Below are positions 1 through 64,000 of a stretch of 64,000 bases of DNA, piece after piece. Both the position numbers and the translations under genes were made by a program. The notes under the pieces were generated by a model, which saw nothing but the letters and a program-made list of their open reading frames with translations, had not been told where the DNA came from and searched no databases. The DNA comes from Lytechinus pictus. Its lineage: Eukaryota. The stretch covers positions 28,334,001-28,398,000 of the forward strand of contig NC_087245.1 in assembly GCF_037042905.1 (NCBI RefSeq), read 5' to 3'. Positions within the stretch are counted from its first letter, which is position 1, and each line of letters begins with the position of its first letter.

Positions 1-42
1 TTACACACACACACACACACACACACACCCTCCCGCACACAC
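1..42. repeat. (CA)n microsatellite. Other STRs: GAA-rich 5690-5900, (GAT)n 10900-11010, (CT)n 19410-19500, (TA)n 24201-24234
   Basis: Direct reading. Confidence 0.9.
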
Positions 43-699
43 ACAACGAAACAGAGAATAGCCGATGATTTGGCTTGACTTAATTGTAAAGCACAGAATC
101 TCCTCTTTCATGGAATTCACATGATTCACACATGAGTGAATAAAAACAAATTGAAGAAAGGATAACTTGTCTAAATGGTTCAATAATCCTCAATCTCATA
201 CCCCCATCAAAGAAAATAATCGAGAAATAATAAATTTTTAGATTCCAATGATCTATAAAATGAAGACTTTTTTTACAGGCAAGTCCTCACCTTTACTCAA
301 CTCTTGGGGGTTTTGGTGTTTTTTTGACGATCCGCCATGAATACAATCTTTTATTAACGATGCGATAGCTACGGTAAGCAAACTGTAAAATAAACTCATG
401 GATATGCGATTTTATTATTTGAAATTCCGATATTTTGCTAGGATCATTTCTTCAAAATTTCTTCTTACTCACTCATGCGTGAGAAAGAAACATTTCATTT
501 ACACCTAGTGAAAAAAAGTTAAGATTCTGAGCTGGTAGTTCATTTTTTTATCTTACTTGTGATTCAGATATGATACATCACTGATAATTCTCCGTTTCTT
601 TTTTCTTCCTGGCACGCACTCTATATTGTTATCCTTTATTCACTTAAATTCGCAAGAATAAAAAAAAAATTGTAATGGAGACGTTTAATTCGACTATAC

Positions 700-954
700 C
701 TGTAACTGTGACGTCAAACTGACAGGTGCCCCTATTTCCCGATCCGTCCAAGGCTATGTAGGTGATTGTGTTGGTTATTCCACGTCTGAAGAAACGTTGA
801 GGGGTCGTAGGTCTATCTTCCACAGTGGGAGTTTCGCCTGAGTTGTCCGTAAGATTGACAGGAACATTCCAGCTTACAATGGCGGAATTGGTACCTGGGT
901 CGGCTTCTTGTATGATATCGGAAGGACACGGACTCCACACCGGTCCTTCCGTGT
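700..954 (-). CDS. HYR gene exon, module 9
   Basis: DTEGPVWSPCPSDI...VSWNVP...TDNSG...ITYIALDGSGNRGTCQFDVTVT; phase 1-1. Confidence 0.9.
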
Positions 955-3900
955 CTACAACAACGTAAAATCACAACTTTATAAATACTTTAGTAAGCCC
1001 AGTGATAATCAACATTGCACTGCTAAACCTCCGGTGTTGATTTAACACCAGCCTGGAATCTACATGTATATATGTCCACACCAGAGAAGTGTTAAACAAC
1101 ACTAGTTTCGTTTTGGTCTAACACCAGTTAGGTGTTTATACAACACCAATTAGTATCAAAACAGCATCGGTTTGATTCCAAACTGGTGTTATTTCAATAC
1201 TTCTCTGGTGTGGACATATAGATTCCGGGCTGGTGTTAAATCAACACCGAAGTTTTTTTCAGTGTGGAACTTTGCTATGAACACAGAATTTTTACATTTT
1301 AATCACCAAGTTGTTTGTTTCCAATGACGTTGCTTGGGAGATTTGATTGGCCAGGTGTGTAAGACTTACATTTTGCCCTCAAAATAATTAATGGTGCCAA
1401 CATGTATATTTCGTTTTGTTACACCAGGGTAGTCCCTTCAGTCAGTGAAGTACTGTTTTACATTGGGGCCTGCATATAGAAATTCAAACATTTGCATGAA
1501 CATCTTCTCGTCTGCCGATAATTTCAGAATATATGGCTTAAGTTCGACCATAAACGGTACAAATCACATTTCAAGCGTTCTCCAACCTCAAGGGTTTGTG
1601 ACTTGAGGAGATAAAGTATAAAATCAGACAATCAACACACAGAAAATTCCATAAGAATGGATATGGACGAGTATTGACAAAGCTATGGTATTTTAAAGTT
1701 TTGCATTATTATCGTGAATCAGTTCTTTAGTATGCTATCATGCAATGAGCGAGAGATATCCCACCCAACATATTCTTTTGTAGCTTGTTATATGTAATTT
1801 TTAAAGTTTTTTCTTCCAAAAATGTAAAAATATGATTTACTACGTTGAATTATTATTACTTTGTGAAATTATCAATGTTAAAGCTTGTTTTCTTACAAGA
1901 AAGAGATTTTTTACACACAAAAAGTCATGTATAAAAGTATGAAATAGTAGCTTCATGTTGTTAAAATCAGAAAAGGAAAAGTGGGGACATGATATCATTA
2001 GCCCACCTATTGCATATTCATGGCAGCATGCAACTAATGTTTTCACAAAATAATGACAATATTTGATATCAAATTACTTAACTATTTTACATCAGATTTT
2101 GATGAAATTTTCAGCGTTTTGCTCGTTGAATATTACTCTATTTGATTCAGTCTGGGGGTACCCTTTTAATAATAGCTTAAAGGTGACCGCACACCTTACG
2201 ATTGGTCTGCGACCCGATTTTGGAATAAAATGTAGAAGAATTTGATGCTAATATTGAGACTTGGAATATCCTACTGTATTATGTTCTAAATCATTGTGCA
2301 AATACCTATGTTCAAGTCTGTGACTATGCTATCATCCTTCTTAGAATAAACGCGAATTTAATATCTGGTCGTAATGACGTCATAGCAGTCGTACGATTGG
2401 CTACGATTTGAAACTAATTTGGCCTTTACTCCAAAATAAAATCTTGCAATCTTTCAAAATGGTTATATTAGTATTCTTTCAATTAATTTCAACCTCAAAT
2501 AAAATGATGTGTTTCATTCACATTTTCAGAAAATGAGCAAAATGCTATTTGTTCCAAAATCGGATCGCGAACAGTCGTAAGGTGTGCGGTGGCCTTAACA
2601 GGGGCCTACCGTTGGCCTGTAGTTGGAAAGTGCATGATTTGGTGTTATTTCGTAAGTCTCTGACTGTGTAGTTAACCATGATCGGTGAGTTAAGTTCAAC
2701 TCGAAGCGGGCTTTCATGCGAGTGGATAGCCTGAATGGAAAAGGACAAGAAAGTGATATGATTTTAGAACTAAAAAAAAAATCGATTGAATAATTCACTC
2801 CTGTATAATTTGAATAAACCTACAAATTATACAAATTCATCAGAAAAAAAATCCCGCGAAAAGTCTTTGCCATCAATGAATTCTGCTCCACATTAGTACT
2901 TATTTTTCAGGTCCCTAGTCAACACTACATTGCTTTAGGAATATAGGCCTATATAATTATGCAAGATGTCAATTTCATTAGAGTGAAAAATATACCTACT
3001 TATTGGTCGTAGCTAATATAGCAAATGGCAATTTACTTTATTTTATCACACACAGTTTAACGTTCATATTTCAATTGCTTCACAAATCTATTTTGTCCAA
3101 AGGAAGTTTTATCAAATCCTCAGATTCTTTCTAATCAAAATCAGAGGGCCATTTCATAAAGCTGTTCGTACGTTAAGAGTGACTTTAAGAACGACTGGTG
3201 ATCCTTTCTTGTGTTAAATGATATACACTAAAATATTCATTGACTGTGGTTTAGTGCGTAAGAAAGGATCACCAGTCGTTCTTAAAGTCGCTCTTAACTT
3301 TTGAATATCTTTATGAAAAACCCCAGGGGGCCGTTTCATAAAGCTGTTCGTGAGTTAAGAGCGACTTTAAGAACGACTGGTGAACCTTTCTTATATACGT
3401 CACCATCTTCAATGAATATGCCACCCCCCCCCCACGCATTCTCCACAAGAAAGGACCACCTATCGTTCTTTAAGTCGCTCTTAACTTAGGGACAGAGACC
3501 AGCCCAGTTATGATTGTATAGTCTGGATACTTAAAGGACAAGTCCACCCCAGTAAAATATTGATTTGAATAAATAGAGAAAAATCAAACTAGCATAACAC
3601 TGAAAATTTCATCAAAATCGGATGTAAAATAAGAAAGTAATGGCATTTTAAAGTTTCGCTTATTTTTCACAAAACAGTGATATGCACAACTCAGTGACAT
3701 GCAAGTGAGTCAGTCGATGATGTCCATCACCATTTCTTTTATTTTTTATTGTTTGAATTATAGAATATTTCATTTTTTAGAGATTTGGCCATAGGGACCA
3801 ACTTGACTGAATCATATATTATTAAACAATGCTAATTCCACAGGGAGGAATTGATCACCGTTTCACTTGACATTGAGGAGAAAATTAGAATATTTCATAT

Positions 3901-6900
3901 AACAAAATACAAAAGAAATAGTGAGTAGGTGACGCCGACAATCTCCTCATTTGCATACAAACCAGGATGTGCATATAACTGTTTTGTGAAATTAGGCCTA
4001 AGCGAAACTTTAAAATGTCATAACTTTCTTATTTTACATCCGATTTTGATGAAATTTTCAATGTTATGCTTGTTGGATCTTTCTCTTTTTATTCAAATCA
4101 ATATTTTGTTGGGGTGGACTTGTCCTTAAAAAGAAGAGGAAAGTAATGGGAATGGTGACTGAGATAGGGGGTATGACATGCAATAATACTCCCCCTTATA
4201 TACAAAATATCGTTCTTGAATTATCTACCGTCACTGGTGTGTCGTCTGTCACTGTTATCTCATCCAGCCAGTAGATGTCAGCATAAGATTGTCCAGACAC
4301 GGTACTATTAATGATCATTTCAGATGGACATGACAAGACCGGAGCCGGGTCAACTGGAGTGTGGAAATAAGAAAGGAAAGAGAGAAATGTTGAGTGATTA
4401 TTTTCTTATGTTGATAATTTCTAGGGTGCAATAGGATATGGCGAATAGCCAGGGCCGGTCCACTCAACTCCCCCCTCAAAAACAAAACAAAACACTGCCA
4501 ACCCGTAGATTAAAAAACAAGAACAGTTACTCAAATAAAAATTGTCACAAATTTTTGTGAACATGTTTAGACATTGCCGAAAATTTTACTAATATCATTT
4601 TCCGTTTTAAACAGAGGTTTGATCTGTAAAAGGTCCAGGTCTGAATTATGTTAATAGCTCCAATGCTTTACCATCTACTTAAGATTTCAATCCATTCAGA
4701 CAAGGGGACCAGTAATGGTCAAATATAAAAATCCATATACGACAAACAAATAAAATGCATGATCAATAATGCATTACATGTCCAATGTCAATGCCAATGC
4801 CATCAATGGATCACTAGTACCGTGTTTACACTTAATCGGCATTTGAATCGGCTTTTTCATAGCGTGTAAACGCGAGCAACTTGAATCGGCTCGCGGTTCA
4901 GAACCGGTAATTTGCACCACCAAAGTAGTAGGTTCTGAACCGCGAGCCGATGCAGAATCATTGACCCTAAACCTCAGACCTCTGACCGTGCAGGATGTTC
5001 AGTAATGCTTCATTAACCTTATGGTCAAGTTTCATGACTTAACCTTTGGTTAAGATTGGTTTTGACGCCACCACCGCCGGCATCCATCTTTGAGTGCCAA
5101 AAATGTGCATTTCCCGACCCTTGGTCGTATGAAACTCTTATCACTCGTAACAAAATCTTGATAACTCGTTCATAGCTCGCTTTAAGTCGTGTAAAGGTCA
5201 CTGCAACTCATACTAAGCTCGATCTGACTCATTTCGCGCTCGGTTCACTCGTACAGCGAGCGTAGTGAACTCGATGTTGAGTCTTGTCACATTATACCGT
5301 GTTTACACTTAATCGGCATTTGAATCGGCTCGCGGTTCTGAACCGGCAATTTACACCACCAAAGTATAGTAGGTTCTGAACCGCGAGCCGATGCAGAATC
5401 GGCTTTTTTACTACGTGTAAACAGAAAGCCGATTCTGCACCGGCAATTTGTGCGCATTTCAATTACTTTACCATTGTGACGTAATTGTAAGCGCACTGAT
5501 CCAGCGTTGTCTTTATATTATGACGTATATTGTTGGTATGCGTATCATTTCAGGTTTTTGCATCAGCTCGCGGTTCTGAACCGCGAGCTGTAACAACGTG
5601 TAAACGCAATCCAAATGCCGATTCTGCATCGGCATTTGGTTCAGAACCAAATGCCGATTAAGTGTAAACATGGTATAGATGTGGGGGATAATTGAGGAAA
5701 GTTAAAAGGAGTTGAAGGAGAAGGGGTTGAACAAGACAGAGGGAGAGAAGTGAAGAAGAAGTAGGAGAAGCGGAAGAAGATGGGGATGAAAAGAAGAAAA
5801 ATGGGAATAAGAACAAGAAAGAGAAGAAGGGGGAGGAGAAGAAGAATAAGAAGAAAAAGAAGTAGAAAGTGAAGATGAAGAAGGGGATGAAAAAGGTTAT
5901 AAAAAAACAATAGGAAAACACTCAAAATAAAATAGCAAAGAGAGATAAAGTGAATCATTACCAATCACGCTAACTATGAAAATACAGGGCAGTCCAACAT
6001 TTCCAGCTTCATCTGTGACCTCAATGGTGACTGGGGTGGAGTTGTTGGCGCCAAAACTGTCCCCAGATTGATGACTGGGTACCATAGTGACCATACCGGA
6101 ATTGTCTGTGATGTAAGGGGGTTCCCACATGACTGGCAACGAATTCACTGTCTCTCCAACGAACACGTTGATGTCATCCGGACAGTCAACAACCGGTAGC
6201 TCGGTATCAACTACCAAATGCAACATACAAAAGAACGGTTACACTTCGTAATTCCGAAGCTTCGTAATTCCGAAGGTTCTTTATTCCGAAGGTTCGTAAT
6301 TCCGAAACACGTAAATTGCCTATACCTCGATGTTCGTTAATCCGAAAATGAAAAAGGGTTCGTTAATCCGAACATTTGTGGCGTTATTCCGACGGTTCGT
6401 TATTCCGAAGGTTCGATAATCCGAAAACGAAATAAGGTTCGTTGTTCCGAAGGTTCGATAATCCGAAAACGAAATAAGGTTCGTTGTTCCGAAGGTTCGT
6501 TAATCCGAAAACGAAATAAGGTTCGTTGTTCCGAAGGTTCGTTAATCCGAAAACGAAATAAGGTTCGTTAATCCGAAAACGAAATAAGGTTCGTTAATCC
6601 GAAAACAAAATAAGGTTCGTTAATCCGAAAAATGAAAACCGGCAAAGCAGAGGCAGAGGCAAGGGGGGGGGGGCGGGGGACACTGTTGCCGTTCAATTGT
6701 TATGAGGATGGGAAGGCAAGGGCGGCCGAACGAATTTTCGGGGGGTAAAGCCAAAAAATGAAACTCATAGGTCAGTGGGCACTTTGGTGATATAATCACC
6801 TTAAGATTATCATCTGCTTGAAGTCATTGTGTGTTTGATAGTGATTAAGTAGAGAAAAACTTTTTTGAAGTGACTTCTTATTATGGCAAAATGTATATTT

Positions 6901-9900
6901 AGGCTTTATTTTTCGGGAGAGAGTATAATTAGCGAGCGGCTTGGTAAAAAAGAATTTAAAGGTGAAGTTGTAAAACTCGTTTAGGGGTCAATCATTCTTA
7001 AAATGCCATTATTACGAGGTGTTGCGAGCGTAAATCACAAGCTTAAACTTAAGGGTATTTCAATAAAAAATGAAAATAAGTTTTTAAAAATCCGAGCAGA
7101 TTTCTGCTGTCATTAAAAAGATGTGCATCTAACTATAAAGAATTAACACGAGCGCAAAACGCGAGCTTAAACATACTGACCAGAAAAGGAACCTGTTAAA
7201 GAAAGCATTTTTTAGGATACATATTTCTCCAATCGAATAATTGAGAGTGCGAAGCGCAAGCTGAAAATTTGCAATATTCCAGCCTGAAAATGTAACTTGT
7301 ATACTTTAAAAAGAGTATTTTATTTCGAAAAACATGAGAAAACAGCATATTTATTTTTGAAAAAGAAACTTTCCCATTTTGGAAAAATATGCATTTCCCT
7401 GTTTTTTATTTCATTTTTGGGGTGCAAGTGCCCCCTGCCTCCCTCCCAGCGGATCCAACTTTTGTCAAATAGGGGGGGGGGGGCAAAAAAAAATTTCAGC
7501 CATATTTTCCTCGATCGGCAGCTTAAAGTTGATTTTTGTTTGTTTCTTTGAAAGGGTAGTCCTAACAGTCAATAATTAGCTTTATACTTATAAAATAAAG
7601 TAAATATGTAATAACATGAAAAACCCTTTTTAAATATTGCGAGCGCGAGCTATATATTTTTTTAATATGATGGGCAATATGTTTGTGATCTTCAAAACGA
7701 GATGCCTATGTAACTAGATAATAACTGCTAGCAAGAAGCGCGAACAGAAATTTAAAATATAAGCTCTGACCTGATCTAAAGGGGACATTTTAAGAACTTT
7801 TTGCAGTTAGCCATGAAGACGATGCGTGTTTTTAAACCAGTGGCGGCGGAACGTATTTTCCTTTTTTTTGGGGGGGGGGGGGCATAGCCAAAAAAGGGGC
7901 CAATAGAGGCATTTTGGTGCAAACGGATATTTTCGCCATAAGATTATCATCTGTGTAAAGAGGTTGTGTGTTTTGTAATAATTAAGTTGAGCAAAATTTT
8001 TTAAGTGATCTCTGATTGATAAGTTATATATTTACGTTTCATTTCTGCGAGCGTAGCGAGCAAGCTTTTTTGGGGAAAAATCAATTCTGAAGATGTAAAA
8101 TTCACCTTTTTGGTCAATTACTGTTAAAAGGGCATCCTTGTGAGATGTTGCGAGCGGATCACGTGCTCAAACTTTTGGAAATTTCATGTAGGCCTAAAAT
8201 GATAATAATGATATGGATATCCAGGGAAGCCACTTCAGTTCTGAAAACTGTTCTCCCATCTATTATTATTATCCCGGCTTTAGCTGGGCTGCCTAGGCGC
8301 CCAAAGGAAGACATTAACGAATTTCTACCGGGTACCCATTCACCTCACCTGGGTTGAGTGCAGCACAGTGTGAATAATTTCTTGCTGAAGGAAATAATGC
8401 CATGACTTGGATTCGAACCTACGACCCTCTGCCTTAAAGTCAGAAGACTTATCCACTGGGCCAAAACGCCCCACATAAAAAGTAAACGTTCCGATTTTAT
8501 TTCGTAAACATGAAAAAAGGATGTGAATTTAACTAAAGAATCAAACGCGAGCGCGAAGCGCGAGCTGAAATTTGTCATATACTGACCAGGAGAGGAACCT
8601 TTTGCATTTGGTGACTCATGAATGGGATATGTGCTAGGCCTACATATCTCACCAATCGATTAATGCAAGCGCGAAGCTCGAGCTGAAAATTTGTGATATT
8701 CTATCCAGGAAACTGGACATTCTAGGAATTGTATTTCACCAGGATCAGAATGACTACCTTAATGAGCAATAATTAGTGCGAGCGCAAAACGCGAACCAAA
8801 AATGTGTGATATTCCAACCTTAAAAGTGGACATTCTATGCATGTTTTGATACCAAGAACTGGACGAATCCCTTATACCAAATAAAAAACTGATGAGGAGC
8901 GAGCTTATTTATTATTTTTTTTTGTTGAAATTTCATGATGGCCAATTTCTAGTCAATTTAAACAGATTATTGTGCTCACGATTTGATTTTTGTAGCTTTC
9001 AGCGAGATACGCGATTACGCATTCTTTTCATGATTACAAAAGTACTGAATATGGAAAAAATGTTTAGCTTGCGCTACGAGCTCCCATTATTTGATTAGAG
9101 AGATGTATATCCCATTCCTGAACTCCAAGTAATAATCTTTGAAATATCCACTTTTCTTGTCAGTCGGCCACTCTGCCTATATATATATATATTCAAATAT
9201 TTAGAACGCCTTGCATTCGCATTAATTGTTTTGTTTAGATGCTCACCCTATTCATGATTACAAAAGGAGTTTAAGTTACTAGAGCTAAATCGCCCATGCT
9301 CCAAAATCTTGCTCGCTTCACTCAGGGATGGCGGAACCGGGGACAGGGGGGGGGGTGGATACTTGCCCCAAAAAAATCCCGTCGGAAAAAAAGTGACATT
9401 TTTCAAAATGGAATACCCTTTTGGGCTCGCGCTTATTAGCACTTGCATCAATTATTTTTTTTTACAAGAATGCTTAGAATGTCCAGTTTTCAGGTTGGAA
9501 AATCTGAAAAATTTGGCTCACGTTTCTCGCTCGCATCAGGTATTGTTTATTGAGGAACTCATTCTATTCCTGGTTACAAAAAAATGTATAAAATGTCCAG
9601 TTTTCAGGTTGGAATATCATATTAAATATCACATATCATTATTAAAAATGACATCCCCTCCAATACAAATCCTATTATCTGGAGGTTACTCGCACGCGAC
9701 CAACAAACTTAATTCCCTGCATGGCTGCATCCTTAAACCATTTGCTTAAGGCAGCAATTGCTGAAATTAGCCTATGCTTGATCCGGGCGCCTATTCTTAA
9801 TGAAATACATGCTTTTGGCCACAACACACGCATGTATCATCGATCGTTATTACTATCATTGCATAATATCGTGTTATCTTGTAATGACAACACCGTGTTT

Positions 9901-12900
9901 GTTACCAAAATGAATAATTTTCATTTTCGGAAATACGAACCTTATTTAATTTTCGGATTAACGAACCTTATTTCGTTTTCGGATTAACGAACCTTCGGAA
10001 TTACGAACCTTATTTCGTTTTCGGATTAACGAACCTTCGGAATTACGAACCTTATTTCGTTTTCGGATTGACGAACCTTCGGAATTACGAACCTTATTTC
10101 GTTTTCGGATTAACGAACCTTCGGAATTACGAACCTTATTTCGTTTTCGGATTGACGAACCTTCGGAATTACGAACCTTATTTCGTTTTCGGATTAACGA
10201 ACCTTCGGAATTACGAACCTTCGGAAATACGAACCTTCGGAATTACCGAACCTTCGGAATTACGAAGCTTCGGAATTACGAATGTATGCGCAAAAGAACA
10301 ATGATAAGTAACTGTAAAACAACACAATAATCACTTGTATAAGTCTACCCGTGTTAAGAAGAGAAAAATAGATGATGCAAGTTGATGCATATTCCGTCTG
10401 GTATCAGGATATCCTAAACCCTAAAAGAAAAAGCGGTTTAAAAGTGTTCTAATAATATTACTAGCGGGGAAATGTTTGGAAAAAAACGCAAACTAATACT
10501 CTAGAATACGAAATTAAAGCTCTCCTCGTCAAAATGATGGTGAAGGAAAGGTCATCCACTTTCTATTTACGTCTATATTATATTACTGTACTAAACTAAG
10601 TATAGTTGTGCTTGAATTGAAACTTTAGATCAATTAGGAGCGTGAAATAACTTACTTATTTCCGTTTTGGTAAACTCTGCCAATAACTGGCATTACACTG
10701 CTCAACAGCCAAATAAACTTGAGTTTCCAGTAATAACAAAGTAACCACAGGTTTACTTAACATTTAATGCAATGGGCTAAGGATTCTTTTTTTTTCAGCT
10801 GTAAATAAAAAATTATTTTCATTATTATTCTTGGACGATAGATGTTGATTGGGAGATGATAAGTATATCAGTTTGAGAAATTGATTATATTACTGTTATT
10901 ATTATCATGATGGCGATGATGATGCTGGACAAAATATGATGATGACGGTAATGATGATATTGATGATGATGATGATGATGATGGTGGTGGTGATGATAAC
11001 GGTGATGGTAACAAAAGGCAATAAAATGATTAAAAAAACCTACTTATAATTGTGATATAAAATTCGCAGGTATCTTGTCTGTTGACCAGATCGGTTGCAG
11101 TATAAGTGACCCGTGTCACACCCTCATCAAACATGGACCTTGGCCAGTGGGAGGAGTTAAAGTTTACCACCTCGAAGTTATCCGTTGCGTTTGGACTGGT
11201 CCAGTCGACGACCACAGGGGATTCTCCCTCCCTCACCCATCGCGTCCTATTGGCTGGGCAACCCGAAATCACTGGATTCTCGTTGTCTTCCGTCACTGAG
11301 AGAGATCAGAAATAATAACCTTTTTAACCTTTTAAAAAATCTATTTTATCTCTTTTGTATAGTATATGTATTGTGATTATGTATTTTGATGCGTATCGTT
11401 CGAAAACGCTGTGTTCAGTATATTATTGGGCCTCAGATTGTAGAAAATAGTTTTTTTGGAATGTTCTTTTCAGAAACTTGCAATAAACGACGAATAATGA
11501 ATTAATTAAAAACACATAGAAATAATTCTTTTCAAAAACGTCATGCAATTATCACAACTAAATCATGTTTCTGCTCTAATTAAATTTAACAAAATAAAGA
11601 GATACTTTCTCTCAATATTACGGAATAATGGCTAATAAAATGAAATCCAACTTACCTTGTGCAACTGGAAGATCAAAGCATACAAGACCTCTAAATGAAA
11701 TAGTACGAATATGGAAATAATGGGATTAAAAGTACACGCTTTATCAAATGTAAAAGAGTATATACCATTGACAATGACGTCAATTATGCAGTTGGTGTTC
11801 ATGTTGAAAGCTGAATCTGCAGCGACGTAAAGAACCTGCGTCGATCCCGCGGTGAACGTTGAACCCGAGGACTTCGTCTGCGTGATCACGATGTTTTTCC
11901 CATCAATGTTATCGGTGAACGTTGGTTCATCGTAAATGACTTGCAGCTCGGTCGTTCCAGGTGGAGCATCCCGAATGACAGTTGACGGGCATGTTACGCC
12001 ATCGTCAAGTCTCGGGGCCTCTGTGTCAGTTGCACCTTTACATTAATTAAAACAAGGAATGCAATGTTACAATGGTTACATTATGACTAGTGCTACAGAA
12101 GAGAAGAATGAAGTGAAGAAAAAAAAGTAAGAGTATTAATATATTATTATCCCTGTAATTCAGGCAAAAACCGATGCCACCTTCAGGTTGTTTTGACGAG
12201 ATAAGGCGACAAGTTGTTAAAACTTGGCAAGTTGACTTGTTTGATACATGAATGCAGGATGACTAGTTGTTAAAACTTTGCATACATCGAATTATTTCGG
12301 AGAAGATAAGATGACAAGTTGTTGGATATTGCTACTCGTCATCTCATCTTCTTGTCATAAACAAATCGTTCTGTCAAGTTTCAACAACTCGTCTTCTCGT
12401 CATTTAACCTGTTCTCTGCTCCTCTTCTTTATATCGTCATCTAGTTGGCACATGCTTCAGTATATGCATTCACGTGAAGAAGTTAGGGAATAGAAATACC
12501 ACCTATATTCATTAAAGACCGATTAAATATGAAAACGTGATAAATGAAATACTATTACCGACCCAGTAATAATCATTTCATTATCAATTATGAACCAATT
12601 AAAAATATGAATTGATCTTTACACAGGATTCGAAGGAAAGAATGAAATAAACTGCACGTTCCGATACTAGCTCTTCAGGCAACATTATCTTAATCTTACT
12701 TGTTATGGAGACAAGGAAGACACATTTGGAACTCAATCCATTCTCATCTCTGAATGTGTAGGTAACTTTGGTTGTTCCAAGGTCAAAGGTGGAGATCCTG
12801 CTGAAGTTACTAGATGGAGTCACCGTGCTTCCCGATGGGGATATAGCCGTGGGTTCCTGGGTCCACAGTTCAGTGACAGTCGTGCTGGTTACGCCAACGG

Positions 12901-15900
12901 ATGTCTCCTTGTTGATATTCGAGGGACAGTTCATGATCTCTGGCGATCCATCCGCTGCAGTAAGATGGATTTTTGAAAAATATAATACATAGTGAAAGCT
13001 TGTGAAGTACACCTGTTTTTCTATTGAAAATACGAAATGGGTAATTAGACCTTGTAGAGCATTATAGGTGGAGACAATTTTTAAAAGAAATTACAATAAT
13101 TTATTTCAAAGGCGTCAACCGGTCAAAATAAGAGAGGTGCTATTAGTTAGGAAAATAAATGACTGACCCCGCGAGTTGGAGAGTGTGGGAGGGGTTCCGC
13201 TCTCTCACTGTATGGTTTTTTTTTTACTTATTCTTGCTTGGGATAATGCCTTTTGGTGCTTATTTGCAGGGTCTAATTTTATCTACTTTAAACGCTTTTT
13301 TGTTCATTGCTAGAGGCAACTGAGAGGATAAAAAGTATTATTTAGTAATATCTGATAAAAAATAAGAAAAGTGGGGGCCGGGGAAGAAATGATATGATCC
13401 CCCCCCCCCACCTGCTGACGCCTATAAGTATCATTTTTTAAACCGAATATTCTATATTCTATTTCAATATTGGGATGGCATAGATGTGAATATGTAGTTC
13501 ACATTTCTTTAAGAACACATGTGCTTACGGACAATGGTCAGATTGAAGGAACAGGTGGCACTATTTCCGCTCCCATCCACTGCGGTATAGGTGATCTCAG
13601 TGGAGGTATTGATTTGAAAGTAGCTTCCTGGTGAGTGGCTGGAGCTCAGTAGAACTTTTCCAGAATTGTCCGAAGCTATCGGGACATTCCAGGTGGCCAG
13701 TGCAGAGTTGTTCACATTGAGGCTCTCTGGGCATGTCAGCCAGGGTGGTTGCTCATCTAGGGAGTGAGATGGAAAGGAGATAATGAATAGTGGGTGAACT
13801 CAAAATACTTGTAGAGCTTTCGGTGAACTGCAGATCCTCCATTTTGACAGGGATCGAGCGAACCGGTTCACTGGAATTAAGCAACTTGTCCCCCCTCTCT
13901 CCCGGGATGTGATCAAGCCATGGCTCGAGTCACCTACTAGTACATGACTCAAACAGTATACCATGACTCGTTCCCATATGAACAGTGACTCAGCCGACTC
14001 GACTCGACCCAAAATTTGGTGACTCGTTACAACTCTGTGATTGAGTTTGTGTTATCCTGTGGGAAAGTGTTTGTTTTTGGCAATATTCAAAGACAGCTTG
14101 GCTTCGAAAGGCTCAAACGGAAAGAACACTTAGTCAACACGGTTCGGTAGTCAACCAGAGCTTTATGAACACAATGTGTGCACATAATGTGATGCGTGTA
14201 GGTTGTCACACAGGGAAACGGTTCTCAGTGTGTGATTTAATTCTTTACTGTATATATCGACACGCATATTGTGTTCACATCGACACGTAGTAAGGAACTT
14301 GCAGCTCTGTGAAATTCACTTGCCACAGTTTGTTCACATAGTGCCCCTGCAGTAAAGATAAGAACCACCATATGACTGTAAAGAAGATATCCACTGTATG
14401 GCATTCATTTAGCAGTGTGTTCATATATTTCCACGCAGTGACACATTGTGAAGAAGATTTTGACACGTACTGTGACGTTTGTTCAGCACAGTGTCAACAT
14501 AGTGTGATGGCGTATGATGGGTATTTTTTTAATGAAATATTGATAAAATGTCAATTATGTATTAAAAATAACGAAGCATGGATGGGCATTGTTGTTTTCC
14601 ATAAATAATCAATTTAAATGATATATTTTCCAACAGAAATTGTGTTAGAATGTGTACTATTACATCCAAATTTTATGTTGATAATGATATCAACATTTTA
14701 ATAACCATTTCTTATAAGCTTCTATCATTATGGGTGCAAACTCTGATTCTTACGTATGAAACTGCATGTATTTAGGTGTGGCCCCCTTGCCAAAAAAAAA
14801 AACACAGTGAGACACATGATGTGACAATATTGGTTTCACACTGTGGTCATTCTGTATTCACATTGTCATTCCACTGCAATAGATTGGAACAGTCTGTCAA
14901 CACTGTGGATTCTTACATATAGTGACTTTACCATAGAGGGAAAATTTGTCCCACTTAATCACAATGAAATACTTATGTGAACACGGTGTGACGCAAAAAA
15001 CAATCATACACTATATATTGTCATACCGTGTTCACATTACCAGTTTACTGAGACAAAGTGGGGCAGTTTTCACTCTGTGGTTTAGTCACTATGTAAAATT
15101 ATACAAAGTGTTGGCACTTTGTACCACAGTGTAAAAACGTGCTCCGGTTTATGGCAGTGAAATGACTATGGGAACACACTGTGGATCACAGTATTGTCAC
15201 ACTGTGTTTCACGTACAGTGTGGTGATTATTGTGTTCTTTCCGGCAGGGCTATTGCAGTCTTACCCGCATATAATAGGTCGCCCCATAAAACATTTCAGG
15301 AGACATTTGAATTCGGTGCATTTTTGCATTCTTTCAAATAGTATCTACTATTCATTACATTTTAGGCATATGCTATACACATAAAAAAACATATGGAATG
15401 AAACAATATATGGTTATACTAGTTCATTGATGATTTTCAAAATAATTAACAATTTCCTGTGTATGAACTATTTTTAAAGCAGCAGTTACCCAAGCTATTT
15501 AATAGTATAATAACAGAGTTTACCAGTATCCCGGGACTATGATGATTATTCTGGATATAGGCCTACAAAAAGGTCATTAGATTATTTATTTCATGATAAT
15601 TCTTTCATAAGTACTATACCCATTATTTTTTGTTGTTTTTATTTTTTAAAAACCCTGTTAAATATAAAAATCTTTATTCACCTTTCACTTCCACTTGAAA
15701 AGTACATCTGTAATCTGGGAAATCGGTGATGAATACCGTTACGTCAGTCACACCAAGGTCAAAGGTTGTCCCGTTCGACGGATTAGAGGTCAAAGGGAAA
15801 AGATCAATACGATTCTCACTTGGAAAGTCCCAGATGACATTGGCCGTTGTCACATTCTCATCATTAGACTGAGAAAAACTTGTTGGACACACCGGATTGG

Positions 15901-18900
15901 CTGAAGAAAAAAAAAAGAAAAGAAAGTACGCTGAAGTTAACGCAAACAGTTCTGTAATCTTTACAAAGTTTATATAGGGAAAATTTGATATACTTGTACG
16001 TTCTTTTAAAGAATGTATGGCCATTTGAAATAACTACATGAGAAAGAGAATGGTATATGACTGAATAGAGCAGCATTCATCTTACCCAAAACAACAAGTC
16101 GAAAGGTGCAGTCTGTAGAACCACTGAGCATTGCCGTGATGTTGTATATCCCAACCGTGAAAGTGGTATTATCTGCTGGGTCGTATATGACGTTTTCTGG
16201 AGAAGTGACGTTGGTTGCGTAACGAACTGTCACGTTACTGGACCAGTCGGGTGCCTGAATAATTTGATCTTGACATTCCATTGCCAAAGCTATATAAATT
16301 GATTTTTTAAAGAGAAATTAAAGCGAGATATCGGATTATAACACTGATACGACACATTTGTTAAATCGTGGAGCTCTGTGTTAATAGCTCCATGGTTAAA
16401 TCAATGCTAAGTTTACATTAGCTACGATCATCGTACGAAGGATTCTATACTCTTTTAGGGGGCATTATTGTAGATGCCTACGAAGTTAATGGTTGATATA
16501 TTTAGGCCCATCGTACGAGTCAGTGTGTTCGGCATTGTAGAAGGCCAAAGAAAAAAACCCCAAAAAAAAAGACCGCACGGAGATCGTATAGATACTGTAC
16601 GACGTCCCTTCCTTGACCATTACGATAGCCTTAGCTGCGCTAATCGCAAGAAGCCCCTTTACGATGTGTTTATAGGGCTACGTTCTCCCGATTTTGACAA
16701 TTGCGTATACCTCCGGGCTGAACATAATCGTATTCTCTGTACGATGACCGTAAATCCGTAAGAAGTAAATACGACGAACGTGAATACGTACATAATTCTT
16801 ACGATTCGTATGCCATCATACGAGTAGCAGTACGCGATCATCCTACGATAATCGTAATACGAAATAATGTTAACAGTTTATGACAAATCGAATATGAATA
16901 CCAAAAATAAATGTATACTTTTGCCTAACGATTTTTTAAAACTACATCGAGTACGTTCTTTTGTTTAAACATGAAACTTGGAAGATTATTATGTCAAAAT
17001 GGCATGTAACACTTAAATGCATACCAGGGAAGGAATCACAGAGAAGAGGTTGGGAGACCAGCCTCTATGAAAAAAAATTAAGGAGGGGGCGGATAAAAAA
17101 AAAACTTTAAAAGATGACAGAAGTTAATAAAAGATGACAGAAGTTAATAAAAATGAAAGGTATGGGCTCTTATTATTCAATTGAGAGAGAGAGAGAAGGG
17201 GAAAAACGTAAACTATAGTTTGTCGAGCACTCCGCCCCCTATCAAAATATCTTGATGATGCGCCCCTGCTTCAATGTGAACTTTTCCCCAGTGTGTCAGG
17301 AATGTTGAATTGTCTGTAACCATTCTTTCTTGCTTCAACGATAAAGCTCCTTTTGCCGGAAACATATTGGTAAAACAATTAATTTAAAGGGGAATCCAAC
17401 CCAAATAAAAACTTGTTTTTATAAGAAGAAGAAAAATGAGACAAGTTGATAGGTGAAAGTTTGAACAATATTGGACAAACAACAAGAAAGTTATGATTTT
17501 TTTAAAGTTGTAAATATTGGTAATCACTATACCCATGGAGACTTCAAATTGGCCGCATATGGGGTGTCATAGTGATGTAAGGCAAGGACTACTCTTCCAT
17601 GTACTCCAATACATATTGTGGCTAAAATGTCATTTTCCCAAAAAGTTTTATTTCAAATTATATTTTTCTTTCATATGAGGACATAAAAATATACTACCTG
17701 GATTATCTTTAGATTACTGCCCCAGGGGAATGGGTACTTAGCAGAAAACCACAAATCCCTGATAATAAAGTACATGGCCTATGGGAAAGTTGTCCTTGCC
17801 CCTTGTCATAATTTACTTACCCAGTTGCCAATTTGAAATCTACATACTATTAGTGATCTCAATTTAAAAGCAGCTATAACTTTCTTATTCCTTGTCCGAT
17901 TTCTTTCAAACTTTCGCCATTCTGTTTAATTTATTTTTCTCCTTCCCAACACAACATTTTATGGCAAAGGCTGGATTCCCCTTTAAACTTACTAAAACCC
18001 AAGTTCATAATGCACAAAACCTTTCTATAGTTAAAAAAAAAAATCTATGAAACAATCAAATTAAATCAATATATTGACACAAAAATACATGGAACGAATT
18101 AAAAACATAAGAAAATATACAATATACATGAATGATATATTTTGTCATTACTTTAAGACGGTATATGAACAAAGTGTTTGATTTTTCACAATAAGGTTGG
18201 TTTTTGAAGGGTGTGCGCGGTTAAATTATACTATATATATACATGATTTTTTTGCTATTTCAATTTGTTTTAAACTTGCATGCTCTACTTATTTTGTTTT
18301 TCAATGCAATGTGTGCAAATAAAATGTATATTAAATTAGACCATTTCATGGATGGTCTGGCATGGTTTGTAGGAAATCTGTTTGTGAGAAAAACTTTAAG
18401 TACAGAAGAAAAATATTTCAACAAAAATATATCATGCAATTCGGAATTTATTTACATTTGGCAAATAAAAAAATTATCCACTACCCGTTTTACAGCTACA
18501 TGTTGACTATTTGTTCTTTCTCCCTTTTCTATGCCGGTGTAGCGGTGATCTAGTTCCACCAGCGGATACGGTATCCGCCTGTTCTTAACGGCAGATATCG
18601 TTCATTACTCGGAACCATATCATATCTGCCGGGTTGACGCGGTTTGATTTTCTTATTATTTATTTTCATATTAAAGTATATAAATTTAAAATGTCAGGTC
18701 CTATACAATTTTGAAGGAAATGGGTATCTTGTGCATGCAGAACGAGAAACGATAGCAAGAACGATATCTGCCGAAGAGAAATTTGTTCTGAATCCTTCAG
18801 AGTACTGTTGGAACACGATCCGCCGGCAAATAGTGGCCTAGAACCGTATTTTGCTATAGCACCGGATCCACCGCTACACCAGCAGTCAATTCCCCCTTCT

Positions 18901-20985
18901 TCATTCCAACTTCCTCCCCTTCCCCATCTGCATCCAATTTTGGAATGCTCTTCCTAATCAAGTAAAAAGCAGTTTTCTTCACTTTAAGATTGCATTAAAG
19001 AAGCACCTAAAACTGGAATCTACTCGAGAACTGTATTACCAGTAAAAATCACACATTTTGTACAGTTGGTTTTTAGTATTGTAGATAATTTAGGGTATGA
19101 TAAAATATAATTCTTGTTTTATATTAGGTAGATTATTGTTTGCTTCAGGTATTTGCAAATTATTTGACTGATGGATATGTATTTTTTAAAACCATATTCC
19201 AGTACTTGTAGTAATGTATGTTTAATGTTTTTTTTTACTAACAATATAGGACCCCATTGGAAATAAGCCTTTCGGCTTTCATGGGCTATCCTGTCAAGGT
19301 ATTCTTCAATTTCATTGTCACCTGTGATATTCTTGGCGAATAAAATCAATCCATAGATCTATCAATTTTCTATCTTCTTGTCATATATACAGTATTTCTT
19401 CCTTCCCATATTTCTCTCTCTCCCTTCCCATTCTTCCTCTTCTCTCACTCTTCAACTCTCTCTCTCTCTCCCTCTCTTCTCTTTCTCTCTCTCTCTCTAT
19501 ATCCGTTTCTACCATAAACGGGTGCACAGAAAACGTTATCACACCCTTCAAGAGTCGAGAATCTGTTTTCTTCTTTATATAAAAAAAATGGGAAAAAAAC
19601 CCAGAGGTGTTTGCATTGTTATTCATTTTGTAGATCACACGTCCCATTGTCACGCTCACATCCATCTCTATTGTATCGTTATATGGGCGTATAGCAGAAT
19701 AAATATTTGCCGATCCAAAATGGTGGGTACCAGTCCAAGTTTTTTTGTGTTTAAACAAAAAAAATTAGTACTACATATTTTCCAAGGAAAATAAGACAAT
19801 GGGACAAGGATGAATAAAGGACACCAAAACTCATACCTCACAGAAATGACATTCATTCGTGACTCACTATTTTCTAACATTTTTAAATACGTCGTCTCAT
19901 TGCTACTAATCTTTATTAGTGACTGTCATTTAAAAAAAAGGCGAACTAATATTTCGATACAGGAAAACACATCCATTTATCATTTTATACAGTCATGCTT
20001 ATAAAAGAAGTCGTATAACAGAAGGGTTTTCACAAATGCTCCCAAAACTTAGTTGACACTTTACTTTCATTTATATACTTGTAACATTAATTTTCATTGA
20101 TATCTCTAAAAAGCACTGAACAATTAAAAACATTAGAATGGTAATTTATGTCGTTAAAACTTGGAAAATCAATGCGATTCCTCACAAATTTCAAAAACTT
20201 CTGTAATTCTCATAAAACTTTCATCTACACTATGACAAAAAAAATATATGTTTGTCGTTATCAAAAATAATCTAAACAACGCTGTTTACAATGTGAATCG
20301 CACAGTAGTTGTTTAAATATTTTAAACAAGTGTTTAAAATCTTAAACAACAGAGTATAAATTCAAATATTCAATTATCAATCATTTAAGCATGGTTGTTT
20401 TAAACTGTTTGAATAACTACTGTGCGATTCACATAGTAAACAGCGTTGTTTTAATTATTTTTAACAGAGTATAATTCATGAAACTCACTGTTATGGTTCT
20501 GTAATTTAAACTGCATGGAAAGCAATTCGTGTTTGATTAAATGGACCCACTTTTCGCAAAATTCAAGAACCTCCGGAATTTTGCTTAGTATCTTACATAG
20601 CCACACAAGAAAAGTGTATAAAGATTAATGTATAGGCCTATGCAAAGAAGAAATACTTTAAAAATATCATATATACAGCATGAACCAATTCTGAGTAGAT
20701 TTTCAGAAGATAAAATATGACCGCATGGCCACAAATGTACCCCTCATAAAGAGGTAATCCACGATATAACACACACGCACATACATACATCCCCCATCAC
20801 TCAAACACACCTAACTTATTGTGAATATTCCCCCCCCCAAAAAAAAAAAAAAAAAAAAAAAAAAAATGCTTCATATCAAGAAGAGGAAATATCTTACACT
20901 GTTGCGATAAAGACATGGCGACCAAAGCAAAGAAGAACACGAGACTGATAGTCTTATGTCCATCTTCACATTTAAACCTCATCAT
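700..20985 (-). CDS. Secreted or cell-surface protein with signal peptide and >=9 tandem HYR domains (hyalin-like); 3' part lies beyond the left edge
   Basis: Exons 20985-20898, 16289-16086, 15900-15682, 13756-13529, 12954-12700, 12035-11766, 11295-11044, 6210-5962, 4353-4229, 2730-2610 and 954-700 all have AG/GT boundaries and join in one frame (2266 nt, ~755 codons). Modules show the HYR pattern D..pP...CP..i......V.W..P.a.DN.......F..G.T.V.Y.a.D..GN...C.F.v.V. Confidence 0.88.
1018..1264. mobile_element. Palindromic MITE
   Basis: CACTG...CGGTGTTGATTTAACACCAGCC arm inverted at the right end ...CAGTG. Confidence 0.7.
2181..2595. mobile_element. PIF/Harbinger-like MITE
   Basis: TAA|AGGTGACCGCACACCTTACGA...TCGTAAGGTGTGCGGTGGCCT|TAA. 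Confidence 0.7.
2610..2730 (-). CDS. HYR gene exon, second half of module 8
   Basis: Phase-0 start AIHSHESP...VNYTVRDLRNNTKSCTFQLQAN, then a phase-1 GTAGG donor. Confidence 0.8.
3145..3490. mobile_element. Two adjacent palindromic Harbinger-like MITEs
   Basis: GGGCC(A/G)TTTCATAAAGCTGTTCG...GACTTTAAGAACGACTGGTGA arms inverted in each copy; CAG flanks. Confidence 0.7.
3535..4126. mobile_element. TTAA-type MITE
   Basis: TIR AGGACAAGTCCACCCCA...TGGGGTGGACTTGTCCT with inverted subterminal motifs. Confidence 0.8.
4229..4353 (-). CDS. HYR gene exon, first half of module 8
   Basis: Not in the ORF track. DPAPVLSCPSEMIINSTVSGQSYADIYWLDEITVTDDTPVT after a ctccAG acceptor, ending at a phase-0 GTAGAT donor. 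Confidence 0.8.
4819..5674. mobile_element. MITE with duplicated left end and internal GCTCGCGGTTCTGAACCGCGAGC palindromes
   Basis: ACCGTGTTTACACTTAATCGGCATTTG at 4819 and ~5296; inverted copy ends ~5674. Confidence 0.65.
5962..6210 (-). CDS. HYR gene exon, module 7
   Basis: DTELPVVDCPDDI...VMWEPPYITDNSG...DEAGNVGLPCIFIVSVI; phase 1-1. Confidence 0.9.
6237..10290. mobile_element. Non-autonomous foldback/MULE-like element with tandem-repeat inverted arms
   Basis: Left arm (6237-~6635) of GGTTCGTTA(A/T)TCCGAA(AACGAAATAA) units, inverted on the right (~9925-10290); exact 9-bp TSD CAAAAGAAC (6228-6236/10291-10299). Confidence 0.85.
8205..8473 (-). mobile_element. tRNA-derived SINE (internally deleted relative at ~22055-22148)
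   Basis: TGGCCCAGTGG A box, GGTTCGAATCC B box, body ...CACTCAACCCAGGTGAGGTGAATGGGTACCCGG..., (ATT)n tail. Confidence 0.8.
11044..11295 (-). CDS. HYR gene exon, module 6
   Basis: DNENPVISGCP...VDWTSPNATDN...FDEGVTRVTYTATD...CEFYITII; phase 1-1. Confidence 0.9.
11766..12035 (-). CDS. HYR gene exon, module 5
   Basis: TDTEAPRLDDGVTCP...EPTFTDN...FTAGSTQVLYVAADSAFNMNTNCIIDVIVN; phase 1-1. Confidence 0.9.
12700..12954 (-). CDS. HYR gene exon, module 4
   Basis: DGSPEIMNCP...FDLGTTKVTYTFRDENGLSSKCVFLVSIT; phase 1-1. Confidence 0.9.
13529..13756 (-). CDS. HYR gene exon, module 3
   Basis: DEQPPWLTCP...WNVPIASDNSG...YTAVDGSGNSATCSFNLTIV; phase 1-1. Confidence 0.9.
15682..15900 (-). CDS. HYR gene exon, module 2
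   Basis: ANPVCP...VIWDFP...TFDLGVTDVTV...CTFQVEVK; phase 1-1. Confidence 0.85.
16086..16289 (-). CDS. HYR gene exon, short divergent HYR module 1
   Basis: LAMECQDQ...TFTVGIYNITAMLSGSTDCTFRLVVLG; phase 1-1, AG/GTAAG. Confidence 0.8.
17388..17982. mobile_element. TTAA-targeting MITE (Kolobok/T2-type ends), family A
   Basis: TTAA|AGGGGAATCCA...TGGATTCCCCT|TTAA. Confidence 0.85.
18531..18884. mobile_element. MITE
   Basis: TGCCGGTGTAGCGGTGATC...GATCCACCGCTACACCAGCA inverted ends. Confidence 0.55.
20264..20470. repeat. Palindromic MITE-like repeat
   Basis: AAACAACGCTGTTTAC.ATGTGAATCGCACAGTAGTT and its inverse ~100 bp later. Confidence 0.65.
20898..20985 (-). CDS. HYR gene coding exon 1 (signal peptide)
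   Basis: MMRFKCEDGHKTISLVFFFALVAMSLSQQ followed by a phase-1 GTAAG donor that joins in frame to the exon at 16289. Confidence 0.7.
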
Positions 20986-21276
20986 GACTATCCGATATCT
21001 TAGTTGTCAATCCTTGGAAAACATTCCATGCAATGATTCAAATCTGTTTCTATACTATTTCTCCCTTCCTCTTGGCGAGTTGAAAAGGGCGTATCTCTTT
21101 GAATGATAGGAACCCGGAATGAAACTCCAGTTTATCGACGTCAGGAACGAACTTAGCAGCAGGTATACTGCAGGTGCACTGAAGCATGCTCTTAACTCCT
21201 TCGGGCGGGACCAAGGTGCGGATATGGTGCTATTATTTCTGATTGGCAAGCAGAGAATAGTTCACCTGATTCGTTG

Positions 21277-21655
21277 TAATAATAATAATTATTATTAGTA
21301 TTATCATTACTATTATCATTATTATTATCATTATTACTCTTACTATTACTATTATCATCATTACTATTATTATTTTTGGCAAAAAGAAGCTGCTGAAAAC
21401 TGCTTATCTAATAAAAGAGAGCCAATGGAGTAAATTAGAAAGTCAAAAAGGGGCCTAAGCTTTCGATCCTAGCAGAATCTTCGTCGGAGGCAAAATGACA
21501 AACATATAAAGTGGAACAACCATAATATAGACCACAGACAAGCTACAGCAACACTAGAAACAAGGAGACAAAAGGGGCATTAGTGATTATTATTATTATT
21601 ATTTTTATCACTATTATTATCATTAATATTATTTATTATTATTACTATTATTATA
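21277..21655. repeat. (ATT)n-type microsatellites flanking a ~200-bp Penelope-like remnant
   Basis: ATT/ATC/ACT triplets at 21277-21375 and 21585-21655; hammerhead-like motif between them. Confidence 0.5.
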
Positions 21656-22420
21656 TTTATGTTTAAGGGCGGGAGATACATTTTGTTAGGAGTGTGTGAC
21701 GCGACTTTCTTAAAAGAGTCCATTTTGCCCCTGAAAGTTGATCAAAAATATAATAATAATATAATAATATGTCCATTTATATGAGCGCAGTTATGTGCAT
21801 ATACTCAACTGCGCTTTGATACTTGATTTTTATTTTTTATTTTGATTTATTTATTTCCACATTCCAATAACAAAAGTTTATACAAGTGTAATAATTTTTT
21901 CTCAGCATAACATAAGCTAATGACATAAAGAATAACAAATGCATACATACATTCTAACAATCTACTTGAAATATATCTGTACCTGTTAATTTCTTTTTTC
22001 CTAAATTATTAAAACAAATAGCAGAAAAAAAATATATACATATATACTTTGTATCATATTATTACCCCGGCTGTAGCTGAGACGCCATATTAATATGCGC
22101 TCTGTTTTTAAGTCCGGAGACTAATCCACTGGGCCACAATGCTCCACGTTGATAGATAAGTTTATAGATTTTAATTTTTGTTACCTTTGTAACATGTGCA
22201 AATATGTTAAACCAAATTTACTTCTTAGCAGAGGCGAGATTTCCCTACGTCACACAGTGTCGTCAACATCATCTAATAACTCTGCATCATTGGGCATGAT
22301 TTCACATGATTGAAATCAAAAGTCATCTGGGTCAAAGAAGAATGACCATGCATCAAAAACTCGGCCAAGGATAAGATTTTAGATTCCAAGATGATTTTGA
22401 ACGCATTGAGTTAAATTACC

Positions 22421-23404
22421 GGGTCATTCGCTATTCCGAAGATTCGTTAATCCGAAAACGAAATAAGGTTCGTTAATCCGAAAACGAAATAAGGTTCGTT
22501 AATCCGAAAAATGAAATAATCTGTGGCGAAGCCGGTAACAAAAAAGGAAGGACAGGAGGGGGGGGGGGGGTAGAAACAGCGTTGCTGTTTGATTGTTATG
22601 AAGATGGGAAGGCAGGGGCGGCGGAACGTATTTTTGTTTGGGGGCAAAGCCAAATGTCAAAATGGGCATTTGGAACAAATGAAATATATACCCTTTTGAA
22701 GTACAATTATAATACATTTTAGGTTAGAAAACCACAAAACAGATGCCATTTTAATAGTAATTAGGCACTGTAATTAACCAAAGAGTGAGTTTTACAACTT
22801 TAGATTTGAAAAAAATCCATATCGATAGCTCGCTACGCTCTCTCGCTGAAAATAAAGCCTAAATAGATATCTTATCATAATTATAAATCACTTCAAAAGG
22901 CTTTGCTAAACTAAAAATTACTTCAAAACAAACGACTTCACGCAGATGATATTTTCATGGTGAAAGTATCCGTTTGCACCGTAATGCCCATTTTGACATA
23001 TATTATATTCTCTTCTGTCTTTGCCCCCCCCCCCCAAAAAAAAAGAGAAAATACGTTCCGCCGTCCCTGCCCTCCCATCCTAAAAAAAATTGAACAGCGG
23101 TGTTTCTATCCCCTCCCCCACCACTCTTGCCCATCCTGTTTCCCGACTATGTCACTTATCGGATTAACGAACCTTCGGAATAACGTATACCTTATTTCAT
23201 TTTCGGAAAAACAAACCTTATTTCGTTTTCGGACTAACGAGCCTTCGGAATAACAAACCCTATTTTGTTTTCGGATTAACGAACCCCTTTTCGTTTTCGG
23301 ACTACGAACATCGAGGTATAGGCAATTTACGTGTTTCGGAATTACGAACCTTCGCAATATAGAACCTTCGGAATAACGAACCTACGGAATTACGAAGTGT
23401 AACC
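22421..23404. mobile_element. Shorter member of the same foldback family, opposite orientation
   Basis: Same repeat arms; the GGTTACACTTCGTAATTCCG terminus is on the right; flanked by direct repeat AAATTACC. Confidence 0.8.
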
Positions 23405-23427
23405 AAATTACCAACACACACACAATA

Positions 23428-24197
23428 CAGTGCGTCCCAGAAAAAACGAAACCGAGATTAAACGATGATTTATCATAACTTAATCACAAATACAATAGAC
23501 AAATGACCTACCAATGTAAAGCTTAGAATCTCTTCTTTCATCTGATATTACTTAGATTATTCCTCATTCACGCATGAGTGAGCAAAAACAATTTGAAGAA
23601 AGGATACCAAAAACTCATTTTGCGGGGGGTATCTGAATTTCAAAAAGAAAATCACATGACTAAAAAGTTCAATATTTGCTCTTTTATTTGATATCTTAAT
23701 CACAAAAAATGGTCAAGTAGTAAAAAAGTTATGATCCCTCGAAACAATGCTTGTATTTCCATAATTTCACCGGTTTCCCACTGAAGCTATCGCACGGTAA
23801 CAAAAGACTTAATGCATGGCTGAGTTTGAATGCTAGCCTGTAAAACCTCTTCATTTTATGAAATTATTGAAATTCAAGCCTTATTTCAAATAACCAGAAC
23901 TTTGTTATTTCTTGACCATTTTCTGTGATTGAGGTATCAAATTAAAGAGCAGATATTGAACTTTTTAAAAATGTGGTTTTCTTTTTAAAACCCAGATACG
24001 GCCCGCCAAGTGACATTTTGGTATCCCCTTTTCAAATTGTTTTTGCTCACTCATGCGTGAATGAGAAATAATCTAAGTAATTTCAGACGAAAGAGGAGAT
24101 TCTAAGCTTTAAAATGGTAGGTCATTTGTCTATTGTATTTGCGATTAAGTTATGATAAATCATCGATAAATCTCGGTTTCGTTTTTTGTGGGACGCA

Positions 24198-24200
<3 letters not shown>
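23428..24200. mobile_element. Tc1/mariner-type MITE with long TIRs (decayed relative at ~40-621)
   Basis: TA|CAGTGCGTCCCA...TGGGACGCACTG|TA, ~300-bp inverted arms, followed by (TA)n. Confidence 0.85.
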
Positions 24201-24237
<37 letters not shown>

Positions 24238-24707
24238 AACATTTTATGTATTCGAGTCTGTGTTATACTTTATACTTCATAAAAGAAAAAATGTATTATT
24301 CAAGCACTAGCTAGCATACTGAGCGAAAAGTTCTGTCCCATCCCATGACCCCCCCCCCCTTTTTTTTTAAAACATTTTATTGGCAGAAAATTGCTTTCGG
24401 AAAGAGTGGTTACCTTTCACCTCTTTATTGTTCTTGTCAGAAAATCATTGCCCCTCCGTTTAAGGTTTTCCGGGTACACGACTGCATTTAAAACCGAAAG
24501 AAAAAAGTGTACTTATATCCGCTAGATTGTAGGCCACGGTCTGTGGTGTCATCCAAAACATGGCTCTACAGGATATCCGAACCGATATCCGAAGATGACG
24601 TAATACCACCCGGTACCATGCACTCTCTAAAACAATGAGCAATAAATGTATACAAATGAAAGTTGACCAGTTCACCCTGATCATGTTTTGATATTGAAAA
24701 AAGTAAC

Positions 24708-24853
24708 CAGGAGAGCATTTCATGAAACAATAAAGACAGTGATTTCTACTTACAAGTGTTATAAGCTACTGAAAATCCTTGCATCTGATTGGCTTAGAGC
24801 AAATTTGTCCAGTGAAAAACCATTGACAACGTAACTCATGAAACGTTCCCCCG
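24708..24853. mobile_element. Old Harbinger-like MITE fixed in all five Trf promoters
   Basis: CAG-GAGAGCATTTCATGAA...TTCATGAAACG(C/T)TCCCC imperfect TIR (best preserved in copies 4 and 5); contains CTGATTGGCT. Confidence 0.55.
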
Positions 24854-24881
24854 GTAAATAACAAACTAAAATAGCAATAAA

Positions 24882-24966
24882 ATGATTCAACCAGGTAATA
24901 CCTGGAAAAGCCTGACACGGTTTGGTACGAGGGCGGTTCTCGTCAGGGAGTGAAAGTGTATAAATA
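24882..24966 (+). promoter_or_regulatory. Trf core promoter (TATAAATA at 24959; equivalent TATA boxes at 33528, 42099, 49376, 57199)
   Basis: TATAAATA ~127 nt before the ATG in all five copies, preceded by TGATTCA, the palindrome CCAGGTA-A-TACCTGG, TGGAAAAGCC, GGG(C/T)GG and GAGTGAAAGTG. Confidence 0.7.
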
Positions 24967-25085
24967 CAATGAGCTATAACAGAATTTAATCAGGTTTGGA
25001 GCTGATCCTGTCATCCTGAGAAGCTATCAATACACGGAAAGAATTCAAAATTGCGGGACTGGAGTGACACCCCCAATACGCCAAC

Positions 25086-26916
25086 ATGGAGTTGAAAGCA
25101 ACTGTGATCGTTGCTATCCTGGCTGCACTTGCTATGTCAGGTAAGCTCTCAAATTTGTATTTCGATCATCTGAAGGTATTATTACAAGATGATATTTTGA
25201 TTATCGCAATTCATTGATAGAAATCATAACTATTTCTATTTTGTTTGATAAAAGGAGGAATAACGCTTCATATCATTACCAATCACCACTGCTGTATTAA
25301 TGGGGGAGGGGGCTAGGGGCTAGCCCCCAAACCTTCCGTGACCAAGCAAAATTTTCAATACGAGAAAGAGAGATAAGGAGTGCAAAATGATTTTATTTTC
25401 TGAATGTTAAAATTTGTCACAAATTCATATTTTCATTTTAGAAGGTCAAAAGTTTCCGTCGCGATTTTAAAAAATATTTCCCCATTTTATTACGCAAGGT
25501 TTTTATGTGTCATTATTACTATTATTATTTGGGGAAGGGGGTGATTATGTCTTTGTCAAAAGTTGTAACTCGTAATTCAACAATAATCATGATTTTCAGT
25601 ATTCTGACTTTGTTGGGGGGGGGGGGTTGCTAATACAAAAGAAAATTGCCTATGTCAAATGGCTTATATCCTAAAATCTGTCAAATATTTTCAAGTTTAA
25701 TATGACTATACATGAATAGTGTCACATCGAACCAAACAAACGATGAAAATCTTATTGTTCTTATAAATTCGGACTATAAGAACTAAATCATCATAAATCT
25801 TTAATCACATAAAATATATATGAAATATCAGACAGCAAGATATAGGCCTAGGCTCATTATTGGTAAAAATTAACATTGTAAAAACTAAGACAAATATTTA
25901 ACAGAAATATCACATCGGAAATGATTCATATCATTGGAATCCTGAAAGGCTTAAGAAACTAATAGATTAATAGAAATTATTAAGTTTTCTGTACATTTTC
26001 CTCTTTTACAGCTAATGCACGAAGAGGTGATCGTGGAGGTATGGGGCCAGGGAGAGAGAGGGGAGAGGGTCGTTTCGGAGGAAGACCTGACGGAGTGCCA
26101 ATGGGAGGGCCAAGGCGAGGAGGTGGTGGAATGATGGATGGAAGGAGGTTTGATGGCCCCGGGTTGGGGCTTGGTGCCCCTCAGAGGGACCAACGAAGAC
26201 AATTTGGTGGTCCGATGGTTGGTGGAAGAAGATCTGACGGTCCTTTCCGTGGCTCCAGACCTGAAGGAGTTGGAAGACCTTTCTTCGGTCAAGACGGAAC
26301 CAGACGTGATGGTGGAGAAGAAGAAACCGCAGATGCCTCCAAAGAGTCTAAATCAATCTTTGATCGTTTTGGACTCGGTCCGCTTTTTAGAGGACAATCA
26401 CGAGATCGGGGTCGTCTTCAGGATCAAGGAGGTCAGCATAACGACAACAGCGAAGAGGATGGAGGTCATCGTCACCATCACCATCGCTACCACCCCCACC
26501 ATCATCACCACCGTCATAATCATACTGAAGGCCAACGCCCTCACAACAAGACGGGAAATTACCCACATCGTCATCACAACAAGACCGGAGACGGGGATTG
26601 GGACGGACCAAGATTCCAGATGAGGCCTTTCCGGTTCTTCAAAAACTGGCCATTTGGAAGACACAACCGAACCGAGGAAGGATCTCACGGACATGATGGC
26701 CGCCGCCATCCCTTTGGCAAGTTCCCAGGACGCTGGGGATCACATGAAAGCGAGGAAGAAGAGGAGGAGCAGCAGCAGCAGCAGGAGTCAACAACTAGGG
26801 AAAATGCAACCCCATCTTCCCCATCGGACGTGATAACACCATCCTCCCAACCGGAAGTGATTGAGATTGCAATCAATGACAATGAAATAGATACTAATGT
26901 CATCGGACAACTGTAA
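25086..26916 (+). CDS. Trf: Transformer (185/333) immune effector, gene 1, 319 aa
   Basis: Exon 1 25086-25140 (leader MELKATVIVAILAALAMS), 871-nt GT-AG intron, exon 2 26012-26916. Gly/Arg-rich region (GGRRFDGPG-like, RPFFGQ..RR.GEEET), His-rich region with HNHT/HNKT/HNRT sequons, acidic tail ending EVIEIAIN, no Cys: the two-exon Trf architecture. Confidence 0.96.
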
Positions 26917-27121
26917 ATTGTGTTTTAAAAATGACTGATACTGTAAAAATGAAGTCTTCTATATCTTTCCTCTAGTATTGACTGATAAAAATTCCTGACG
27001 ATGTTTCATCGATACTCAGGCATCCATATATTTTTTAATCACAAAGAGATAAGAAAATTGAATGAAGATACAACACGTTTCATCATGAATTTGACCTTTA
27101 TCGTTATTGAAAGACTTGTAA

Positions 27122-27127
27122 AATAAA
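27122..27127 (+). terminator. Polyadenylation signal of Trf gene 1 (conserved after all five genes)
   Basis: AATAAA ~205 nt after the stop, followed by a GT/T-rich tract. Confidence 0.6.
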
Positions 27128-27791
27128 CATGATAAATATTATACCAAACTCGTGTTTTCATATAGCATTACTTTTTCATACACTACTACATAATTCTTAA
27201 ATAATTACTGAAAGAGAAAAGGAGAGAATGTGATATTATGGGTTGAGATATTTTAGATTTATAAATAGAGGGGGGGGGGTGGGTGGGGAAAAATAGACTC
27301 CAAATAATTATTGGAATGAGCATGGTGAAAGAAAATAGGGGAGATAGATGCATGGGAAACTATTATGTGTGTGAAGTGCTACAGACAGAAGCTTGAAAGG
27401 AGAAAGAGGGACGAGCCAGAGAAGCCTAAAGAACTGAAGAGAGGGAGTGCGATATTAATAAATAGACACATGAGAGATTGGGAGTAGAAAGATCATGAAG
27501 ATATATAGAGAGGAAAAGTGATGAATATATTAAAGAGTGAGAGAGAGATGGAAGGGGAAAGGATGGGGTTGTTACTATAGTAATATAATGAGGTAAATTG
27601 TTACAGTATCTACCCCCATCCCCATCGTCCCAATGCTCAAGTGATCGGATCGACGGACATATATTCCATTAAAACACATCTTAAAAACATGCTCATCCCC
27701 CCTCATCCTGATTATTGTTGTTAGCAACGCCTCCATCATTTCCCTCCTCAATAAATCCCTTAGCCCCTGCTTGAGTTTAGGTTATCTTTAA

Positions 27792-27997
27792 AGGGGAATC
27801 ATCACTATGACATCCCATATGTGGCCAATTTAAAGTCTCCATGAGTATAGATTATATATGATTATCAATATTTACAACTTTTAAAAATTCATAACTTTCT
27901 TGTTGTTTGTCCAATATTGTTCAAACTTTCACATATCAACTGGTCTAATTTATCTTTTTCTTATAAAAACAAGTTTTTAATTGGGTTGGATTCCCCT
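27792..27997. mobile_element. Internally deleted family-A TTAA MITE (copy at 36364-36569)
   Basis: TTAA|AGGGGAATC plus ~200 bp matching the reverse complement of 17388-17577; absent after genes 3 and 5. Confidence 0.85.
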
Positions 27998-28274
27998 TTC
28001 AGTTATTTTCCTTATTGTTTTACATTTTGTTAGTTTTTCTTTTTGGTCCCCCTATTGCTTTTAATCATATTTTTTAAATTATCATATTGTATTTTGTTGC
28101 TTTCACCAATATTGTATGTTTTTATGATTTAATTCATATGATTTTGTGCTTTTGTCATTACCATGTTTGATTGTGTATTGTACTTTTTATTTTGTGTGTT
28201 TATGGACCCCTACGAAAAACAGCATTTGCTGATAGAGTGTTCCATCCCACTAGTGGAAAATGAATATATAAATA

Positions 28275-31200
28275 TTGAATTGAATTTATTAGCAAATATC
28301 ACTGTCAGGTACAATAATTTTACAAGGAATAATACATCACATATAAACAAAACATTTGGTAATTGGAGCTAACATAAAAGCAAGATGCTAATCGAGGTTA
28401 GCCCCAAATAATGTCATTATCATAGTTTAAACAGTAAATCTAACTTAATCTCAATATTGTACATCAAATTCAGTACCAATTCTACTTATTATACTGTTGC
28501 AGAAAATTTCGATCATTTTCAGTTAACATATTTACACAATTTACAAGAAAAAAATATCTTAATTATTCACAAAAATCTTTATATAGAAATATTTGTTTTC
28601 AGGCAGTATTTTACCATACCAAATTAATTATAATCTTCCAGTAGCATTAATTTTAACGATTTGCTAAATATCTTACGACTGGGGGTGTTTCTAATATTAC
28701 TTGGCAGATTGATTGTCAATTTGTTGGCATTGCACCATGCTGTTATTGTTTAAATTGAGACGAATTTCTGATAAATCAATATGTTGTTCATCACAATTGA
28801 AAGTATGAAATAAATTTGAGTCATCTGCAAAAAGACGTAAATTGAAATAATTTGATGAGTTTGCCAGATCGTTTATATACAACAAGAACAAAATTGGACC
28901 CAAAACTGATCCTTGTGGAATACCGCATGAAATCGACCTGTATTCGGAATTTACACCATCATAATTAACAAATTGCTTTCTGTTTCGTAAATAATCATTA
29001 AACCATTCTACTGCCTTACCACGAATGCCATAGTGTTCTAGTTTCTTAATGAGAATAGAATGATTAATCGTATCAAAAGCTTTAGCAAAATCGATGAATA
29101 TTCCTACTGTCACCTTTCCTTCATCAGTATATCTTGTAATTTGATTAATCAGATTTATCAGTGAAAGTTTCGTACTGTATCCATTTCTAAAACCATATTG
29201 GTGTTTATACAATATTTCATTCTTTTCTATGAATTTCATCAATCGTGCATTCACTAGTTTTTCAAATATTTTGCTAATCGCGGGTAAAATCGATATTGGT
29301 CTATAATTTTCAGGTAATTTTTTATCTCCCTTTTTGAAAACTGGTATAACTCTTGCAACTTTTAATTTATCTGGAAAAATGCATTTGGTAAATGATAGAT
29401 TGAATATATGCGAAAGAGGTTTGCAAATACAATTCATAGCATATATCAATAGTCGAACTGATATGTCACCATAGCCACTTGCTTTAGATTGATCAAGAGT
29501 GTATAACATTTCTTTAACTTCTGAACTTGTTTATTGGCAGGAAGAAAAATGTTTGACTAATGTATGGACCCATGAACTCTCGGTAATTAACATTTGGCTC
29601 CTCAATTTTCTCAGCTAGATTTTTCCCAATAGTAGAGAAATAATTGTTGAGGAATTCAGATTCGAGCCGCTATTTTTATTCAAAAGTTCATTGATATGAC
29701 TCCAAGTTTTCTTTGAATCTTTTTTGTCTGCTTTAAACTTATGTTCATAATGCATTTGCTTTGCTTCTTTAAGACGGTTGTTAACTGATTTCTGTATTTA
29801 TTATATTTATTCAAACAATCTTTATTATAATTTGATTTTATAACTTGAAAAAAAAGTTTGTGCTTTGTCGATATTGAACGCTTAATACATCGTGTTATCC
29901 AAGGTTTATTTTTCTTTTTCTGTTTAAGACATTTTGTCTCAATAGGAGCATGTTTATTACAAACAAATAAGATCTGTCTTTGGAAAATATTATAAGCTTC
30001 ATTAGGATCCATACATTCTAAAACGCTTTTCCTAAAATCAGTAGTAACATGTAGATCATTACAAAATGAATCTATTGAAAAATTATAAAATTTTCTCCGT
30101 GTTACACTATTTTTTCTTTGTTTAACACACTTGAAGTTCTTAAAAACGGAGTAAACTGGGAGATGGTCAGAAATATCTACTTCAATACACCCTGCTTGAA
30201 TAGGATAGGCATATATATTTGTATAGAAATGGTCAATGAGAGATATGCTAGAACTTGTTATTCTTGTTGGACTTGTCATCAACTGACGTAAGCCATAACA
30301 TTCTGTCATGTGAATAAACTCACAACTTTCAGTTGGAGATAAAAGATTTATATTGAAATCTCCTACAATATTGCAATGGTTTCTGTCTAGATTCAAGTTA
30401 TGCAATTGCTCGTTGAGATCAAGACTAAATTCTTCAAAGTTACTGTTTGGTTTTCTATAAATTACCCCGAATATGATACTCGCATCCTGAATGAGAATTT
30501 TCAGCCATAATGATTCAGCATTGTGCAAGGACAAATTAGGCATTCGTTTGTAATTAAGTCCTGAATGAATATAAGCACCAACTCCTCCTCCTCTTGTAAT
30601 ATTTCTACATTATAATTCAAGATTATACCATGGCATTGAAAACTGATTTATGTCTTTAACATTCCAAACTTCTGATAATGCGAATATCAAAAAATGATTT
30701 AAATTCATCTTCATATACTTCTTTCAGCATTTCAAAATTGCGATTCAAAGATCTCACATTCACGTGCGAAATGAAGAATGACTGAGGAAAAGCTTTTGTC
30801 GAGGAAAATTTTTCAGTAGAAAGTGATGCTGTTGTTATTTGAAATGGATCAAGTTCTTCGTTATCATTAAGCGAAATTATGTTGATAAGATTAAATTGGT
30901 GGTGGTATTGGTGGTGATTTTTTTACCTGATTGCTAAGAAAGCATGAATGCTTGTAAGCAAGCAACCAGAGGACCGACGGCGGTCCTCTCCGAAGGACCT
31001 GGTACTGAGGATTAATGCCTTACCAAAGGGCACTAGCGCACCAAGTGGGAATCGAACCCGGGTCACCGGAATACGAGTCCCCCGCTCTACCGACTGAGCT
31101 ATCGCGCCTCCTATGTAGTATCCATTACGTTCATAAGCATTACGTAAAAGATAAAATAAAGACATTACATATTTACAGTTATTTCAGCTTCGAAATATCT

Positions 31201-31389
31201 TCTTTCGAGAGTATGATGACAGGAGCTCATTTCTCGTCATTCCTGACATATATATTTTCCATTGTAAGTCCATAAGAACTTGTACCCAGCATTTTTTCTA
31301 GCTCCATTGGCGAGTCCTAGCAGCTCTCTTGTTGCACCGACGAGGTTCTCGTTGACAAAGGTTGATTCCAAGATCCGCAGAAGTTTATT
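28275..31389 (-). mobile_element. 5'-truncated, decayed CR1/L2-group LINE (ORF1 C-terminus, APE endonuclease, RT)
   Basis: RT motifs YRPISILP, FIDFAKAFD, PQGSVLGP, LFADD (28697-29509). APE motifs GDFNIN, IDH, SDH (29680-30543). ORF1-like tail FVNENL...YKFLWTYNGK (~31250-31360). 3' end AATAAATTCAATTCAA. 10-bp TSD TATATAAATA (28265-28274/31390-31399). Empty site after genes 3, 4 and 5. Confidence 0.92.
30924..31111 (-). mobile_element. tRNA-derived SINE lying between LINE ORF1 and ORF2 (copy at 39496-39683)
   Basis: GGAGGCGCGATAGCTCAGTCGGTAGAGC (A box)...GGTTCGATTCCC (B box), then a non-tRNA body and an A-rich end. Confidence 0.8.
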
Positions 31390-32398
31390 TATATAAATAA
31401 ACAAATAAAAAATAAATGATATGAATGTAACTTACATCTGGTAAATATCTCGAGGTGAGGTGAGTCATTGGCCGGTCTGCTTGGAGTTTGCCACGATGTT
31501 GTCGGAAAGAGTCCGCTCCCAGTACATGCCCGCCAGAAATTACATAGATTGCAGCTTTCTCCTATAGGCCTATGTAGGGAAGTGTCTGGCGTATTTAATA
31601 CCTTTTGGAAATAGATCACCCAGAGTGGAACAAGATTTATAATCAGCATAGGGAATGTCAATGGTAATTGTACACAGTCTTGGCAGTTGGCTGAAGACTT
31701 TCTCGCTGGAACACTGAGTTGCATGGGTTTACACGTACTCCCCCAATACGTCTTTAATCAATCCAGGCATTCCCACTGATGCTTTTCACAAAGCAGTCTG
31801 GACTCTGGGGTGAGCAATTATAATCATTCCCCATGGAAGCTTACATCCATTTGACTTTAACTGATTTCTCTCCTTTCATCTTTAAACCCTTCTGAATACA
31901 ATCTCATTAAAATTCTCTGAGCTACTCTACTACTCTCATATATACAAATTCCAATTAAAATTACTTCTTTTATTCTACTCCCGAACCCTCTTTACAAATT
32001 AATTTTCCAAACTGAACATCATGCACAGCTATAGGCTACATTTTCAATCACATACAAAACAAACAGTATTAAGTACCCTACAAAGATCTGAAGTTCATTA
32101 ACTTGGTTACCAGCAAAACTGAAATTCTTTTCTTTAATGCTAGCATTAACTCTCCCATTCAATCTTAACTAAGCCAGTCAACTTAACCCTATATACATTA
32201 TAAAAATATTGTGTAAAATTGCTCCATGAGGGTAATCATGTGTCCAACCAACATTGGGAATTTCTTTTGGGCATTTTTATCTATTCAGTGTGATGACTGA
32301 AAATTTTGCCCATTCTAAATAACCATACTGGCTTCCCACATTGAGTAAAATACTGCCCCACATTGATTGGGCACATATTATTTGTAATGCCCGGGCAC

Positions 32399-32629
32399 CA
32401 TAGCCCTGGGAAGCGGGGGTGCTGGGAGTGCTGAAGCACCTCAAAAATTTCCTTGGGGATGCTGCGTGTACTATTTTCCATAGGCAGCACCCCCAGGTAT
32501 TCTGAAAGATGTGTAAAATTGGGAAAACAGGTAACCAAAAAGACCTTCATTTTTTTATTGAAACCCCCTTATTTTTGCTTTTAAAATTTACATCAGCACC
32601 CCCAGTCAAGAATCGTTCCCAGGGCCCTG
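32399..32629. mobile_element. Small hAT-type MITE present in the array spacers (also ~40971, ~53583, ~61596)
   Basis: CA..GCCC...GGGCCCTG ends; 8-bp TSD CCGGGCAC. Confidence 0.7.
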
Positions 32630-33654
32630 CCGGGCACGCGGCTACGAAATAACGCAGCATTATGTAAGTACATGTCAGACCAAAAATAAAAACGTAATAT
32701 GTACAAAGTCAATACAAAATCTCTTTCATCTAAAATTCACAAATGAGTGAAAATTCTCACTTGATTGTCGATAGCATTTAATATTATACTATTTATGACT
32801 GAATAATGTCACCGATGATATTTGTCCCAAAAAAAAACAATTAAAGATTTAAAAAACAAAGAAATGAATGAGAAAAATAATTTCATTAGCGTAATTTTTG
32901 GCTTGTAGTTGATAAGAATGCCACAAAGAATATTTTCACCAAAAATTAGCTTTCTATAGGAGTGAATTAGAGCAAAAAGTATGATGAATAAATAATTCAT
33001 ATAAAAAGAAATATATGATAATTTATTTCCGTACATGCAGTGGTGTAGATTAAGTCATCCTCTACCTTCGTGCACTTTTCGTCGTGATCGCTCGATCCGC
33101 GGCCGAGATCTTAAAGGGGGGGGGGGGGCTCTACAGGATATCCGATCCGATATCCGAAGATGACGTAAAACCACCCGGTACCAGGCACTCTCTAAAACAA
33201 TGAGCAATACATTTATGCAAATGAAAGTTGACCAGTTCACCCTGATCATGGTTCGATATTGAAAAGAGTAACCAGGAGAGCATTTCAAGAAACAATAAAG
33301 TCAGTGATTTCCATTGACAAGTGTTATAAGCTACTGAAAATCCTTGCATCTGATTGGCTTAGAGCAAATTTGTCCAGTGAAAAACCATTGACACGATGCC
33401 TTCATGAAACGTTCCCCCGCTAAATAACAACAAACTAAAATAGCAATAAAATGATTCAACCAGGTAATACCTGGAAAAGCCTGACACGGTTTGGTACGAG
33501 GGTGGTTCTCGTCAGGGAGTGAAAGTGTATAAATACAGTGAGCTATAACAGAATTTAATCAGGTTTGGAGCTGATCCTGTCATCCTGAGAAGCTATCAAT
33601 ACACGGAAAGAATTCAAAATTGCGGGACTGGAGTGACACCCCCAATACGCCAAC

Positions 33655-35488
33655 ATGGAGTTGAAAGCAACTGTGATCCTTGCTATCCTGGCTGCACTTG
33701 CTATGTCAGGTAAGCCTTCAAATTTGTATTTCGATCATCTGAAGGTATTATTACAAGATGATATTTTGATTATCGCAATTCATTGATAGAAATCATAACT
33801 ATTTCTATTTTGTTTGATAAAAGGAGGAATAACGCTTCATATCATTATCAATCACCACTGCTGTATTAATGGGGGAGGGGGCTAGGGGCTAGCCCCCAAA
33901 CCTTCCGTGACCAAGCAAAATTTTCAATACGAGAAAGAGAGATAAGTAGTGCAAAATGATTTTATTTTCTGAATGTTAAAATTTGTCACAAATTCATATT
34001 TTCATTTTAGAAGGTCAAAAGTTTCCGTCGCGATTTTAAAAAATATTTCCCCATTTTATTACGCAAGGTTTTTATGTGTCTTTATTACTATTATTATTTG
34101 GGGAAGGGGGTGATTATGTCTTTGTCAAAAGTTGTAACTCGTAATTCAACAATAATCATGATTTTCAGTATTCTGACTTTGTTGGGGGGGGGGGGGGGTT
34201 GCTAATACAAAAGAAAATTGCCTATGTCAAATGGCTTATATCCTAAAATCTGTCAAATATTTTCAAGTTTAATATGACTATACATGAATAGTGTCACATC
34301 GAACCAAACAAACGATGAAAATCTTATTGTTCTTATAAATTCGGACTATAAGAACTAAATCATCATAAATCTTTAATCACATAAAATATATATGAAATAT
34401 CAGACAGCAAGATATAGGCCTAGGCTCATTATTGGTAAAAATTAACATTGTAAAAACTAAGACAAATATTTAACAGAAATATCACATCGGAAATGATTCA
34501 TATCATTGGAATCCTGAAAGGCTTAAGAAACTAATAGATTAATAGAAATTATTAAGTTTTCTGTACATTTTCCTCTTTTACAGCTAATGCACGAAGAGGT
34601 GATCGTGGAGGTATGGGGCCAGGGAGAGAGAGGGGAGAGGGTCGTTTCGGAGGAAGACCTGACGGAGTGCCAATGGGAGGGCCAAGGCGAGGAGGTGGTG
34701 GAATGATGGATGGAAGGAGGTTTGATGGCCCCGGGTTGGGGCTTGGTGCCCCTCAGAGGGACCAACGAAGACAATTTGGTGGTCCGATGGTTGGTGGAAG
34801 AAGATCTGACGGTCCTTTCCGTGGCTCCAGACCTGAAGGAGTTGGAAGACCTTTCTTCGGTCAAGACGGAACCAGACGTGATGGTGGAGAAGAAGAAACC
34901 GCAGATGCCTCCAAAGAGTCTAAATCAATCTTTGATCGTTTTGGACTCGGTCCGCTTTTTAGAGGACAATCACGAGATCGGGGTCGTCTTCAGGATCAAG
35001 GAGGTCAGCATAACGACAACAGCGAAGAGGATGGAGGTCATCGTCACCATCACCATCGCTACCACCCCCACCATCATCACCACCGTCATAATCATACTGA
35101 AGGCCAACGCCCTCACAACAAGACGGGAAATTACCCACATCGTCATCACAACAAGACCGGAGACGGGGATTGGGACGGACCAAGATTCCAGATGAGGCCT
35201 TTCCGGTTCTTCAAAAACTGGCCATTTGGAAGACACAACCGAACCGAGGAAGGATCTCACGGACATGATGGCCGCCGCCATCCCTTTGGCAAGTTCCCAG
35301 GACGCTGGGGATCACATGAAAGCGAGGAAGAAGAGGAGGAGCAGCAGCAGCAGCAGGAGTCAACAACTAGGGAAAATGCAACCCCATCTTCCCCATCGGA
35401 CGTGATAACACCATCCTCCCAACCGGAAGTGATTGAGATTGCAATCAATGACAATGAAATAGATACTAATGTCATCGGACAACTGTAA
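33655..35488 (+). CDS. Trf: Transformer gene 2, 319 aa
   Basis: Exon 1 33655-33709 (MELKATVILAILAALAMS), 874-nt intron, exon 2 34584-35488 with the same protein as gene 1. Confidence 0.95.
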
Positions 35489-36846
35489 ATTGTGTTTTAA
35501 AAATGACTGATACTGTAAAAATGAAGTCTTCTATATCTTTCCTCTAGTATTGACTGATAAAAATTCCTGACGATGTTTCATCGATACTCAGGCATCCATA
35601 TATTTTTTAATCACAAAGAGATAAGAAAATTGAATGAAGATACAACACGTTTCATCATGAATTTGACCTTTATCGTTATTGAAAGACTTGTAAAATAAAC
35701 ATGATAAATATTATACCAAACTCGTGTTTTCATATAGCATTACTTTTTCATACACTACTACATAATTCTTAAATAATTACTGAAAGAGAAAAGGAGAGAA
35801 TGTGATATTATGGGTTGAGATATTTTAGATTTATAAATAGAGGGGGGGGGGTGGGTGGGGAAAAATAGACTCCAAATAATTATTGGAATGAGCATGGTGA
35901 AAGAAAATAGGGGAGATAGATGCATGGGAAACTATTATGTGTGTGAAGTGCTACAGACAGAAGCTTGAAAGGAGAAAGAGGGACGAGCCAGAGAAGCCTA
36001 AAGAACTGAAGAGAGGGAGTGCGATATTAATAAATAGACACATGAGAGATTGGGAGTAGAAAGATCATGAAGATATATAGAGAGGAAAAGTGATGAATAT
36101 ATTAAAGAGTGAGAGAGAGATGGAAGGGGAAAGGATGGGGTTGTTACTATAGTAATATAATGAGGTAAATTGTTACAGTATCTACCCCCATCCCCATCGT
36201 CCCAATGCTCAAGTGATCGGATCGACGGACATATATTCCATTAAAACACATCTTAAAAACATGCTCATCCCCCCTCATCCTGATTATTGTTGTTAGCAAC
36301 GCCTCCATCATTTCCCTCCTCAATAAATCCCTTAGCCCCTGCTTGAGTTTAGGTTATCTTTAAAGGGGAATCATCACTATGACATCCCATATGTGGCCAA
36401 TTTAAAGTCTCCATGAGTATAGATTATATATGATTATCAATATTTACAACTTTTAAAAATTCATAACTTTCTTGTTGTTTGTCCAATATTGTTCAAACTT
36501 TCACATATCAACTGGTCTAATTTATCTTTTTCTTATAAAAACAAGTTTTTAATTGGGTTGGATTCCCCTTTCAGTTATTTTCCTTATTGTTTTACATTTT
36601 GTTAGTTTTTCTTTTTGGTCCCCCTATTGCTTTTAATCATATTTTTTAAATTATCATATTGTATTTTGTTGCTTTCACCAATATTGTATGTTTTTATGAT
36701 TTAATTCATATGATTTTGTGCTTTTGTCATTACCATGTTTGATTGTGTATTGTACTTTTTATTTTGTGTGTTTATGGACCCCTACGAAAAACAGCATTTG
36801 CTGATAGAGTGTTCCATCCCACTAGTGGAAAATGAATATATAAATA

Positions 36847-39800
36847 TTGAATTGAATTTATTAGCAAATATCACTGTCAGGTACAATAATTTTACAAGGA
36901 ATAATACATCACATATAAACAAAACATTTGGTAATTGGAGCTAACATAAAAGCAAGATGCTAATCGAGGTTAGCCCCAAATAATGTCATTATCATAGTTT
37001 AAACAGTAAATCTAACTTAATCTCAATATTGTACATCAAATTCAGTACCAATTCTACTTATTATACTGTTGCAGAAAATTTCGATCATTTTCAGTTAACA
37101 TATTTACACAATTTACAAGAAAAAAATATCTTAATTATTCACAAAAATCTTTATATAGAAATATTTGTTTTCAGGCAGTATTTTACCATACCAAATTAAT
37201 TATAATCTTCCAGTAGCATTAATTTTAACGATTTGCTAAATATCTTACGACTGGGGGTGTTTCTAATATTACTTGGCAGATTGATTGTCAATTTGTTGGC
37301 ATTGCACCATGCTGTTATTGTTTAAATTGAGACGAATTTCTGATAAATCAATATGTTGTTCATCACAATTGAAAGTATGAAATAAATTTGAGTCATCTGC
37401 AAAAAGACGTAAATTGAAATAATTTGATGAGTTTGCCAGATCGTTTATATACAACAAGAACAAAATTGGACCCAAAACTGATCCTTGTGGAATACCGCAT
37501 GAAATCGACCTGTATTCGGAATTTACACCATCATAATTAACAAATTGCTTTCTGTTTCGTAAATAATCATTAAACCATTCTACTGCCTTACCACGAATGC
37601 CATAGTGTTCTAGTTTCTTAATGAGAATAGAATGATTAATCGTATCAAAAGCTTTAGCAAAATCGATGAATATTCCTACTGTCACCTTTCCTTCATCAGT
37701 ATATCTTGTAATTTGATTAATCAGATTTATCAGTGAAAGTTTCGTACTGTATCCATTTCTAAAACCATATTGGTGTTTATACAATATTTCATTCTTTTCT
37801 ATGAATTTCATCAATCGTGCATTCACTAGTTTTTCAAATATTTTGCTAATCGCGGGTAAAATCGATATTGGTCTATAATTTTCAGGTAATTTTTTATCTC
37901 CCTTTTTGAAAACTGGTATAACTCTTGCAACTTTTAATTTATCTGGAAAAATGCATTTGGTAAATGATAGATTGAATATATGCGAAAGAGGTTTGCAAAT
38001 ACAATTCATAGCATATATCAATAGTCGAACTGATATGTCACCATAGCCACTTGCTTTAGATTGATCAAGAGTGTATAACATTTCTTTAACTTCTGAACTT
38101 GTTTATTGGCAGGAAGAAAAATGTTTGACTAATGTATGGACCCATGAACTCTCGGTAATTAACATTTGGCTCCTCAATTTTCTCAGCTAGATTTTTCCCA
38201 ATAGTAGAGAAATAATTGTTGAGGAATTCAGATTCGAGCCGCTATTTTTATTCAAAAGTTCATTGATATGACTCCAAGTTTTCTTTGAATCTTTTTTGTC
38301 TGCTTTAAACTTATGTTCATAATGCATTTGCTTTGCTTCTTTAAGACGGTTGTTAACTGATTTCTGTATTTATTATATTTATTCAAACAATCTTTATTAT
38401 AATTTGATTTTATAACTTGAAAAAAAAGTTTGTGCTTTGTCGATATTGAACGCTTAATACATCGTGTTATCCAAGGTTTATTTTTCTTTTTCTGTTTAAG
38501 ACATTTTGTCTCAATAGGAGCATGTTTATTACAAACAAATAAGATCTGTCTTTGGAAAATATTATAAGCTTCATTAGGATCCATACATTCTAAAACGCTT
38601 TTCCTAAAATCAGTAGTAACATGTAGATCATTACAAAATGAATCTATTGAAAAATTATAAAATTTTCTCCGTGTTACACTATTTTTTCTTTGTTTAACAC
38701 ACTTGAAGTTCTTAAAAACGGAGTAAACTGGGAGATGGTCAGAAATATCTACTTCAATACACCCTGCTTGAATAGGATAGGCATATATATTTGTATAGAA
38801 ATGGTCAATGAGAGATATGCTAGAACTTGTTATTCTTGTTGGACTTGTCATCAACTGACGTAAGCCATAACATTCTGTCATGTGAATAAACTCACAACTT
38901 TCAGTTGGAGATAAAAGATTTATATTGAAATCTCCTACAATATTGCAATGGTTTCTGTCTAGATTCAAGTTATGCAATTGCTCGTTGAGATCAAGACTAA
39001 ATTCTTCAAAGTTACTGTTTGGTTTTCTATAAATTACCCCGAATATGATACTCGCATCCTGAATGAGAATTTTCAGCCATAATGATTCAGCATTGTGCAA
39101 GGACAAATTAGGCATTCGTTTGTAATTAAGTCCTGAATGAATATAAGCACCAACTCCTCCTCCTCTTGTAATATTTCTACATTATAATTCAAGATTATAC
39201 CATGGCATTGAAAACTGATTTATGTCTTTAACATTCCAAACTTCTGATAATGCGAATATCAAAAAATGATTTAAATTCATCTTCATATACTTCTTTCAGC
39301 ATTTCAAAATTGCGATTCAAAGATCTCACATTCACGTGCGAAATGAAGAATGACTGAGGAAAAGCTTTTGTCGAGGAAAATTTTTCAGTAGAAAGTGATG
39401 CTGTTGTTATTTGAAATGGATCAAGTTCTTCGTTATCATTAAGCGAAATTATGTTGATAAGATTAAATTGGTGGTGGTATTGGTGGTGATTTTTTTACCT
39501 GATTGCTAAGAAAGCATGAATGCTTGTAAGCAAGCAACCAGAGGACCGACGGCGGTCCTCTCCGAAGGACCTGGTACTGAGGATTAATGCCTTACCAAAG
39601 GGCACTAGCGCACCAAGTGGGAATCGAACCCGGGTCACCGGAATACGAGTCCCCCGCTCTACCGACTGAGCTATCGCGCCTCCTATGTAGTATCCATTAC
39701 GTTCATAAGCATTACGTAAAAGATAAAATAAAGACATTACATATTTACAGTTATTTCAGCTTCGAAATATCTTCTTTCGAGAGTATGATGACAGGAGCTC

Positions 39801-39961
39801 ATTTCTCGTCATTCCTGACATATATATTTTCCATTGTAAGTCCATAAGAACTTGTACCCAGCATTTTTTCTAGCTCCATTGGCGAGTCCTAGCAGCTCTC
39901 TTGTTGCACCGACGAGGTTCTCGTTGACAAAGGTTGATTCCAAGATCCGCAGAAGTTTATT
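36847..39961 (-). mobile_element. Second copy of the same LINE insertion, created by the segmental duplication
   Basis: Same ORFs (37269-38081, 38252-39115), same lesions and same TSD at offset 8572. Confidence 0.92.
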
Positions 39962-42225
39962 TATATAAATAAACAAATAAAAAATAAATGATATGAATGT
40001 AACTTACATCTGGTAAATATCTCGAGGTGAGGTGAGTCATTGGCCGGTCTGCTTGGAGTTTGCCACGATGTTGTCGGAAAGAGTCCGCTCCCAGTACATG
40101 CCCGCCAGAAATTACATAGATTGCAGCTTTCTCCTATAGGCCTATGTAGGGAAGTGTCTGGCGTATTTAATACCTTTTGGAAATAGATCACCCAGAGTGG
40201 AACAAGATTTATAATCAGCATAGGGAATGTCAATGGTAATTGTACACAGTCTTGGCAGTTGGCTGAAGACTTTCTCGCTGGAACACTGAGTTGCATGGGT
40301 TTACACGTACTCCCCCAATACGTCTTTAATCAATCCAGGCATTCCCACTGATGCTTTTCACAAAGCAGTCTGGACTCTGGGGTGAGCAATTATAATCATT
40401 CCCCATGGAAGCTTACATCCATTTGACTTTAACTGATTTCTCTCCTTTCATCTTTAAACCCTTCTGAATACAATCTCATTAAAATTCTCTGAGCTACTCT
40501 ACTACTCTCATATATACAAATTCCAATTAAAATTACTTCTTTTATTCTACTCCCGAACCCTCTTTACAAATTAATTTTCCAAACTGAACATCATGCACAG
40601 CTATAGGCTACATTTTCAATCACATACAAAACAAACAGTATTAAGTACCCTACAAAGATCTGAAGTTCATTAACTTGGTTACCAGCAAAACTGAAATTCT
40701 TTTCTTTAATGCTAGCATTAACTCTCCCATTCAATCTTAACTAAGCCAGTCAACTTAACCCTATATACATTATAAAAATATTGTGTAAAATTGCTCCATG
40801 AGGGTAATCATGTGTCCAACCAACATTGGGAATTTCTTTTGGGCATTTTTATCTATTCAGTGTGATGACTGAAAATTTTGCCCATTCTAAATAACCATAC
40901 TGGCTTCCCACATTGAGTAAAATACTGCCCCACATTGATTGGGCACATATTATTTGTAATGCCCGGGCACCATAGCCCTGGGAAGCGGGGGTGCTGGGAG
41001 TGCTGAAGCACCTCAAAAATTTCCTTGGGGATGCTGCGTGTACTATTTTCCATAGGCAGCACCCCCAGGTATTCTGAAAGATGTGTAAAATTGGGAAAAC
41101 AGGTAACCAAAAAGACCTTCATTTTTTTATTGAAACCCCCTTATTTTTGCTTTTAAAATTTACATCAGCACCCCCAGTCAAGAATCGTTCCCAGGGCCCT
41201 GCCGGGCACGCGGCTACGAAATAACGCAGCATTATGTAAGTACATGTCAGACCAAAAATAAAAACGTAATATGTACAAAGTCAATACAAAATCTCTTTCA
41301 TCTAAAATTCACAAATGAGTGAAAATTCTCACTTGATTGTCGATAGCATTTAATATTATACTATTTATGACTGAATAATGTCACCGATGATATTTGTCCA
41401 AAAAAAAAACAATTAAAGATTTAAAAAACAAAGAAATGAATGAGAAAAATAATTTCATTAGCGTAATTTTTGGCTTGTAGTTGATAAGAATGCCACAAAG
41501 AATATTTTCACCAAAAATTAGCTTTCTATAGGAGTGAATTAGAGCAAAAAGTATGATGAATAAATAATTCATATAAAAAGAAATATATGATAATTTATTT
41601 CCGTACATGCAGTGGTGTAGATTAAGTCATCCTCTACCTTCGTGCACTTTTCGTCGTGATCGCTCGATCCGCGGCCGAGATCTTAAAGGGGGGGGGGGGC
41701 TCTACAGGATATCCGATCCGATATCCGAAGATGACGTAAAACCACCCGGTACCAGGCACTCTCTAAAACAATGAGCAATACATTTATGCAAATGAAAGTT
41801 GACCAGTTCACCCTGATCATGGTTCGATATTGAAAAGAGTAACCAGGAGAGCATTTCAAGAAACAATAAAGTCAGTGATTTCCATTGACAAGTGTTATAA
41901 GCTACTGAAAATCCTTGCATCTGATTGGCTTAGAGCAAATTTGTCCAGTGAAAAACCATTGACACGATGCCTTCATGAAACGTTCCCCCGCTAAATAACA
42001 ACAAACTAAAATAGCAATAAAATGATTCAACCAGGTAATACCTGGAAAAGCCTGACACGGTTTGGTACGAGGGTGGTTCTCGTCAGGGAGTGAAAGTGTA
42101 TAAATACAGTGAGCTATAACAGAATTTAATCAGGTTTGGAGCTGATCCTGTCATCCTGAGAAGCTATCAATACACGGAAAGAATTCAAAATTGCGGGACT
42201 GGAGTGACACCCCCAATACGCCAAC

Positions 42226-44057
42226 ATGGAGTTGAAAGCAACTGTGATCCTTGCTATCCTGGCTGCACTTGCTATGTCAGGTAAGCCTTCAAATTTGTAT
42301 TTCGATCATCTGAAGGTATTATTACAAGATGATATTTTGATTATCGCAATTCATTGATAGAAATCATAACTATTTCTATTTTGTTTGATAAAAGGAGGAA
42401 TAACGCTTCATATCATTATCAATCACCACTGCTGTATTAATGGGGGAGGGGGCTAGGGGCTAGCCCCCAAACCTTCCGTGACCAAGCAAAATTTTCAATA
42501 CGAGAAAGAGAGATAAGTAGTGCAAAATGATTTTATTTTCTGAATGTTAAAATTTGTCACAAATTCATATTTTCATTTTAGAAGGTCAAAAGTTTCCGTC
42601 GCGATTTTAAAAAATATTTCCCCATTTTATTACGCAAGGTTTTTATGTGTCTTTATTACTATTATTATTTGGGGAAGGGGGTGATTATGTCTTTGTCAAA
42701 AGTTGTAACTCGTAATTCAACAATAATCATGATTTTCAGTATTCTGACTTTGTTGGGGGGGGGGGGGTTGCTAATACAAAAGAAAATTGCCTATGTCAAA
42801 TGGCTTATATCCTAAAATCTGTCAAATATTTTCAAGTTTAATATGACTATACATGAATAGTGTCACATCGAACCAAACAAACGATGAAAATCTTATTGTT
42901 CTTATAAATTCGGACTATAAGAACTAAATCATCATAAATCTTTAATCACATAAAATATATATGAAATATCAGACAGCAAGATATAGGCCTAGGCTCATTA
43001 TTGGTAAAAATTAACATTGTAAAAACTAAGACAAATATTTAACAGAAATATCACATCGGAAATGATTCATATCATTGGAATCCTGAAAGGCTTAAGAAAC
43101 TAATAGATTAATAGAAATTATTAAGTTTTCTGTACATTTTCCTCTTTTACAGCTAATGCACGAAGAGGTGATCGTGGAGGTATGGGGCCAGGGAGAGAGA
43201 GGGGAGAGGGTCGTTTCGGAGGAAGACCTGACGGAGTGCCAATGGGAGGGCCAAGGCGAGGAGGTGGTGGAATGATGGATGGAAGGAGGTTTGATGGCCC
43301 CGGGTTGGGGCTTGGTGCCCCTCAGAGGGACCAACGAAGACAATTTGGTGGTCCGATGGTTGGTGGAAGAAGATCTGACGGTCCTTTCCGTGGCTCCAGA
43401 CCTGAAGGAGTTGGAAGACCTTTCTTCGGTCAAGACGGAACCAGACGTGATGGTGGAGAAGAAGAAACCGCAGATGCCTCCAAAGAGTCTAAATCAATCT
43501 TTGATCGTTTTGGACTCGGTCCGCTTTTTAGAGGACAATCACGAGATCGGGGTCGTCTTCAGGATCAAGGAGGTCAGCATAACGACAACAGCGAAGAGGA
43601 TGGAGGTCATCGTCACCATCACCATCGCTACCACCCCCACCATCATCACCACCGTCATAATCATACTGAAGGCCAACGCCCTCACAACAAGACGGGAAAT
43701 TACCCACATCGTCATCACAACAAGACCGGAGACGGGGATTGGGACGGACCAAGATTCCAGATGAGGCCTTTCCGGTTCTTCAAAAACTGGCCATTTGGAA
43801 GACACAACCGAACCGAGGAAGGATCTCACGGACATGATGGCCGCCGCCATCCCTTTGGCAAGTTCCCAGGACGCTGGGGATCACATGAAAGCGAGGAAGA
43901 AGAGGAGGAGCAGCAGCAGCAGCAGGAGTCAACAACTAGGGAAAATGCAACCCCATCTTCCCCATCGGACGTGATAACACCATCCTCCCAACCGGAAGTG
44001 ATTGAGATTGCAATCAATGACAATGAAATAGATACTAATGTCATCGGACAACTGTAA
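42226..44057 (+). CDS. Trf: Transformer gene 3, 319 aa
   Basis: Exon 1 42226-42280, 872-nt intron, exon 2 43153-44057; protein identical to gene 2. Confidence 0.95.
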
Positions 44058-45448
44058 ATTGTGTTTTAAAAATGACTGATACTGTAAAAATGAAGTCTTC
44101 CATATCTTTCCTCTAGTATTGACTGATAAAAATTCCTGACGATGTTTCATCGATACTCAGGCATCCATATATTTTTTAATCACAAAGAGACAAGAAAATT
44201 GAATGAAGATACAACACGTTTCATCATGAATTTGACCTTTATCATTATTGAAAGACTTGTAAAATAAACATGATAAATATCATACCAAACTTATGTTCTT
44301 TCATAGCTTTACTTTTTCATACACTATACTAGATAATTTTTACATAATTTCTGAAAGAGAAAAGGAGAAAATGTGATATTATGGGTTGAGATATTTTAGA
44401 TTTATATAGAGGGGGGGGGTGGATGGGGAAAAGGAGACTCCAAATAATTATTGGAGTGAGCATGGTGAAAGAAAATAGGGGAGATAGATGCATGGGAAAC
44501 TATTATGTGTGTGAAGTGCTACAGACAGAAGCTTGAAAGGAGAAAGAGGGACGAGCCAGAGAAGCCTAAAGAACTGAAGAGAGGGAGTGCGATATTAATA
44601 AATAGACACATGAGAGATTGGGAGTAGAAAGATCATGAAGATATATAGAGAGGAAAAGTGATGAATATATTAAAGAGTGAGAGAGAGATGGAAGGGGAAA
44701 GGATGGGGTTGTTACTATAGTAATATAATGAGGTAAATTGTTACAGTATCTACCCCCATCCCCATCGTCCCAATGCTCAAGTGATCGGATCGACGGACAT
44801 ATATTCCATTAAAACACATCTTAAAAACATGCTCATCCCCCCTCATCCTGATTATTGTTGTTAGCAACGCCTCCATCATTTCCCTCCTCAATCAATCCCT
44901 TAGCCCCTGCTTGAGTTTAGGTTATCTTTAAGTTATTGTCCTTATTGTTTTACATTTTGTTAGTTTTTCTTTTAAGTCCCCCTATTGCTTTTAATCAAAT
45001 TTTGTTTTTATTATCATATTGTATTTTGTTGCTTTCACCAATATTGTATGTTTTTATGATTTAATTCATATGATTTTGTGCTTTTGTCATTACCATGTTT
45101 GATTGTGTATTGTACTTTTTATTTTGTGTGTTTATGGACCCCTACGAAAAACAGCATTTGCTGATAGAGTGCTCCATCCCACTCGTGGAAAATAAATATA
45201 TAAATAAATACATAAAAAATAAATGATATGAATGTAACTTACATCTGGTACATATCTCGAGGTGAGGTGAGTCATTGGCCCTACTATTTGTGATCTTTTA
45301 TTATAGAAAAAATAAATAATTCAAAATCGAAATTATACACATGTATCCTCGAATTTCGAAATATATATAAACAGATAGTTTTTGTTAAGAACTTGGATAG
45401 GAAAAGAAAAGGCATACCGGCCCGACAATACTCGAATTCGCATCTAGC

Positions 45449-46960
45449 CACTGGCGTAAATCCCGGGGGGATGGGGGGGGGATATATCCCCCCAACTTTT
45501 CGAGGAGGGGGGGGTGGCCTGTACAAACATCCCCCCACTTTTTACGAAATAAATGAAGAAAAAAAATCACAAGAGATAATTGTTTTATTGGTGAAAATTC
45601 TTCCCAAAATACCGCTTAACAAATAAAACAATATTATTGAATTATAAAATGCAAATAAAGACCCAGTTCACCATTTCCAAACGAAATACTTATGTCCTTA
45701 TTATAACATTGAAGAGAAACCTCCGTTTCTTCCAATTCATCAATGTTGGGGTCTTTGGGTAGGGAATAAGATGGAATGTCAATTTTTTTTTAATGTAATC
45801 TCTAATAAAACCATTAAACCATCATGGGGTAAAACAGATAATAATATTGGAGGGGTATTTGCCATATGGACATACAGTGGCGTAACTACGGGGGGCATGG
45901 GGGCACATCCCCCCCCCCCCCCCCATCGGCTGACCAAAAAAAAACGGGGAAAGGGGGAAAAGGAGAAAAGAGGGAGAAAGGAAGAGAAACGTAGTGGGAA
46001 AGAAGAAAATATTATTCATTATAATGTTATATTATATTATAATTATGTTATGTTACATTATACATAAGAAACATTTTTATCATAATTTTATGAAACATAA
46101 TTTGCCCAGGGCATACGTCTTCATTGTTCCTGGTGCTCGCATTGTCTGTTTAACGAGATATATAATCCTGTTGTACTAAAACATCCCTTTTTCAAGTCAA
46201 TATAAACCAAATATATTTCCTAGCACTTGAGTTATCATTGTTTTATGTAGTGACATATGCTTCTTTTTCATGACTAAAAAAGTGATTGCTCCATGTTAAG
46301 GTCTTCGTATATATGAAACATTTCCTTTCCGTGATTACGTTCGCATTAGTGGATTGGTGAGATTATCTGCTCTTAATGAATTCCTAAAATCAGTCCTTAA
46401 AATGTCCCTTCTTCTGAACTGAATATATCAAAAATTTTGAGCTCGCGCTTCGCGCTCGCATCATTTGGTTAATGAAATACGTATGGTCCTAGTTAATTCC
46501 TACAAAGAAACCTTAGAATGCCCCACTTCAGGTCTGAATTATCTAAATTTTCAGCTCGCGCATCGCGCTCGCATTGTTTAGCTAGACAGGTACATATCAT
46601 GATTACACAAATTTGATTATAATGTCCCTTTTTAGGTGTGAATATAAAAAAAATTCAGCTCGCGCTTCGCGCTCGCATTATTTGATCAGTGAGAAATATA
46701 CCCGTTTAATGACATTGTCCTTAAAATGTCTCTATTAGGTCAGTATAACAGGCAACTTAGCGCGCTTCGCGCGCTCATTAGCACACTCACTCGGTGATTC
46801 AACAATTTTGCTGGTGCCCCCCCCCCAATGCCGTGACCCACGATACGCCACTGTGGACATATCAATGACAATTCCTTGCATATCTAAAAACATGATTGCA
46901 AAAAAATGCCAAAATATTTCAGTCATCCCCCCCACCCATCAACACGGATTTACGCCAGTG
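45449..46960. mobile_element. Nested hAT-type element (level 2)
   Basis: TIR CACTGGCGTAAATCC/GGATTTACGCCAGTG; exact TSD CATCTAGC; empty site at ~54602. Confidence 0.9.
45875..46853. mobile_element. Nested hAT-type element (level 3)
   Basis: TIR CAGTGGCGTA/TACGCCACTG; exact TSD TGGACATA. Confidence 0.9.
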
Positions 46961-47669
46961 CATCTAGCCCTATATGCCAGCCAAAGAGTAATGACATTGA
47001 TGACATCGATGGCCATTGTCAATTTCATAACTAATAAAAATGAAAATCGCCCCTGGATACTTATAAGTAAATTTAGTGCATAGATGGTAGACGAGAATGT
47101 TCCATACCCCGTAAAAACATACCCTTGTTTAACCAATTTATTATCCCTTTATTCCAAATTTACTTGGAATATATTTTCATAGTTCGCGTACTCAGTAAAA
47201 AGAATAGTTTACATGAGTTATGATTAATCCTTCGCAGTGAATTTTTACTATGTTTAATCCTCCAGAATTTTTTTTAGATACTCCATTAATGAGACTTTTA
47301 TATTCCATTTTTACACAAAATTCCTGCCGTGGGAGGGGTCATCACAGGTAGATCAAGGGGGCGAAGCGGCGGCCCACCCCCTATTGGCGGCGCAAAATAG
47401 GAAAGTGAGGAGAAAATTAAGAAAGATAGGACGAGGAAGAAAATTAAATGATGGAAGGGGAGGGGAATAATTGAAAAAAAAAGAAAACTTTCAGGTCATA
47501 GTATAAAAATACAAAAATTCGCTCTCGCTTTGCCATAATACACAGCCATCTCTTTATTTCAAAACGTGCTTGATCTTTTTTACTTTTTAGATCGAAATAC
47601 ATAAAATCAAATTACTTATTTAGGAAGATATCCGTCTTTTAATAATTTGTAGTTTTAAATCTAAAAAAA

Positions 47670-48860
47670 AGCTCGCGCTTTGCGCTCGCATTGCTTATTG
47701 GGATAAACTGCTTGTTCTTTATTTCAAAAGTGCTTAAAAGATCCAGTTTTCAGATCTGAATATTAAAAAAATTCATTTAGCGCTTCGCGCTCGCATCAGT
47801 AATATGGTTGAGTCAGATACTATCCTGTTTATTGCTATAAGGTAAAAGAAGATTACTTTTTTGGTCGGAAAATAAAACAAAATATAAGATACGCTTCGCG
47901 CTCACATTAATTAAAATTTAGTTAGATAGCTACCATTTCCTTGATTTTAAAGTATGCTAATAATACAAATTTTTAGGCCGGAAATAACATATCTTCAGCA
48001 CACACTTCGCGCTCGAATCTAATATTTTCTAGTTAAATTCCTATCCTGTTCATGATTTGAAAAACTGTTACGATTGTCCAGTTTTTAGGTTGGAAAATAC
48101 AAACTTAGGCTCGCGCTTCGCGCCCGCATTAATTGTTTAGATTCCTATCTTGTTCATAATTTAAAAACAATACTAAGAATGTCCAGTATTTAGGTTGGGA
48201 AATCAAAAACTTTCACCTCTTGCTTCGCGGTCGCATTGTTTAGATTCCTATCCTGTTCATATTTTTTTTTTAAGTACTAAGAATGTCTAGTATTTAGGTT
48301 GGAAAATCAAAAACTTTCAGCTCGCGCTTTGCGCTCGCATTAATTGATTAGTTCCTATCCTGTTCATATTCTTTTTAAGATGCTATGAATGTCCAGTTTT
48401 TAGGTTGGAAAATAAAAAACTTTCAGCTCGCGCTCGCATTCATTCTTTACATTCATATTCCGTTCATTATTAAGTGCTAAGAATGTCCAGTTTTTAGGTT
48501 GGAAAATCAAAAACTTTCAGCTCGCGCTTCCCGCTCGCATTAATTGTTTAGATTCATATCCTGTTCATATTTTTTTTAAAGTGCTATGAATGTCCAGTAT
48601 TTAGGTTGGAAAATCAAAAATTTTCAGCTCGCGCTCGCGTCTATTGTTTAGTTAAATTCATATCCTGTTCAGGATTTGCAAAAGTGTTACGAATGTCTAG
48701 TTTGGAAATCAAATACTTTCAGCTCGCGCTTGCATTAATGGTTTAGGTAGGTTCGAATCTAGTTCATGGTCACAAATAATGTTCAGAATGTTCAATTTTC
48801 AGGTCACAATTTATGAAATATCAACATATTAGGGCTCGCGCTTCGCGCTCGCATTATTTA
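47670..48860. repeat. ~100-bp tandem array with core CAGCTCGCGCTTCGCGCTCGCATT (paralogue 55310-56680)
   Basis: Recurrent TCCAGTTTTTAGGTTGGAAAATCAAAAACTTTCAGCTCGCGC at ~95-106-bp spacing. Confidence 0.85.
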
Positions 48861-48904
48861 TTGAGGCCTTTCATCTTTAGTTAGGAATACCTCCCCTCTT
48901 CGAA

Positions 48905-48940
<36 letters not shown>

Positions 48941-49506
48941 TTGTTTGAGTTAGTAATTCTGTAGAACATAAAAACGGAAAACTCAATTGTGTCCCACCTA
49001 CCTTCAAGAAGAGATTTCCGCTCATGCCACCCGGTACCATGCGCTCTCTTAAACAATAAGCAATAAATTTATGCAAATGAAAGTTGACCAGGTCTGATCA
49101 TGGTTTGAAATTGAAAAGAGCAACTAGGTGAGCATTTCATGAAACAATAAAGTCAGTGATTTCCATTGACAAGTGTTATAAGCTACTGAAATCCTTGCAT
49201 CTGATTGGCTTAGAGCAAATTTGTCAAGGGAAAAACCATTGACAACGTGCCTTCATGAAACGCTCCCCCTGGAAATAACAAACTAAAAAAGCAATAAAAT
49301 GATTCAACCAGGTAATACCTGGAAAAGCCTGTCACGGTTTGGTACGAGGGCGGTTCTCGTCAGGGAGTGAAAGTGTATAAATACAGTGAGCTATAACAGA
49401 ATTTAATCAGGTTTGGAGCTGATCTTGTCATCCTGCTAGAGAAGCTATCAATACACGGAAAGAATTCAAACTTGCGGGACTGGAGTGACACCCCCAATAC
49501 GTCAAC

Positions 49507-51219
49507 ATGGAGTTGAAAGCAACTGTGATCCTTGCTATCCTGGCTGCACTTGCTATGTCAGGTAAGCCTTCAAATTTGTATTTCAATCATCTGAAGGTAT
49601 TATTACAAGATAAGATTTTGATTTTCGCAATTCATTGATAGAAATCATAACTATTTCTATTTTGTTTGTTAAAGGAGGAATAACACTTCATATCATTATC
49701 AATCACCACTGCTGTATTAATGGGGCCCCTAAACGTTCCGTGACCAAGCAAAATTTTCAATACGAGAAAGAAAGAAAAGGAGTGCAATATGATTTTATTT
49801 TTCTGAATGTAAAAATTTGTCACAAATTCAGATTTTCATTTTAGAAGGTCAAAATTTTCCCTCGCGATTTTCAAAAATAATTCCCCATACGCAAGGTTTT
49901 TATGTGTCTTTATTATTATCATTATTATTTTGGGAAGGGGGTGATTATGTCTTTGTCAAAAGTTGTAACTTGTAATTCAGTAATAATCATGATTTTCAGT
50001 ATTCTGATTTTGTTGGGGGGGTTGCTAATACACAAGAAAATTGCCTATGTCAAATGCTTTATATCCTAAAATCAGTCAAATATTTTCAAGTTTATTAAGA
50101 CTATACATGAATAGTGTCACATCGAACCAAACAAACGATGAAAATTTTATTGTTCTTATAAATTCGGACTATAAGAACTAAATCATCATAAATCTTTAAT
50201 TACATAAAATATATATGAAATATCAGACATAGCAAGATATAAGCCTAGGCTACTTATTGGTAAAATGAACATTGTAAAAAAAAAAAAATATTTAACAGAA
50301 ACATTCTTACAACAGTGTCACATCGGAAATAGTTCATATCATTGGAATCCTGAAAGGCTTAAGAAACTAATAAATTAATATAAATTATTAAGTTTTCTGT
50401 ACATTTACCTCTTTTACAGCCAATGCACGAAGAGATGATCGTGGAGGTATGGGGACTGGGAGAGAGAGGGGAGAGGGTCGTTTCGGAGGAAGGCCTGACG
50501 GAGTGCCAATGGGCGGGCCAAGGCGAGGAGGTGGTGGAGTGATGGATGGAAGGTTTGATGGCCCCGGGTTGGGGCTTGGTGCCCCTCAGATGGACCAACA
50601 AAGACAATTTGGTGGTCCGATGGGTGGTGGAAGAACATCTGACGGTCCTTTCCGTGGCTCCAGACCTGCAGGAGTTGGAAGACCTTTTTTCGGTCAAGAC
50701 GGAACCAGACGTGATGGTGGAGAAGAAGAAACCGCAGATGCCTCCAAAGAGTCCAAATCAATCTTTGATCGTTTTGGACTCGCTCCGATTTTTAGAGGAC
50801 AATCACGAGGTCGGGGTCGTCTTCAGGATCAAGGAGAAGGTCAGCATAACGACAGCAGCGAAGAGGATGGAGGTCATCGTCACCATCACCATCGCTACCA
50901 CCCCCACCATCATCACCACCGTCATAATCATACTGAAGGCCACCGCCCTCACAACAAGACGGGAGATTACCCACATCGTCATCACAACAAGACATTTGGA
51001 AGACACAACCGAACCGAGGAAGGATCTCACGGACATGATGGCCGCCGCCATCCCTTTGGCAACCGAGGACGCTGGGGATCACATGAAAGCGAGGAGGAAG
51101 AGGAGCAGCAGCAGCAGGAGTCAACAACTAGGGAAAATGCAACCCCATCTTCCCCATCGGAAGTGATAACACCATCCTCCCAACCGGAAGTGATTGAGAT
51201 TGCAATCAATGACAATTAA
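49507..51219 (+). CDS. Trf: Transformer gene 4, 284 aa
   Basis: Exon 1 49507-49561, 858-nt intron, exon 2 50420-51219; 66-nt in-frame deletion and earlier TAA. Confidence 0.95.
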
Positions 51220-52130
51220 ATAGATACTAATGTCATCGGACAACTGTAAATTGTGTTTTAAAAATGACTGATACTGTAAAAATGAAGTCTTCCATATCTT
51301 TCCTCTAGTATTGACTGATAAAAATTCCTGACGATGTTTCATCGATACTCAGGCATTCATACATTTTTTTAATCATAAACAGACAAGAAAATTGAATGGA
51401 GATACAACACGTTTCATCATGAAATTGACCTTTATCATTATTGAAAGACTTGTAAAATAAACATGATAAATATTATACCAAACCCGTGTTTTCATATAGC
51501 ATTACTTTTTCATACACTACTACATAATTTTTAAACAATTACTGAAAGAGAAAAGGAGAGAATGTGATATTATGGGTTGAGATATTTTAGATTTATAAAT
51601 AGAGGGGGGGGGGTGGGTGGGGAAAAGGAGACTCCAAATAATTATTGGAGTGAGCATGGTGAAAGAAAATAGGGGAGAGAGATGCATGGGAAACTATTAT
51701 GTGTGTGAAGTGCTACAGACAGAAGCTTGAAAGGAGAAAGAGGGACGAGCCAGAGAAGCCTAGAGAACTGAAGAGAGAGAGAGTGCGATATCAATAAATA
51801 GACACATGAGAGATTGGGAGTAGAAAGATCATGAAGATAATTATATAGAGAGGAAGAGTGATGAATATATTAAAGAGTGAGAGAGAGATGGAAGGGGAAA
51901 GGATGGGGTTGTTACAATAGCAATATAATGAGGTAAATTGTTATAGTATCTACCCCCATCCCCATCGTCCCAATGCTCAAGTGATTGGATCGACGGACAT
52001 ATATTCCTTTAAAACACATCTTAAAAACATGCTCATCCCCCTCATCCTGATTATTGTTGTTAGCAACGCCTCCATCATTTTTCTCCTCAATCAATCCCTT
52101 AGCCCCTGTTTGAGTTTAGGTTATCTTTAA

Positions 52131-52305
52131 AGAGATGGCCCACCTAATGAATATTCATGACGACTGTTTTCACAAAATATTGATAAACTTTAAAATTAAA
52201 TAACTTTGTTATTTTTTTCCGATTTTTAAGAAATCTTCAGCATTTTGCTGAGTGAATTCTACTCTATTTATTAAGCTATAAATATTTTCAGCCTGGACCA
52301 CCCCT
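52131..52305. mobile_element. Internally deleted family-B TTAA MITE
   Basis: TTAA|AGAGATGG joined to the right arm of the element seen at 62257-63426. Confidence 0.85.
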
Positions 52306-54353
52306 TTAAGTTATTTTCCTTATTGGTTTACATTTTGTTGATTTTTCTTTTTTAGTCCCCCTATTGCTTTTAATCAAATTTTGTTTTTATTATCATATTG
52401 TATTTTGTTACTTTCACCAATATTGTATGTTTTTATTATTTAATTGATATGATTTTGTGCTTTTGTCATTATCATGTTTGATTGTATATTGTACTTTTTA
52501 TTTTTTGTGTGTATGGACCCCTACGAAAAACAGAATTTGCTGATAGAGTGTTCCATCCCACTAGTGGAAAATAAATATATACATAATACATAAAAAATGA
52601 ATGATATGAATGTAACTTACATCTGGTACATATCTCGAGGTGAGGTGAGTCATTGGCCGGTCTGCTTGGAGTTTGCCACGATTTTGTCGGAAAGAGTCCG
52701 CTCCCAGTACATGCCCGCCAAAAATTACATAGATTGCAGCTTTCTCCTATTATAGGCCTATGTAGCGAAGTGTCTGGCGTATCTAACATATTTTGGAAAT
52801 AGATCACCCAGAGTGGAACAAGATTTATGATCAGCATAGGGAATGCCAATGGTAATTGTACACAGTCTTGACAGTTGGCTGAAGACTTTCTCGCTGGAAC
52901 ACTGAGTTGCATGGGTTTACACGTACTCACCCAATACGTCTTTAATCAATCCAGGCATTCCCACTGATGCTTTTCACAAAGTAGTCTGGACTCTGGGGTG
53001 AGCAATTATAATCATTCCCCATGGAAGCTTACATCCATTTGACTTTAACTGATTTCTCTCCTTTCATCTTTAAACCCTTCTGAATACAATCTCATTAAAA
53101 TTCTCTGAGCTACTCTACTACTCTCATATATACAAAATTCCCATTAAAATTACTTCTTTTATTCTACTCCCGAACCCTCTTTACAAATTAATTTCCCAAA
53201 CTGAACATCATCCACAGCTATAGGCTAAATTTTCAATCACATACAAAAAAAGTATTAATACCCTACAAAGATCTGAAGTTCATTAACTTGGTTACCAGCA
53301 AAACCGAAATTCTTTTCTTGAATGCTAGCATTGACTCTCCAATTCAATCTTAACTAAGCCAGTCAACTTAACCCTACATACACTCTAAAAATATTGAGTA
53401 AAATTGCTCCATGAGGGTAATTATGTGTCCAACCAACATTGGGCATTTCTTTTGGGCATTTCTATTTATTCAGTGTGATGACTGAAAATGTTGCCCATTC
53501 TAAATAACCATACTGGCTTCCCACATTGAGTAAAATACTGCCTTACATCGATTGGGCACATATTATTTGTGATGCCCGGGCACCATGGCCCTGCGAAGCG
53601 GGGGGGGGGGGGGGGGGTCGGGGAGTGCTGAAGCACCCCAAAAATATAGTTGGGGATTCTGCGTGTACAATTTTCCATAGGCAGCACCCCCAGGTATTCT
53701 GAAAGATGTGTAAAATTGGGAAAAAGGTAACCAAGAAGACCTTCATTTTGTAGTGAAACCCCCTTATTTTTGCTTTTCAAATTTACATCAGCACCCCTGT
53801 CAAAAATCGTTCCCAGGGCCCTGCCGGGCACGCGGTTACGTAATAACGCAACATTATGTAAGTACATGTCAGACCAAAAATAAAAACTTAATATTTACAA
53901 AGTCAATACAAAATCTCTTTCATCTAAAATTCACAAATGAGTGAACATTCTCACTTGATTGTCAATAGTCATTTAAAATGATACTATTTATGACTTGAAT
54001 AATGTCACGGATGATATTTGTCGAAAAAAAAACAATAAAAGATTGAAAAAACAAAGAAATAAATATGAAAAATAATTTCATTAGCGTAATTTTTGGCTTG
54101 TAGTTGTGAGGAATGCCACAAAGAATATTTTCACAAAAAATTAGCTTTCTAGGAGTGAGTTAGAGCAAAGAGTATGATTAATAAATAATTCATATAAAAA
54201 GAAATATATGATAATTTATTTACGTATATGCAGTGGTGTAGATTATGTCATCCTCTACCTTCGTGCTGTTTTCGTCGTGATCGCTCGATCCGCGGCGCCG
54301 AGATCTTAAGGGGGGCTCTACAGGATATCCGAAGTTGACGTAATACCACCCGA

Positions 54354-56849
54354 CATGGGCGGAAATCCCAGGGGGGACAGGGGAAGCGCCCCCCTTCCAT
54401 TTTGGAAAGGGGGGGGGGACATAATATCAAATGTCCCCCCTACTATTTGTGGTCTTTTATTATAGAAAAAATAAATAATTCAAAATCGAAGTTATACACA
54501 TGTATCCTCGAATTTCGAAATATATATAAACAAATAGTTTTTGTTTTAAGAACTTGGTTAGGAAAAGAAAAGGCATACCGGCCCGATAATTCTCGAACTC
54601 GCATCTAGCCCTATATGCCAGCCAAAGAGTAATGACATTAATGACATCGATGGCCATTGTCAATTTCATAACTAATAAAAATGAAAATCGCCCCTGGATA
54701 CTTATAAGTAAATTTAGTGCATAGATAGTAGACGAGAATGTTCCATACCCCGTAAAAACATACCCTTGTTAAACCAATTCATTATCCCTTTATTCCAAAT
54801 TTACTTGGAATATATTTTCATAGTTCGCGTACTCAGTAAAAAGAATAGTTTTCATGAGTTATGATTAATCCTTCGCAGTGAATTTTGACTATGTTTAATC
54901 CCCCAAATTTTTTTTAGATACTCTATTAACGAGACTTTTATATTCCATTTTATACAAAATTCTTGCCGTGGGAGGGGTCATCATAGGTAGATCAAGGGGG
55001 CGAAGCGGCGGCCCACCCCCTATTGGCGGCGCAAAATAGGAAAGTGAGGAGAAAATTAAGAAAGATATGACGAGGAAGAAAATCAAATGATGGAAGGGGA
55101 GGGGAATAATTAAAAAAAAAAAAGAATTTCAGGTCATAGTATAAAAATACAAAAATTCGCTCTCGCTTTGGCATAATACACAGCCATCTCTTTATTTCAA
55201 AACGTGCTTAATTTTTTTTTACTTTTTAGATCGAAATATATAAACTCAAATTATTTATTTAGGAAGATATCCGTCTTTTCATAATTTGTAGGTTTAAATC
55301 TTTAAAAAAGCTCACGCTTTGCGCTCGCATTGCTTATTAGGATAAACTGCTTGTTCTTTATTTCAAAAGTGCTTGAAAGATCCAGTTTTCAGATCTGAAT
55401 ATAAAAAAATTATTTCGCGCTTCGCGCTCGCATCAGTAATATGGTTGAGTCAGATACTATCCTGTTTATTGCTATAAGGTAAAAGAAGATGACTTTTTTG
55501 GTCGGAAAAAAATAATATAGGATACGCTTCGCGCTCACATTAATTAAAATTTAGTTAGATAGCTACCATGTCCTTGATTTTAAAGTATGCTAATAATACA
55601 AATTTTTAGGCCAGAAATGACATATCTTCAGCACACACTTCGCGCTCGAATCTGATATTTTCTAGTTAAATTCCTATCCTGTTCATGATTTGAAAATCTG
55701 TTACGATTGTCCAGTTTTTAGGTTGGAAAATACAAACTTAGGCTCGCGCTTCGCGCCCGCATTAATTGTTTAGATTCCTATCTTGTTCATAATATAAAAA
55801 AAATACTAAGAATGTCCAGTATTTAGGTTGGGAAATCAAAAACTTTCACCCCTTGCTTCGCGGTCGCATTGTTTAGATTCCTATCCTGTTCATAATTTTT
55901 TTTTAAGTACTAAGAATGTCTAGTTTTTAGGTTGGAAAATCAAAAACTTTCAGCTCGCGCTTCGCGCTCGCATTAATTGATTAGTTCCTATCCTGTTCAT
56001 ATTATTTTTAAGATGCTATGAATGTCCAGTTTTTAGGTTGGAAAATAAAAAACCTTCAGCTCGCGCTGGCATTCATTCTTTAGATTCATATTCCGTTCAT
56101 TATTAAGTGCTAAGAATATCCAGTTTTTAGATTGGAAAATTAAAAACTTTCAGCTCGCGCTTCCCGCTCGCATTAATTGTTTAGATTCATATCCTGTTCA
56201 TATTCTTTTTAAAGTGCTATGAATGTCCAGTTTTTAGGTTGGAAAATCAAAAACTTTCAGCTCGCGCTCGCATTCATTCTTTACATTCATATTCCGTTCA
56301 TTATTAAGTGCTAAGAATGTCCAGTTTTTAGGTTGGAAAATCAAAAACTTTCAGCTCGCGCTTCCCGCTCGCATTAATTGTTTAGATTCATATTCTTTTT
56401 AAAATGCTATGAATGTCCAGTATTTAGGTTGGAAAATCAAAAATTTTCAGCTCGCGCTCGCGTCTATTGTTTAGTTAAATTCCTATCCTGTTCAGGATTT
56501 GAAAAAGTGTTACGAATGTCTAGTTTGGAAATCAAATACTTTCAGCTCGCGCTTGCATTAATGGTTTAGGTAGGTTCGAATCTAGTTCATGGTCACAAAT
56601 AATGTTCAGAATGTTCAATTTTCAGGTCACAATTTATGAAATATCAACATATTAGGGCTCGCGCTTCGCGCTCGCATTATTTATTGAGGCCTTTCATATT
56701 TAGTTAGGAATACCTACCCTCTTCGAAATATATATATAAATATATATATATGTATGTGTGTGTTTGTTTGAGTTAGTAATTCTGTAGAACATAAAAACGG
56801 AAAACTCAATTGTGTCCCACCTACCTTCAAGGAGAGATTTCCGCTCATG
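54354..56849. mobile_element. Non-autonomous hAT-type element upstream of Trf gene 5
   Basis: TIR CATGGGCGGAAATC...GATTTCCGCTCATG; 8-bp TSD CCACCCGA/CCACTCGG of a site that is single (CCACCCGG) before genes 1-3. Confidence 0.85.
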
Positions 56850-57327
56850 CCACTCGGTACCATGCACTCTCTTAAACAATAAGCAATAAATTTATGCAAA
56901 TGAAAGTTGACCAGGTCTGATCATGGTTTGATATTGAAAAGAGCAACCAGGTGAGCATTTCATGAAACAATAAAGTCAGTGATTTCCACTGACAAGTGTT
57001 ATAAGCTACTGAAATCCTTGCATCTGATTGGCTTAGAGCAAATTTGTCAAGGGAAAAACCATTGACAACGTACCTTCATGAAACGTTCCCCCGGTAAATA
57101 ACAAACTAAAAAAGCAATAAAATGATTCAACCAGGTAATACCTGGAAAAGCCGGTCACGGTTTGGTACGAGGGCGGTTCTCGTCAGGGAGTGAAAGTGTA
57201 TAAATACAGTGAGCTATAACATAATTTAATCAGGTTTGGAGCTGATCTTGTCATCCTGATAAGCTATCAATTTACACGGAAAGAATTCAAACTTGCGGGA
57301 CTGGAGTGATACCCCCAATACGTCAAC

Positions 57328-59097
57328 ATGGAGTTGAAAGCAACTGTGATCCTTGCTATCCTGGCTACACTTGCTGTGTCAGGTAAGCCTTCATATTTGT
57401 ATTTCAATCATCTGAAGGTATTATTACAAGATAATATTTTGATTTTCGCAATTCATTGATAGAAATCATAACTATTTCTATTTTGTTTGTTAAAGGAGGA
57501 ATAACACTTTATATCATTATCAATCACCACTGCTGTATTAATGGGGCACCTAAACGTTCCGTGACCATGCAAAATTTTCAATACGAGAAAGAAAGAAAAG
57601 GAGTGCAATATGATTTTATTTTCTAAATGTAAAAATCTGTAACAAATTCAAATTTTCATTTTAGAAGGTCAAAATTTTCCCTCGCGATTTTCAAAAATAA
57701 TTCCCCATACGCAAGGTTTTTATGTGTCATTATTATCATTATTATTTTGGGAAGGGGGTGATTATGTCTTTGTCAAAAGTTGTAACTTGTAATTCAACAA
57801 TAATCATGATTTTCAGTATTCTGATTTTGTTGGGGGCGTTGCTAATACAAAAGAAAATTGCCTATGTCAAATGGTTTATATCCTAAAATCTGTCAAATAT
57901 CTTCAAGTTTAATATGACTATACATGAATAGTGTCACATCGAACCAAACAAACGATGAAAATCTTATTGTTCTTATAAATTCGGACTATAAGAACTAAAT
58001 CATCATAAATCTTTAATTACATAAAATCTATATGAAATATCAGACATAGCAAGATATAGTTCTAGGCTACTTATTGGTAAAATGAACATTGTAAAAAAAT
58101 ATATATTTAACAGAAACATTCTTACAACAGTGTCACATCGGAAATAGTTCATATCATTGGAATCCTGAAAGGCTTAAGAAACTAATAAATTAATAGAAAT
58201 TATTAAGTTTTCTGTACATTTTCCTCTTTTACAGCCAATGCACGAAGAGATGATCGTGGAGGTATGGGGACTGGGAGAGAGAGGGGAGAGGGTCGTTTCG
58301 GAGGAAGGCCTGACGGAGTGCCAATGGGCGGGCCAAGGCGAGGAGATGGTGGAGTGATGGATGGAAGGAGGTTTGATGGCCCCAGGTTGGGGCTTGGTGC
58401 CCCTCAGATGGACCAACGAAGACAATTTGGTGGTCCGATGGGTGGTGGAAGAAGATCTGACGGTCCTTTCCGTGGCTCCAGACCTGAAGGAGTTGGAAGA
58501 CCTTTCTTCGGTCAAGACGGAACCAGACGTGATGGTGGAGAAGAAGAAACCGCAGATGCCTCCAAAGAGTCCAAATCAATCTTTGATCGTTTTGGACTGG
58601 CTCCGATTTCTAGAGGACAATCACGAGGTCGGGGTCGTCTTCAGGATCAAGGAGAAGGTCAGCATAACGACAGCAGCGAAGAGGATGGAGGTCATCGTCA
58701 CCATCGCTACCACCCCCACCATCATCACCACCGTCATAATCATACTGAAGGCCACCGCCCTCACAACAAGACGGGAGATTACCCACATCGTCATCACAAC
58801 AAGACCGGAGACGGGGATTGGGACAGACCAAGATTTCAGATGAGGCCTTTCCGGTTCTTCAAAAACTTGCCATTTGGAAGACACAACCGATCCGAGGAAG
58901 GATCTCACGGACATGATGGCCGCCACCATCCCTTTGGCAACCGAGGACGCTGGGGATCACATGAAAGCGAGGAGGAAGAGGAGCAGCAGCAGCAGGAGTC
59001 AACAACTAGGGAAAATGCAACCCCATCTTCCCCATCAGAAGTGATAACACCATCCTCCCAACCGGAAGTGATTGAGATTGCAATCAATGACAATTAA
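57328..59097 (+). CDS. Trf: Transformer gene 5, 305 aa
   Basis: Exon 1 57328-57382 (MELKATVILAILATLAVS), 852-nt intron, exon 2 58235-59097; earlier TAA. Confidence 0.95.
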
Positions 59098-60683
59098 ATA
59101 GATACTAATGTCACCGGACAACTGTAAATTGTGTTTTAAAAATGACTAATACTGTAAAAATGAAGTCTTCCATATCTTTCCTCTAGTATTGACTGATAAC
59201 CTGACGATGTTTCATCGATTCTCAGGTATCTATATATTTTTTAATCATAAACAGACAAGAAAATTGAATGGAGATACAAAACGTTTCATCATGAAATTGA
59301 CCTTTATCATTATTGAAAGACTTGTAAAATAAACATGATAAATATCATACCAAACTCATGTTCTTTCATAGCATGTTTACTATTTCATACACTTCTAGAT
59401 ATTTTTTAAATAATTACTGAAAGAGAAAAGGAGAGAATGTGATATTATGGGTTGAGATATTTTAGATTTATATAGAGAGGGGGGGGGGGGTGGGTGGGGA
59501 AAAGGAGACTCCAAATAATTATTCGAGTGAGCATGGTGAAAGAAAATAGGGGAGAGAGATGCATGGGGAAACTATTATGTGTGTGAAGTGCTACAGACAG
59601 AAGCTTGAAAGGAGAAAGAGGGACGAGCCAGAAAAGCCTAGAGAACTGAAGAGAGAGAGTGCGATATCAATAAATAGACACATGAGAGATTGGGAGTAGA
59701 AAGATCATGAAGATATATAGAGAGGAAGAGTGATGGATATATTGAAGAGTGAGAGAGAGATGGAAGGGGAAAGGATGGGGTTGTTACTATAGCAATATAA
59801 TGAGGTAAATTGTTACAGTATCTACCCCCATCCCCATCGTCCCAATGCTCAAGTGATCGGATCGACGGCCATATATTCCTTTAAAACACATCTTAAAAAC
59901 ATGGTCATCCCCCCTCATCCTGATTATTGATGTTAGCAACGCCTCCATCATTTCCCTCCTCAATCAATCCCTTAGCCCCTGCTTGAGTTTAGGTTATCTT
60001 TAAGTTATTTTCCTTATTGTTTTACATTTTGTTAGTTTTTTTTTAAATCCCCCTATTGCTTTTAATCATACTTTGTTTTTATTATCATATTGTATTTTGT
60101 TGATTTCACCAATATTGTATGTTTTTATGATTTGATTCATATGATTTTGTGCTTTTGTCATTACCATGTTTGATTGTGTATTGTACTTTTTATTTTGTGT
60201 GTTTATGGACCCCTACGAAAAACAGCATTTGCTGATAGAGTGTTCCATCCCACTCGTGGAAAATAAATATATAAATAAATACATAAAAAATAAATGATAT
60301 GAATGTAACTTACATCTGGTACATATCTCGAGGTGGGGTGAGTCATTGGCCGGTCTGCTTGGAGTTTGCCACGATGTTGTCGGAAAGAGTCCGCTCCCAG
60401 TACATGCCCGCCAGAATTACATAGATTGCAGCTTTCTCCTATATATAGGCCTATGTAGGGATGTGTCTGGCGTATTTAACACCTTTTGGAAATAGATCAC
60501 CCAGAGTGGAACAAGATTTATAATCAGCATATAGGGAATGTCAATGGTAATTGTACACAGGCTTGACAGTTGGCTGAAGACTTTCTCGCTGGAACACTGA
60601 GTTGCATGGGTTTACACGTACTCACCCAATACGTCTTTAATTATTCCAGGCATTCCCACTGATGCTTTTCACAAAGTAGTCTG

Positions 60684-60994
60684 GGGCCGATTGCACGAAA
60701 GGGTCTTTCCAAGGACCGTCTTTCGTGTCGCCCATCTTTTATGATGCGCTATAAGCGGGGTGTTTCTGAAATTTATGATAAACAAATAAAATTCGTAAGC
60801 TTGCTTTTAAATCAAATTTTATACAATTTCATGAGATATCACATCATTTTATAAACAAATATTTTGTTTATTTTAACGGACAAATAAAATATATTTGCAG
60901 ATAATTTATTTGAAATGCGTTTTACATGGCGTATCATAAAAGATGGGCGACACGAAAGACGGTCCTTGGAAAGACCCTTTCGTGCAATCGGCCC
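60684..60994. mobile_element. Young PIF/Harbinger-like MITE
   Basis: ~60-bp perfect TIR starting GGGCCGATTGCACGAAAGGG; 3-bp TSD CTG; empty site in the other spacers. Confidence 0.9.
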
Positions 60995-61818
60995 CTGGAC
61001 TCTGGGGTGAGCAATTATAATCATTCCCCATGGAAGCTTACATCCATTTGACTTTAACTTATTTCTCTCATTTCATCTTTAAACCCTTCTGAATACAATC
61101 TCATTAAAATTCTCTGAGCTACTCCACTACTCTCATATATACAAAATTCCCATTAAAATTACTTCTTTTATTCTACTCCCGAACCCTCTTTACAAATTAA
61201 TTTCCCAAACTGAACATCATCCACAGCTATAGGCTACATTATCAATCACATACAAAACAAACAGTATTAAGTACCCTACAAAGATCTGAAGTTTATTAAC
61301 TTGGTTACCAGCAAAACCGAAATTCTTTTCTTAAATGCTAATATTAACTCTCCCATCCAATCTTAACTAAGCCAGTCAACTTAACCCTATATACACTTTA
61401 AAAGTATTGTGTAAAATTGCTCCATGAGGGTGATTATGTGTCAAACCAACATTGGGTATTTCTTTTGGGCATTTTTATCTATTCAGTGTGATGACTGAAA
61501 ATTTTGCCCATTCTAAATAACCATACTGGCTTCCCACATTGAGTAAAATACTGCCCCACATTGATTGGGCACATATTATTTGTGATGCCCGGGCACCAAG
61601 TCCCTGGGAAGCGGGGGTGGGGGTCGGGGAGTGCTGAAGCACCCCAAAAATATAGTTGGGGATTCTGCGTGTACTATTTTCCATAGGCAGCACCCCCAGG
61701 TATTCTGAAAGATGTGTAAAATTGGGAAAAAGGGTAACCAAAAAGACCTTCATTTTGTAGTGAAACCCCCTTATTTTTGCTTTTCAAATTAACATCAGCA
61801 CCCCCAGTCAAAAATCGT

Positions 61819-64000
61819 ACACTACTAGATAATTTTTACATAATTACTGAAAGAGAAAAGGAGAGAATGTGATATTATGGGTTGAGATATTTGAAGAGAG
61901 AGAGAGAGAGTGCGATATCAATAAATAGACACATGAGAGATTGGGAGTAGAAAGATCATTAATATAATTATATAGAGAGGAAGAGTGATGAATATATTAA
62001 AGAGTGAGAAAGAGATGGAAGGGGAAGGATGGGGTTGTTACTATAGCAATATAATGAGGTAAATTGTTACAGTATCTACCCCCGTCCCCATCGTCTCAAT
62101 GCTCAAGTGATTGGATCGACGGACATATATTCCTTAAAAACACATCTTAAAAACATGCTCATATCCCTCATCCTGATTATTGTTGTTAGCAACGCCTCCA
62201 TCATTTTTCTCCTCAATCAATCCCTTAGCCCCTGCTTGAGTTTAGGTTATCTTTAAAGAGATGGTCCAGGCTGAAAATATTTATATCTTAAAGGAGAATG
62301 AAACTCTTGGAGCAAGTTAGCTTTTGTGAAAGCAGAAAAATCAAAGAATAAGATCAACAAAAGTTTGAGTAAAATAGGACTAGCAATAGAAGAGTTATGA
62401 GCATTTGAATATCGAGATCACTAATGCTATGGAGATCCTCCAATTGGCAACGCAACCGAGATCTATGATATCACAGATGAACAACTCTCCCCTTTTGGAC
62501 ACTGAAAATATACCCCAAAACATCTCTTTTTGCTCTTTCTAATCATATGACAAACGATTCATCAATGATATAATGTTGTGAAATCTCTGTACTTGTCCTC
62601 TCATAAAGAGAACACCTCACCTTGTGATAGATTCTATAAAAGTGAGAATATAAGTGAAATAAGTACTAAAGCAATGAGGGAGTTGTACGTGTGTGACGTC
62701 ACAGATCTTGGTCGCGTTGCCAATGGGAGGATCTACATGGCATTAGTGATCTCAATATTCAAATACTCATATCTTTCTTATTATTCATTCAATCTTCCTC
62801 AAACTTTCAATGATATGTTTCTTTGATTTTTCTCTTTGATATGGATTCAGCTGGTTTCAAGGGTTTCATTCTCCTTTAATAACTAGTGTAGAATTCACTG
62901 AGCAAAATGCCGAAAATTCCATCATAATCGGATAACAAATAATAAAGTTATTGAAGTTTAAAGTTTAGCAATATTTTGTGAAAACAGTCGTCATGAATAT
63001 TCATTAGGAGGGCTGATGATGTCACACCTCCACTTTCCGTTTTCTTATGTTATTACATAAGATCTTATTTTTTTCATTATTTCATACTTGTGTGAATTAT
63101 ATGTCTCCCTTATAATGAAATAAGTTGCAGCAATAAATATATAATGCACTAAATCAGTTGTCAATCCAATTTTTCTAGTTCTTGGAGGAAAAAAACTGAA
63201 TAAACCTAATTTCATATAATAAAATACAAAAGAACAAGTGGGGATGCGACATCAACAGCCCACTTAATGAATATTCATGACGACTGTTTTCACAAAATAT
63301 TGCTAAACTTTAAAATTAAATAACTTTGTTATTTTTTTCCCGATTTTAAAGAAATTTTCAGCATTTTGCTGAGTGAATTCTACTCTATTTATTAAGCTAT
63401 AAATATTTTCAGCCTGGACCATCCCTTTAAGTTATTTTCCTTATTGGTTTACATTTTGTTGAATTTTCTTTTTTAGTCCCCCTATTGCTTTTAATCATAT
63501 TTTGTTTTTATTATCATATTGTATTTTGTTACTTTCACCAATATTGTACGTTTTTATGATTTAATTCATATGATTTTGTGCTTTTGTCATTACCATGTTT
63601 GATTGTGTATCAGCATTTGCTGATAGAGTGTTCCATCCCACTAGTGGAAAATAAATATATAAATAAATAGATAAAAATAAATGATATGAATGTAACTTAC
63701 ATCAAGTACATATCTCGAGGTGAGGTGAGTCATTGGCCGGTCTGCTTGGAGTTTGCCACGATGTTGTCGGAAAGAGTCCGCTCCCAGTACATGCCCGCCA
63801 GAAATTACATAGATTGCAGCTTTCTCCTCTAGGCCTATGTAGGGAAGTGTCTGGCGTATTTAATACCTTTTGGAAATAGATCACCCAGAGTGGAACAAGA
63901 TTTATAATCAGCATAGGGAATGTCAATGGTAATTGTACACAGTCTTGGCAGTTGGCTGAAAACTTTCTCGCTGGAACACTGAGTTGCATGGGTTTACACA
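61819..64000 (+). repeat. Sixth array unit: Trf 3' flank and spacer with no Trf gene
   Basis: Spacer sequence ...aaaatcgt joins directly to acactactagataatttttacataatt, which elsewhere lies just downstream of the Trf polyA region. Confidence 0.85.
62257..63426. mobile_element. TTAA MITE family B with nested TTAA MITE family C (62292-62875)
   Basis: Outer: TTAA|AGAGATGGTCCAGGCTGAAAATAT...ATATTTTCAGCCTGGACCATCCCT|TTAA. Inner: TTAA|AGGAGAATGAAAC...GTTTCATTCTCCT|TTAA. Confidence 0.88.

Follow-up and report, generated by a model that had tools for sequence, protein, structure and literature searches.

A tandem array of Transformer (185/333) genes, very probably the Trf locus of the sea urchin Lytechinus pictus

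Known Trf systems and the L. pictus array

The Trf (Transformer, formerly 185/333) genes of euechinoid sea urchins are a leading invertebrate example of extreme diversification in innate immunity. They are rapidly up-regulated on immune challenge and expressed in phagocytes, and their products bind LPS, beta-glucan, flagellin and phosphatidic acid, changing from disorder to helix. Trf genomics is almost wholly that of S. purpuratus, where assembly and knockout are both hampered by the dozens of genes, by microsatellite islands and by allelic mismatch. Two other systems, HeTrf of Heliocidaris erythrogramma and PlTrf of Paracentrotus lividus, are known from amplicons and cDNAs. Within the genus Lytechinus, a single Trf gene (LvTrf) was reported from the Lytechinus variegatus genome, where it served as an outgroup (PMC8634487); that report covers one gene with 2.5-kb flanks and no array structure.

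The window, 64,000 nucleotides of contig NC_087245.1 of the painted sea urchin L. pictus, very probably holds the Trf locus of this species, a same-orientation tandem array evolving by whole-unit homology. The cluster appears to have been undescribed until now, and the public annotation misnames it: the gene 5 product, identical to the NCBI L. pictus protein P0001, is called "PP1 regulatory subunit 10-like". This identity bears out the suspicion, raised from the letters alone, that the locus is not the well-studied one of S. purpuratus. LvTrf, from the same genus, is presumably the ortholog of the locus, here seen as an array.

Like the S. purpuratus genes (SpTrf), the L. pictus genes have two exons, the first for the leader and the second for the mature protein, and encode Cys-free, disordered proteins (here by prediction) with collinear Gly-rich, His-rich and C-terminal regions. 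Also shared are tight clustering, segmental duplication, gene deletion, conversion and block indels that stay in frame and alter which elements are present (PMC5491942, PMC8634487). The units are larger, however: 7.3-8.6 kb, compared with genes that can lie as little as ~3 kb apart in S. purpuratus. The L. pictus genes, moreover, all lie in one orientation, and only six were found, at one locus and three of them with an identical exon 2, whereas S. purpuratus has 15 genes at two loci with high diversity. No SpTrf-type GA/GAT microsatellites flank the genes or bound the duplications; the longest GA run has 7 copies, and no GAT run reaches 5 copies.

A difference in the proteins concerns the central RGD of the standard S. 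purpuratus structure, which lies between the Gly-rich and His-rich regions. At the homologous site every L. pictus copy reads RRDGGEEE (RDG). This motif, the central RGD, is not family-defining, because HeTrf and PlTrf lack it too (PMC8268236). The L. pictus genes, read from a contiguous locus, also resemble HeTrf and PlTrf in their leader, Gly-rich and His-rich regions and element indels. Unlike these, they have RGD tripeptides at other positions, aa 23 in genes 1-3 and aa 54 in gene 5; as ~40% of shuffles give such tripeptides, they are consistent with chance.

Table 1. Features of the L. pictus Trf array (window coordinates)
Feature	Coordinates	Strand	Remarks
Trf tandem array	24562..64000	+	extends ~6.95 kb past window, to extended coordinate ~70951, where homology ends
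Unit 1	24562..33126	+	8565 bp; 5' flank, gene 1, 3' flank with MITE-A, LINE, spacer
TATAAATA box	24959..24966	+	upstream of gene 1
Gene 1 exon 1	25086..25140	+	hydrophobic leader, 55 nt
Gene 1 exon 2	26012..26916	+	mature protein; full product 319 aa, RGD at aa 23, long tail
MITE-A	27792..27997		at TTAA site; units 1 and 2 only; second copy 36364-36569; related copy 17377-17577
Degenerate LINE	28275..31389	-	RVT_1 and endonuclease ORFs; units 1 and 2 only
Unit 2	33127..41697	+	chimera: equals unit 3 over 33127-35531, unit 1 from 34187 onward
Gene 2 exon 1	33655..33709	+	
Gene 2 exon 2	34584..35488	+	product 319 aa
LINE, second copy	36847..39961	-	zero differences from unit 1 copy
Unit 3	41698..45280	+	without MITE-A and LINE; spacer ends at equivalent of 31473
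Gene 3 exon 1	42226..42280	+	
Gene 3 exon 2	43153..44057	+	product 319 aa
hAT-type non-autonomous copy, 5'-truncated	45281..49026		upstream of gene 4; ~100-bp tandem repeats 48033-48746
Nested hAT-type element, 1512-bp	45449..46960		imperfect 33-nt TIR; 8-bp TSD CATCTAGC; dispersed genome-wide family
Unit 4	49027..54315	+	
Gene 4 exon 1	49507..49561	+	
Gene 4 exon 2	50420..51219	+	product 284 aa; RDD, early TAA, 66-nt in-frame deletion, no RGD
MITE-B	52131..52305		TTAA site same as that of MITE-A; common to ghost 1
hAT-type non-autonomous element, full-length (2496 bp)	54354..56849		~475 bp upstream of gene 5 ATG
Unit 5	56850..61817	+	
Gene 5 exon 1	57328..57382	+	
Gene 5 exon 2	58235..59097	+	product 305 aa (P0001); RDD, early TAA, RGD at aa 54
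MITE with 70-nt TIRs (97% complementary)	60684..60995		unit 5 spacer
Ghost unit 1	61818..64000	+	3' flank and spacer only; scar 61817/61818
MITE-B copy of ghost 1	62257..63426		nested MITEs inside; TTAA on both sides

Array layout, gene products and transcription

The array begins abruptly, as first read: at 24562 unique sequence meets GGCTCTACAGG. From there to the end of the window, five intact two-exon genes and a gene-less ghost unit follow each other head to tail on the + strand (Table 1; the starts of units 4 and 5 are approximate, ~49027 and ~56850), the gene starts being 8569, 8571, 7281 and 7821 bp apart. Every internal junction has the same composition, spacer, a poly-G run and then the homologous point that also forms the left edge (GCTCTACAGG). 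The ancestral unit, ~5.2 kb long, runs from a 5' flank through a two-exon gene and its 3' flank to a spacer. The spacer that was still running at 64000 goes on to 65408 (extended coordinates), and extension to the right, which the sequence-only reading had proposed as a check, reached a sixth gene, whose reading frame is broken by +2 nt within a GA run, with a second ghost behind it. The six genes are clustered within ~46 kb, between unique flanks that are present without duplication. No second Trf locus was found in the 812-Mb assembly, the whole-genome searches giving lower bounds.

All five genes of the window have a 55-nt leader exon, a GT..AG intron of 852-874 nt and a second exon of 800-905 nt. 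Their products match named 185/333 proteins of S. purpuratus, S. intermedius and H. erythrogramma with E values of 2e-48 to 2e-18 over 80-100% of the query, and the alignment is collinear through the leader, Gly-rich, His-rich and C-terminal regions. Identity to SpTrf is only ~40-55%. This full-length homology, together with gene structure and composition, confirms the genes as Trf, as had been proposed before any search.

The two proposed subgroups are both recognizable, with all their markers. The products of genes 1-3 are identical, except for one leader residue in gene 1, and end in the tail EIDTNVIGQL. Genes 4 and 5 differ from them by RDD, an extra Glu (QGEGQ) and a TAA in place of GAA; the old tail remains readable downstream of this stop. 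In-frame block indels among the array genes measure 66, 6 and 3 nt. No clear positive selection was shown (dN/dS 0.6-0.8).

Each gene product is secreted, Cys-free and rich in Gly, Arg and His: in all five, Cys is 0, Gly 16-18%, Arg 12-13% and His 7-8.5%. The products are predicted to be intrinsically disordered, on an AF2 model from a shallow alignment of 12 sequences; its mean pLDDT is 43.5, with values under 50 for 261 of 300 residues and no assigned secondary structure. By homology with the S. purpuratus Trf proteins, the products would be phagocyte-derived antimicrobial effectors that act by binding and opsonisation.

Transcription of the array genes, the predicted splicing and the expression of two protein types are all shown by RNA contigs, which come from two studies and include both gene types, group 1 and group 2. 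Those of run X1 cover 25004-25144, 26009-26586 and 26618-27000 at a depth of 1600-2660 and differ by 1, 0 and 0 letters, respectively; at their loose ends they read over the exon junction, and the depth in the intron is 2-4. A contig of X5 joins 25137 to 26009 (GT..AG) and bears group-2 letters and the +3-nt insertion. The deep raw RNA run X21 has almost no reads on the genes. Transcription of gene 1 probably starts near 24990-25004, since the first X1 contig begins at 25004.

Chimeric, truncated and ghost units

Unit 2 is an exact chimera, the 5' part of unit 3 joined to the 3' part of unit 1, as unequal crossing-over predicts; the expectation that duplication and chimera formation could be read in the array was thus correct. 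Units 2 and 3 show 0 differences over 33127-35531 and 29 thereafter. Between units 1 and 2 there are 35 differing positions, all within 24581-25614, and no trustworthy ones in the following 7.5 kb: only homopolymer lengths vary there (poly-G), and the apparent substitution at 32828 is a shift between CCC-A9 and CC-A10. A close analogue is the evolution of classical tandem arrays by unequal crossing-over, as in the Lepore-type globin chimeras: unit 2, the B5'/A3' product, sits between its parental units A and B, and the crossover falls inside a block that both share unchanged. Unlike the classical case, the duplication product is here kept in cis with both parents, in an array of immune effectors.

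The same near-identity raises the question of assembly. Because units 1 and 2 share 7.5 kb without a trustworthy difference, unit 2 may be an over-expansion: the array would be a real Trf array, but its third identical gene would come from a graph cycle traversed twice instead of once. Such a cycle, made of the shared 1.35-kb core, the 3' flank, LINE and spacer of unit 1 and the 5' flank of unit 3, yields the observed chimera, including the identity of units 2 and 3 over their first 2.4 kb. We consider this unlikely, though deserving serious attention. A period of 8.6 kb is normally resolved by long-read assemblers, and the pattern is the textbook product of unequal crossing-over. Moreover, S. 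purpuratus alleles differ in their number of Trf genes (PMC5491942), so a very young duplication is plausible here.

Genes 4 and 5 share a hAT-type insertion, as had been noticed at the outset. The full-length copy has a 14-nt TIR (CATGrGCGGAAATC), an 8-bp TSD (CCACCCGA/CCACTCGG) and tandem repeats at 55666-56614; its empty site (CCACCCGG) is intact in units 1, 2, 3 and 6. The copy upstream of gene 4 ends at 49026 and is 5'-truncated, a ~1.8-kb deletion at the unit 3/unit 4 boundary having cut the unit 3 spacer and reached into the element. The element belongs to a dispersed family, and no ORF of at least 120 aa was found inside it. It is non-autonomous and, judging from the 8-bp TSD and the short TIR, of hAT type.

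The ghost unit is equally real. In ghost 1, the spacer is joined directly to a 3' flank at the scar, and ~3.1 kb, comprising the distal spacer, the promoter and the whole gene, is missing. With the truncated junction between units 3 and 4, it makes deletion readable in the array, in agreement with the earlier claim.

Part of the array might instead be a shorter array whose two haplotypes were joined one behind the other, so that unit 4 and unit 5, for example, or unit 4 and ghost 1, would be alleles. Non-coding divergence among units 4, 5, 6 and ghost 1 is 3-6%, similar to the allelic divergence of sea urchins, and haplotype merging is an artefact of which the Trf literature warns (PMC5491942). 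It is nevertheless quite improbable, as all junctions fall at one homologous point and not at arbitrary contig ends, and the unique flanks occur once. The TE and deletion state of each unit is distinct and continuous with its neighbours, as in the unit 3 deletion, and both group-1 and group-2 transcripts occur in RNA from other studies.

Conversion, also anticipated, has left a ~0.7-kb tract linking unit 6 with units 1-3 (25806-26535), with 22 vs. 1 sites inside and 17 vs. 32 outside (Fisher 5e-7; reached by 0 of 300 permutations). That units 1-3 are three old units made nearly identical by long-tract conversion (concerted evolution), and not by recent duplication, is highly improbable: although conversion does occur in the array and exon 2 is the same in genes 1-3, the identical 7.5 kb of units 1 and 2 takes in the 3.1-kb LINE and MITE-A, whose sites and flanks agree in both units. 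Where one crossover explains both breakpoints, conversion would require two very long tracts whose ends complement each other.

The claim that these events can be ordered by TE insertions is supported, with two qualifications. Each process listed leaves its trace, but the markers are imperfect, since two different MITEs, MITE-A and MITE-B, used one TTAA site and TTAA elements are able to excise precisely; moreover, the grouping of the 3' flanks is not that of the genes. The youngest event, the origin of unit 2, is indistinguishable from over-expansion on the present data.

On the reading of a true tandem array, which is very probable, its history began with an old split between the group-1 type (genes 1-3 and 6) and the group-2 type (genes 4 and 5). 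The hAT-type element inserted upstream of the group-2 ancestor before that ancestor was duplicated. The ~3.1-kb deletion removed one gene, leaving ghost 1, and the ~1.8-kb deletion shaped the unit 3/unit 4 boundary; the tract shared by unit 6 and units 1-3 reflects conversion. The LINE and MITE-A inserted behind unit 1, after which a very recent unequal crossover between units 1 and 3 probably produced the chimeric unit 2. A slippage of +2 in the GA run frameshifted gene 6.

Implications for the Trf family

Recent duplication, deletion and insertion of transposons can all be read in this small single locus, and the public name of gene 5, a PP1 regulatory subunit 10-like protein, is corrected to Trf. 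As an outgroup locus, it allows each rearrangement to be read base by base.

A wider reading is offered tentatively, with the balance tipped slightly against it: the whole Trf family of L. pictus may be this one ~46 kb array of six genes, with no flanking microsatellites and still duplicating, deleting and converting, its unit 2 only thousands of generations old and still segregating in the population. If so, Trf loci would be unstable even without the GA/GAT repeats to which their instability is ascribed in S. purpuratus, and the array provides a test of whether microsatellites are needed. It is also a realistic target for deletion of the whole family in a laboratory urchin: L. pictus is genetically tractable and the array is single, and therefore one deletion could remove all its Trf genes and make the role of Trf in vivo testable.

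Layout of the array and its genes

The array starts sharply at 24562, where unique sequence instead of spacer precedes GCTCTACAGG; at every internal junction, a poly-G run closes the spacer and GCTCTACAGG follows. An abrupt start near this position had been noticed by the sequence-only reading, and the self-comparison of the window (direct-repeat search and self-BLAST) both confirmed it and recovered a head-to-tail array. Unit 1 (24562-33126) and unit 2 (33127-41697) are 99.58% identical over 8.6 kb. Unit 3, starting at 41698, matches at 98.2% across its initial 3.2 kb; for unit 4, which begins at about 49027, and unit 5, which begins at about 56850, the identity is 92-96%. The window (contig positions 28334001-28398000) contains zero N. 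Left of the array, a multi-exon gene of hyalin repeat (HYR) domains occupies 644-16287 on the minus strand, and two spacer ORFs within the array, 52472-52930(-) and 53466-53867(-), matched zero families.

Features of the array and its surroundings (window positions unless stated; L008 is the next 10 kb to the right, and extended coordinates are L008 positions plus 64000)
Feature	Position	Remarks
HYR exon-sized ORFs, minus strand	644-940, 5897-6226, 11030-11296, 12599-13012, 15674-16024	PF02494, E 2e-5 to 1e-14
Gene of each unit		exon 1, 55 nt, leader MELKATVI..; intron GT..AG, 852-874 nt; exon 2, 800-905 nt
MITE-A	27792-27997 (unit 1)	TTAA site, units 1 and 2
Degenerate LINE	28275-31389	RVT_1, E 6e-31; identical copy at 36847-39961
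MITE-B	52131-52305 (unit 4); 62257-63426 (ghost 1, nested MITEs)	same TTAA site as MITE-A
Non-autonomous hAT-type element	54354-56849	2496 bp; about 475 bp upstream of gene 5
Coding GA run of gene 6	L008 2865-2874 (extended 66865-66874; contig 28400865-28400874)	+2 nt expansion
Tc1/mariner-type DDE_3 transposase ORF and ~361-bp tandem duplication, right of the array	L008 7948-8634 and 9200-10000	transposase E 1e-14; duplication 97.7% identical

The products of genes 1-3 are 319 amino acids long and identical except for one leader residue of gene 1; they carry an RGD at residue 23 and the tail EIDTNVIGQL. The products of genes 4 (284 aa) and 5 (305 aa) share an RDD, an additional Glu (QGEGQ) and a TAA stop replacing the GAA of the other genes, past which the former tail remains readable. 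Gene 4 has an in-frame deletion of 66 nt and gene 5 (57328-59097) one of 6 nt; the gene 5 product has an RGD at residue 54. The spliced products thereby bear out the division into two subgroups (RGD and long tail versus RDD, early stop and QGEGQ) drawn from the sequence alone. All products are free of Cys and contain 16-18% Gly, 12-13% Arg and 7-8.5% His.

The RGDs at residues 23 and 54 fit chance (P about 0.4). RGD was rejected as a sign of integrin binding, being present in about 40% of residue shuffles, and was kept as a subgroup marker only. A +1-frame ORF of 160-206 aa within exon 2 of all five genes (26138-26623 and equivalents) was likewise rejected as a second coding frame, since its length matches codon shuffles (P 0.19-0.37) and is explained by composition; it has no Pfam match. 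Positive selection is unsupported (pairwise dN/dS 0.59-0.83). The NF-kB consensus GGGRNWYYCC has zero sites within the array and four across the window, versus about six expected.

Family identity and expression

The assignment to the Transformer (Trf, formerly 185/333) family was upheld by protein search. The exon 2 product matches named 185/333 proteins of Strongylocentrotus purpuratus (E 2e-48 to 8e-32), S. intermedius (E 2e-37) and Heliocidaris erythrogramma (E 3e-23 and 2e-18), and leader, Gly-rich region, His-rich region and C-terminus all align collinearly. The best database match is an NCBI L. pictus protein (P0001) with 89% identity to gene 1 and complete identity to the spliced gene 5 product. 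As this product is a Trf protein, the public name of the entry, "PP1 regulatory subunit 10-like", is wrong. The products of genes 1-3, by contrast, did not turn up among the database proteins. A Pfam search of the Trf products returned zero families; to our knowledge, Pfam contains no Trf model, and this result was expected. AlphaFold2, run on a 12-sequence alignment, predicted zero secondary structure with a mean pLDDT of 43.5, a model that fits the intrinsic disorder described for the S. purpuratus protein rSpTrf-E1 (PMC5491942).

Contigs of the RNA run X1 span 25004-25144, 26009-26586 and 26618-27000 with 1, 0 and 0 differing letters, respectively, at a word depth of 1600-2660; the intron has a depth of 2-4. 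Their loose ends pass from exon 1 to exon 2 and the reverse. In run X5, from a separate study, one contig links 25137 to 26009, leaving out 871 nt bounded by GT..AG, and has the letters of group 2, i.e., of genes 4 and 5 (26085 A>G, 26186 G>T, 26219 T>G); a second X5 contig has a 3-nt insertion at 26429. Hence, genes of both types are transcribed, with splicing as modelled. The gene is also present at low depth in X9, poly-A RNA labelled as marine metagenome. Among the raw RNA reads of X21 (6% read), practically none fell on the gene, and the high depth at 24687-24811 and 27812-28061 in that run stems from dispersed repeats.

The segment 24687-24811, with a counterpart in every unit, is itself a short dispersed repeat that contains an inverted repeat, ~300-400 bp upstream of the ATG. 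Its very high RNA depth originates from other parts of the genome, and most of these reads continue into dissimilar sequence. One X5 contig (24884-26348) pairs a group-2 exon 2 with a 5' UTR letter of unit 2/3 type (24934 T); either this contig is chimeric or it represents an allele absent from the present assembly. At 26374, X5 has a C>T that none of the six genes carries, which suggests that other animals have other alleles.

Rearrangement history of the array

Unit 2 is a chimera of units 3 and 1. Its 35 differences from unit 1 all fall in 24581-25614, beyond which only homopolymer lengths vary; it is identical to unit 3 over 33127-35531 and differs from it at 29 positions in 35532-36325. 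Unit 3 of one chromatid would have paired with unit 1 of the other, and a crossover within the common 1.35-kb block, made of the 3' intron and exon 2, would have yielded unit 2, the youngest step in the array. An assembler traversing a graph cycle twice would also yield the chimera, given that units 1 and 2 are separated in their 3' 7.5 kb by a lone substitution, which amounts to a shifted homopolymer boundary; this artefact is less likely than the crossover but not negligible. That the older units are stitched haplotypes is less likely still, as every junction is homologous, the unique flanks are single-copy and the TE and deletion state of each unit runs on into its neighbours.

The LINE has a visible empty site in units 3, 4 and 5. 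The element upstream of gene 5 ends in 14-nt TIRs and is flanked by an 8-bp duplication of CCACCCGG, a target site unbroken in units 1, 2, 3 and 6. A truncated copy upstream of gene 4, ending at 49026, shares its right end and flank with that element; a ~1.8-kb deletion took the left end of this copy plus the distal spacer of unit 3, and the copy contains a nested 1512-bp element (TSD CATCTAGC). Genes 4 and 5 thus do share a hAT-type insertion, as had been proposed, the class being assigned from TSD and TIRs. Each of the two hAT-type elements is a member of a dispersed family whose full-length copies are numerous (88-96% identity). One TTAA site (27788-27791, 52127-52130, 62253-62256) was hit by two unrelated MITE families, depending on the unit. 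The site may be an insertion hot spot, and such reuse warns that TE presence or absence is not homoplasy-free.

A ghost, or gene-less, unit had also been proposed. Ghost 1 fuses spacer (equivalent of 32616) to 3' flank (equivalent of about 27170) at a scar at 61817/61818; the sequence lost, about 3.1 kb, included promoter and both exons. In ghost 1, the 3' flank and MITE-B are nearest to unit 4 (96.7%). In the 10 kb right of the window, the spacer of ghost 1 continues, as anticipated, past 64000 to extended 65408 and is followed by unit 6, whose gene is group-1-like. Gene 6 has GAGAGAGAGA in place of the GAGAGAGA of the other genes, and the reading frame, shifted by +2, stops after 59 aa; past the shift, the frame is otherwise open as far as the long tail. 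Either gene 6 is a real pseudogene or the low-complexity run was misassembled. A second, older ghost (88-93% identical) lies at extended 70150-70951, beyond which homology stops; the whole array measures ~46 kb.

Inside 25806-26535, 22 sites of unit 6 group with units 1-3 versus 1 with units 4-5; outside, the ratio is 17 versus 32 (Fisher 5e-7; 0/300 label permutations as extreme). This segment is a conversion in unit 6. The 3' flanks group unlike the genes, unit 5 with unit 6 and unit 4 with ghost 1; hence, the array is a mosaic and TEs yield only a partial order of events. Traces of duplication, chimera formation, conversion and deletion were all found, but the expectation that TEs would order them holds only in part.

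Comparison with other Trf systems

In S. purpuratus, GA repeats flank all Trf genes and GAT repeats bound the duplications, and both kinds of repeat are regarded as drivers of duplication and deletion (PMC5491942; PMC8634487). The longest GA run of the L. pictus array has seven copies, and no GAT run was found in it; duplication, deletion and conversion nevertheless took place there. The central RGD of the SpTrf proteins reads RDG in L. pictus, which in lacking it resembles H. erythrogramma and Paracentrotus lividus (PMC8268236).

In the searchable literature, the sole Trf report in Lytechinus is a single L. variegatus gene (PMC8634487), and no description for L. pictus was found. The 812-Mb assembly, searched with both protein and DNA queries that give lower bounds, yielded no other Trf locus. 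The L. pictus locus is a genuine, expressed Trf array with an unusually legible rearrangement history, and its architecture departs from the S. purpuratus model.

What the first reader, a model, noticed from the sequence alone, without database searches (positions are those of the whole stretch)
33655..35531. Gene 2 is a chimera: 5' end of gene 3 plus 3' end of gene 1 (unequal crossover signature)
Seen: up to 34081, gene 2 carries gene-3 alleles (leader ATC-CTT vs ATC-GTT, gtaagcctt vs gtaagctct, GGGTGG vs GGGCGG, gtgtcttt vs gtgtcatt). From 35532 on it carries gene-1 alleles (gtcttctata vs gtcttccata, MITE-A, LINE). The ~1.45-kb interval between (25513-26959 = 34082-35531 = 42653-44100, including all of exon 2) looks identical in all three genes apart from a poly-G length. 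Inference: misaligned crossover between genes 1 and 3 inside a previously homogenised exon-2 tract created gene 2 and duplicated the spacer very recently.
Basis: partly seen in the sequence, partly recalled or inferred. Interest (0 to 1): 0.75.

Follow-up and report, generated by a model that had tools for sequence, protein, structure and literature searches.

The report
Recombinant middle gene in sea-urchin Trf array
Three neighbouring copies of a sea-urchin immune gene (Trf, formerly 185/333) show the signature of a very recent misaligned crossover that added a hybrid middle gene and an 8.6-kb spacer; this is a known way for such families to grow, and I could not confirm that the extra copy physically exists because no reads from the sequenced animal were available.

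Summary
Aligning the three units gives 28 substitutions and 3 indels in the 5' part (24581-25512) where gene 2 equals gene 3 and differs from gene 1. Next comes a 1447-bp tract that is identical in all three genes apart from a poly-G length. After it, 24 substitutions, 2 small indels and a 210-bp MITE insertion group gene 2 with gene 1. No site is discordant (P about 5e-15). The 8569-bp segment 25513-34081 recurs at 34082-42652 with one substitution and two homopolymer length changes.

The genes belong to the Trf/185-333 immune-effector family. The closest protein in the database is from Lytechinus pictus.

Best reading (about 0.72): homology-driven unequal exchange inside the identical tract, between an upstream and a downstream paralogue, produced a hybrid of the "anti-Lepore" type. 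Whether the tract was homogenised before or after the exchange cannot be told.

The chimera does not change the protein much. Exon 2 lies entirely inside the identical tract, so all three genes encode the same mature protein. Gene 2 combines gene 3's promoter and leader with gene 1's 3' UTR.

Main rival (about 0.2): the assembler went round a repeat loop once too often. No reads of the source animal were served, so neither depth nor spanning reads could be checked.

This is a new member of a known kind and of modest interest.

The parts
24562..25512 (+). Segment 'a': the 5' flank, exon 1 (25086-25140) and first part of the intron of gene 1. It is specific to gene 1, and homology with the other units begins at 24562.
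   Evidence: It differs from both gene 2 and gene 3 at 28 of 951 substitution sites (2.94%).
25513..26959 (+). Tract T, copy 1: the rest of the intron, all of exon 2 (26012-26916) and 43 nt of 3' UTR of gene 1.
   Evidence: 0 of 1447 substitutions against copies 2 and 3. Genes 1 and 3 agree at 88 consecutive sites that vary elsewhere in the family; permutation P < 1/2000.
26960..33126 (+). Segment 'x' plus spacer S, copy 1: the 3' UTR and flank of gene 1, a MITE (27791-28000), a LINE fragment (about 28275-31389, minus strand) and the upstream region of gene 2.
   Evidence: It is identical to 35532-41697 except at 32828 and one poly-G length. RVT_1 matches at E = 6e-31 and there is a weak endonuclease hit. 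The MITE has 11-nt inverted ends.
33127..34081 (+). Segment 'b', copy 1: promoter region, 5' UTR, exon 1 (33655-33709) and first part of the intron of gene 2. It carries gene-3 alleles.
   Evidence: 0 of 955 differences from gene 3 (41698-42652); 28 substitutions and 3 indels from gene 1.
34082..35531 (+). Tract T, copy 2: the interval that must contain the exchange point. It holds the rest of the intron, exon 2 (34584-35488) and the start of the 3' UTR of gene 2.
   Evidence: It is identical to the other two copies apart from the poly-G at 34184-34198 (15 G, against 12 and 13).
35532..41697 (+). Segment 'x' plus spacer S, copy 2: a gene-1-type 3' UTR and flank, the MITE (36363-36572), the LINE fragment (about 36847-39961, minus strand) and the upstream region of gene 3.
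   Evidence: All 24 substitutions, 2 indels and the MITE group gene 2 with gene 1 against gene 3. The spacer is identical to copy 1.
41698..42652 (+). Segment 'b', copy 2: the 5' flank, exon 1 (42226-42280) and first part of the intron of gene 3, the downstream parent.
42653..44100 (+). Tract T, copy 3: the rest of the intron, exon 2 (43153-44057) and the start of the 3' UTR of gene 3.
44101..44931 (+). Segment 'y': the gene-3-specific 3' UTR and flank. The MITE site is empty here, and the downstream spacer is different and lacks the LINE fragment.
   Evidence: 24 of 828 (2.90%) substitutions from genes 1 and 2. The empty site is shown.

Best explanation
The window holds a head-to-tail array of Trf (185/333) immune-effector genes: five in the window and a sixth just beyond it.

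The ancestral chromosome had gene A (a-T-x), then a 6.2-kb spacer S, then gene B (b-T-y). A and B are paralogues whose flanks differ by about 2.9%, but they share a 1.45-kb tract T (half the intron plus all of exon 2) made identical by gene conversion.

A misaligned, homology-driven exchange took place inside T, between B on one chromatid or homologue and A on the other. The mechanism could be unequal crossing-over, or equally a template switch or break-induced replication using the same homology. The product is A - S - [b-T-x] - S - B. That is a hybrid middle gene with B's promoter, 5' UTR and leader and A's 3' UTR, plus a second copy of the spacer.

The event is very recent. The two copies differ at 1 of 8569 bases, about 250 times less than A differs from B, so it probably still segregates as a copy-number variant.

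The consequence is dosage and regulatory reshuffling, not a new protein. All three genes encode the same mature protein, and gene 1 differs only by V9 versus L9 in the signal peptide.

What is shown: the site pattern, the identity of the copies and the gene models. What is inferred: the exchange itself, its timing, and that T was homogenised before rather than after it.
For: - The 28+3 sites that group genes 2 and 3 are followed by the identical tract and then 24+3 sites that group genes 1 and 2, with no discordant site. P = 4.7e-15.
- Segment 25513-34081 against 34082-42652 shows 1 substitution and 2 homopolymer lengths in 8.57 kb. The period of 8569-8572 bp equals the A-B distance.
- Polarising with genes 4-6 shows derived alleles in both lineages on both sides, so a/b and x/y are true paralogue lineages.
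- The tract is not simply slow-evolving. It differs from genes 4-6 by 2.5-3.8%, so 20-33 differences between genes 1 and 3 would be expected and none is seen, P <= 2.5e-9. The run test gives 88 consecutive agreeing sites, P < 1/2000.
- The LINE fragment and the MITE are in both spacer copies but not behind genes 3 and 5, so the duplication is younger than those insertions.
- The genome holds no other Trf locus that could have donated 'a' or 'y' by conversion.
- The copies differ in poly-G length by up to 3 nt and at one base. This is weak support for three physically separate copies.
- The family is already known for segmental duplications and for recombination between gene ends (PMC8634487; PMC5491942).
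Against: - There is no physical confirmation. The public runs found hold at most 22% of the stretch's sampled words, and all are served as contigs of other animals.
- The contigs that lie on exon 2 carry gene-4/5-type alleles, and none bridges the tract with both flanks.
- Every difference between the two 8.57-kb copies sits in or next to a homopolymer. That is also what consensus noise on a falsely repeated segment would look like.
- The hybrid has no diagnostic junction sequence shorter than 1.45 kb, so short-read data can never show it.
Confidence: 0.72

Rival explanations
1. Assembly artefact. The real chromosome has only genes A and B. Because both contain the identical 1.45-kb tract, the assembly graph has a loop (T - x - S - b - T), and the assembler traversed it twice. 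That would create a hybrid gene and a second spacer that do not exist.
For: - A loop traversed twice gives exactly the observed structure, with the switch interval inside the tract.
- The two copies are identical except at homopolymers.
- There are no source reads to check depth or spanning reads.
- The assembly has no second haplotype copy of the locus to compare with.
Against: - The window has no gaps and lies in a 44-Mb sequence. That suggests long reads far longer than 1.45 kb, though this is my inference and the sequencing platform was not established. If so, a b-T-x path should exist only if reads carry it.
- Falsely retained haplotypes would differ by the high heterozygosity of sea urchins, not by 0.01%.
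- The poly-G lengths of 12, 15 and 13 and one base difference between the copies are more than a sequence emitted twice should show.
Confidence: 0.2
2. Three old genes reshaped by gene conversion alone. Under this reading a three-gene array already existed, and long conversion events copied gene 3's upstream half onto gene 2 and gene 1's downstream half plus spacer onto gene 2's.
For: Gene conversion clearly acts in this array. The tract shared by genes 1 and 3 shows it, and there are weaker signs between exon 2 of gene 6 and genes 1/3 (15 agreeing sites, P about 0.01-0.02).
Against: It needs conversion tracts of more than 7 kb that carry a 3.1-kb LINE fragment and a MITE and leave no residual difference. 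Known conversion tracts are much shorter. One exchange explains everything at once.
Confidence: 0.03
3. The duplication is real but arose without homology, for example by end-joining of a staggered break or by rolling or slipped replication. Its ends would fall inside the tract only by coincidence.
For: Tandem duplications can arise without homology, and the sequence alone does not reveal the enzymology.
Against: Both ends would have to fall at exactly homologous positions of two 1.45-kb tracts 8.57 kb apart, with no junction scar, insertion or microhomology footprint. The junction is seamless. Homology-guided exchange predicts this; non-homologous joining does not.
Confidence: 0.03

Closest known systems
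Haemoglobin anti-Lepore hybrids (duplication product of unequal crossing-over between the delta- and beta-globin genes); from established knowledge
   Same: The hybrid gene sits between two intact parental genes. [quoted passage not shown] The intergenic spacer is duplicated, and a reciprocal single-hybrid deletion (Lepore type) is predicted.
   Different: Here the exchange lies in a tract that includes the whole coding exon 2 and is identical in both parents. The hybrid therefore encodes no new mature protein; only the promoter/leader and the 3' UTR are recombined. Physical proof is lacking.
Segmental duplications of the D1/E2 SpTrf (Sp185/333) genes in Strongylocentrotus purpuratus (PMC8634487; PMC5491942)
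   Same: It is the same gene family: two exons (leader plus mature protein), Gly-rich and His-rich regions, and an RGD motif. The genes are tandemly clustered with near-identical copies inside segmental duplications, and recombination between the 5' and 3' ends of genes has been inferred statistically.
   Different: - The S. purpuratus duplications are 2.7-4.5 kb, up to 10% mismatched, and their edges are placed at GA or GAT short tandem repeats.
- Here the unit is 8.57 kb and 99.99% identical.
- Its edges lie inside the gene, with no long GA/GAT repeat at them.
- The parental and hybrid genes can all be read directly.
- The species is a Lytechinus-like urchin, a genus for which the literature searched reports only a single Trf gene, taken from the L. 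variegatus assembly.
Hybrid genes and copy-number variation in the human KIR cluster and the red/green opsin array through non-allelic homologous recombination (KIR: Traherne et al. 2010, seen only as a citation; opsins from established knowledge)
   Same: An immune or sensory tandem array expands and contracts by misaligned exchange between paralogues. This creates hybrid genes and copy-number polymorphism.
   Different: Those hybrids usually change the protein, and they are documented in many haplotypes. Here there is one assembly only and no coding change.

Membership tests
Trf / 185-333 immune-effector gene family of euechinoid sea urchins | Significant sequence similarity to known Sp185/333, SiTrf and HeTrf proteins | tested here: met
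   Exon 2 of gene 2 matches Sp185/333 proteins at E = 2e-48 to 1e-34 (43-53% identity). It also matches S. intermedius and H. erythrogramma 185/333 proteins, and an L. pictus protein at 89% identity. It belongs to no Pfam family, as expected for this family.
Trf / 185-333 immune-effector gene family of euechinoid sea urchins | Two-exon structure: a short leader exon and one exon that encodes the whole mature protein | tested here: met
   Exon 1 is 55 nt with a hydrophobic leader. The intron is 874 nt with GT..AG ends. Exon 2 is 905 nt and the product is 319 aa. A spliced transcript contig of a gene-4/5-type paralogue uses the homologous joint 33706>34581.
Trf / 185-333 immune-effector gene family of euechinoid sea urchins | Gly-rich N-terminal region, RGD motif, His-rich C-terminal region | tested here: met
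   The translation shows an RGD at residues 24-26, a Gly/Arg-rich first half, and His runs around residues 160-200. The RGD lies nearer the N-terminus than in SpTrf.
Trf / 185-333 immune-effector gene family of euechinoid sea urchins | [quoted passage not shown] | tested here: not met
   Only a 14-nt GA-rich motif lies about 620 nt behind each stop codon (27535, 36107, 44675, 51875, 59747). There are no GA or GAT arrays at the unit edges. This is a feature of the S. purpuratus loci rather than of the protein family.
Hybrid gene from non-allelic homologous recombination (duplication product) | The hybrid lies between both parents in direct orientation; its 5' part matches the downstream parent and its 3' part matches the upstream parent | tested here: met
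   Gene 2 against gene 3 shows 0/955 differences in the 5' part. Gene 2 against gene 1 shows 0/831 in the 3' part. The opposite comparisons show 28 and 24 substitutions.
Hybrid gene from non-allelic homologous recombination (duplication product) | A single switch interval inside a stretch of high identity, and no discordant informative sites | tested here: met
   The switch falls within 34082-35531. The only sites where gene 2 stands alone are poly-G lengths.
Hybrid gene from non-allelic homologous recombination (duplication product) | The intergenic segment is duplicated with a period equal to the distance between the paralogues, and the junction is seamless | tested here: met
   The copies are 8569 and 8571 bp, with 1 substitution.
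Hybrid gene from non-allelic homologous recombination (duplication product) | Physical existence: reads that span the hybrid junction and read depth matching the copy number | not testable with these tools
   Only contigs of other animals were served. The look-ups by exact protein sequence returned nothing.
Hybrid gene from non-allelic homologous recombination (duplication product) | Reciprocal deletion (a-T-y single gene) or the ancestral two-gene haplotype present in the population | not testable with these tools
   No other assembly or long-read data set of this species could be reached.

The most novel reading that the evidence does not exclude
The 1.45-kb identical tract is a live recombination hotspot, so Trf copy number in this species rises and falls between individuals (conceivably even between germ line and immune cells). 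The array would then evolve by homogenisation and dosage (three genes, one mature protein), in contrast with the diversifying SpTrf family of the purple sea urchin.
Probability: 0.3. Interest if true: 0.5.

Novelty: new member of a known kind. Interest (0 to 1): 0.3.

Why it matters
Gene duplication, recombination and instability have been inferred for the Trf/185-333 family mostly from statistics and dot plots in one species. If this duplication is real, it gives a case that can be read base by base. Both parents, the hybrid and the exchange interval are all visible, the event is dated as very young, and the species is one whose Trf cluster I did not find described in the searched papers.

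It also shows that here the duplication edges lie inside the gene and not at short tandem repeats. And it shows that the immediate product is extra dosage with swapped regulatory ends, not a new protein.

It is also a practical warning. The middle gene cannot be told from its neighbours with short reads, so expression and copy-number studies of this locus need long reads.

Tried and rejected
- Reads: the look-up of sequencing runs (after a busy first try) returned only contigs of other animals, holding at most 0.22 of the sampled words. Read laying on 33100-36400 showed no contig joining both flanks across the tract.
- The contigs that lay on exon 2 (X14, X2) carry gene-4/5-type alleles at 9 of 9 and 7 of 22 variant sites, and gene-1/2 alleles at none of them. 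They therefore say nothing about genes 1-3, their expression or the hybrid. I dropped my first impression that X14 showed gene 2 to be expressed.
- Look-ups of the exact protein in other assemblies were blank, possibly because records of this genome are withheld.
- Pfam on exon 2 gave nothing meaningful.
- A search for a second haplotype or another Trf locus in the same assembly found none.
- Searches for a paper on the Lytechinus Trf cluster or on the assembly method did not find one.
- I considered and rejected two ideas. Haplotype-retention false duplication fails because the copies are far too similar. In-situ divergence of gene 1's 5' end or gene 3's 3' end from a triplicated ancestor fails because it would need a donor that the genome does not contain.
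Full report
**What is in the window**

A self-comparison shows five head-to-tail units, each holding one gene on the + strand:
- gene 1: about 24562-27790
- gene 2: about 33127-36363
- gene 3: about 41698-44931
- gene 4: about 49024-52130
- gene 5: about 56847-60003

A search of the whole assembly (811.7 Mb in 368 sequences; the window is C1:28334001-28398000) finds a sixth gene just past the window's end and no other locus.

Exon 2 of gene 2 matches Sp185/333 (SpTransformer) proteins of Strongylocentrotus purpuratus at E = 2e-48 to 1e-34. It also matches 185/333 proteins of S. intermedius and Heliocidaris. Its best match, at 89% identity, is a Lytechinus pictus protein, and that protein is 97% identical to gene 5. 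So this is a Trf/185-333 immune-effector cluster of a Lytechinus-like sea urchin. The exact species is not established.

The gene models are identical in layout: a 55-nt leader exon, an 871-874-nt GT..AG intron, a 905-nt exon 2 and a 319-aa product.
- gene 1: exon 1 25086-25140, exon 2 26012-26916
- gene 2: exon 1 33655-33709, exon 2 34584-35488
- gene 3: exon 1 42226-42280, exon 2 43153-44057

The product has a hydrophobic leader, an RGD motif, a Gly/Arg-rich half and a His-rich half.

**Checking the observation**

A three-way alignment with every variable column listed gives an unusually clean picture.
- From the start of homology (24562 / 33127 / 41698) to 25512 / 34081 / 42652, all 28 substitutions and 3 indels set gene 1 apart from genes 2 and 3, which are identical to each other.
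- The next 1447 bp (25513-26959 = 34082-35531 = 42653-44100) are identical in all three genes except for a poly-G run of 12, 15 and 13 G.
- From 26960 / 35532 / 44101 on, all 24 substitutions, 2 small indels and a 210-bp insertion with 11-nt inverted ends (a MITE) set gene 3 apart from genes 1 and 2.
- No site contradicts this pattern. The chance of such a perfect partition of 28+24 sites is 4.7e-15.

'GGGTGG vs GGGCGG' was not found, and the real sites in that stretch are 33848 and 33947.

The segment 25513-34081 recurs at 34082-42652. The only differences are one substitution at the edge of a poly-A run (32828 C versus 41400 A) and two poly-G lengths.

The spacer holds a 3.1-kb LINE fragment on the minus strand. 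It has a reverse-transcriptase match at E = 6e-31 and a weak endonuclease hit. The fragment is absent from the homologous spacers behind genes 4 and 5.

**Are the differences real paralogue differences?**

I polarised each informative site with genes 4-6. In the 5' part, 13 sites are derived in gene 1 and 15 in genes 2/3. In the 3' part, both the gene-1/2 form and the gene-3 form carry derived states. These are therefore two diverged lineages on each side, not errors in one copy.

Flank divergence between genes 1 and 3 is 2.94% on the 5' side and 2.90% on the 3' side.

**Is the identical tract more than conservation?**

The tract differs from genes 4-6 by 2.5-3.8%. Scaled to the flanks, 20-33 differences between genes 1 and 3 would be expected, and none is seen (P <= 2.5e-9).

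A run test that leaves gene 2 out finds genes 1 and 3 agreeing at 88 consecutive sites that vary elsewhere in the family, between 25519 and 26937 (P < 1/2000).

The tract has therefore been homogenised between the two parental genes, independently of the hybrid.

**Most likely mechanism**

Write gene 1 as a-T-x, gene 3 as b-T-y and the spacer as S. The present order is a-T-x - S - b-T-x - S - b-T-y.

One misaligned, homology-guided exchange inside T, between the downstream gene of one chromatid or homologue and the upstream gene of the other, converts a-T-x - S - b-T-y into exactly this order. This is the duplication ('anti-Lepore') product of unequal crossing-over. The reciprocal product would be a single a-T-y gene.

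Template switching or break-induced replication using the same homology would leave the same result and cannot be told apart from crossing-over.

The two copies differ at 1 of 8569 bases, about 250 times less than the parental flanks differ. The event is therefore very young, and if real it is probably still a copy-number polymorphism.

But the opposite order is equally parsimonious: an exchange at one edge of T, followed by a conversion whose other end falls in sequence that is already identical and so cannot be seen. The sequence does not exclude it.

**What the chimera changes**

All of exon 2 lies in the identical tract. Genes 2 and 3 therefore encode identical proteins, and gene 1 differs only by Val-9 versus Leu-9 in the signal peptide. 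The mature proteins are all the same.

Gene 2 joins gene 3's upstream region, 5' UTR and leader to gene 1's 3' UTR and downstream region. The effect is extra dosage and shuffled regulatory ends, not a new protein.

**The main rival and why it stays open**

If the true chromosome had only genes A and B, the shared tract would form a loop in an assembly graph. An assembler that went round it twice would print exactly this structure. All differences between the copies sit at homopolymers, which fits consensus noise as well as it fits very young copies.

Several things argue against this rival.
- The window has no gaps and sits in a 44-Mb sequence. That suggests long reads that dwarf a 1.45-kb repeat, although the sequencing platform was not established.
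- A falsely retained haplotype would be far more diverged than 0.01%.
- Poly-G lengths differing by up to 3 nt plus one base change are more than a sequence emitted twice should show.

I could not test it. The runs found are contigs of other animals holding at most 22% of the sampled words. When laid on 33100-36400, no contig joins both flanks across the tract. The contigs on exon 2 carry gene-4/5-type alleles (9 of 9 variant sites for X14), so they belong to other paralogues or alleles. They confirm the splice joint for the family (33706>34581, GT..AG) but say nothing about genes 1-3.

Exact-protein look-ups in other assemblies were blank. I put the artefact at about 0.2. If the hybrid is real, the number of middle units could also be higher than assembled, because only reads longer than about 19 kb can count them.

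**Other rivals**

Conversion among three old genes would need scarless tracts of more than 7 kb carrying a LINE fragment and a MITE. A non-homologous tandem duplication would need both ends at exactly homologous positions with no junction scar. The genome also holds no other Trf locus that could have donated the 'a' or 'y' segments. These two rivals together get about 0.06.

**Comparison with what is known**

In S. purpuratus the SpTrf genes are clustered, and several lie in 2.7-4.5-kb segmental duplications with up to 10% mismatch. The edges of those duplications are placed at GA or GAT short tandem repeats (PMC8634487; PMC5491942). Recombination between the 5' and 3' ends of genes has been inferred statistically. 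[quoted passage not shown]

The present case is the same kind of event in the same family, with these differences:
- the unit is 8.57 kb and essentially undiverged
- the edges lie inside the gene
- no long GA or GAT arrays flank the units, only a 14-nt GA-rich motif about 620 nt behind each stop codon
- both parents and the hybrid can be read directly

The papers I could search mention only a single Trf gene, taken from the L. variegatus assembly, for the genus Lytechinus. I found no description of this six-gene cluster.

The general mechanism is textbook: globin Lepore/anti-Lepore, opsin arrays and KIR hybrids.

**Verdict**

This is a new member of a known kind and of modest interest.

Noticed in passing
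L013:1409-4524 (window coordinates 65409-68524 if the window were extended): A sixth full-length Trf gene lies just beyond the window's end, 94% identical to gene 2. Its exon 2 is the closest of the outlying genes to genes 1-3 (1.66% divergence). Further 3'-flank fragments follow it.
   Followed up: partly
window 26161-26535 (exon 2) versus gene 6: Genes 1/3 and gene 6 agree at 15 consecutive family-variable sites (permutation P about 0.01-0.02). This hints at an older conversion tract within exon 2 and at recurrent homogenisation in the array.
   Followed up: partly
window 58207-59094 (gene 5, exon 2): The nearest database protein (L. pictus, 97% identical to gene 5) is named 'serine/threonine-protein phosphatase 1 regulatory subunit 10-like'. 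For a Trf/185-333 protein this looks like a misnomer caused by low-complexity Gly/His-rich sequence.
   Followed up: no
window 33453-33706 joined to 34581-34920, and 34978-35678 (contigs of run X14): A spliced, transcript-like contig of another animal uses the predicted intron borders and ends near 35678. Its alleles are of gene-4/5 type, so a gene-4/5-like Trf gene appears to be expressed in that sample.
   Followed up: partly
window 27535-27548, 36107-36120, 44675-44688, 51875-51888, 59747-59760: The same 14-nt GA-rich motif lies about 620 nt behind the stop codon of every gene. It may be a vestige of the GA short tandem repeats that flank SpTrf genes in S. purpuratus.
   Followed up: no
window 52126-52300 (behind gene 4) versus 27791-28000: Gene 4 carries a different insertion of about 170 bp at exactly the site where genes 1 and 2 carry the MITE, while genes 3 and 5 have the empty site. 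This is either a diverged copy of an old insertion or a repeatedly hit target site.
   Followed up: no
window 28275-31389 and 36847-39961, minus strand: A LINE fragment with reverse-transcriptase and endonuclease ORFs (28697-29509, 29680-30543) is inserted in the gene 1-2 and gene 2-3 spacers. It is absent from the homologous spacers behind genes 4 and 5, so it predates the duplication but is younger than the array.
   Followed up: partly
window 33322-33374: Thousands of contigs from every run pile up here, with word depths in the tens of thousands. This is a short, highly repeated element (probably another MITE end) in the upstream region of genes 2 and 3.
   Followed up: no

What the first reader, a model, noticed from the sequence alone, without database searches (positions are those of the whole stretch)
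61800..61920. Deletion scar of a sixth Trf gene
Seen: in other units ...CAAAAATCGT continues TCCCAGGGCCCTG into the upstream region, promoter and gene. At 61818/61819 it joins directly to ACACTACTAGATAATTTTTACATAATT, the sequence that lies just after the polyA region of gene 3 (~44331). The rest of the 3' flank and spacer follow normally, with a second ~190-bp deletion at ~61893. Inference: ~3.1 kb (gene 1-3 type) to ~5.6 kb (gene 4-5 type) containing promoter, both exons and 3' UTR was removed with about 1 nt of microhomology. This is gene loss by clean excision rather than decay into a pseudogene.
Basis: partly seen in the sequence, partly recalled or inferred. Interest (0 to 1): 0.7.

Follow-up and report, generated by a model that had tools for sequence, protein, structure and literature searches.

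The report
Probable whole-gene deletion, Trf cluster
In the painted sea urchin's cluster of Transformer (185/333) immune genes, two intergenic spacers are joined at a clean breakpoint with no gene between them, most likely because one gene copy was cut out whole; this kind of event is already proposed for this unstable family, and no sequencing reads were available to confirm it.

Summary
At 61818/61819, spacer segment D (824 nt, 94-95% identical to four other copies) joins directly to the 3' flank of a Trf gene. The join shares one exact nucleotide (T; imperfect TCRT). It lacks 3.1-5.6 kb of upstream region, both exons and 3' UTR. A further ~184-bp deletion lies at 61893, next to a (GA)7 repeat. 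The genome is Lytechinus pictus and the genes are 185/333 (Trf) homologues.

A tandem or ectopic duplication ending at the same two points would create the same junction, so I tested that.
- Flank-only duplication of the gene-5 spacer is rejected (AU p=0.009).
- One-gene duplication is rejected in the gene part (p=0.014, 8e-11 and 0.029 in three partitions), and a transposon marker disagrees with it.
- These tests assume no gene conversion, yet the units are clearly mosaics.

Deletion is therefore the best reading (about 0.6) but is not proven. No public run was listed, so the junction could not be checked in reads.

- A sixth gene lies just past the window, so the lost gene would be a seventh. 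That sixth gene carries a frameshift.
- The locus holds two more gene-less spacers and one unambiguous 1.8-kb deletion.

Whole-gene deletion is already proposed for S. purpuratus Trf clusters, so this is a new member of a known kind.

The parts
58231..59097 (+). Exon 2 of Trf gene 5 (exon 1 at 57328-57381), the last gene before the junction
   Evidence: tblastn of the NCBI L. pictus model P0001 gives 99.7% over residues 18-305, with exon 1 at 100%. Homology to Sp185/333 proteins.
59385..60684 (+). Spacer S5, segments A (3' flank) and B/C, downstream of gene 5. Its A/B TTAA site is empty.
60683..60995 (.). 313-bp MITE-like insertion with 70-nt inverted ends, private to S5
60995..61818 (+). Spacer segment D of S5, the left side of the junction. 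Its last ~240 nt are a MITE-like dispersed repeat, cut 11-13 nt short of its right end.
61818..61819 (.). Non-homologous junction D-end | A-start, with 1 nt of exact microhomology (T) and no filler
61819..61892 (+). A', the first 74 nt of a Trf 3' flank. It starts 261-294 nt after where a stop codon would be. Over the part gene 6 retains (about 50 nt) it is identical to the gene-6 flank.
61893..61912 (+). Site of the second deletion (181-187 bp, which removed the poly-G tract of segment A), next to an expanded (GA)7 repeat
61899..62256 (+). A'', the rest of the 3'-flank segment A. Closest copy is the gene-4 spacer (96.5%).
62257..63430 (.). Foldback MITE-a at the A/B TTAA site, shared with spacers S4 (internally deleted) and S8 but absent from S5. 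A nested MITE-c (62292-62879) is private to this copy.
63431..64000 (+). Segments B/C of spacer Sx. Beyond the window it continues as D (64063-64889), E, and gene 6 (ATG 65937).

Best explanation
The window holds five genes of a Lytechinus pictus tandem array of Trf (185/333) immune genes, which has six in all. Each gene is followed by a spacer of segments A-B-C-D-E. Between genes 5 and 6 there are two spacers in a row: S5 (segments A to D) and Sx (segments A to E). They are joined D-end to A-start at 61818/61819. The most likely history is that a seventh gene once lay between them. A single non-homologous end-joining event (two breaks, or a replication template switch) then removed 3.1-5.6 kb, comprising segment E, the upstream region and promoter, both exons, the intron and the 3' UTR. 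The right break lies about 50 nt past the poly(A) signal. The join uses one shared T. What is shown: the junction, its breakpoints, the absence of any gene remnant, and that Sx is not a copy of S5. What is inferred: the polarity (loss rather than gain), the end-joining mechanism, and any role for the nearby poly-G tracts or the inverted repeat at the left break.
For: Junction anatomy and uniqueness.
Sx is an independent spacer lineage. It shares a MITE at the same TTAA site with S4 and S8, whereas S5 has an empty site. Five informative sites group S4, S8 and Sx; none pairs S5 with Sx exclusively. The ML tree is ((S1,(S5,S6)),(Sx,(S4,S8))) and the AU test rejects an S5+Sx clade, p=0.009.
The one-gene duplication version predicts that gene 6 is sister to gene 5. 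That clade is rejected overall (p=5e-6) and in each of three partitions (0.014, 8e-11, 0.029). A 2.5-kb transposon with TIRs and a 7-bp target-site duplication lies upstream of genes 4 and 5, while gene 6 has a pristine empty site.
Sliding windows show no excess similarity between the copies that either duplication model predicts.
Deletion-type end joining demonstrably operates in this array. There is an unambiguous 1781-bp deletion with 2-nt microhomology at 45280/45281, and there are 184-bp and 78-bp deletions in segment A. Two further gene-less spacers exist.
The false-join argument rests on the two sides of the junction sharing no homology.
In S. purpuratus, whole-gene deletions without pseudogene remnants have been proposed for this family (PMC5103432, PMC8634487, PMC10887614).
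Against: A deletion and a duplication with ends at A-start and D-end give the identical junction, and polarity cannot be read from one haplotype.
All topology tests assume tree-like descent, but nearest neighbours change every few hundred bp. For example, exon 2 of gene 6 is 99-100% identical to genes 1-3, and Sx matches S8 at 98.5% only over the MITE. Gene conversion could therefore have erased the signal of an old duplication.
The spacer tree pairs S4 with Sx and S5 with S6, which is what a one-gene duplication would give for the spacers.
There is no read-level or population support.
PMC10887614 reports false deletions in long-read assemblies of Trf clusters.
Confidence: 0.6

Rival explanations
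1. The junction was made by a duplication, not a loss. One version is a non-homologous tandem duplication running from an A-start to a D-end (flank only, or spacer 4 + gene 5 + spacer 5). The other is an aberrant repair event that copied an S4/S8-type spacer into the D/E boundary of S5. In none of these did a gene ever lie between S5 and Sx.
For: The geometry is identical to that of a deletion. The spacer tree pairs Sx with S4/S8 and S5 with S6, as a one-gene duplication predicts for the spacers. S8 is a spacer copy with unrelated sequence on both sides, so flank-only copies may arise at this locus. Gene conversion is frequent enough to blur the gene-part signal.
Against: The flank-only tandem version is rejected (AU p=0.009; MITE marker). 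The one-gene version requires gene 6 to be sister to gene 5, which is rejected in all three partitions. It also requires precise loss of the 2.5-kb transposon from gene 6. No window-by-window excess similarity is seen between the predicted copies. The ectopic version needs one homologous end and one non-homologous end, which is more complex than a two-break deletion.
Confidence: 0.25
2. The junction is an assembly artefact: a gene-containing stretch was dropped when this repetitive locus was assembled.
For: PMC10887614 (section 3.3) documents false deletions in PacBio assemblies of S. purpuratus Trf BACs. No reads could be laid here.
Against: The two sides of the junction share no homology (only 1 nt), so an overlap-based assembler has no reason to join them. 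Both flanks differ by 4-5% from every other copy and carry private insertions, so they are not collapsed repeats. The junction is unique in the assembly and lies inside a 44.3-Mb contig with no N in the window or in the 80 kb of flank fetched.
Confidence: 0.06
3. The deletion is real but somatic or regulated: a footprint of the Trf copy-number reduction reported in single coelomocytes, captured because of the tissue that was sequenced.
For: Oren et al. 2019 (PMC6563789, listed and discussed in PMC10887614 section 4.2) report fewer SpTrf genes in coelomocytes than in sperm. The breaks lie near poly-G tracts and at the inner edge of an inverted repeat.
Against: Somatic deletions differ between cells and would not dominate a consensus assembly. 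The right-hand spacer carries its own later changes (a nested MITE, the second deletion, an expanded GA repeat), although these do not date the junction itself. There are no data on tissue source or reads.
Confidence: 0.04

Closest known systems
Putatively deleted Sp185/333 (SpTrf) genes in S. purpuratus Cluster 3 / Locus 2 (Oren et al. 2016, PMC5103432; Barela Hudgell & Smith 2021, PMC8634487)
   Same: Same gene family and the same tandem-cluster setting. A gene-sized gap occurs where the repeat pattern predicts a gene, and no pseudogene or gene fragment is left behind. A partial segmental duplication 'missing the region expected to include a gene' is also described there.
   Different: In S. 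purpuratus the sites are marked by GA-repeat islands of several kb and no base-pair junction is given. Here the main junction has no repeat at all, only 1 nt of microhomology, and just a (GA)7 lies 75 nt away. The species is different (L. pictus), and I found no paper describing its Trf cluster.
Deletions of SpTrf genes from BAC inserts grown in E. coli (Barela Hudgell et al. 2024, PMC10887614)
   Same: Loss of one or more whole Trf genes. The verified deletion edges lie at repeats or poly-G/poly-C tracts. Here poly-G tracts lie about 190 nt left and about 90 nt right of the breaks in intact units, and the segment-A poly-G tract was lost three times independently.
   Different: Those events arose in bacteria during culture, whereas this one is in a chromosome assembly. 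That paper also shows that assemblies of this locus can give false deletions.
End-joining (NHEJ / microhomology-mediated) copy-number deletions in tandem immune gene families such as KIR and plant NBS-LRR clusters (general knowledge; the comparison is drawn in PMC10887614 section 4.2)
   Same: Blunt or 1-2-nt microhomology joins between non-homologous points of a repeat unit, changing gene number.
   Different: In those families, gene-number change is mostly attributed to unequal crossing-over between homologous repeats, which leaves no novel junction. This junction is non-homologous.

Membership tests
Trf (185/333) gene family | Protein similar to described 185/333 proteins (glycine-rich N-terminal half, histidine-rich C-terminal half) | tested here: met
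   the gene-1 exon 2 product hits Sp185/333 proteins of S. purpuratus (E 1.7e-48 to 6e-23, 42-53% identity), S. intermedius (E 1.7e-37) and H. erythrogramma (E 1.3e-17). Translations. No Pfam family matched.
Trf (185/333) gene family | Two exons: a short leader exon and one exon for the mature protein | tested here: met
   the NCBI model P0001 maps as 18 aa at 57328-57381 plus 288 aa at 58231-59094. Exon-1 copies are present ahead of all six genes.
Trf (185/333) gene family | Tightly clustered genes in segmental duplications with flanking GA repeats | tested here: inconclusive
   Six genes lie in 43 kb, in the same orientation, in 7-8.6-kb units. GA repeats are only 3-7 units long, in the 3' flank and at the start of exon 2, not the long arrays of S. 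purpuratus.
End-joining deletion scar | Two sequences that are separated in intact units are directly abutted, with 0-few nt of microhomology, no filler and no transposon ends | tested here: met
   D-end | A-start, 1 nt shared, no inserted bases. The left break truncates a MITE copy 11-13 nt from its end.
End-joining deletion scar | Polarity: the intact state (with a gene) is ancestral | tested here: inconclusive
   Both duplication alternatives are rejected by AU tests and transposon markers. Gene conversion violates the assumptions of those tests, and no outgroup or second haplotype was available.
End-joining deletion scar | Junction present in the underlying reads | not testable with these tools
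   no public run was listed for the stretch, so read laying could not be used.
S. purpuratus-type 'GA-island' gene deletion remnant | A long GA repeat island occupying the place of the missing gene | tested here: not met
   only (GA)7 at 61896-61909, which is 75 nt right of the junction. No repeat lies at the junction itself.

The most novel reading that the evidence does not exclude
The junction is one footprint of a recurrent, site-biased excision process that removes whole Trf transcription units, with breaks favoured near poly-G tracts or inverted repeats. Such a process would act in the germ line, and perhaps also in immune cells, as has been hypothesised for S. purpuratus coelomocytes. 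The three gene-less spacers in this locus and the absence of gene fragments would then reflect a mechanism rather than accidents.
Probability: 0.05. Interest if true: 0.8.

Novelty: new member of a known kind. Interest (0 to 1): 0.3.

Why it matters
Sea urchin Trf genes are a textbook case of a fast-changing innate immune family, and gene loss from their clusters has so far been inferred from spacing and repeat islands or seen in bacterial clones. If this junction holds up in reads, it would be, among the papers I read, the first base-pair view of how a whole Trf gene leaves a chromosome. It would show loss by end joining with almost no homology, rather than by unequal crossing-over or slippage at repeats. 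It would also offer simple PCR markers for asking whether the copy number varies between L. pictus animals, and between sperm and coelomocytes. L. pictus is a genetically tractable urchin, so such tests are practical. On present evidence it remains one unverified structural variant in one assembly.

Tried and rejected
1. Read support: the look-up of sequencing runs on 61300-62300 listed no run, so read laying could not be used. None was listed, which is not the same as none existing.
2. Second haplotype or alternative contig: the junction and its flanks occur once in the assembly. Trf-type genes were found only in this cluster by DNA search.
3. Flank-only tandem duplication of the gene-5 spacer: rejected.
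4. One-gene tandem duplication (spacer 4 + gene 5 + spacer 5 copied to Sx + gene 6 + S6): rejected for the gene part, but the spacer tree is compatible with it. It is kept as a rival because of gene conversion.
5. The two gene-less joins (61818 and 69798) as copies of one 'gene + double spacer' unit: rejected. The breakpoints differ, S7 lacks MITE-a, and S7 is the copy most distant from Sx.
6. Retro- or transposon-mediated removal: there is no poly(A), no target-site duplication and no transposon end at the junction. The right break is about 50 nt past the poly(A) signal, not at a cleavage site.
7. Dating the event: not possible, because flank divergence (4-5%) only dates the spacer copies.
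8. Earlier scan notes gave nothing on this junction beyond the finding itself.
9. Literature on an L. pictus Trf cluster: none found. Only a single L. variegatus Trf gene is mentioned, in PMC8634487.

Full report
WHAT THE LOCUS IS.
The window is C1:28,334,001-28,398,000 of an 812-Mb assembly. The exon 2 product of gene 1 matches an NCBI protein model of Lytechinus pictus on a 44.3-Mb contig (89% identity). That model is named 'serine/threonine-protein phosphatase 1 regulatory subunit 10-like', evidently an automatic name. The next matches are Sp185/333 proteins of S. purpuratus (42-53% identity, E down to 1.7e-48), S. intermedius and H. erythrogramma. The model maps as a two-exon gene on gene 5. 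These are therefore Trf (185/333) homologues.

Exon 2 copies lie at 26008-26916, 34580-35488, 43149-44057, 50416-51219 and 58231-59097. A sixth lies at 66821-67728, just beyond the window. A DNA search of the whole assembly found no others. Genes 1-3 sit in 8.57-kb units that are 99.5% identical; the other units differ by 4-8%.

Each gene is followed by a spacer that I divide into five segments:
- A: the 3' flank
- B/C
- D
- E
- then the next gene's upstream region.

THE OBSERVATION.
- 60995-61818 is a D segment, 94-95% identical to the D segments ahead of genes 2, 3, 5 and 6.
- In all four of those...AATCGT is followed by TCCCAGGGCCCTGCCGGGC.
- At 61819 the sequence instead runs into ACACTACTAGATAATTTTTACATAATT. 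This is the start of segment A, found after all six genes 261-294 nt past the stop codon and 57 nt past the start of AATAAA.
- The parents read ...TCGT|TCCC and ...TCAT|ACAC, so one T is shared exactly (TCRT imperfectly). There are no filler bases.
- The missing interval is 3132 bp (gene 3), 3100 bp (gene 6) or 5578 bp (gene 5) by reference unit.
- The second deletion (181-187 bp) lies between 61892 and 61899. It removed the poly-G tract of segment A and abuts a (GA)7 repeat, which is longer than in the other copies.
- The junction 30-mer is unique in the assembly.

In a periodic array, a D-end|A-start junction is produced equally by two kinds of event:
- deleting E + upstream + gene from one unit;
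- a non-homologous duplication whose ends lie at an A-start and a D-end. This could be flank-only (S5 copied to Sx), a one-gene copy (spacer 4 + gene 5 + spacer 5 copied to Sx + gene 6 + S6), or an ectopic copy of a spacer.

I therefore looked for the sister relationships that each model predicts.

TESTS.
(a) Rare insertions, A/B boundary. At the A/B boundary (TTAA site), spacers S3, S5, S6 and S7 are empty and S1/S2 carry one MITE. S4, Sx and a distant spacer S8 carry another foldback MITE at the same site. It is full-length in Sx and S8 and internally deleted in S4. Sx also has a private nested MITE, and S5 has a private 313-bp MITE.

(b) Rare insertions, upstream transposon. A 2.5-kb transposon (TIR CATGGGCGGAAATC, 7-bp target duplication) lies upstream of genes 4 and 5. 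Genes 1-3 and 6 have the empty site.

(c) Informative sites. Five sites group S4, S8 and Sx; none pairs S5 with Sx exclusively.

(d) Spacer tree. The ML tree of A+B/C+D (1874 columns) is ((S1,(S5,S6)),(Sx,(S4,S8))). An S5+Sx clade is rejected (AU p=0.009).

(e) Gene tree. The tree of upstream through 3' UTR is ((G4,G5),(G6,(G1,(G2,G3)))). A G5+G6 clade is rejected overall (p=5e-6) and in the upstream, middle and 3' partitions (0.014, 8e-11, 0.029). This argues against the one-gene model, as does the transposon marker.

(f) Sliding windows. 300-nt windows show no excess of the predicted partner as nearest neighbour under either duplication model.

CAVEAT ON THESE TESTS.
The same sliding-window analysis shows that the units are mosaics. 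Nearest neighbours switch every few hundred bp:
- gene 6 exon 2 is 99-100% identical to genes 1-3;
- S5 and S6 are 98-99% identical over 300-450 nt of segment A;
- Sx and S8 are 98.5% identical over the MITE but only 92-96% identical beside it.

Gene conversion is therefore frequent, and tree tests can be misled by it. An old duplication whose signal was overwritten cannot be excluded. The spacer tree itself (S4 with Sx, S5 with S6) is what a one-gene duplication predicts for the spacers. For this reason I keep the duplication family at about 0.25.

WHY DELETION IS STILL FAVOURED.
- It needs one event and makes no prediction that fails.
- It is compatible with any age, whereas a duplication must be as old as the deepest splits in the array to explain 4-5% divergence between its copies.
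- Deletion-type end joining is demonstrably active here. The spacer after gene 3 has an unambiguous 1781-bp deletion joining segment C to the interior of the 2.5-kb transposon, with 2 nt of microhomology (45280/45281).
- Segment A has lost its poly-G tract independently in Sx (184 bp), S6 (78 bp) and S8 (truncated).
- There are two more gene-less spacers. After gene 6, D is cut at 69798 and followed by about 50 nt, a SINE-like repeat, and the late part of an old A-B-C copy (87-91% identity) that runs into unrelated sequence. S8 lies 32 kb beyond the end of the array, about 40 kb past the junction.

MECHANISM (INFERRED).
The most likely mechanism is two breaks joined by classical or microhomology-mediated end joining, or a replication template switch.
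- The left break lies 11-13 nt inside the right end of a ~250-bp MITE-like dispersed repeat, exactly at the inner edge of its terminal inverted repeat.
- In intact units, poly-G tracts lie about 190 nt left and about 90 nt right of the breaks.
- Poly-G and repeat tracts at deletion edges were reported for SpTrf BAC deletions (PMC10887614).
- Whether these structures caused the breaks was not tested.

ARTEFACT.
PMC10887614 warns that long-read assemblies of Trf clusters produced false deletions. Here the two sides share no homology. Both are 4-5% different from every other copy and carry private insertions. The junction lies inside a 44.3-Mb contig, and neither the window nor the 80 kb of flank I fetched holds any N. 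A false join therefore seems unlikely (about 0.06), but no reads could be laid.

COMPARISON WITH WHAT IS KNOWN.
Whole-gene deletion without pseudogene remnants has been proposed for S. purpuratus Trf clusters. It was inferred from long GA-repeat islands at positions where allelic or paralogous clusters have genes, and from a partial segmental duplication lacking its gene (PMC5103432; PMC8634487).

This case belongs to the same kind. It differs in species, in having a base-pair junction, and in lacking a repeat island: only a (GA)7 lies 75 nt away. I found no paper on an L. pictus Trf cluster.

- The lost gene would be a seventh, not a sixth.
- Gene 6 carries a +2 (GA) frameshift near the start of exon 2, so decay-type lesions also occur at this locus, if that is not a sequencing error.

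VERDICT.
It is a new member of a known kind and of modest interest.

Noticed in passing
L001:1937-3728 (extended window coordinates 65937-67728): A sixth Trf gene lies just past the window. Its exon 2 has a 2-nt (GA) expansion in the short GA run near its start, which shifts the frame and gives stop codons about 40 codons in. It is either a pseudogene in the making, a sequencing error in a dinucleotide run, or a case for the RNA-level frame changes described for this family.
   Followed up: partly
L001:5199-6951 (69199-70951): A second gene-less join. After gene 6, segment D is cut at 69798, about 15 nt before its poly-G tract. It is followed by about 50 nt, a ~295-bp SINE-like dispersed repeat with a long T run, and then the late part of an old A-B-C spacer copy (87-91% identity) that runs into unrelated DNA.
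   Followed up: partly
L005:8600-10000 and L003:1-8400 (102600-112400): A third spacer copy (S8) lies 32 kb beyond the end of the array with no gene on either side. It is split by a 6.9-kb insertion that contains a ~1-kb CT-rich (GA on the other strand) island. Its foldback MITE is 98.5% identical to the one in the scar spacer, while its flanks are only 92-96% identical.
   Followed up: partly
window 45280/45281: An unambiguous 1781-bp deletion in the spacer after gene 3. Segment C is joined to the interior of the 2.5-kb transposon upstream of gene 4, with 2 nt (CC) of microhomology. It removed segments D and E and the transposon's left end.
   Followed up: yes
window 54351-56850 and 45279-49027: A ~2.5-kb transposon-like insertion (terminal inverted repeat CATGGGCGGAAATC, target duplication CCACCCG, internal ~100-bp and ~200-bp tandem repeats) lies about 0.5 kb upstream of the ATG of genes 4 and 5 only. 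It may alter their regulation relative to genes 1-3 and 6.
   Followed up: partly
window 27270, 35842, 44411, 51604, 59479 (poly-G in segment A): The poly-G tract in the 3' flank has been deleted or truncated independently in three of the nine spacer copies (Sx, S6, S8). The boundaries of the 8.57-kb units of genes 1-3 (33127, 41698) also fall within poly-G tracts.
   Followed up: partly
window 28274-31390 and 36846-39962, minus strand: The extra 3.1 kb in the spacers after genes 1 and 2 is a truncated non-LTR retrotransposon (RVT_1, E 6e-31; a weak endonuclease match).
   Followed up: yes
window 33177-35751 (gene 2): In partition trees, gene 2 is identical to gene 3 in the upstream part and identical to gene 1 in the 3' part. 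This fits the separate scan note that gene 2 is a recombinant of the two.
   Followed up: partly
window 57328-59097: The public NCBI model for gene 5 is named 'serine/threonine-protein phosphatase 1 regulatory subunit 10-like'. By sequence it is a 185/333 (Trf) protein, so the name is misleading.
   Followed up: yes
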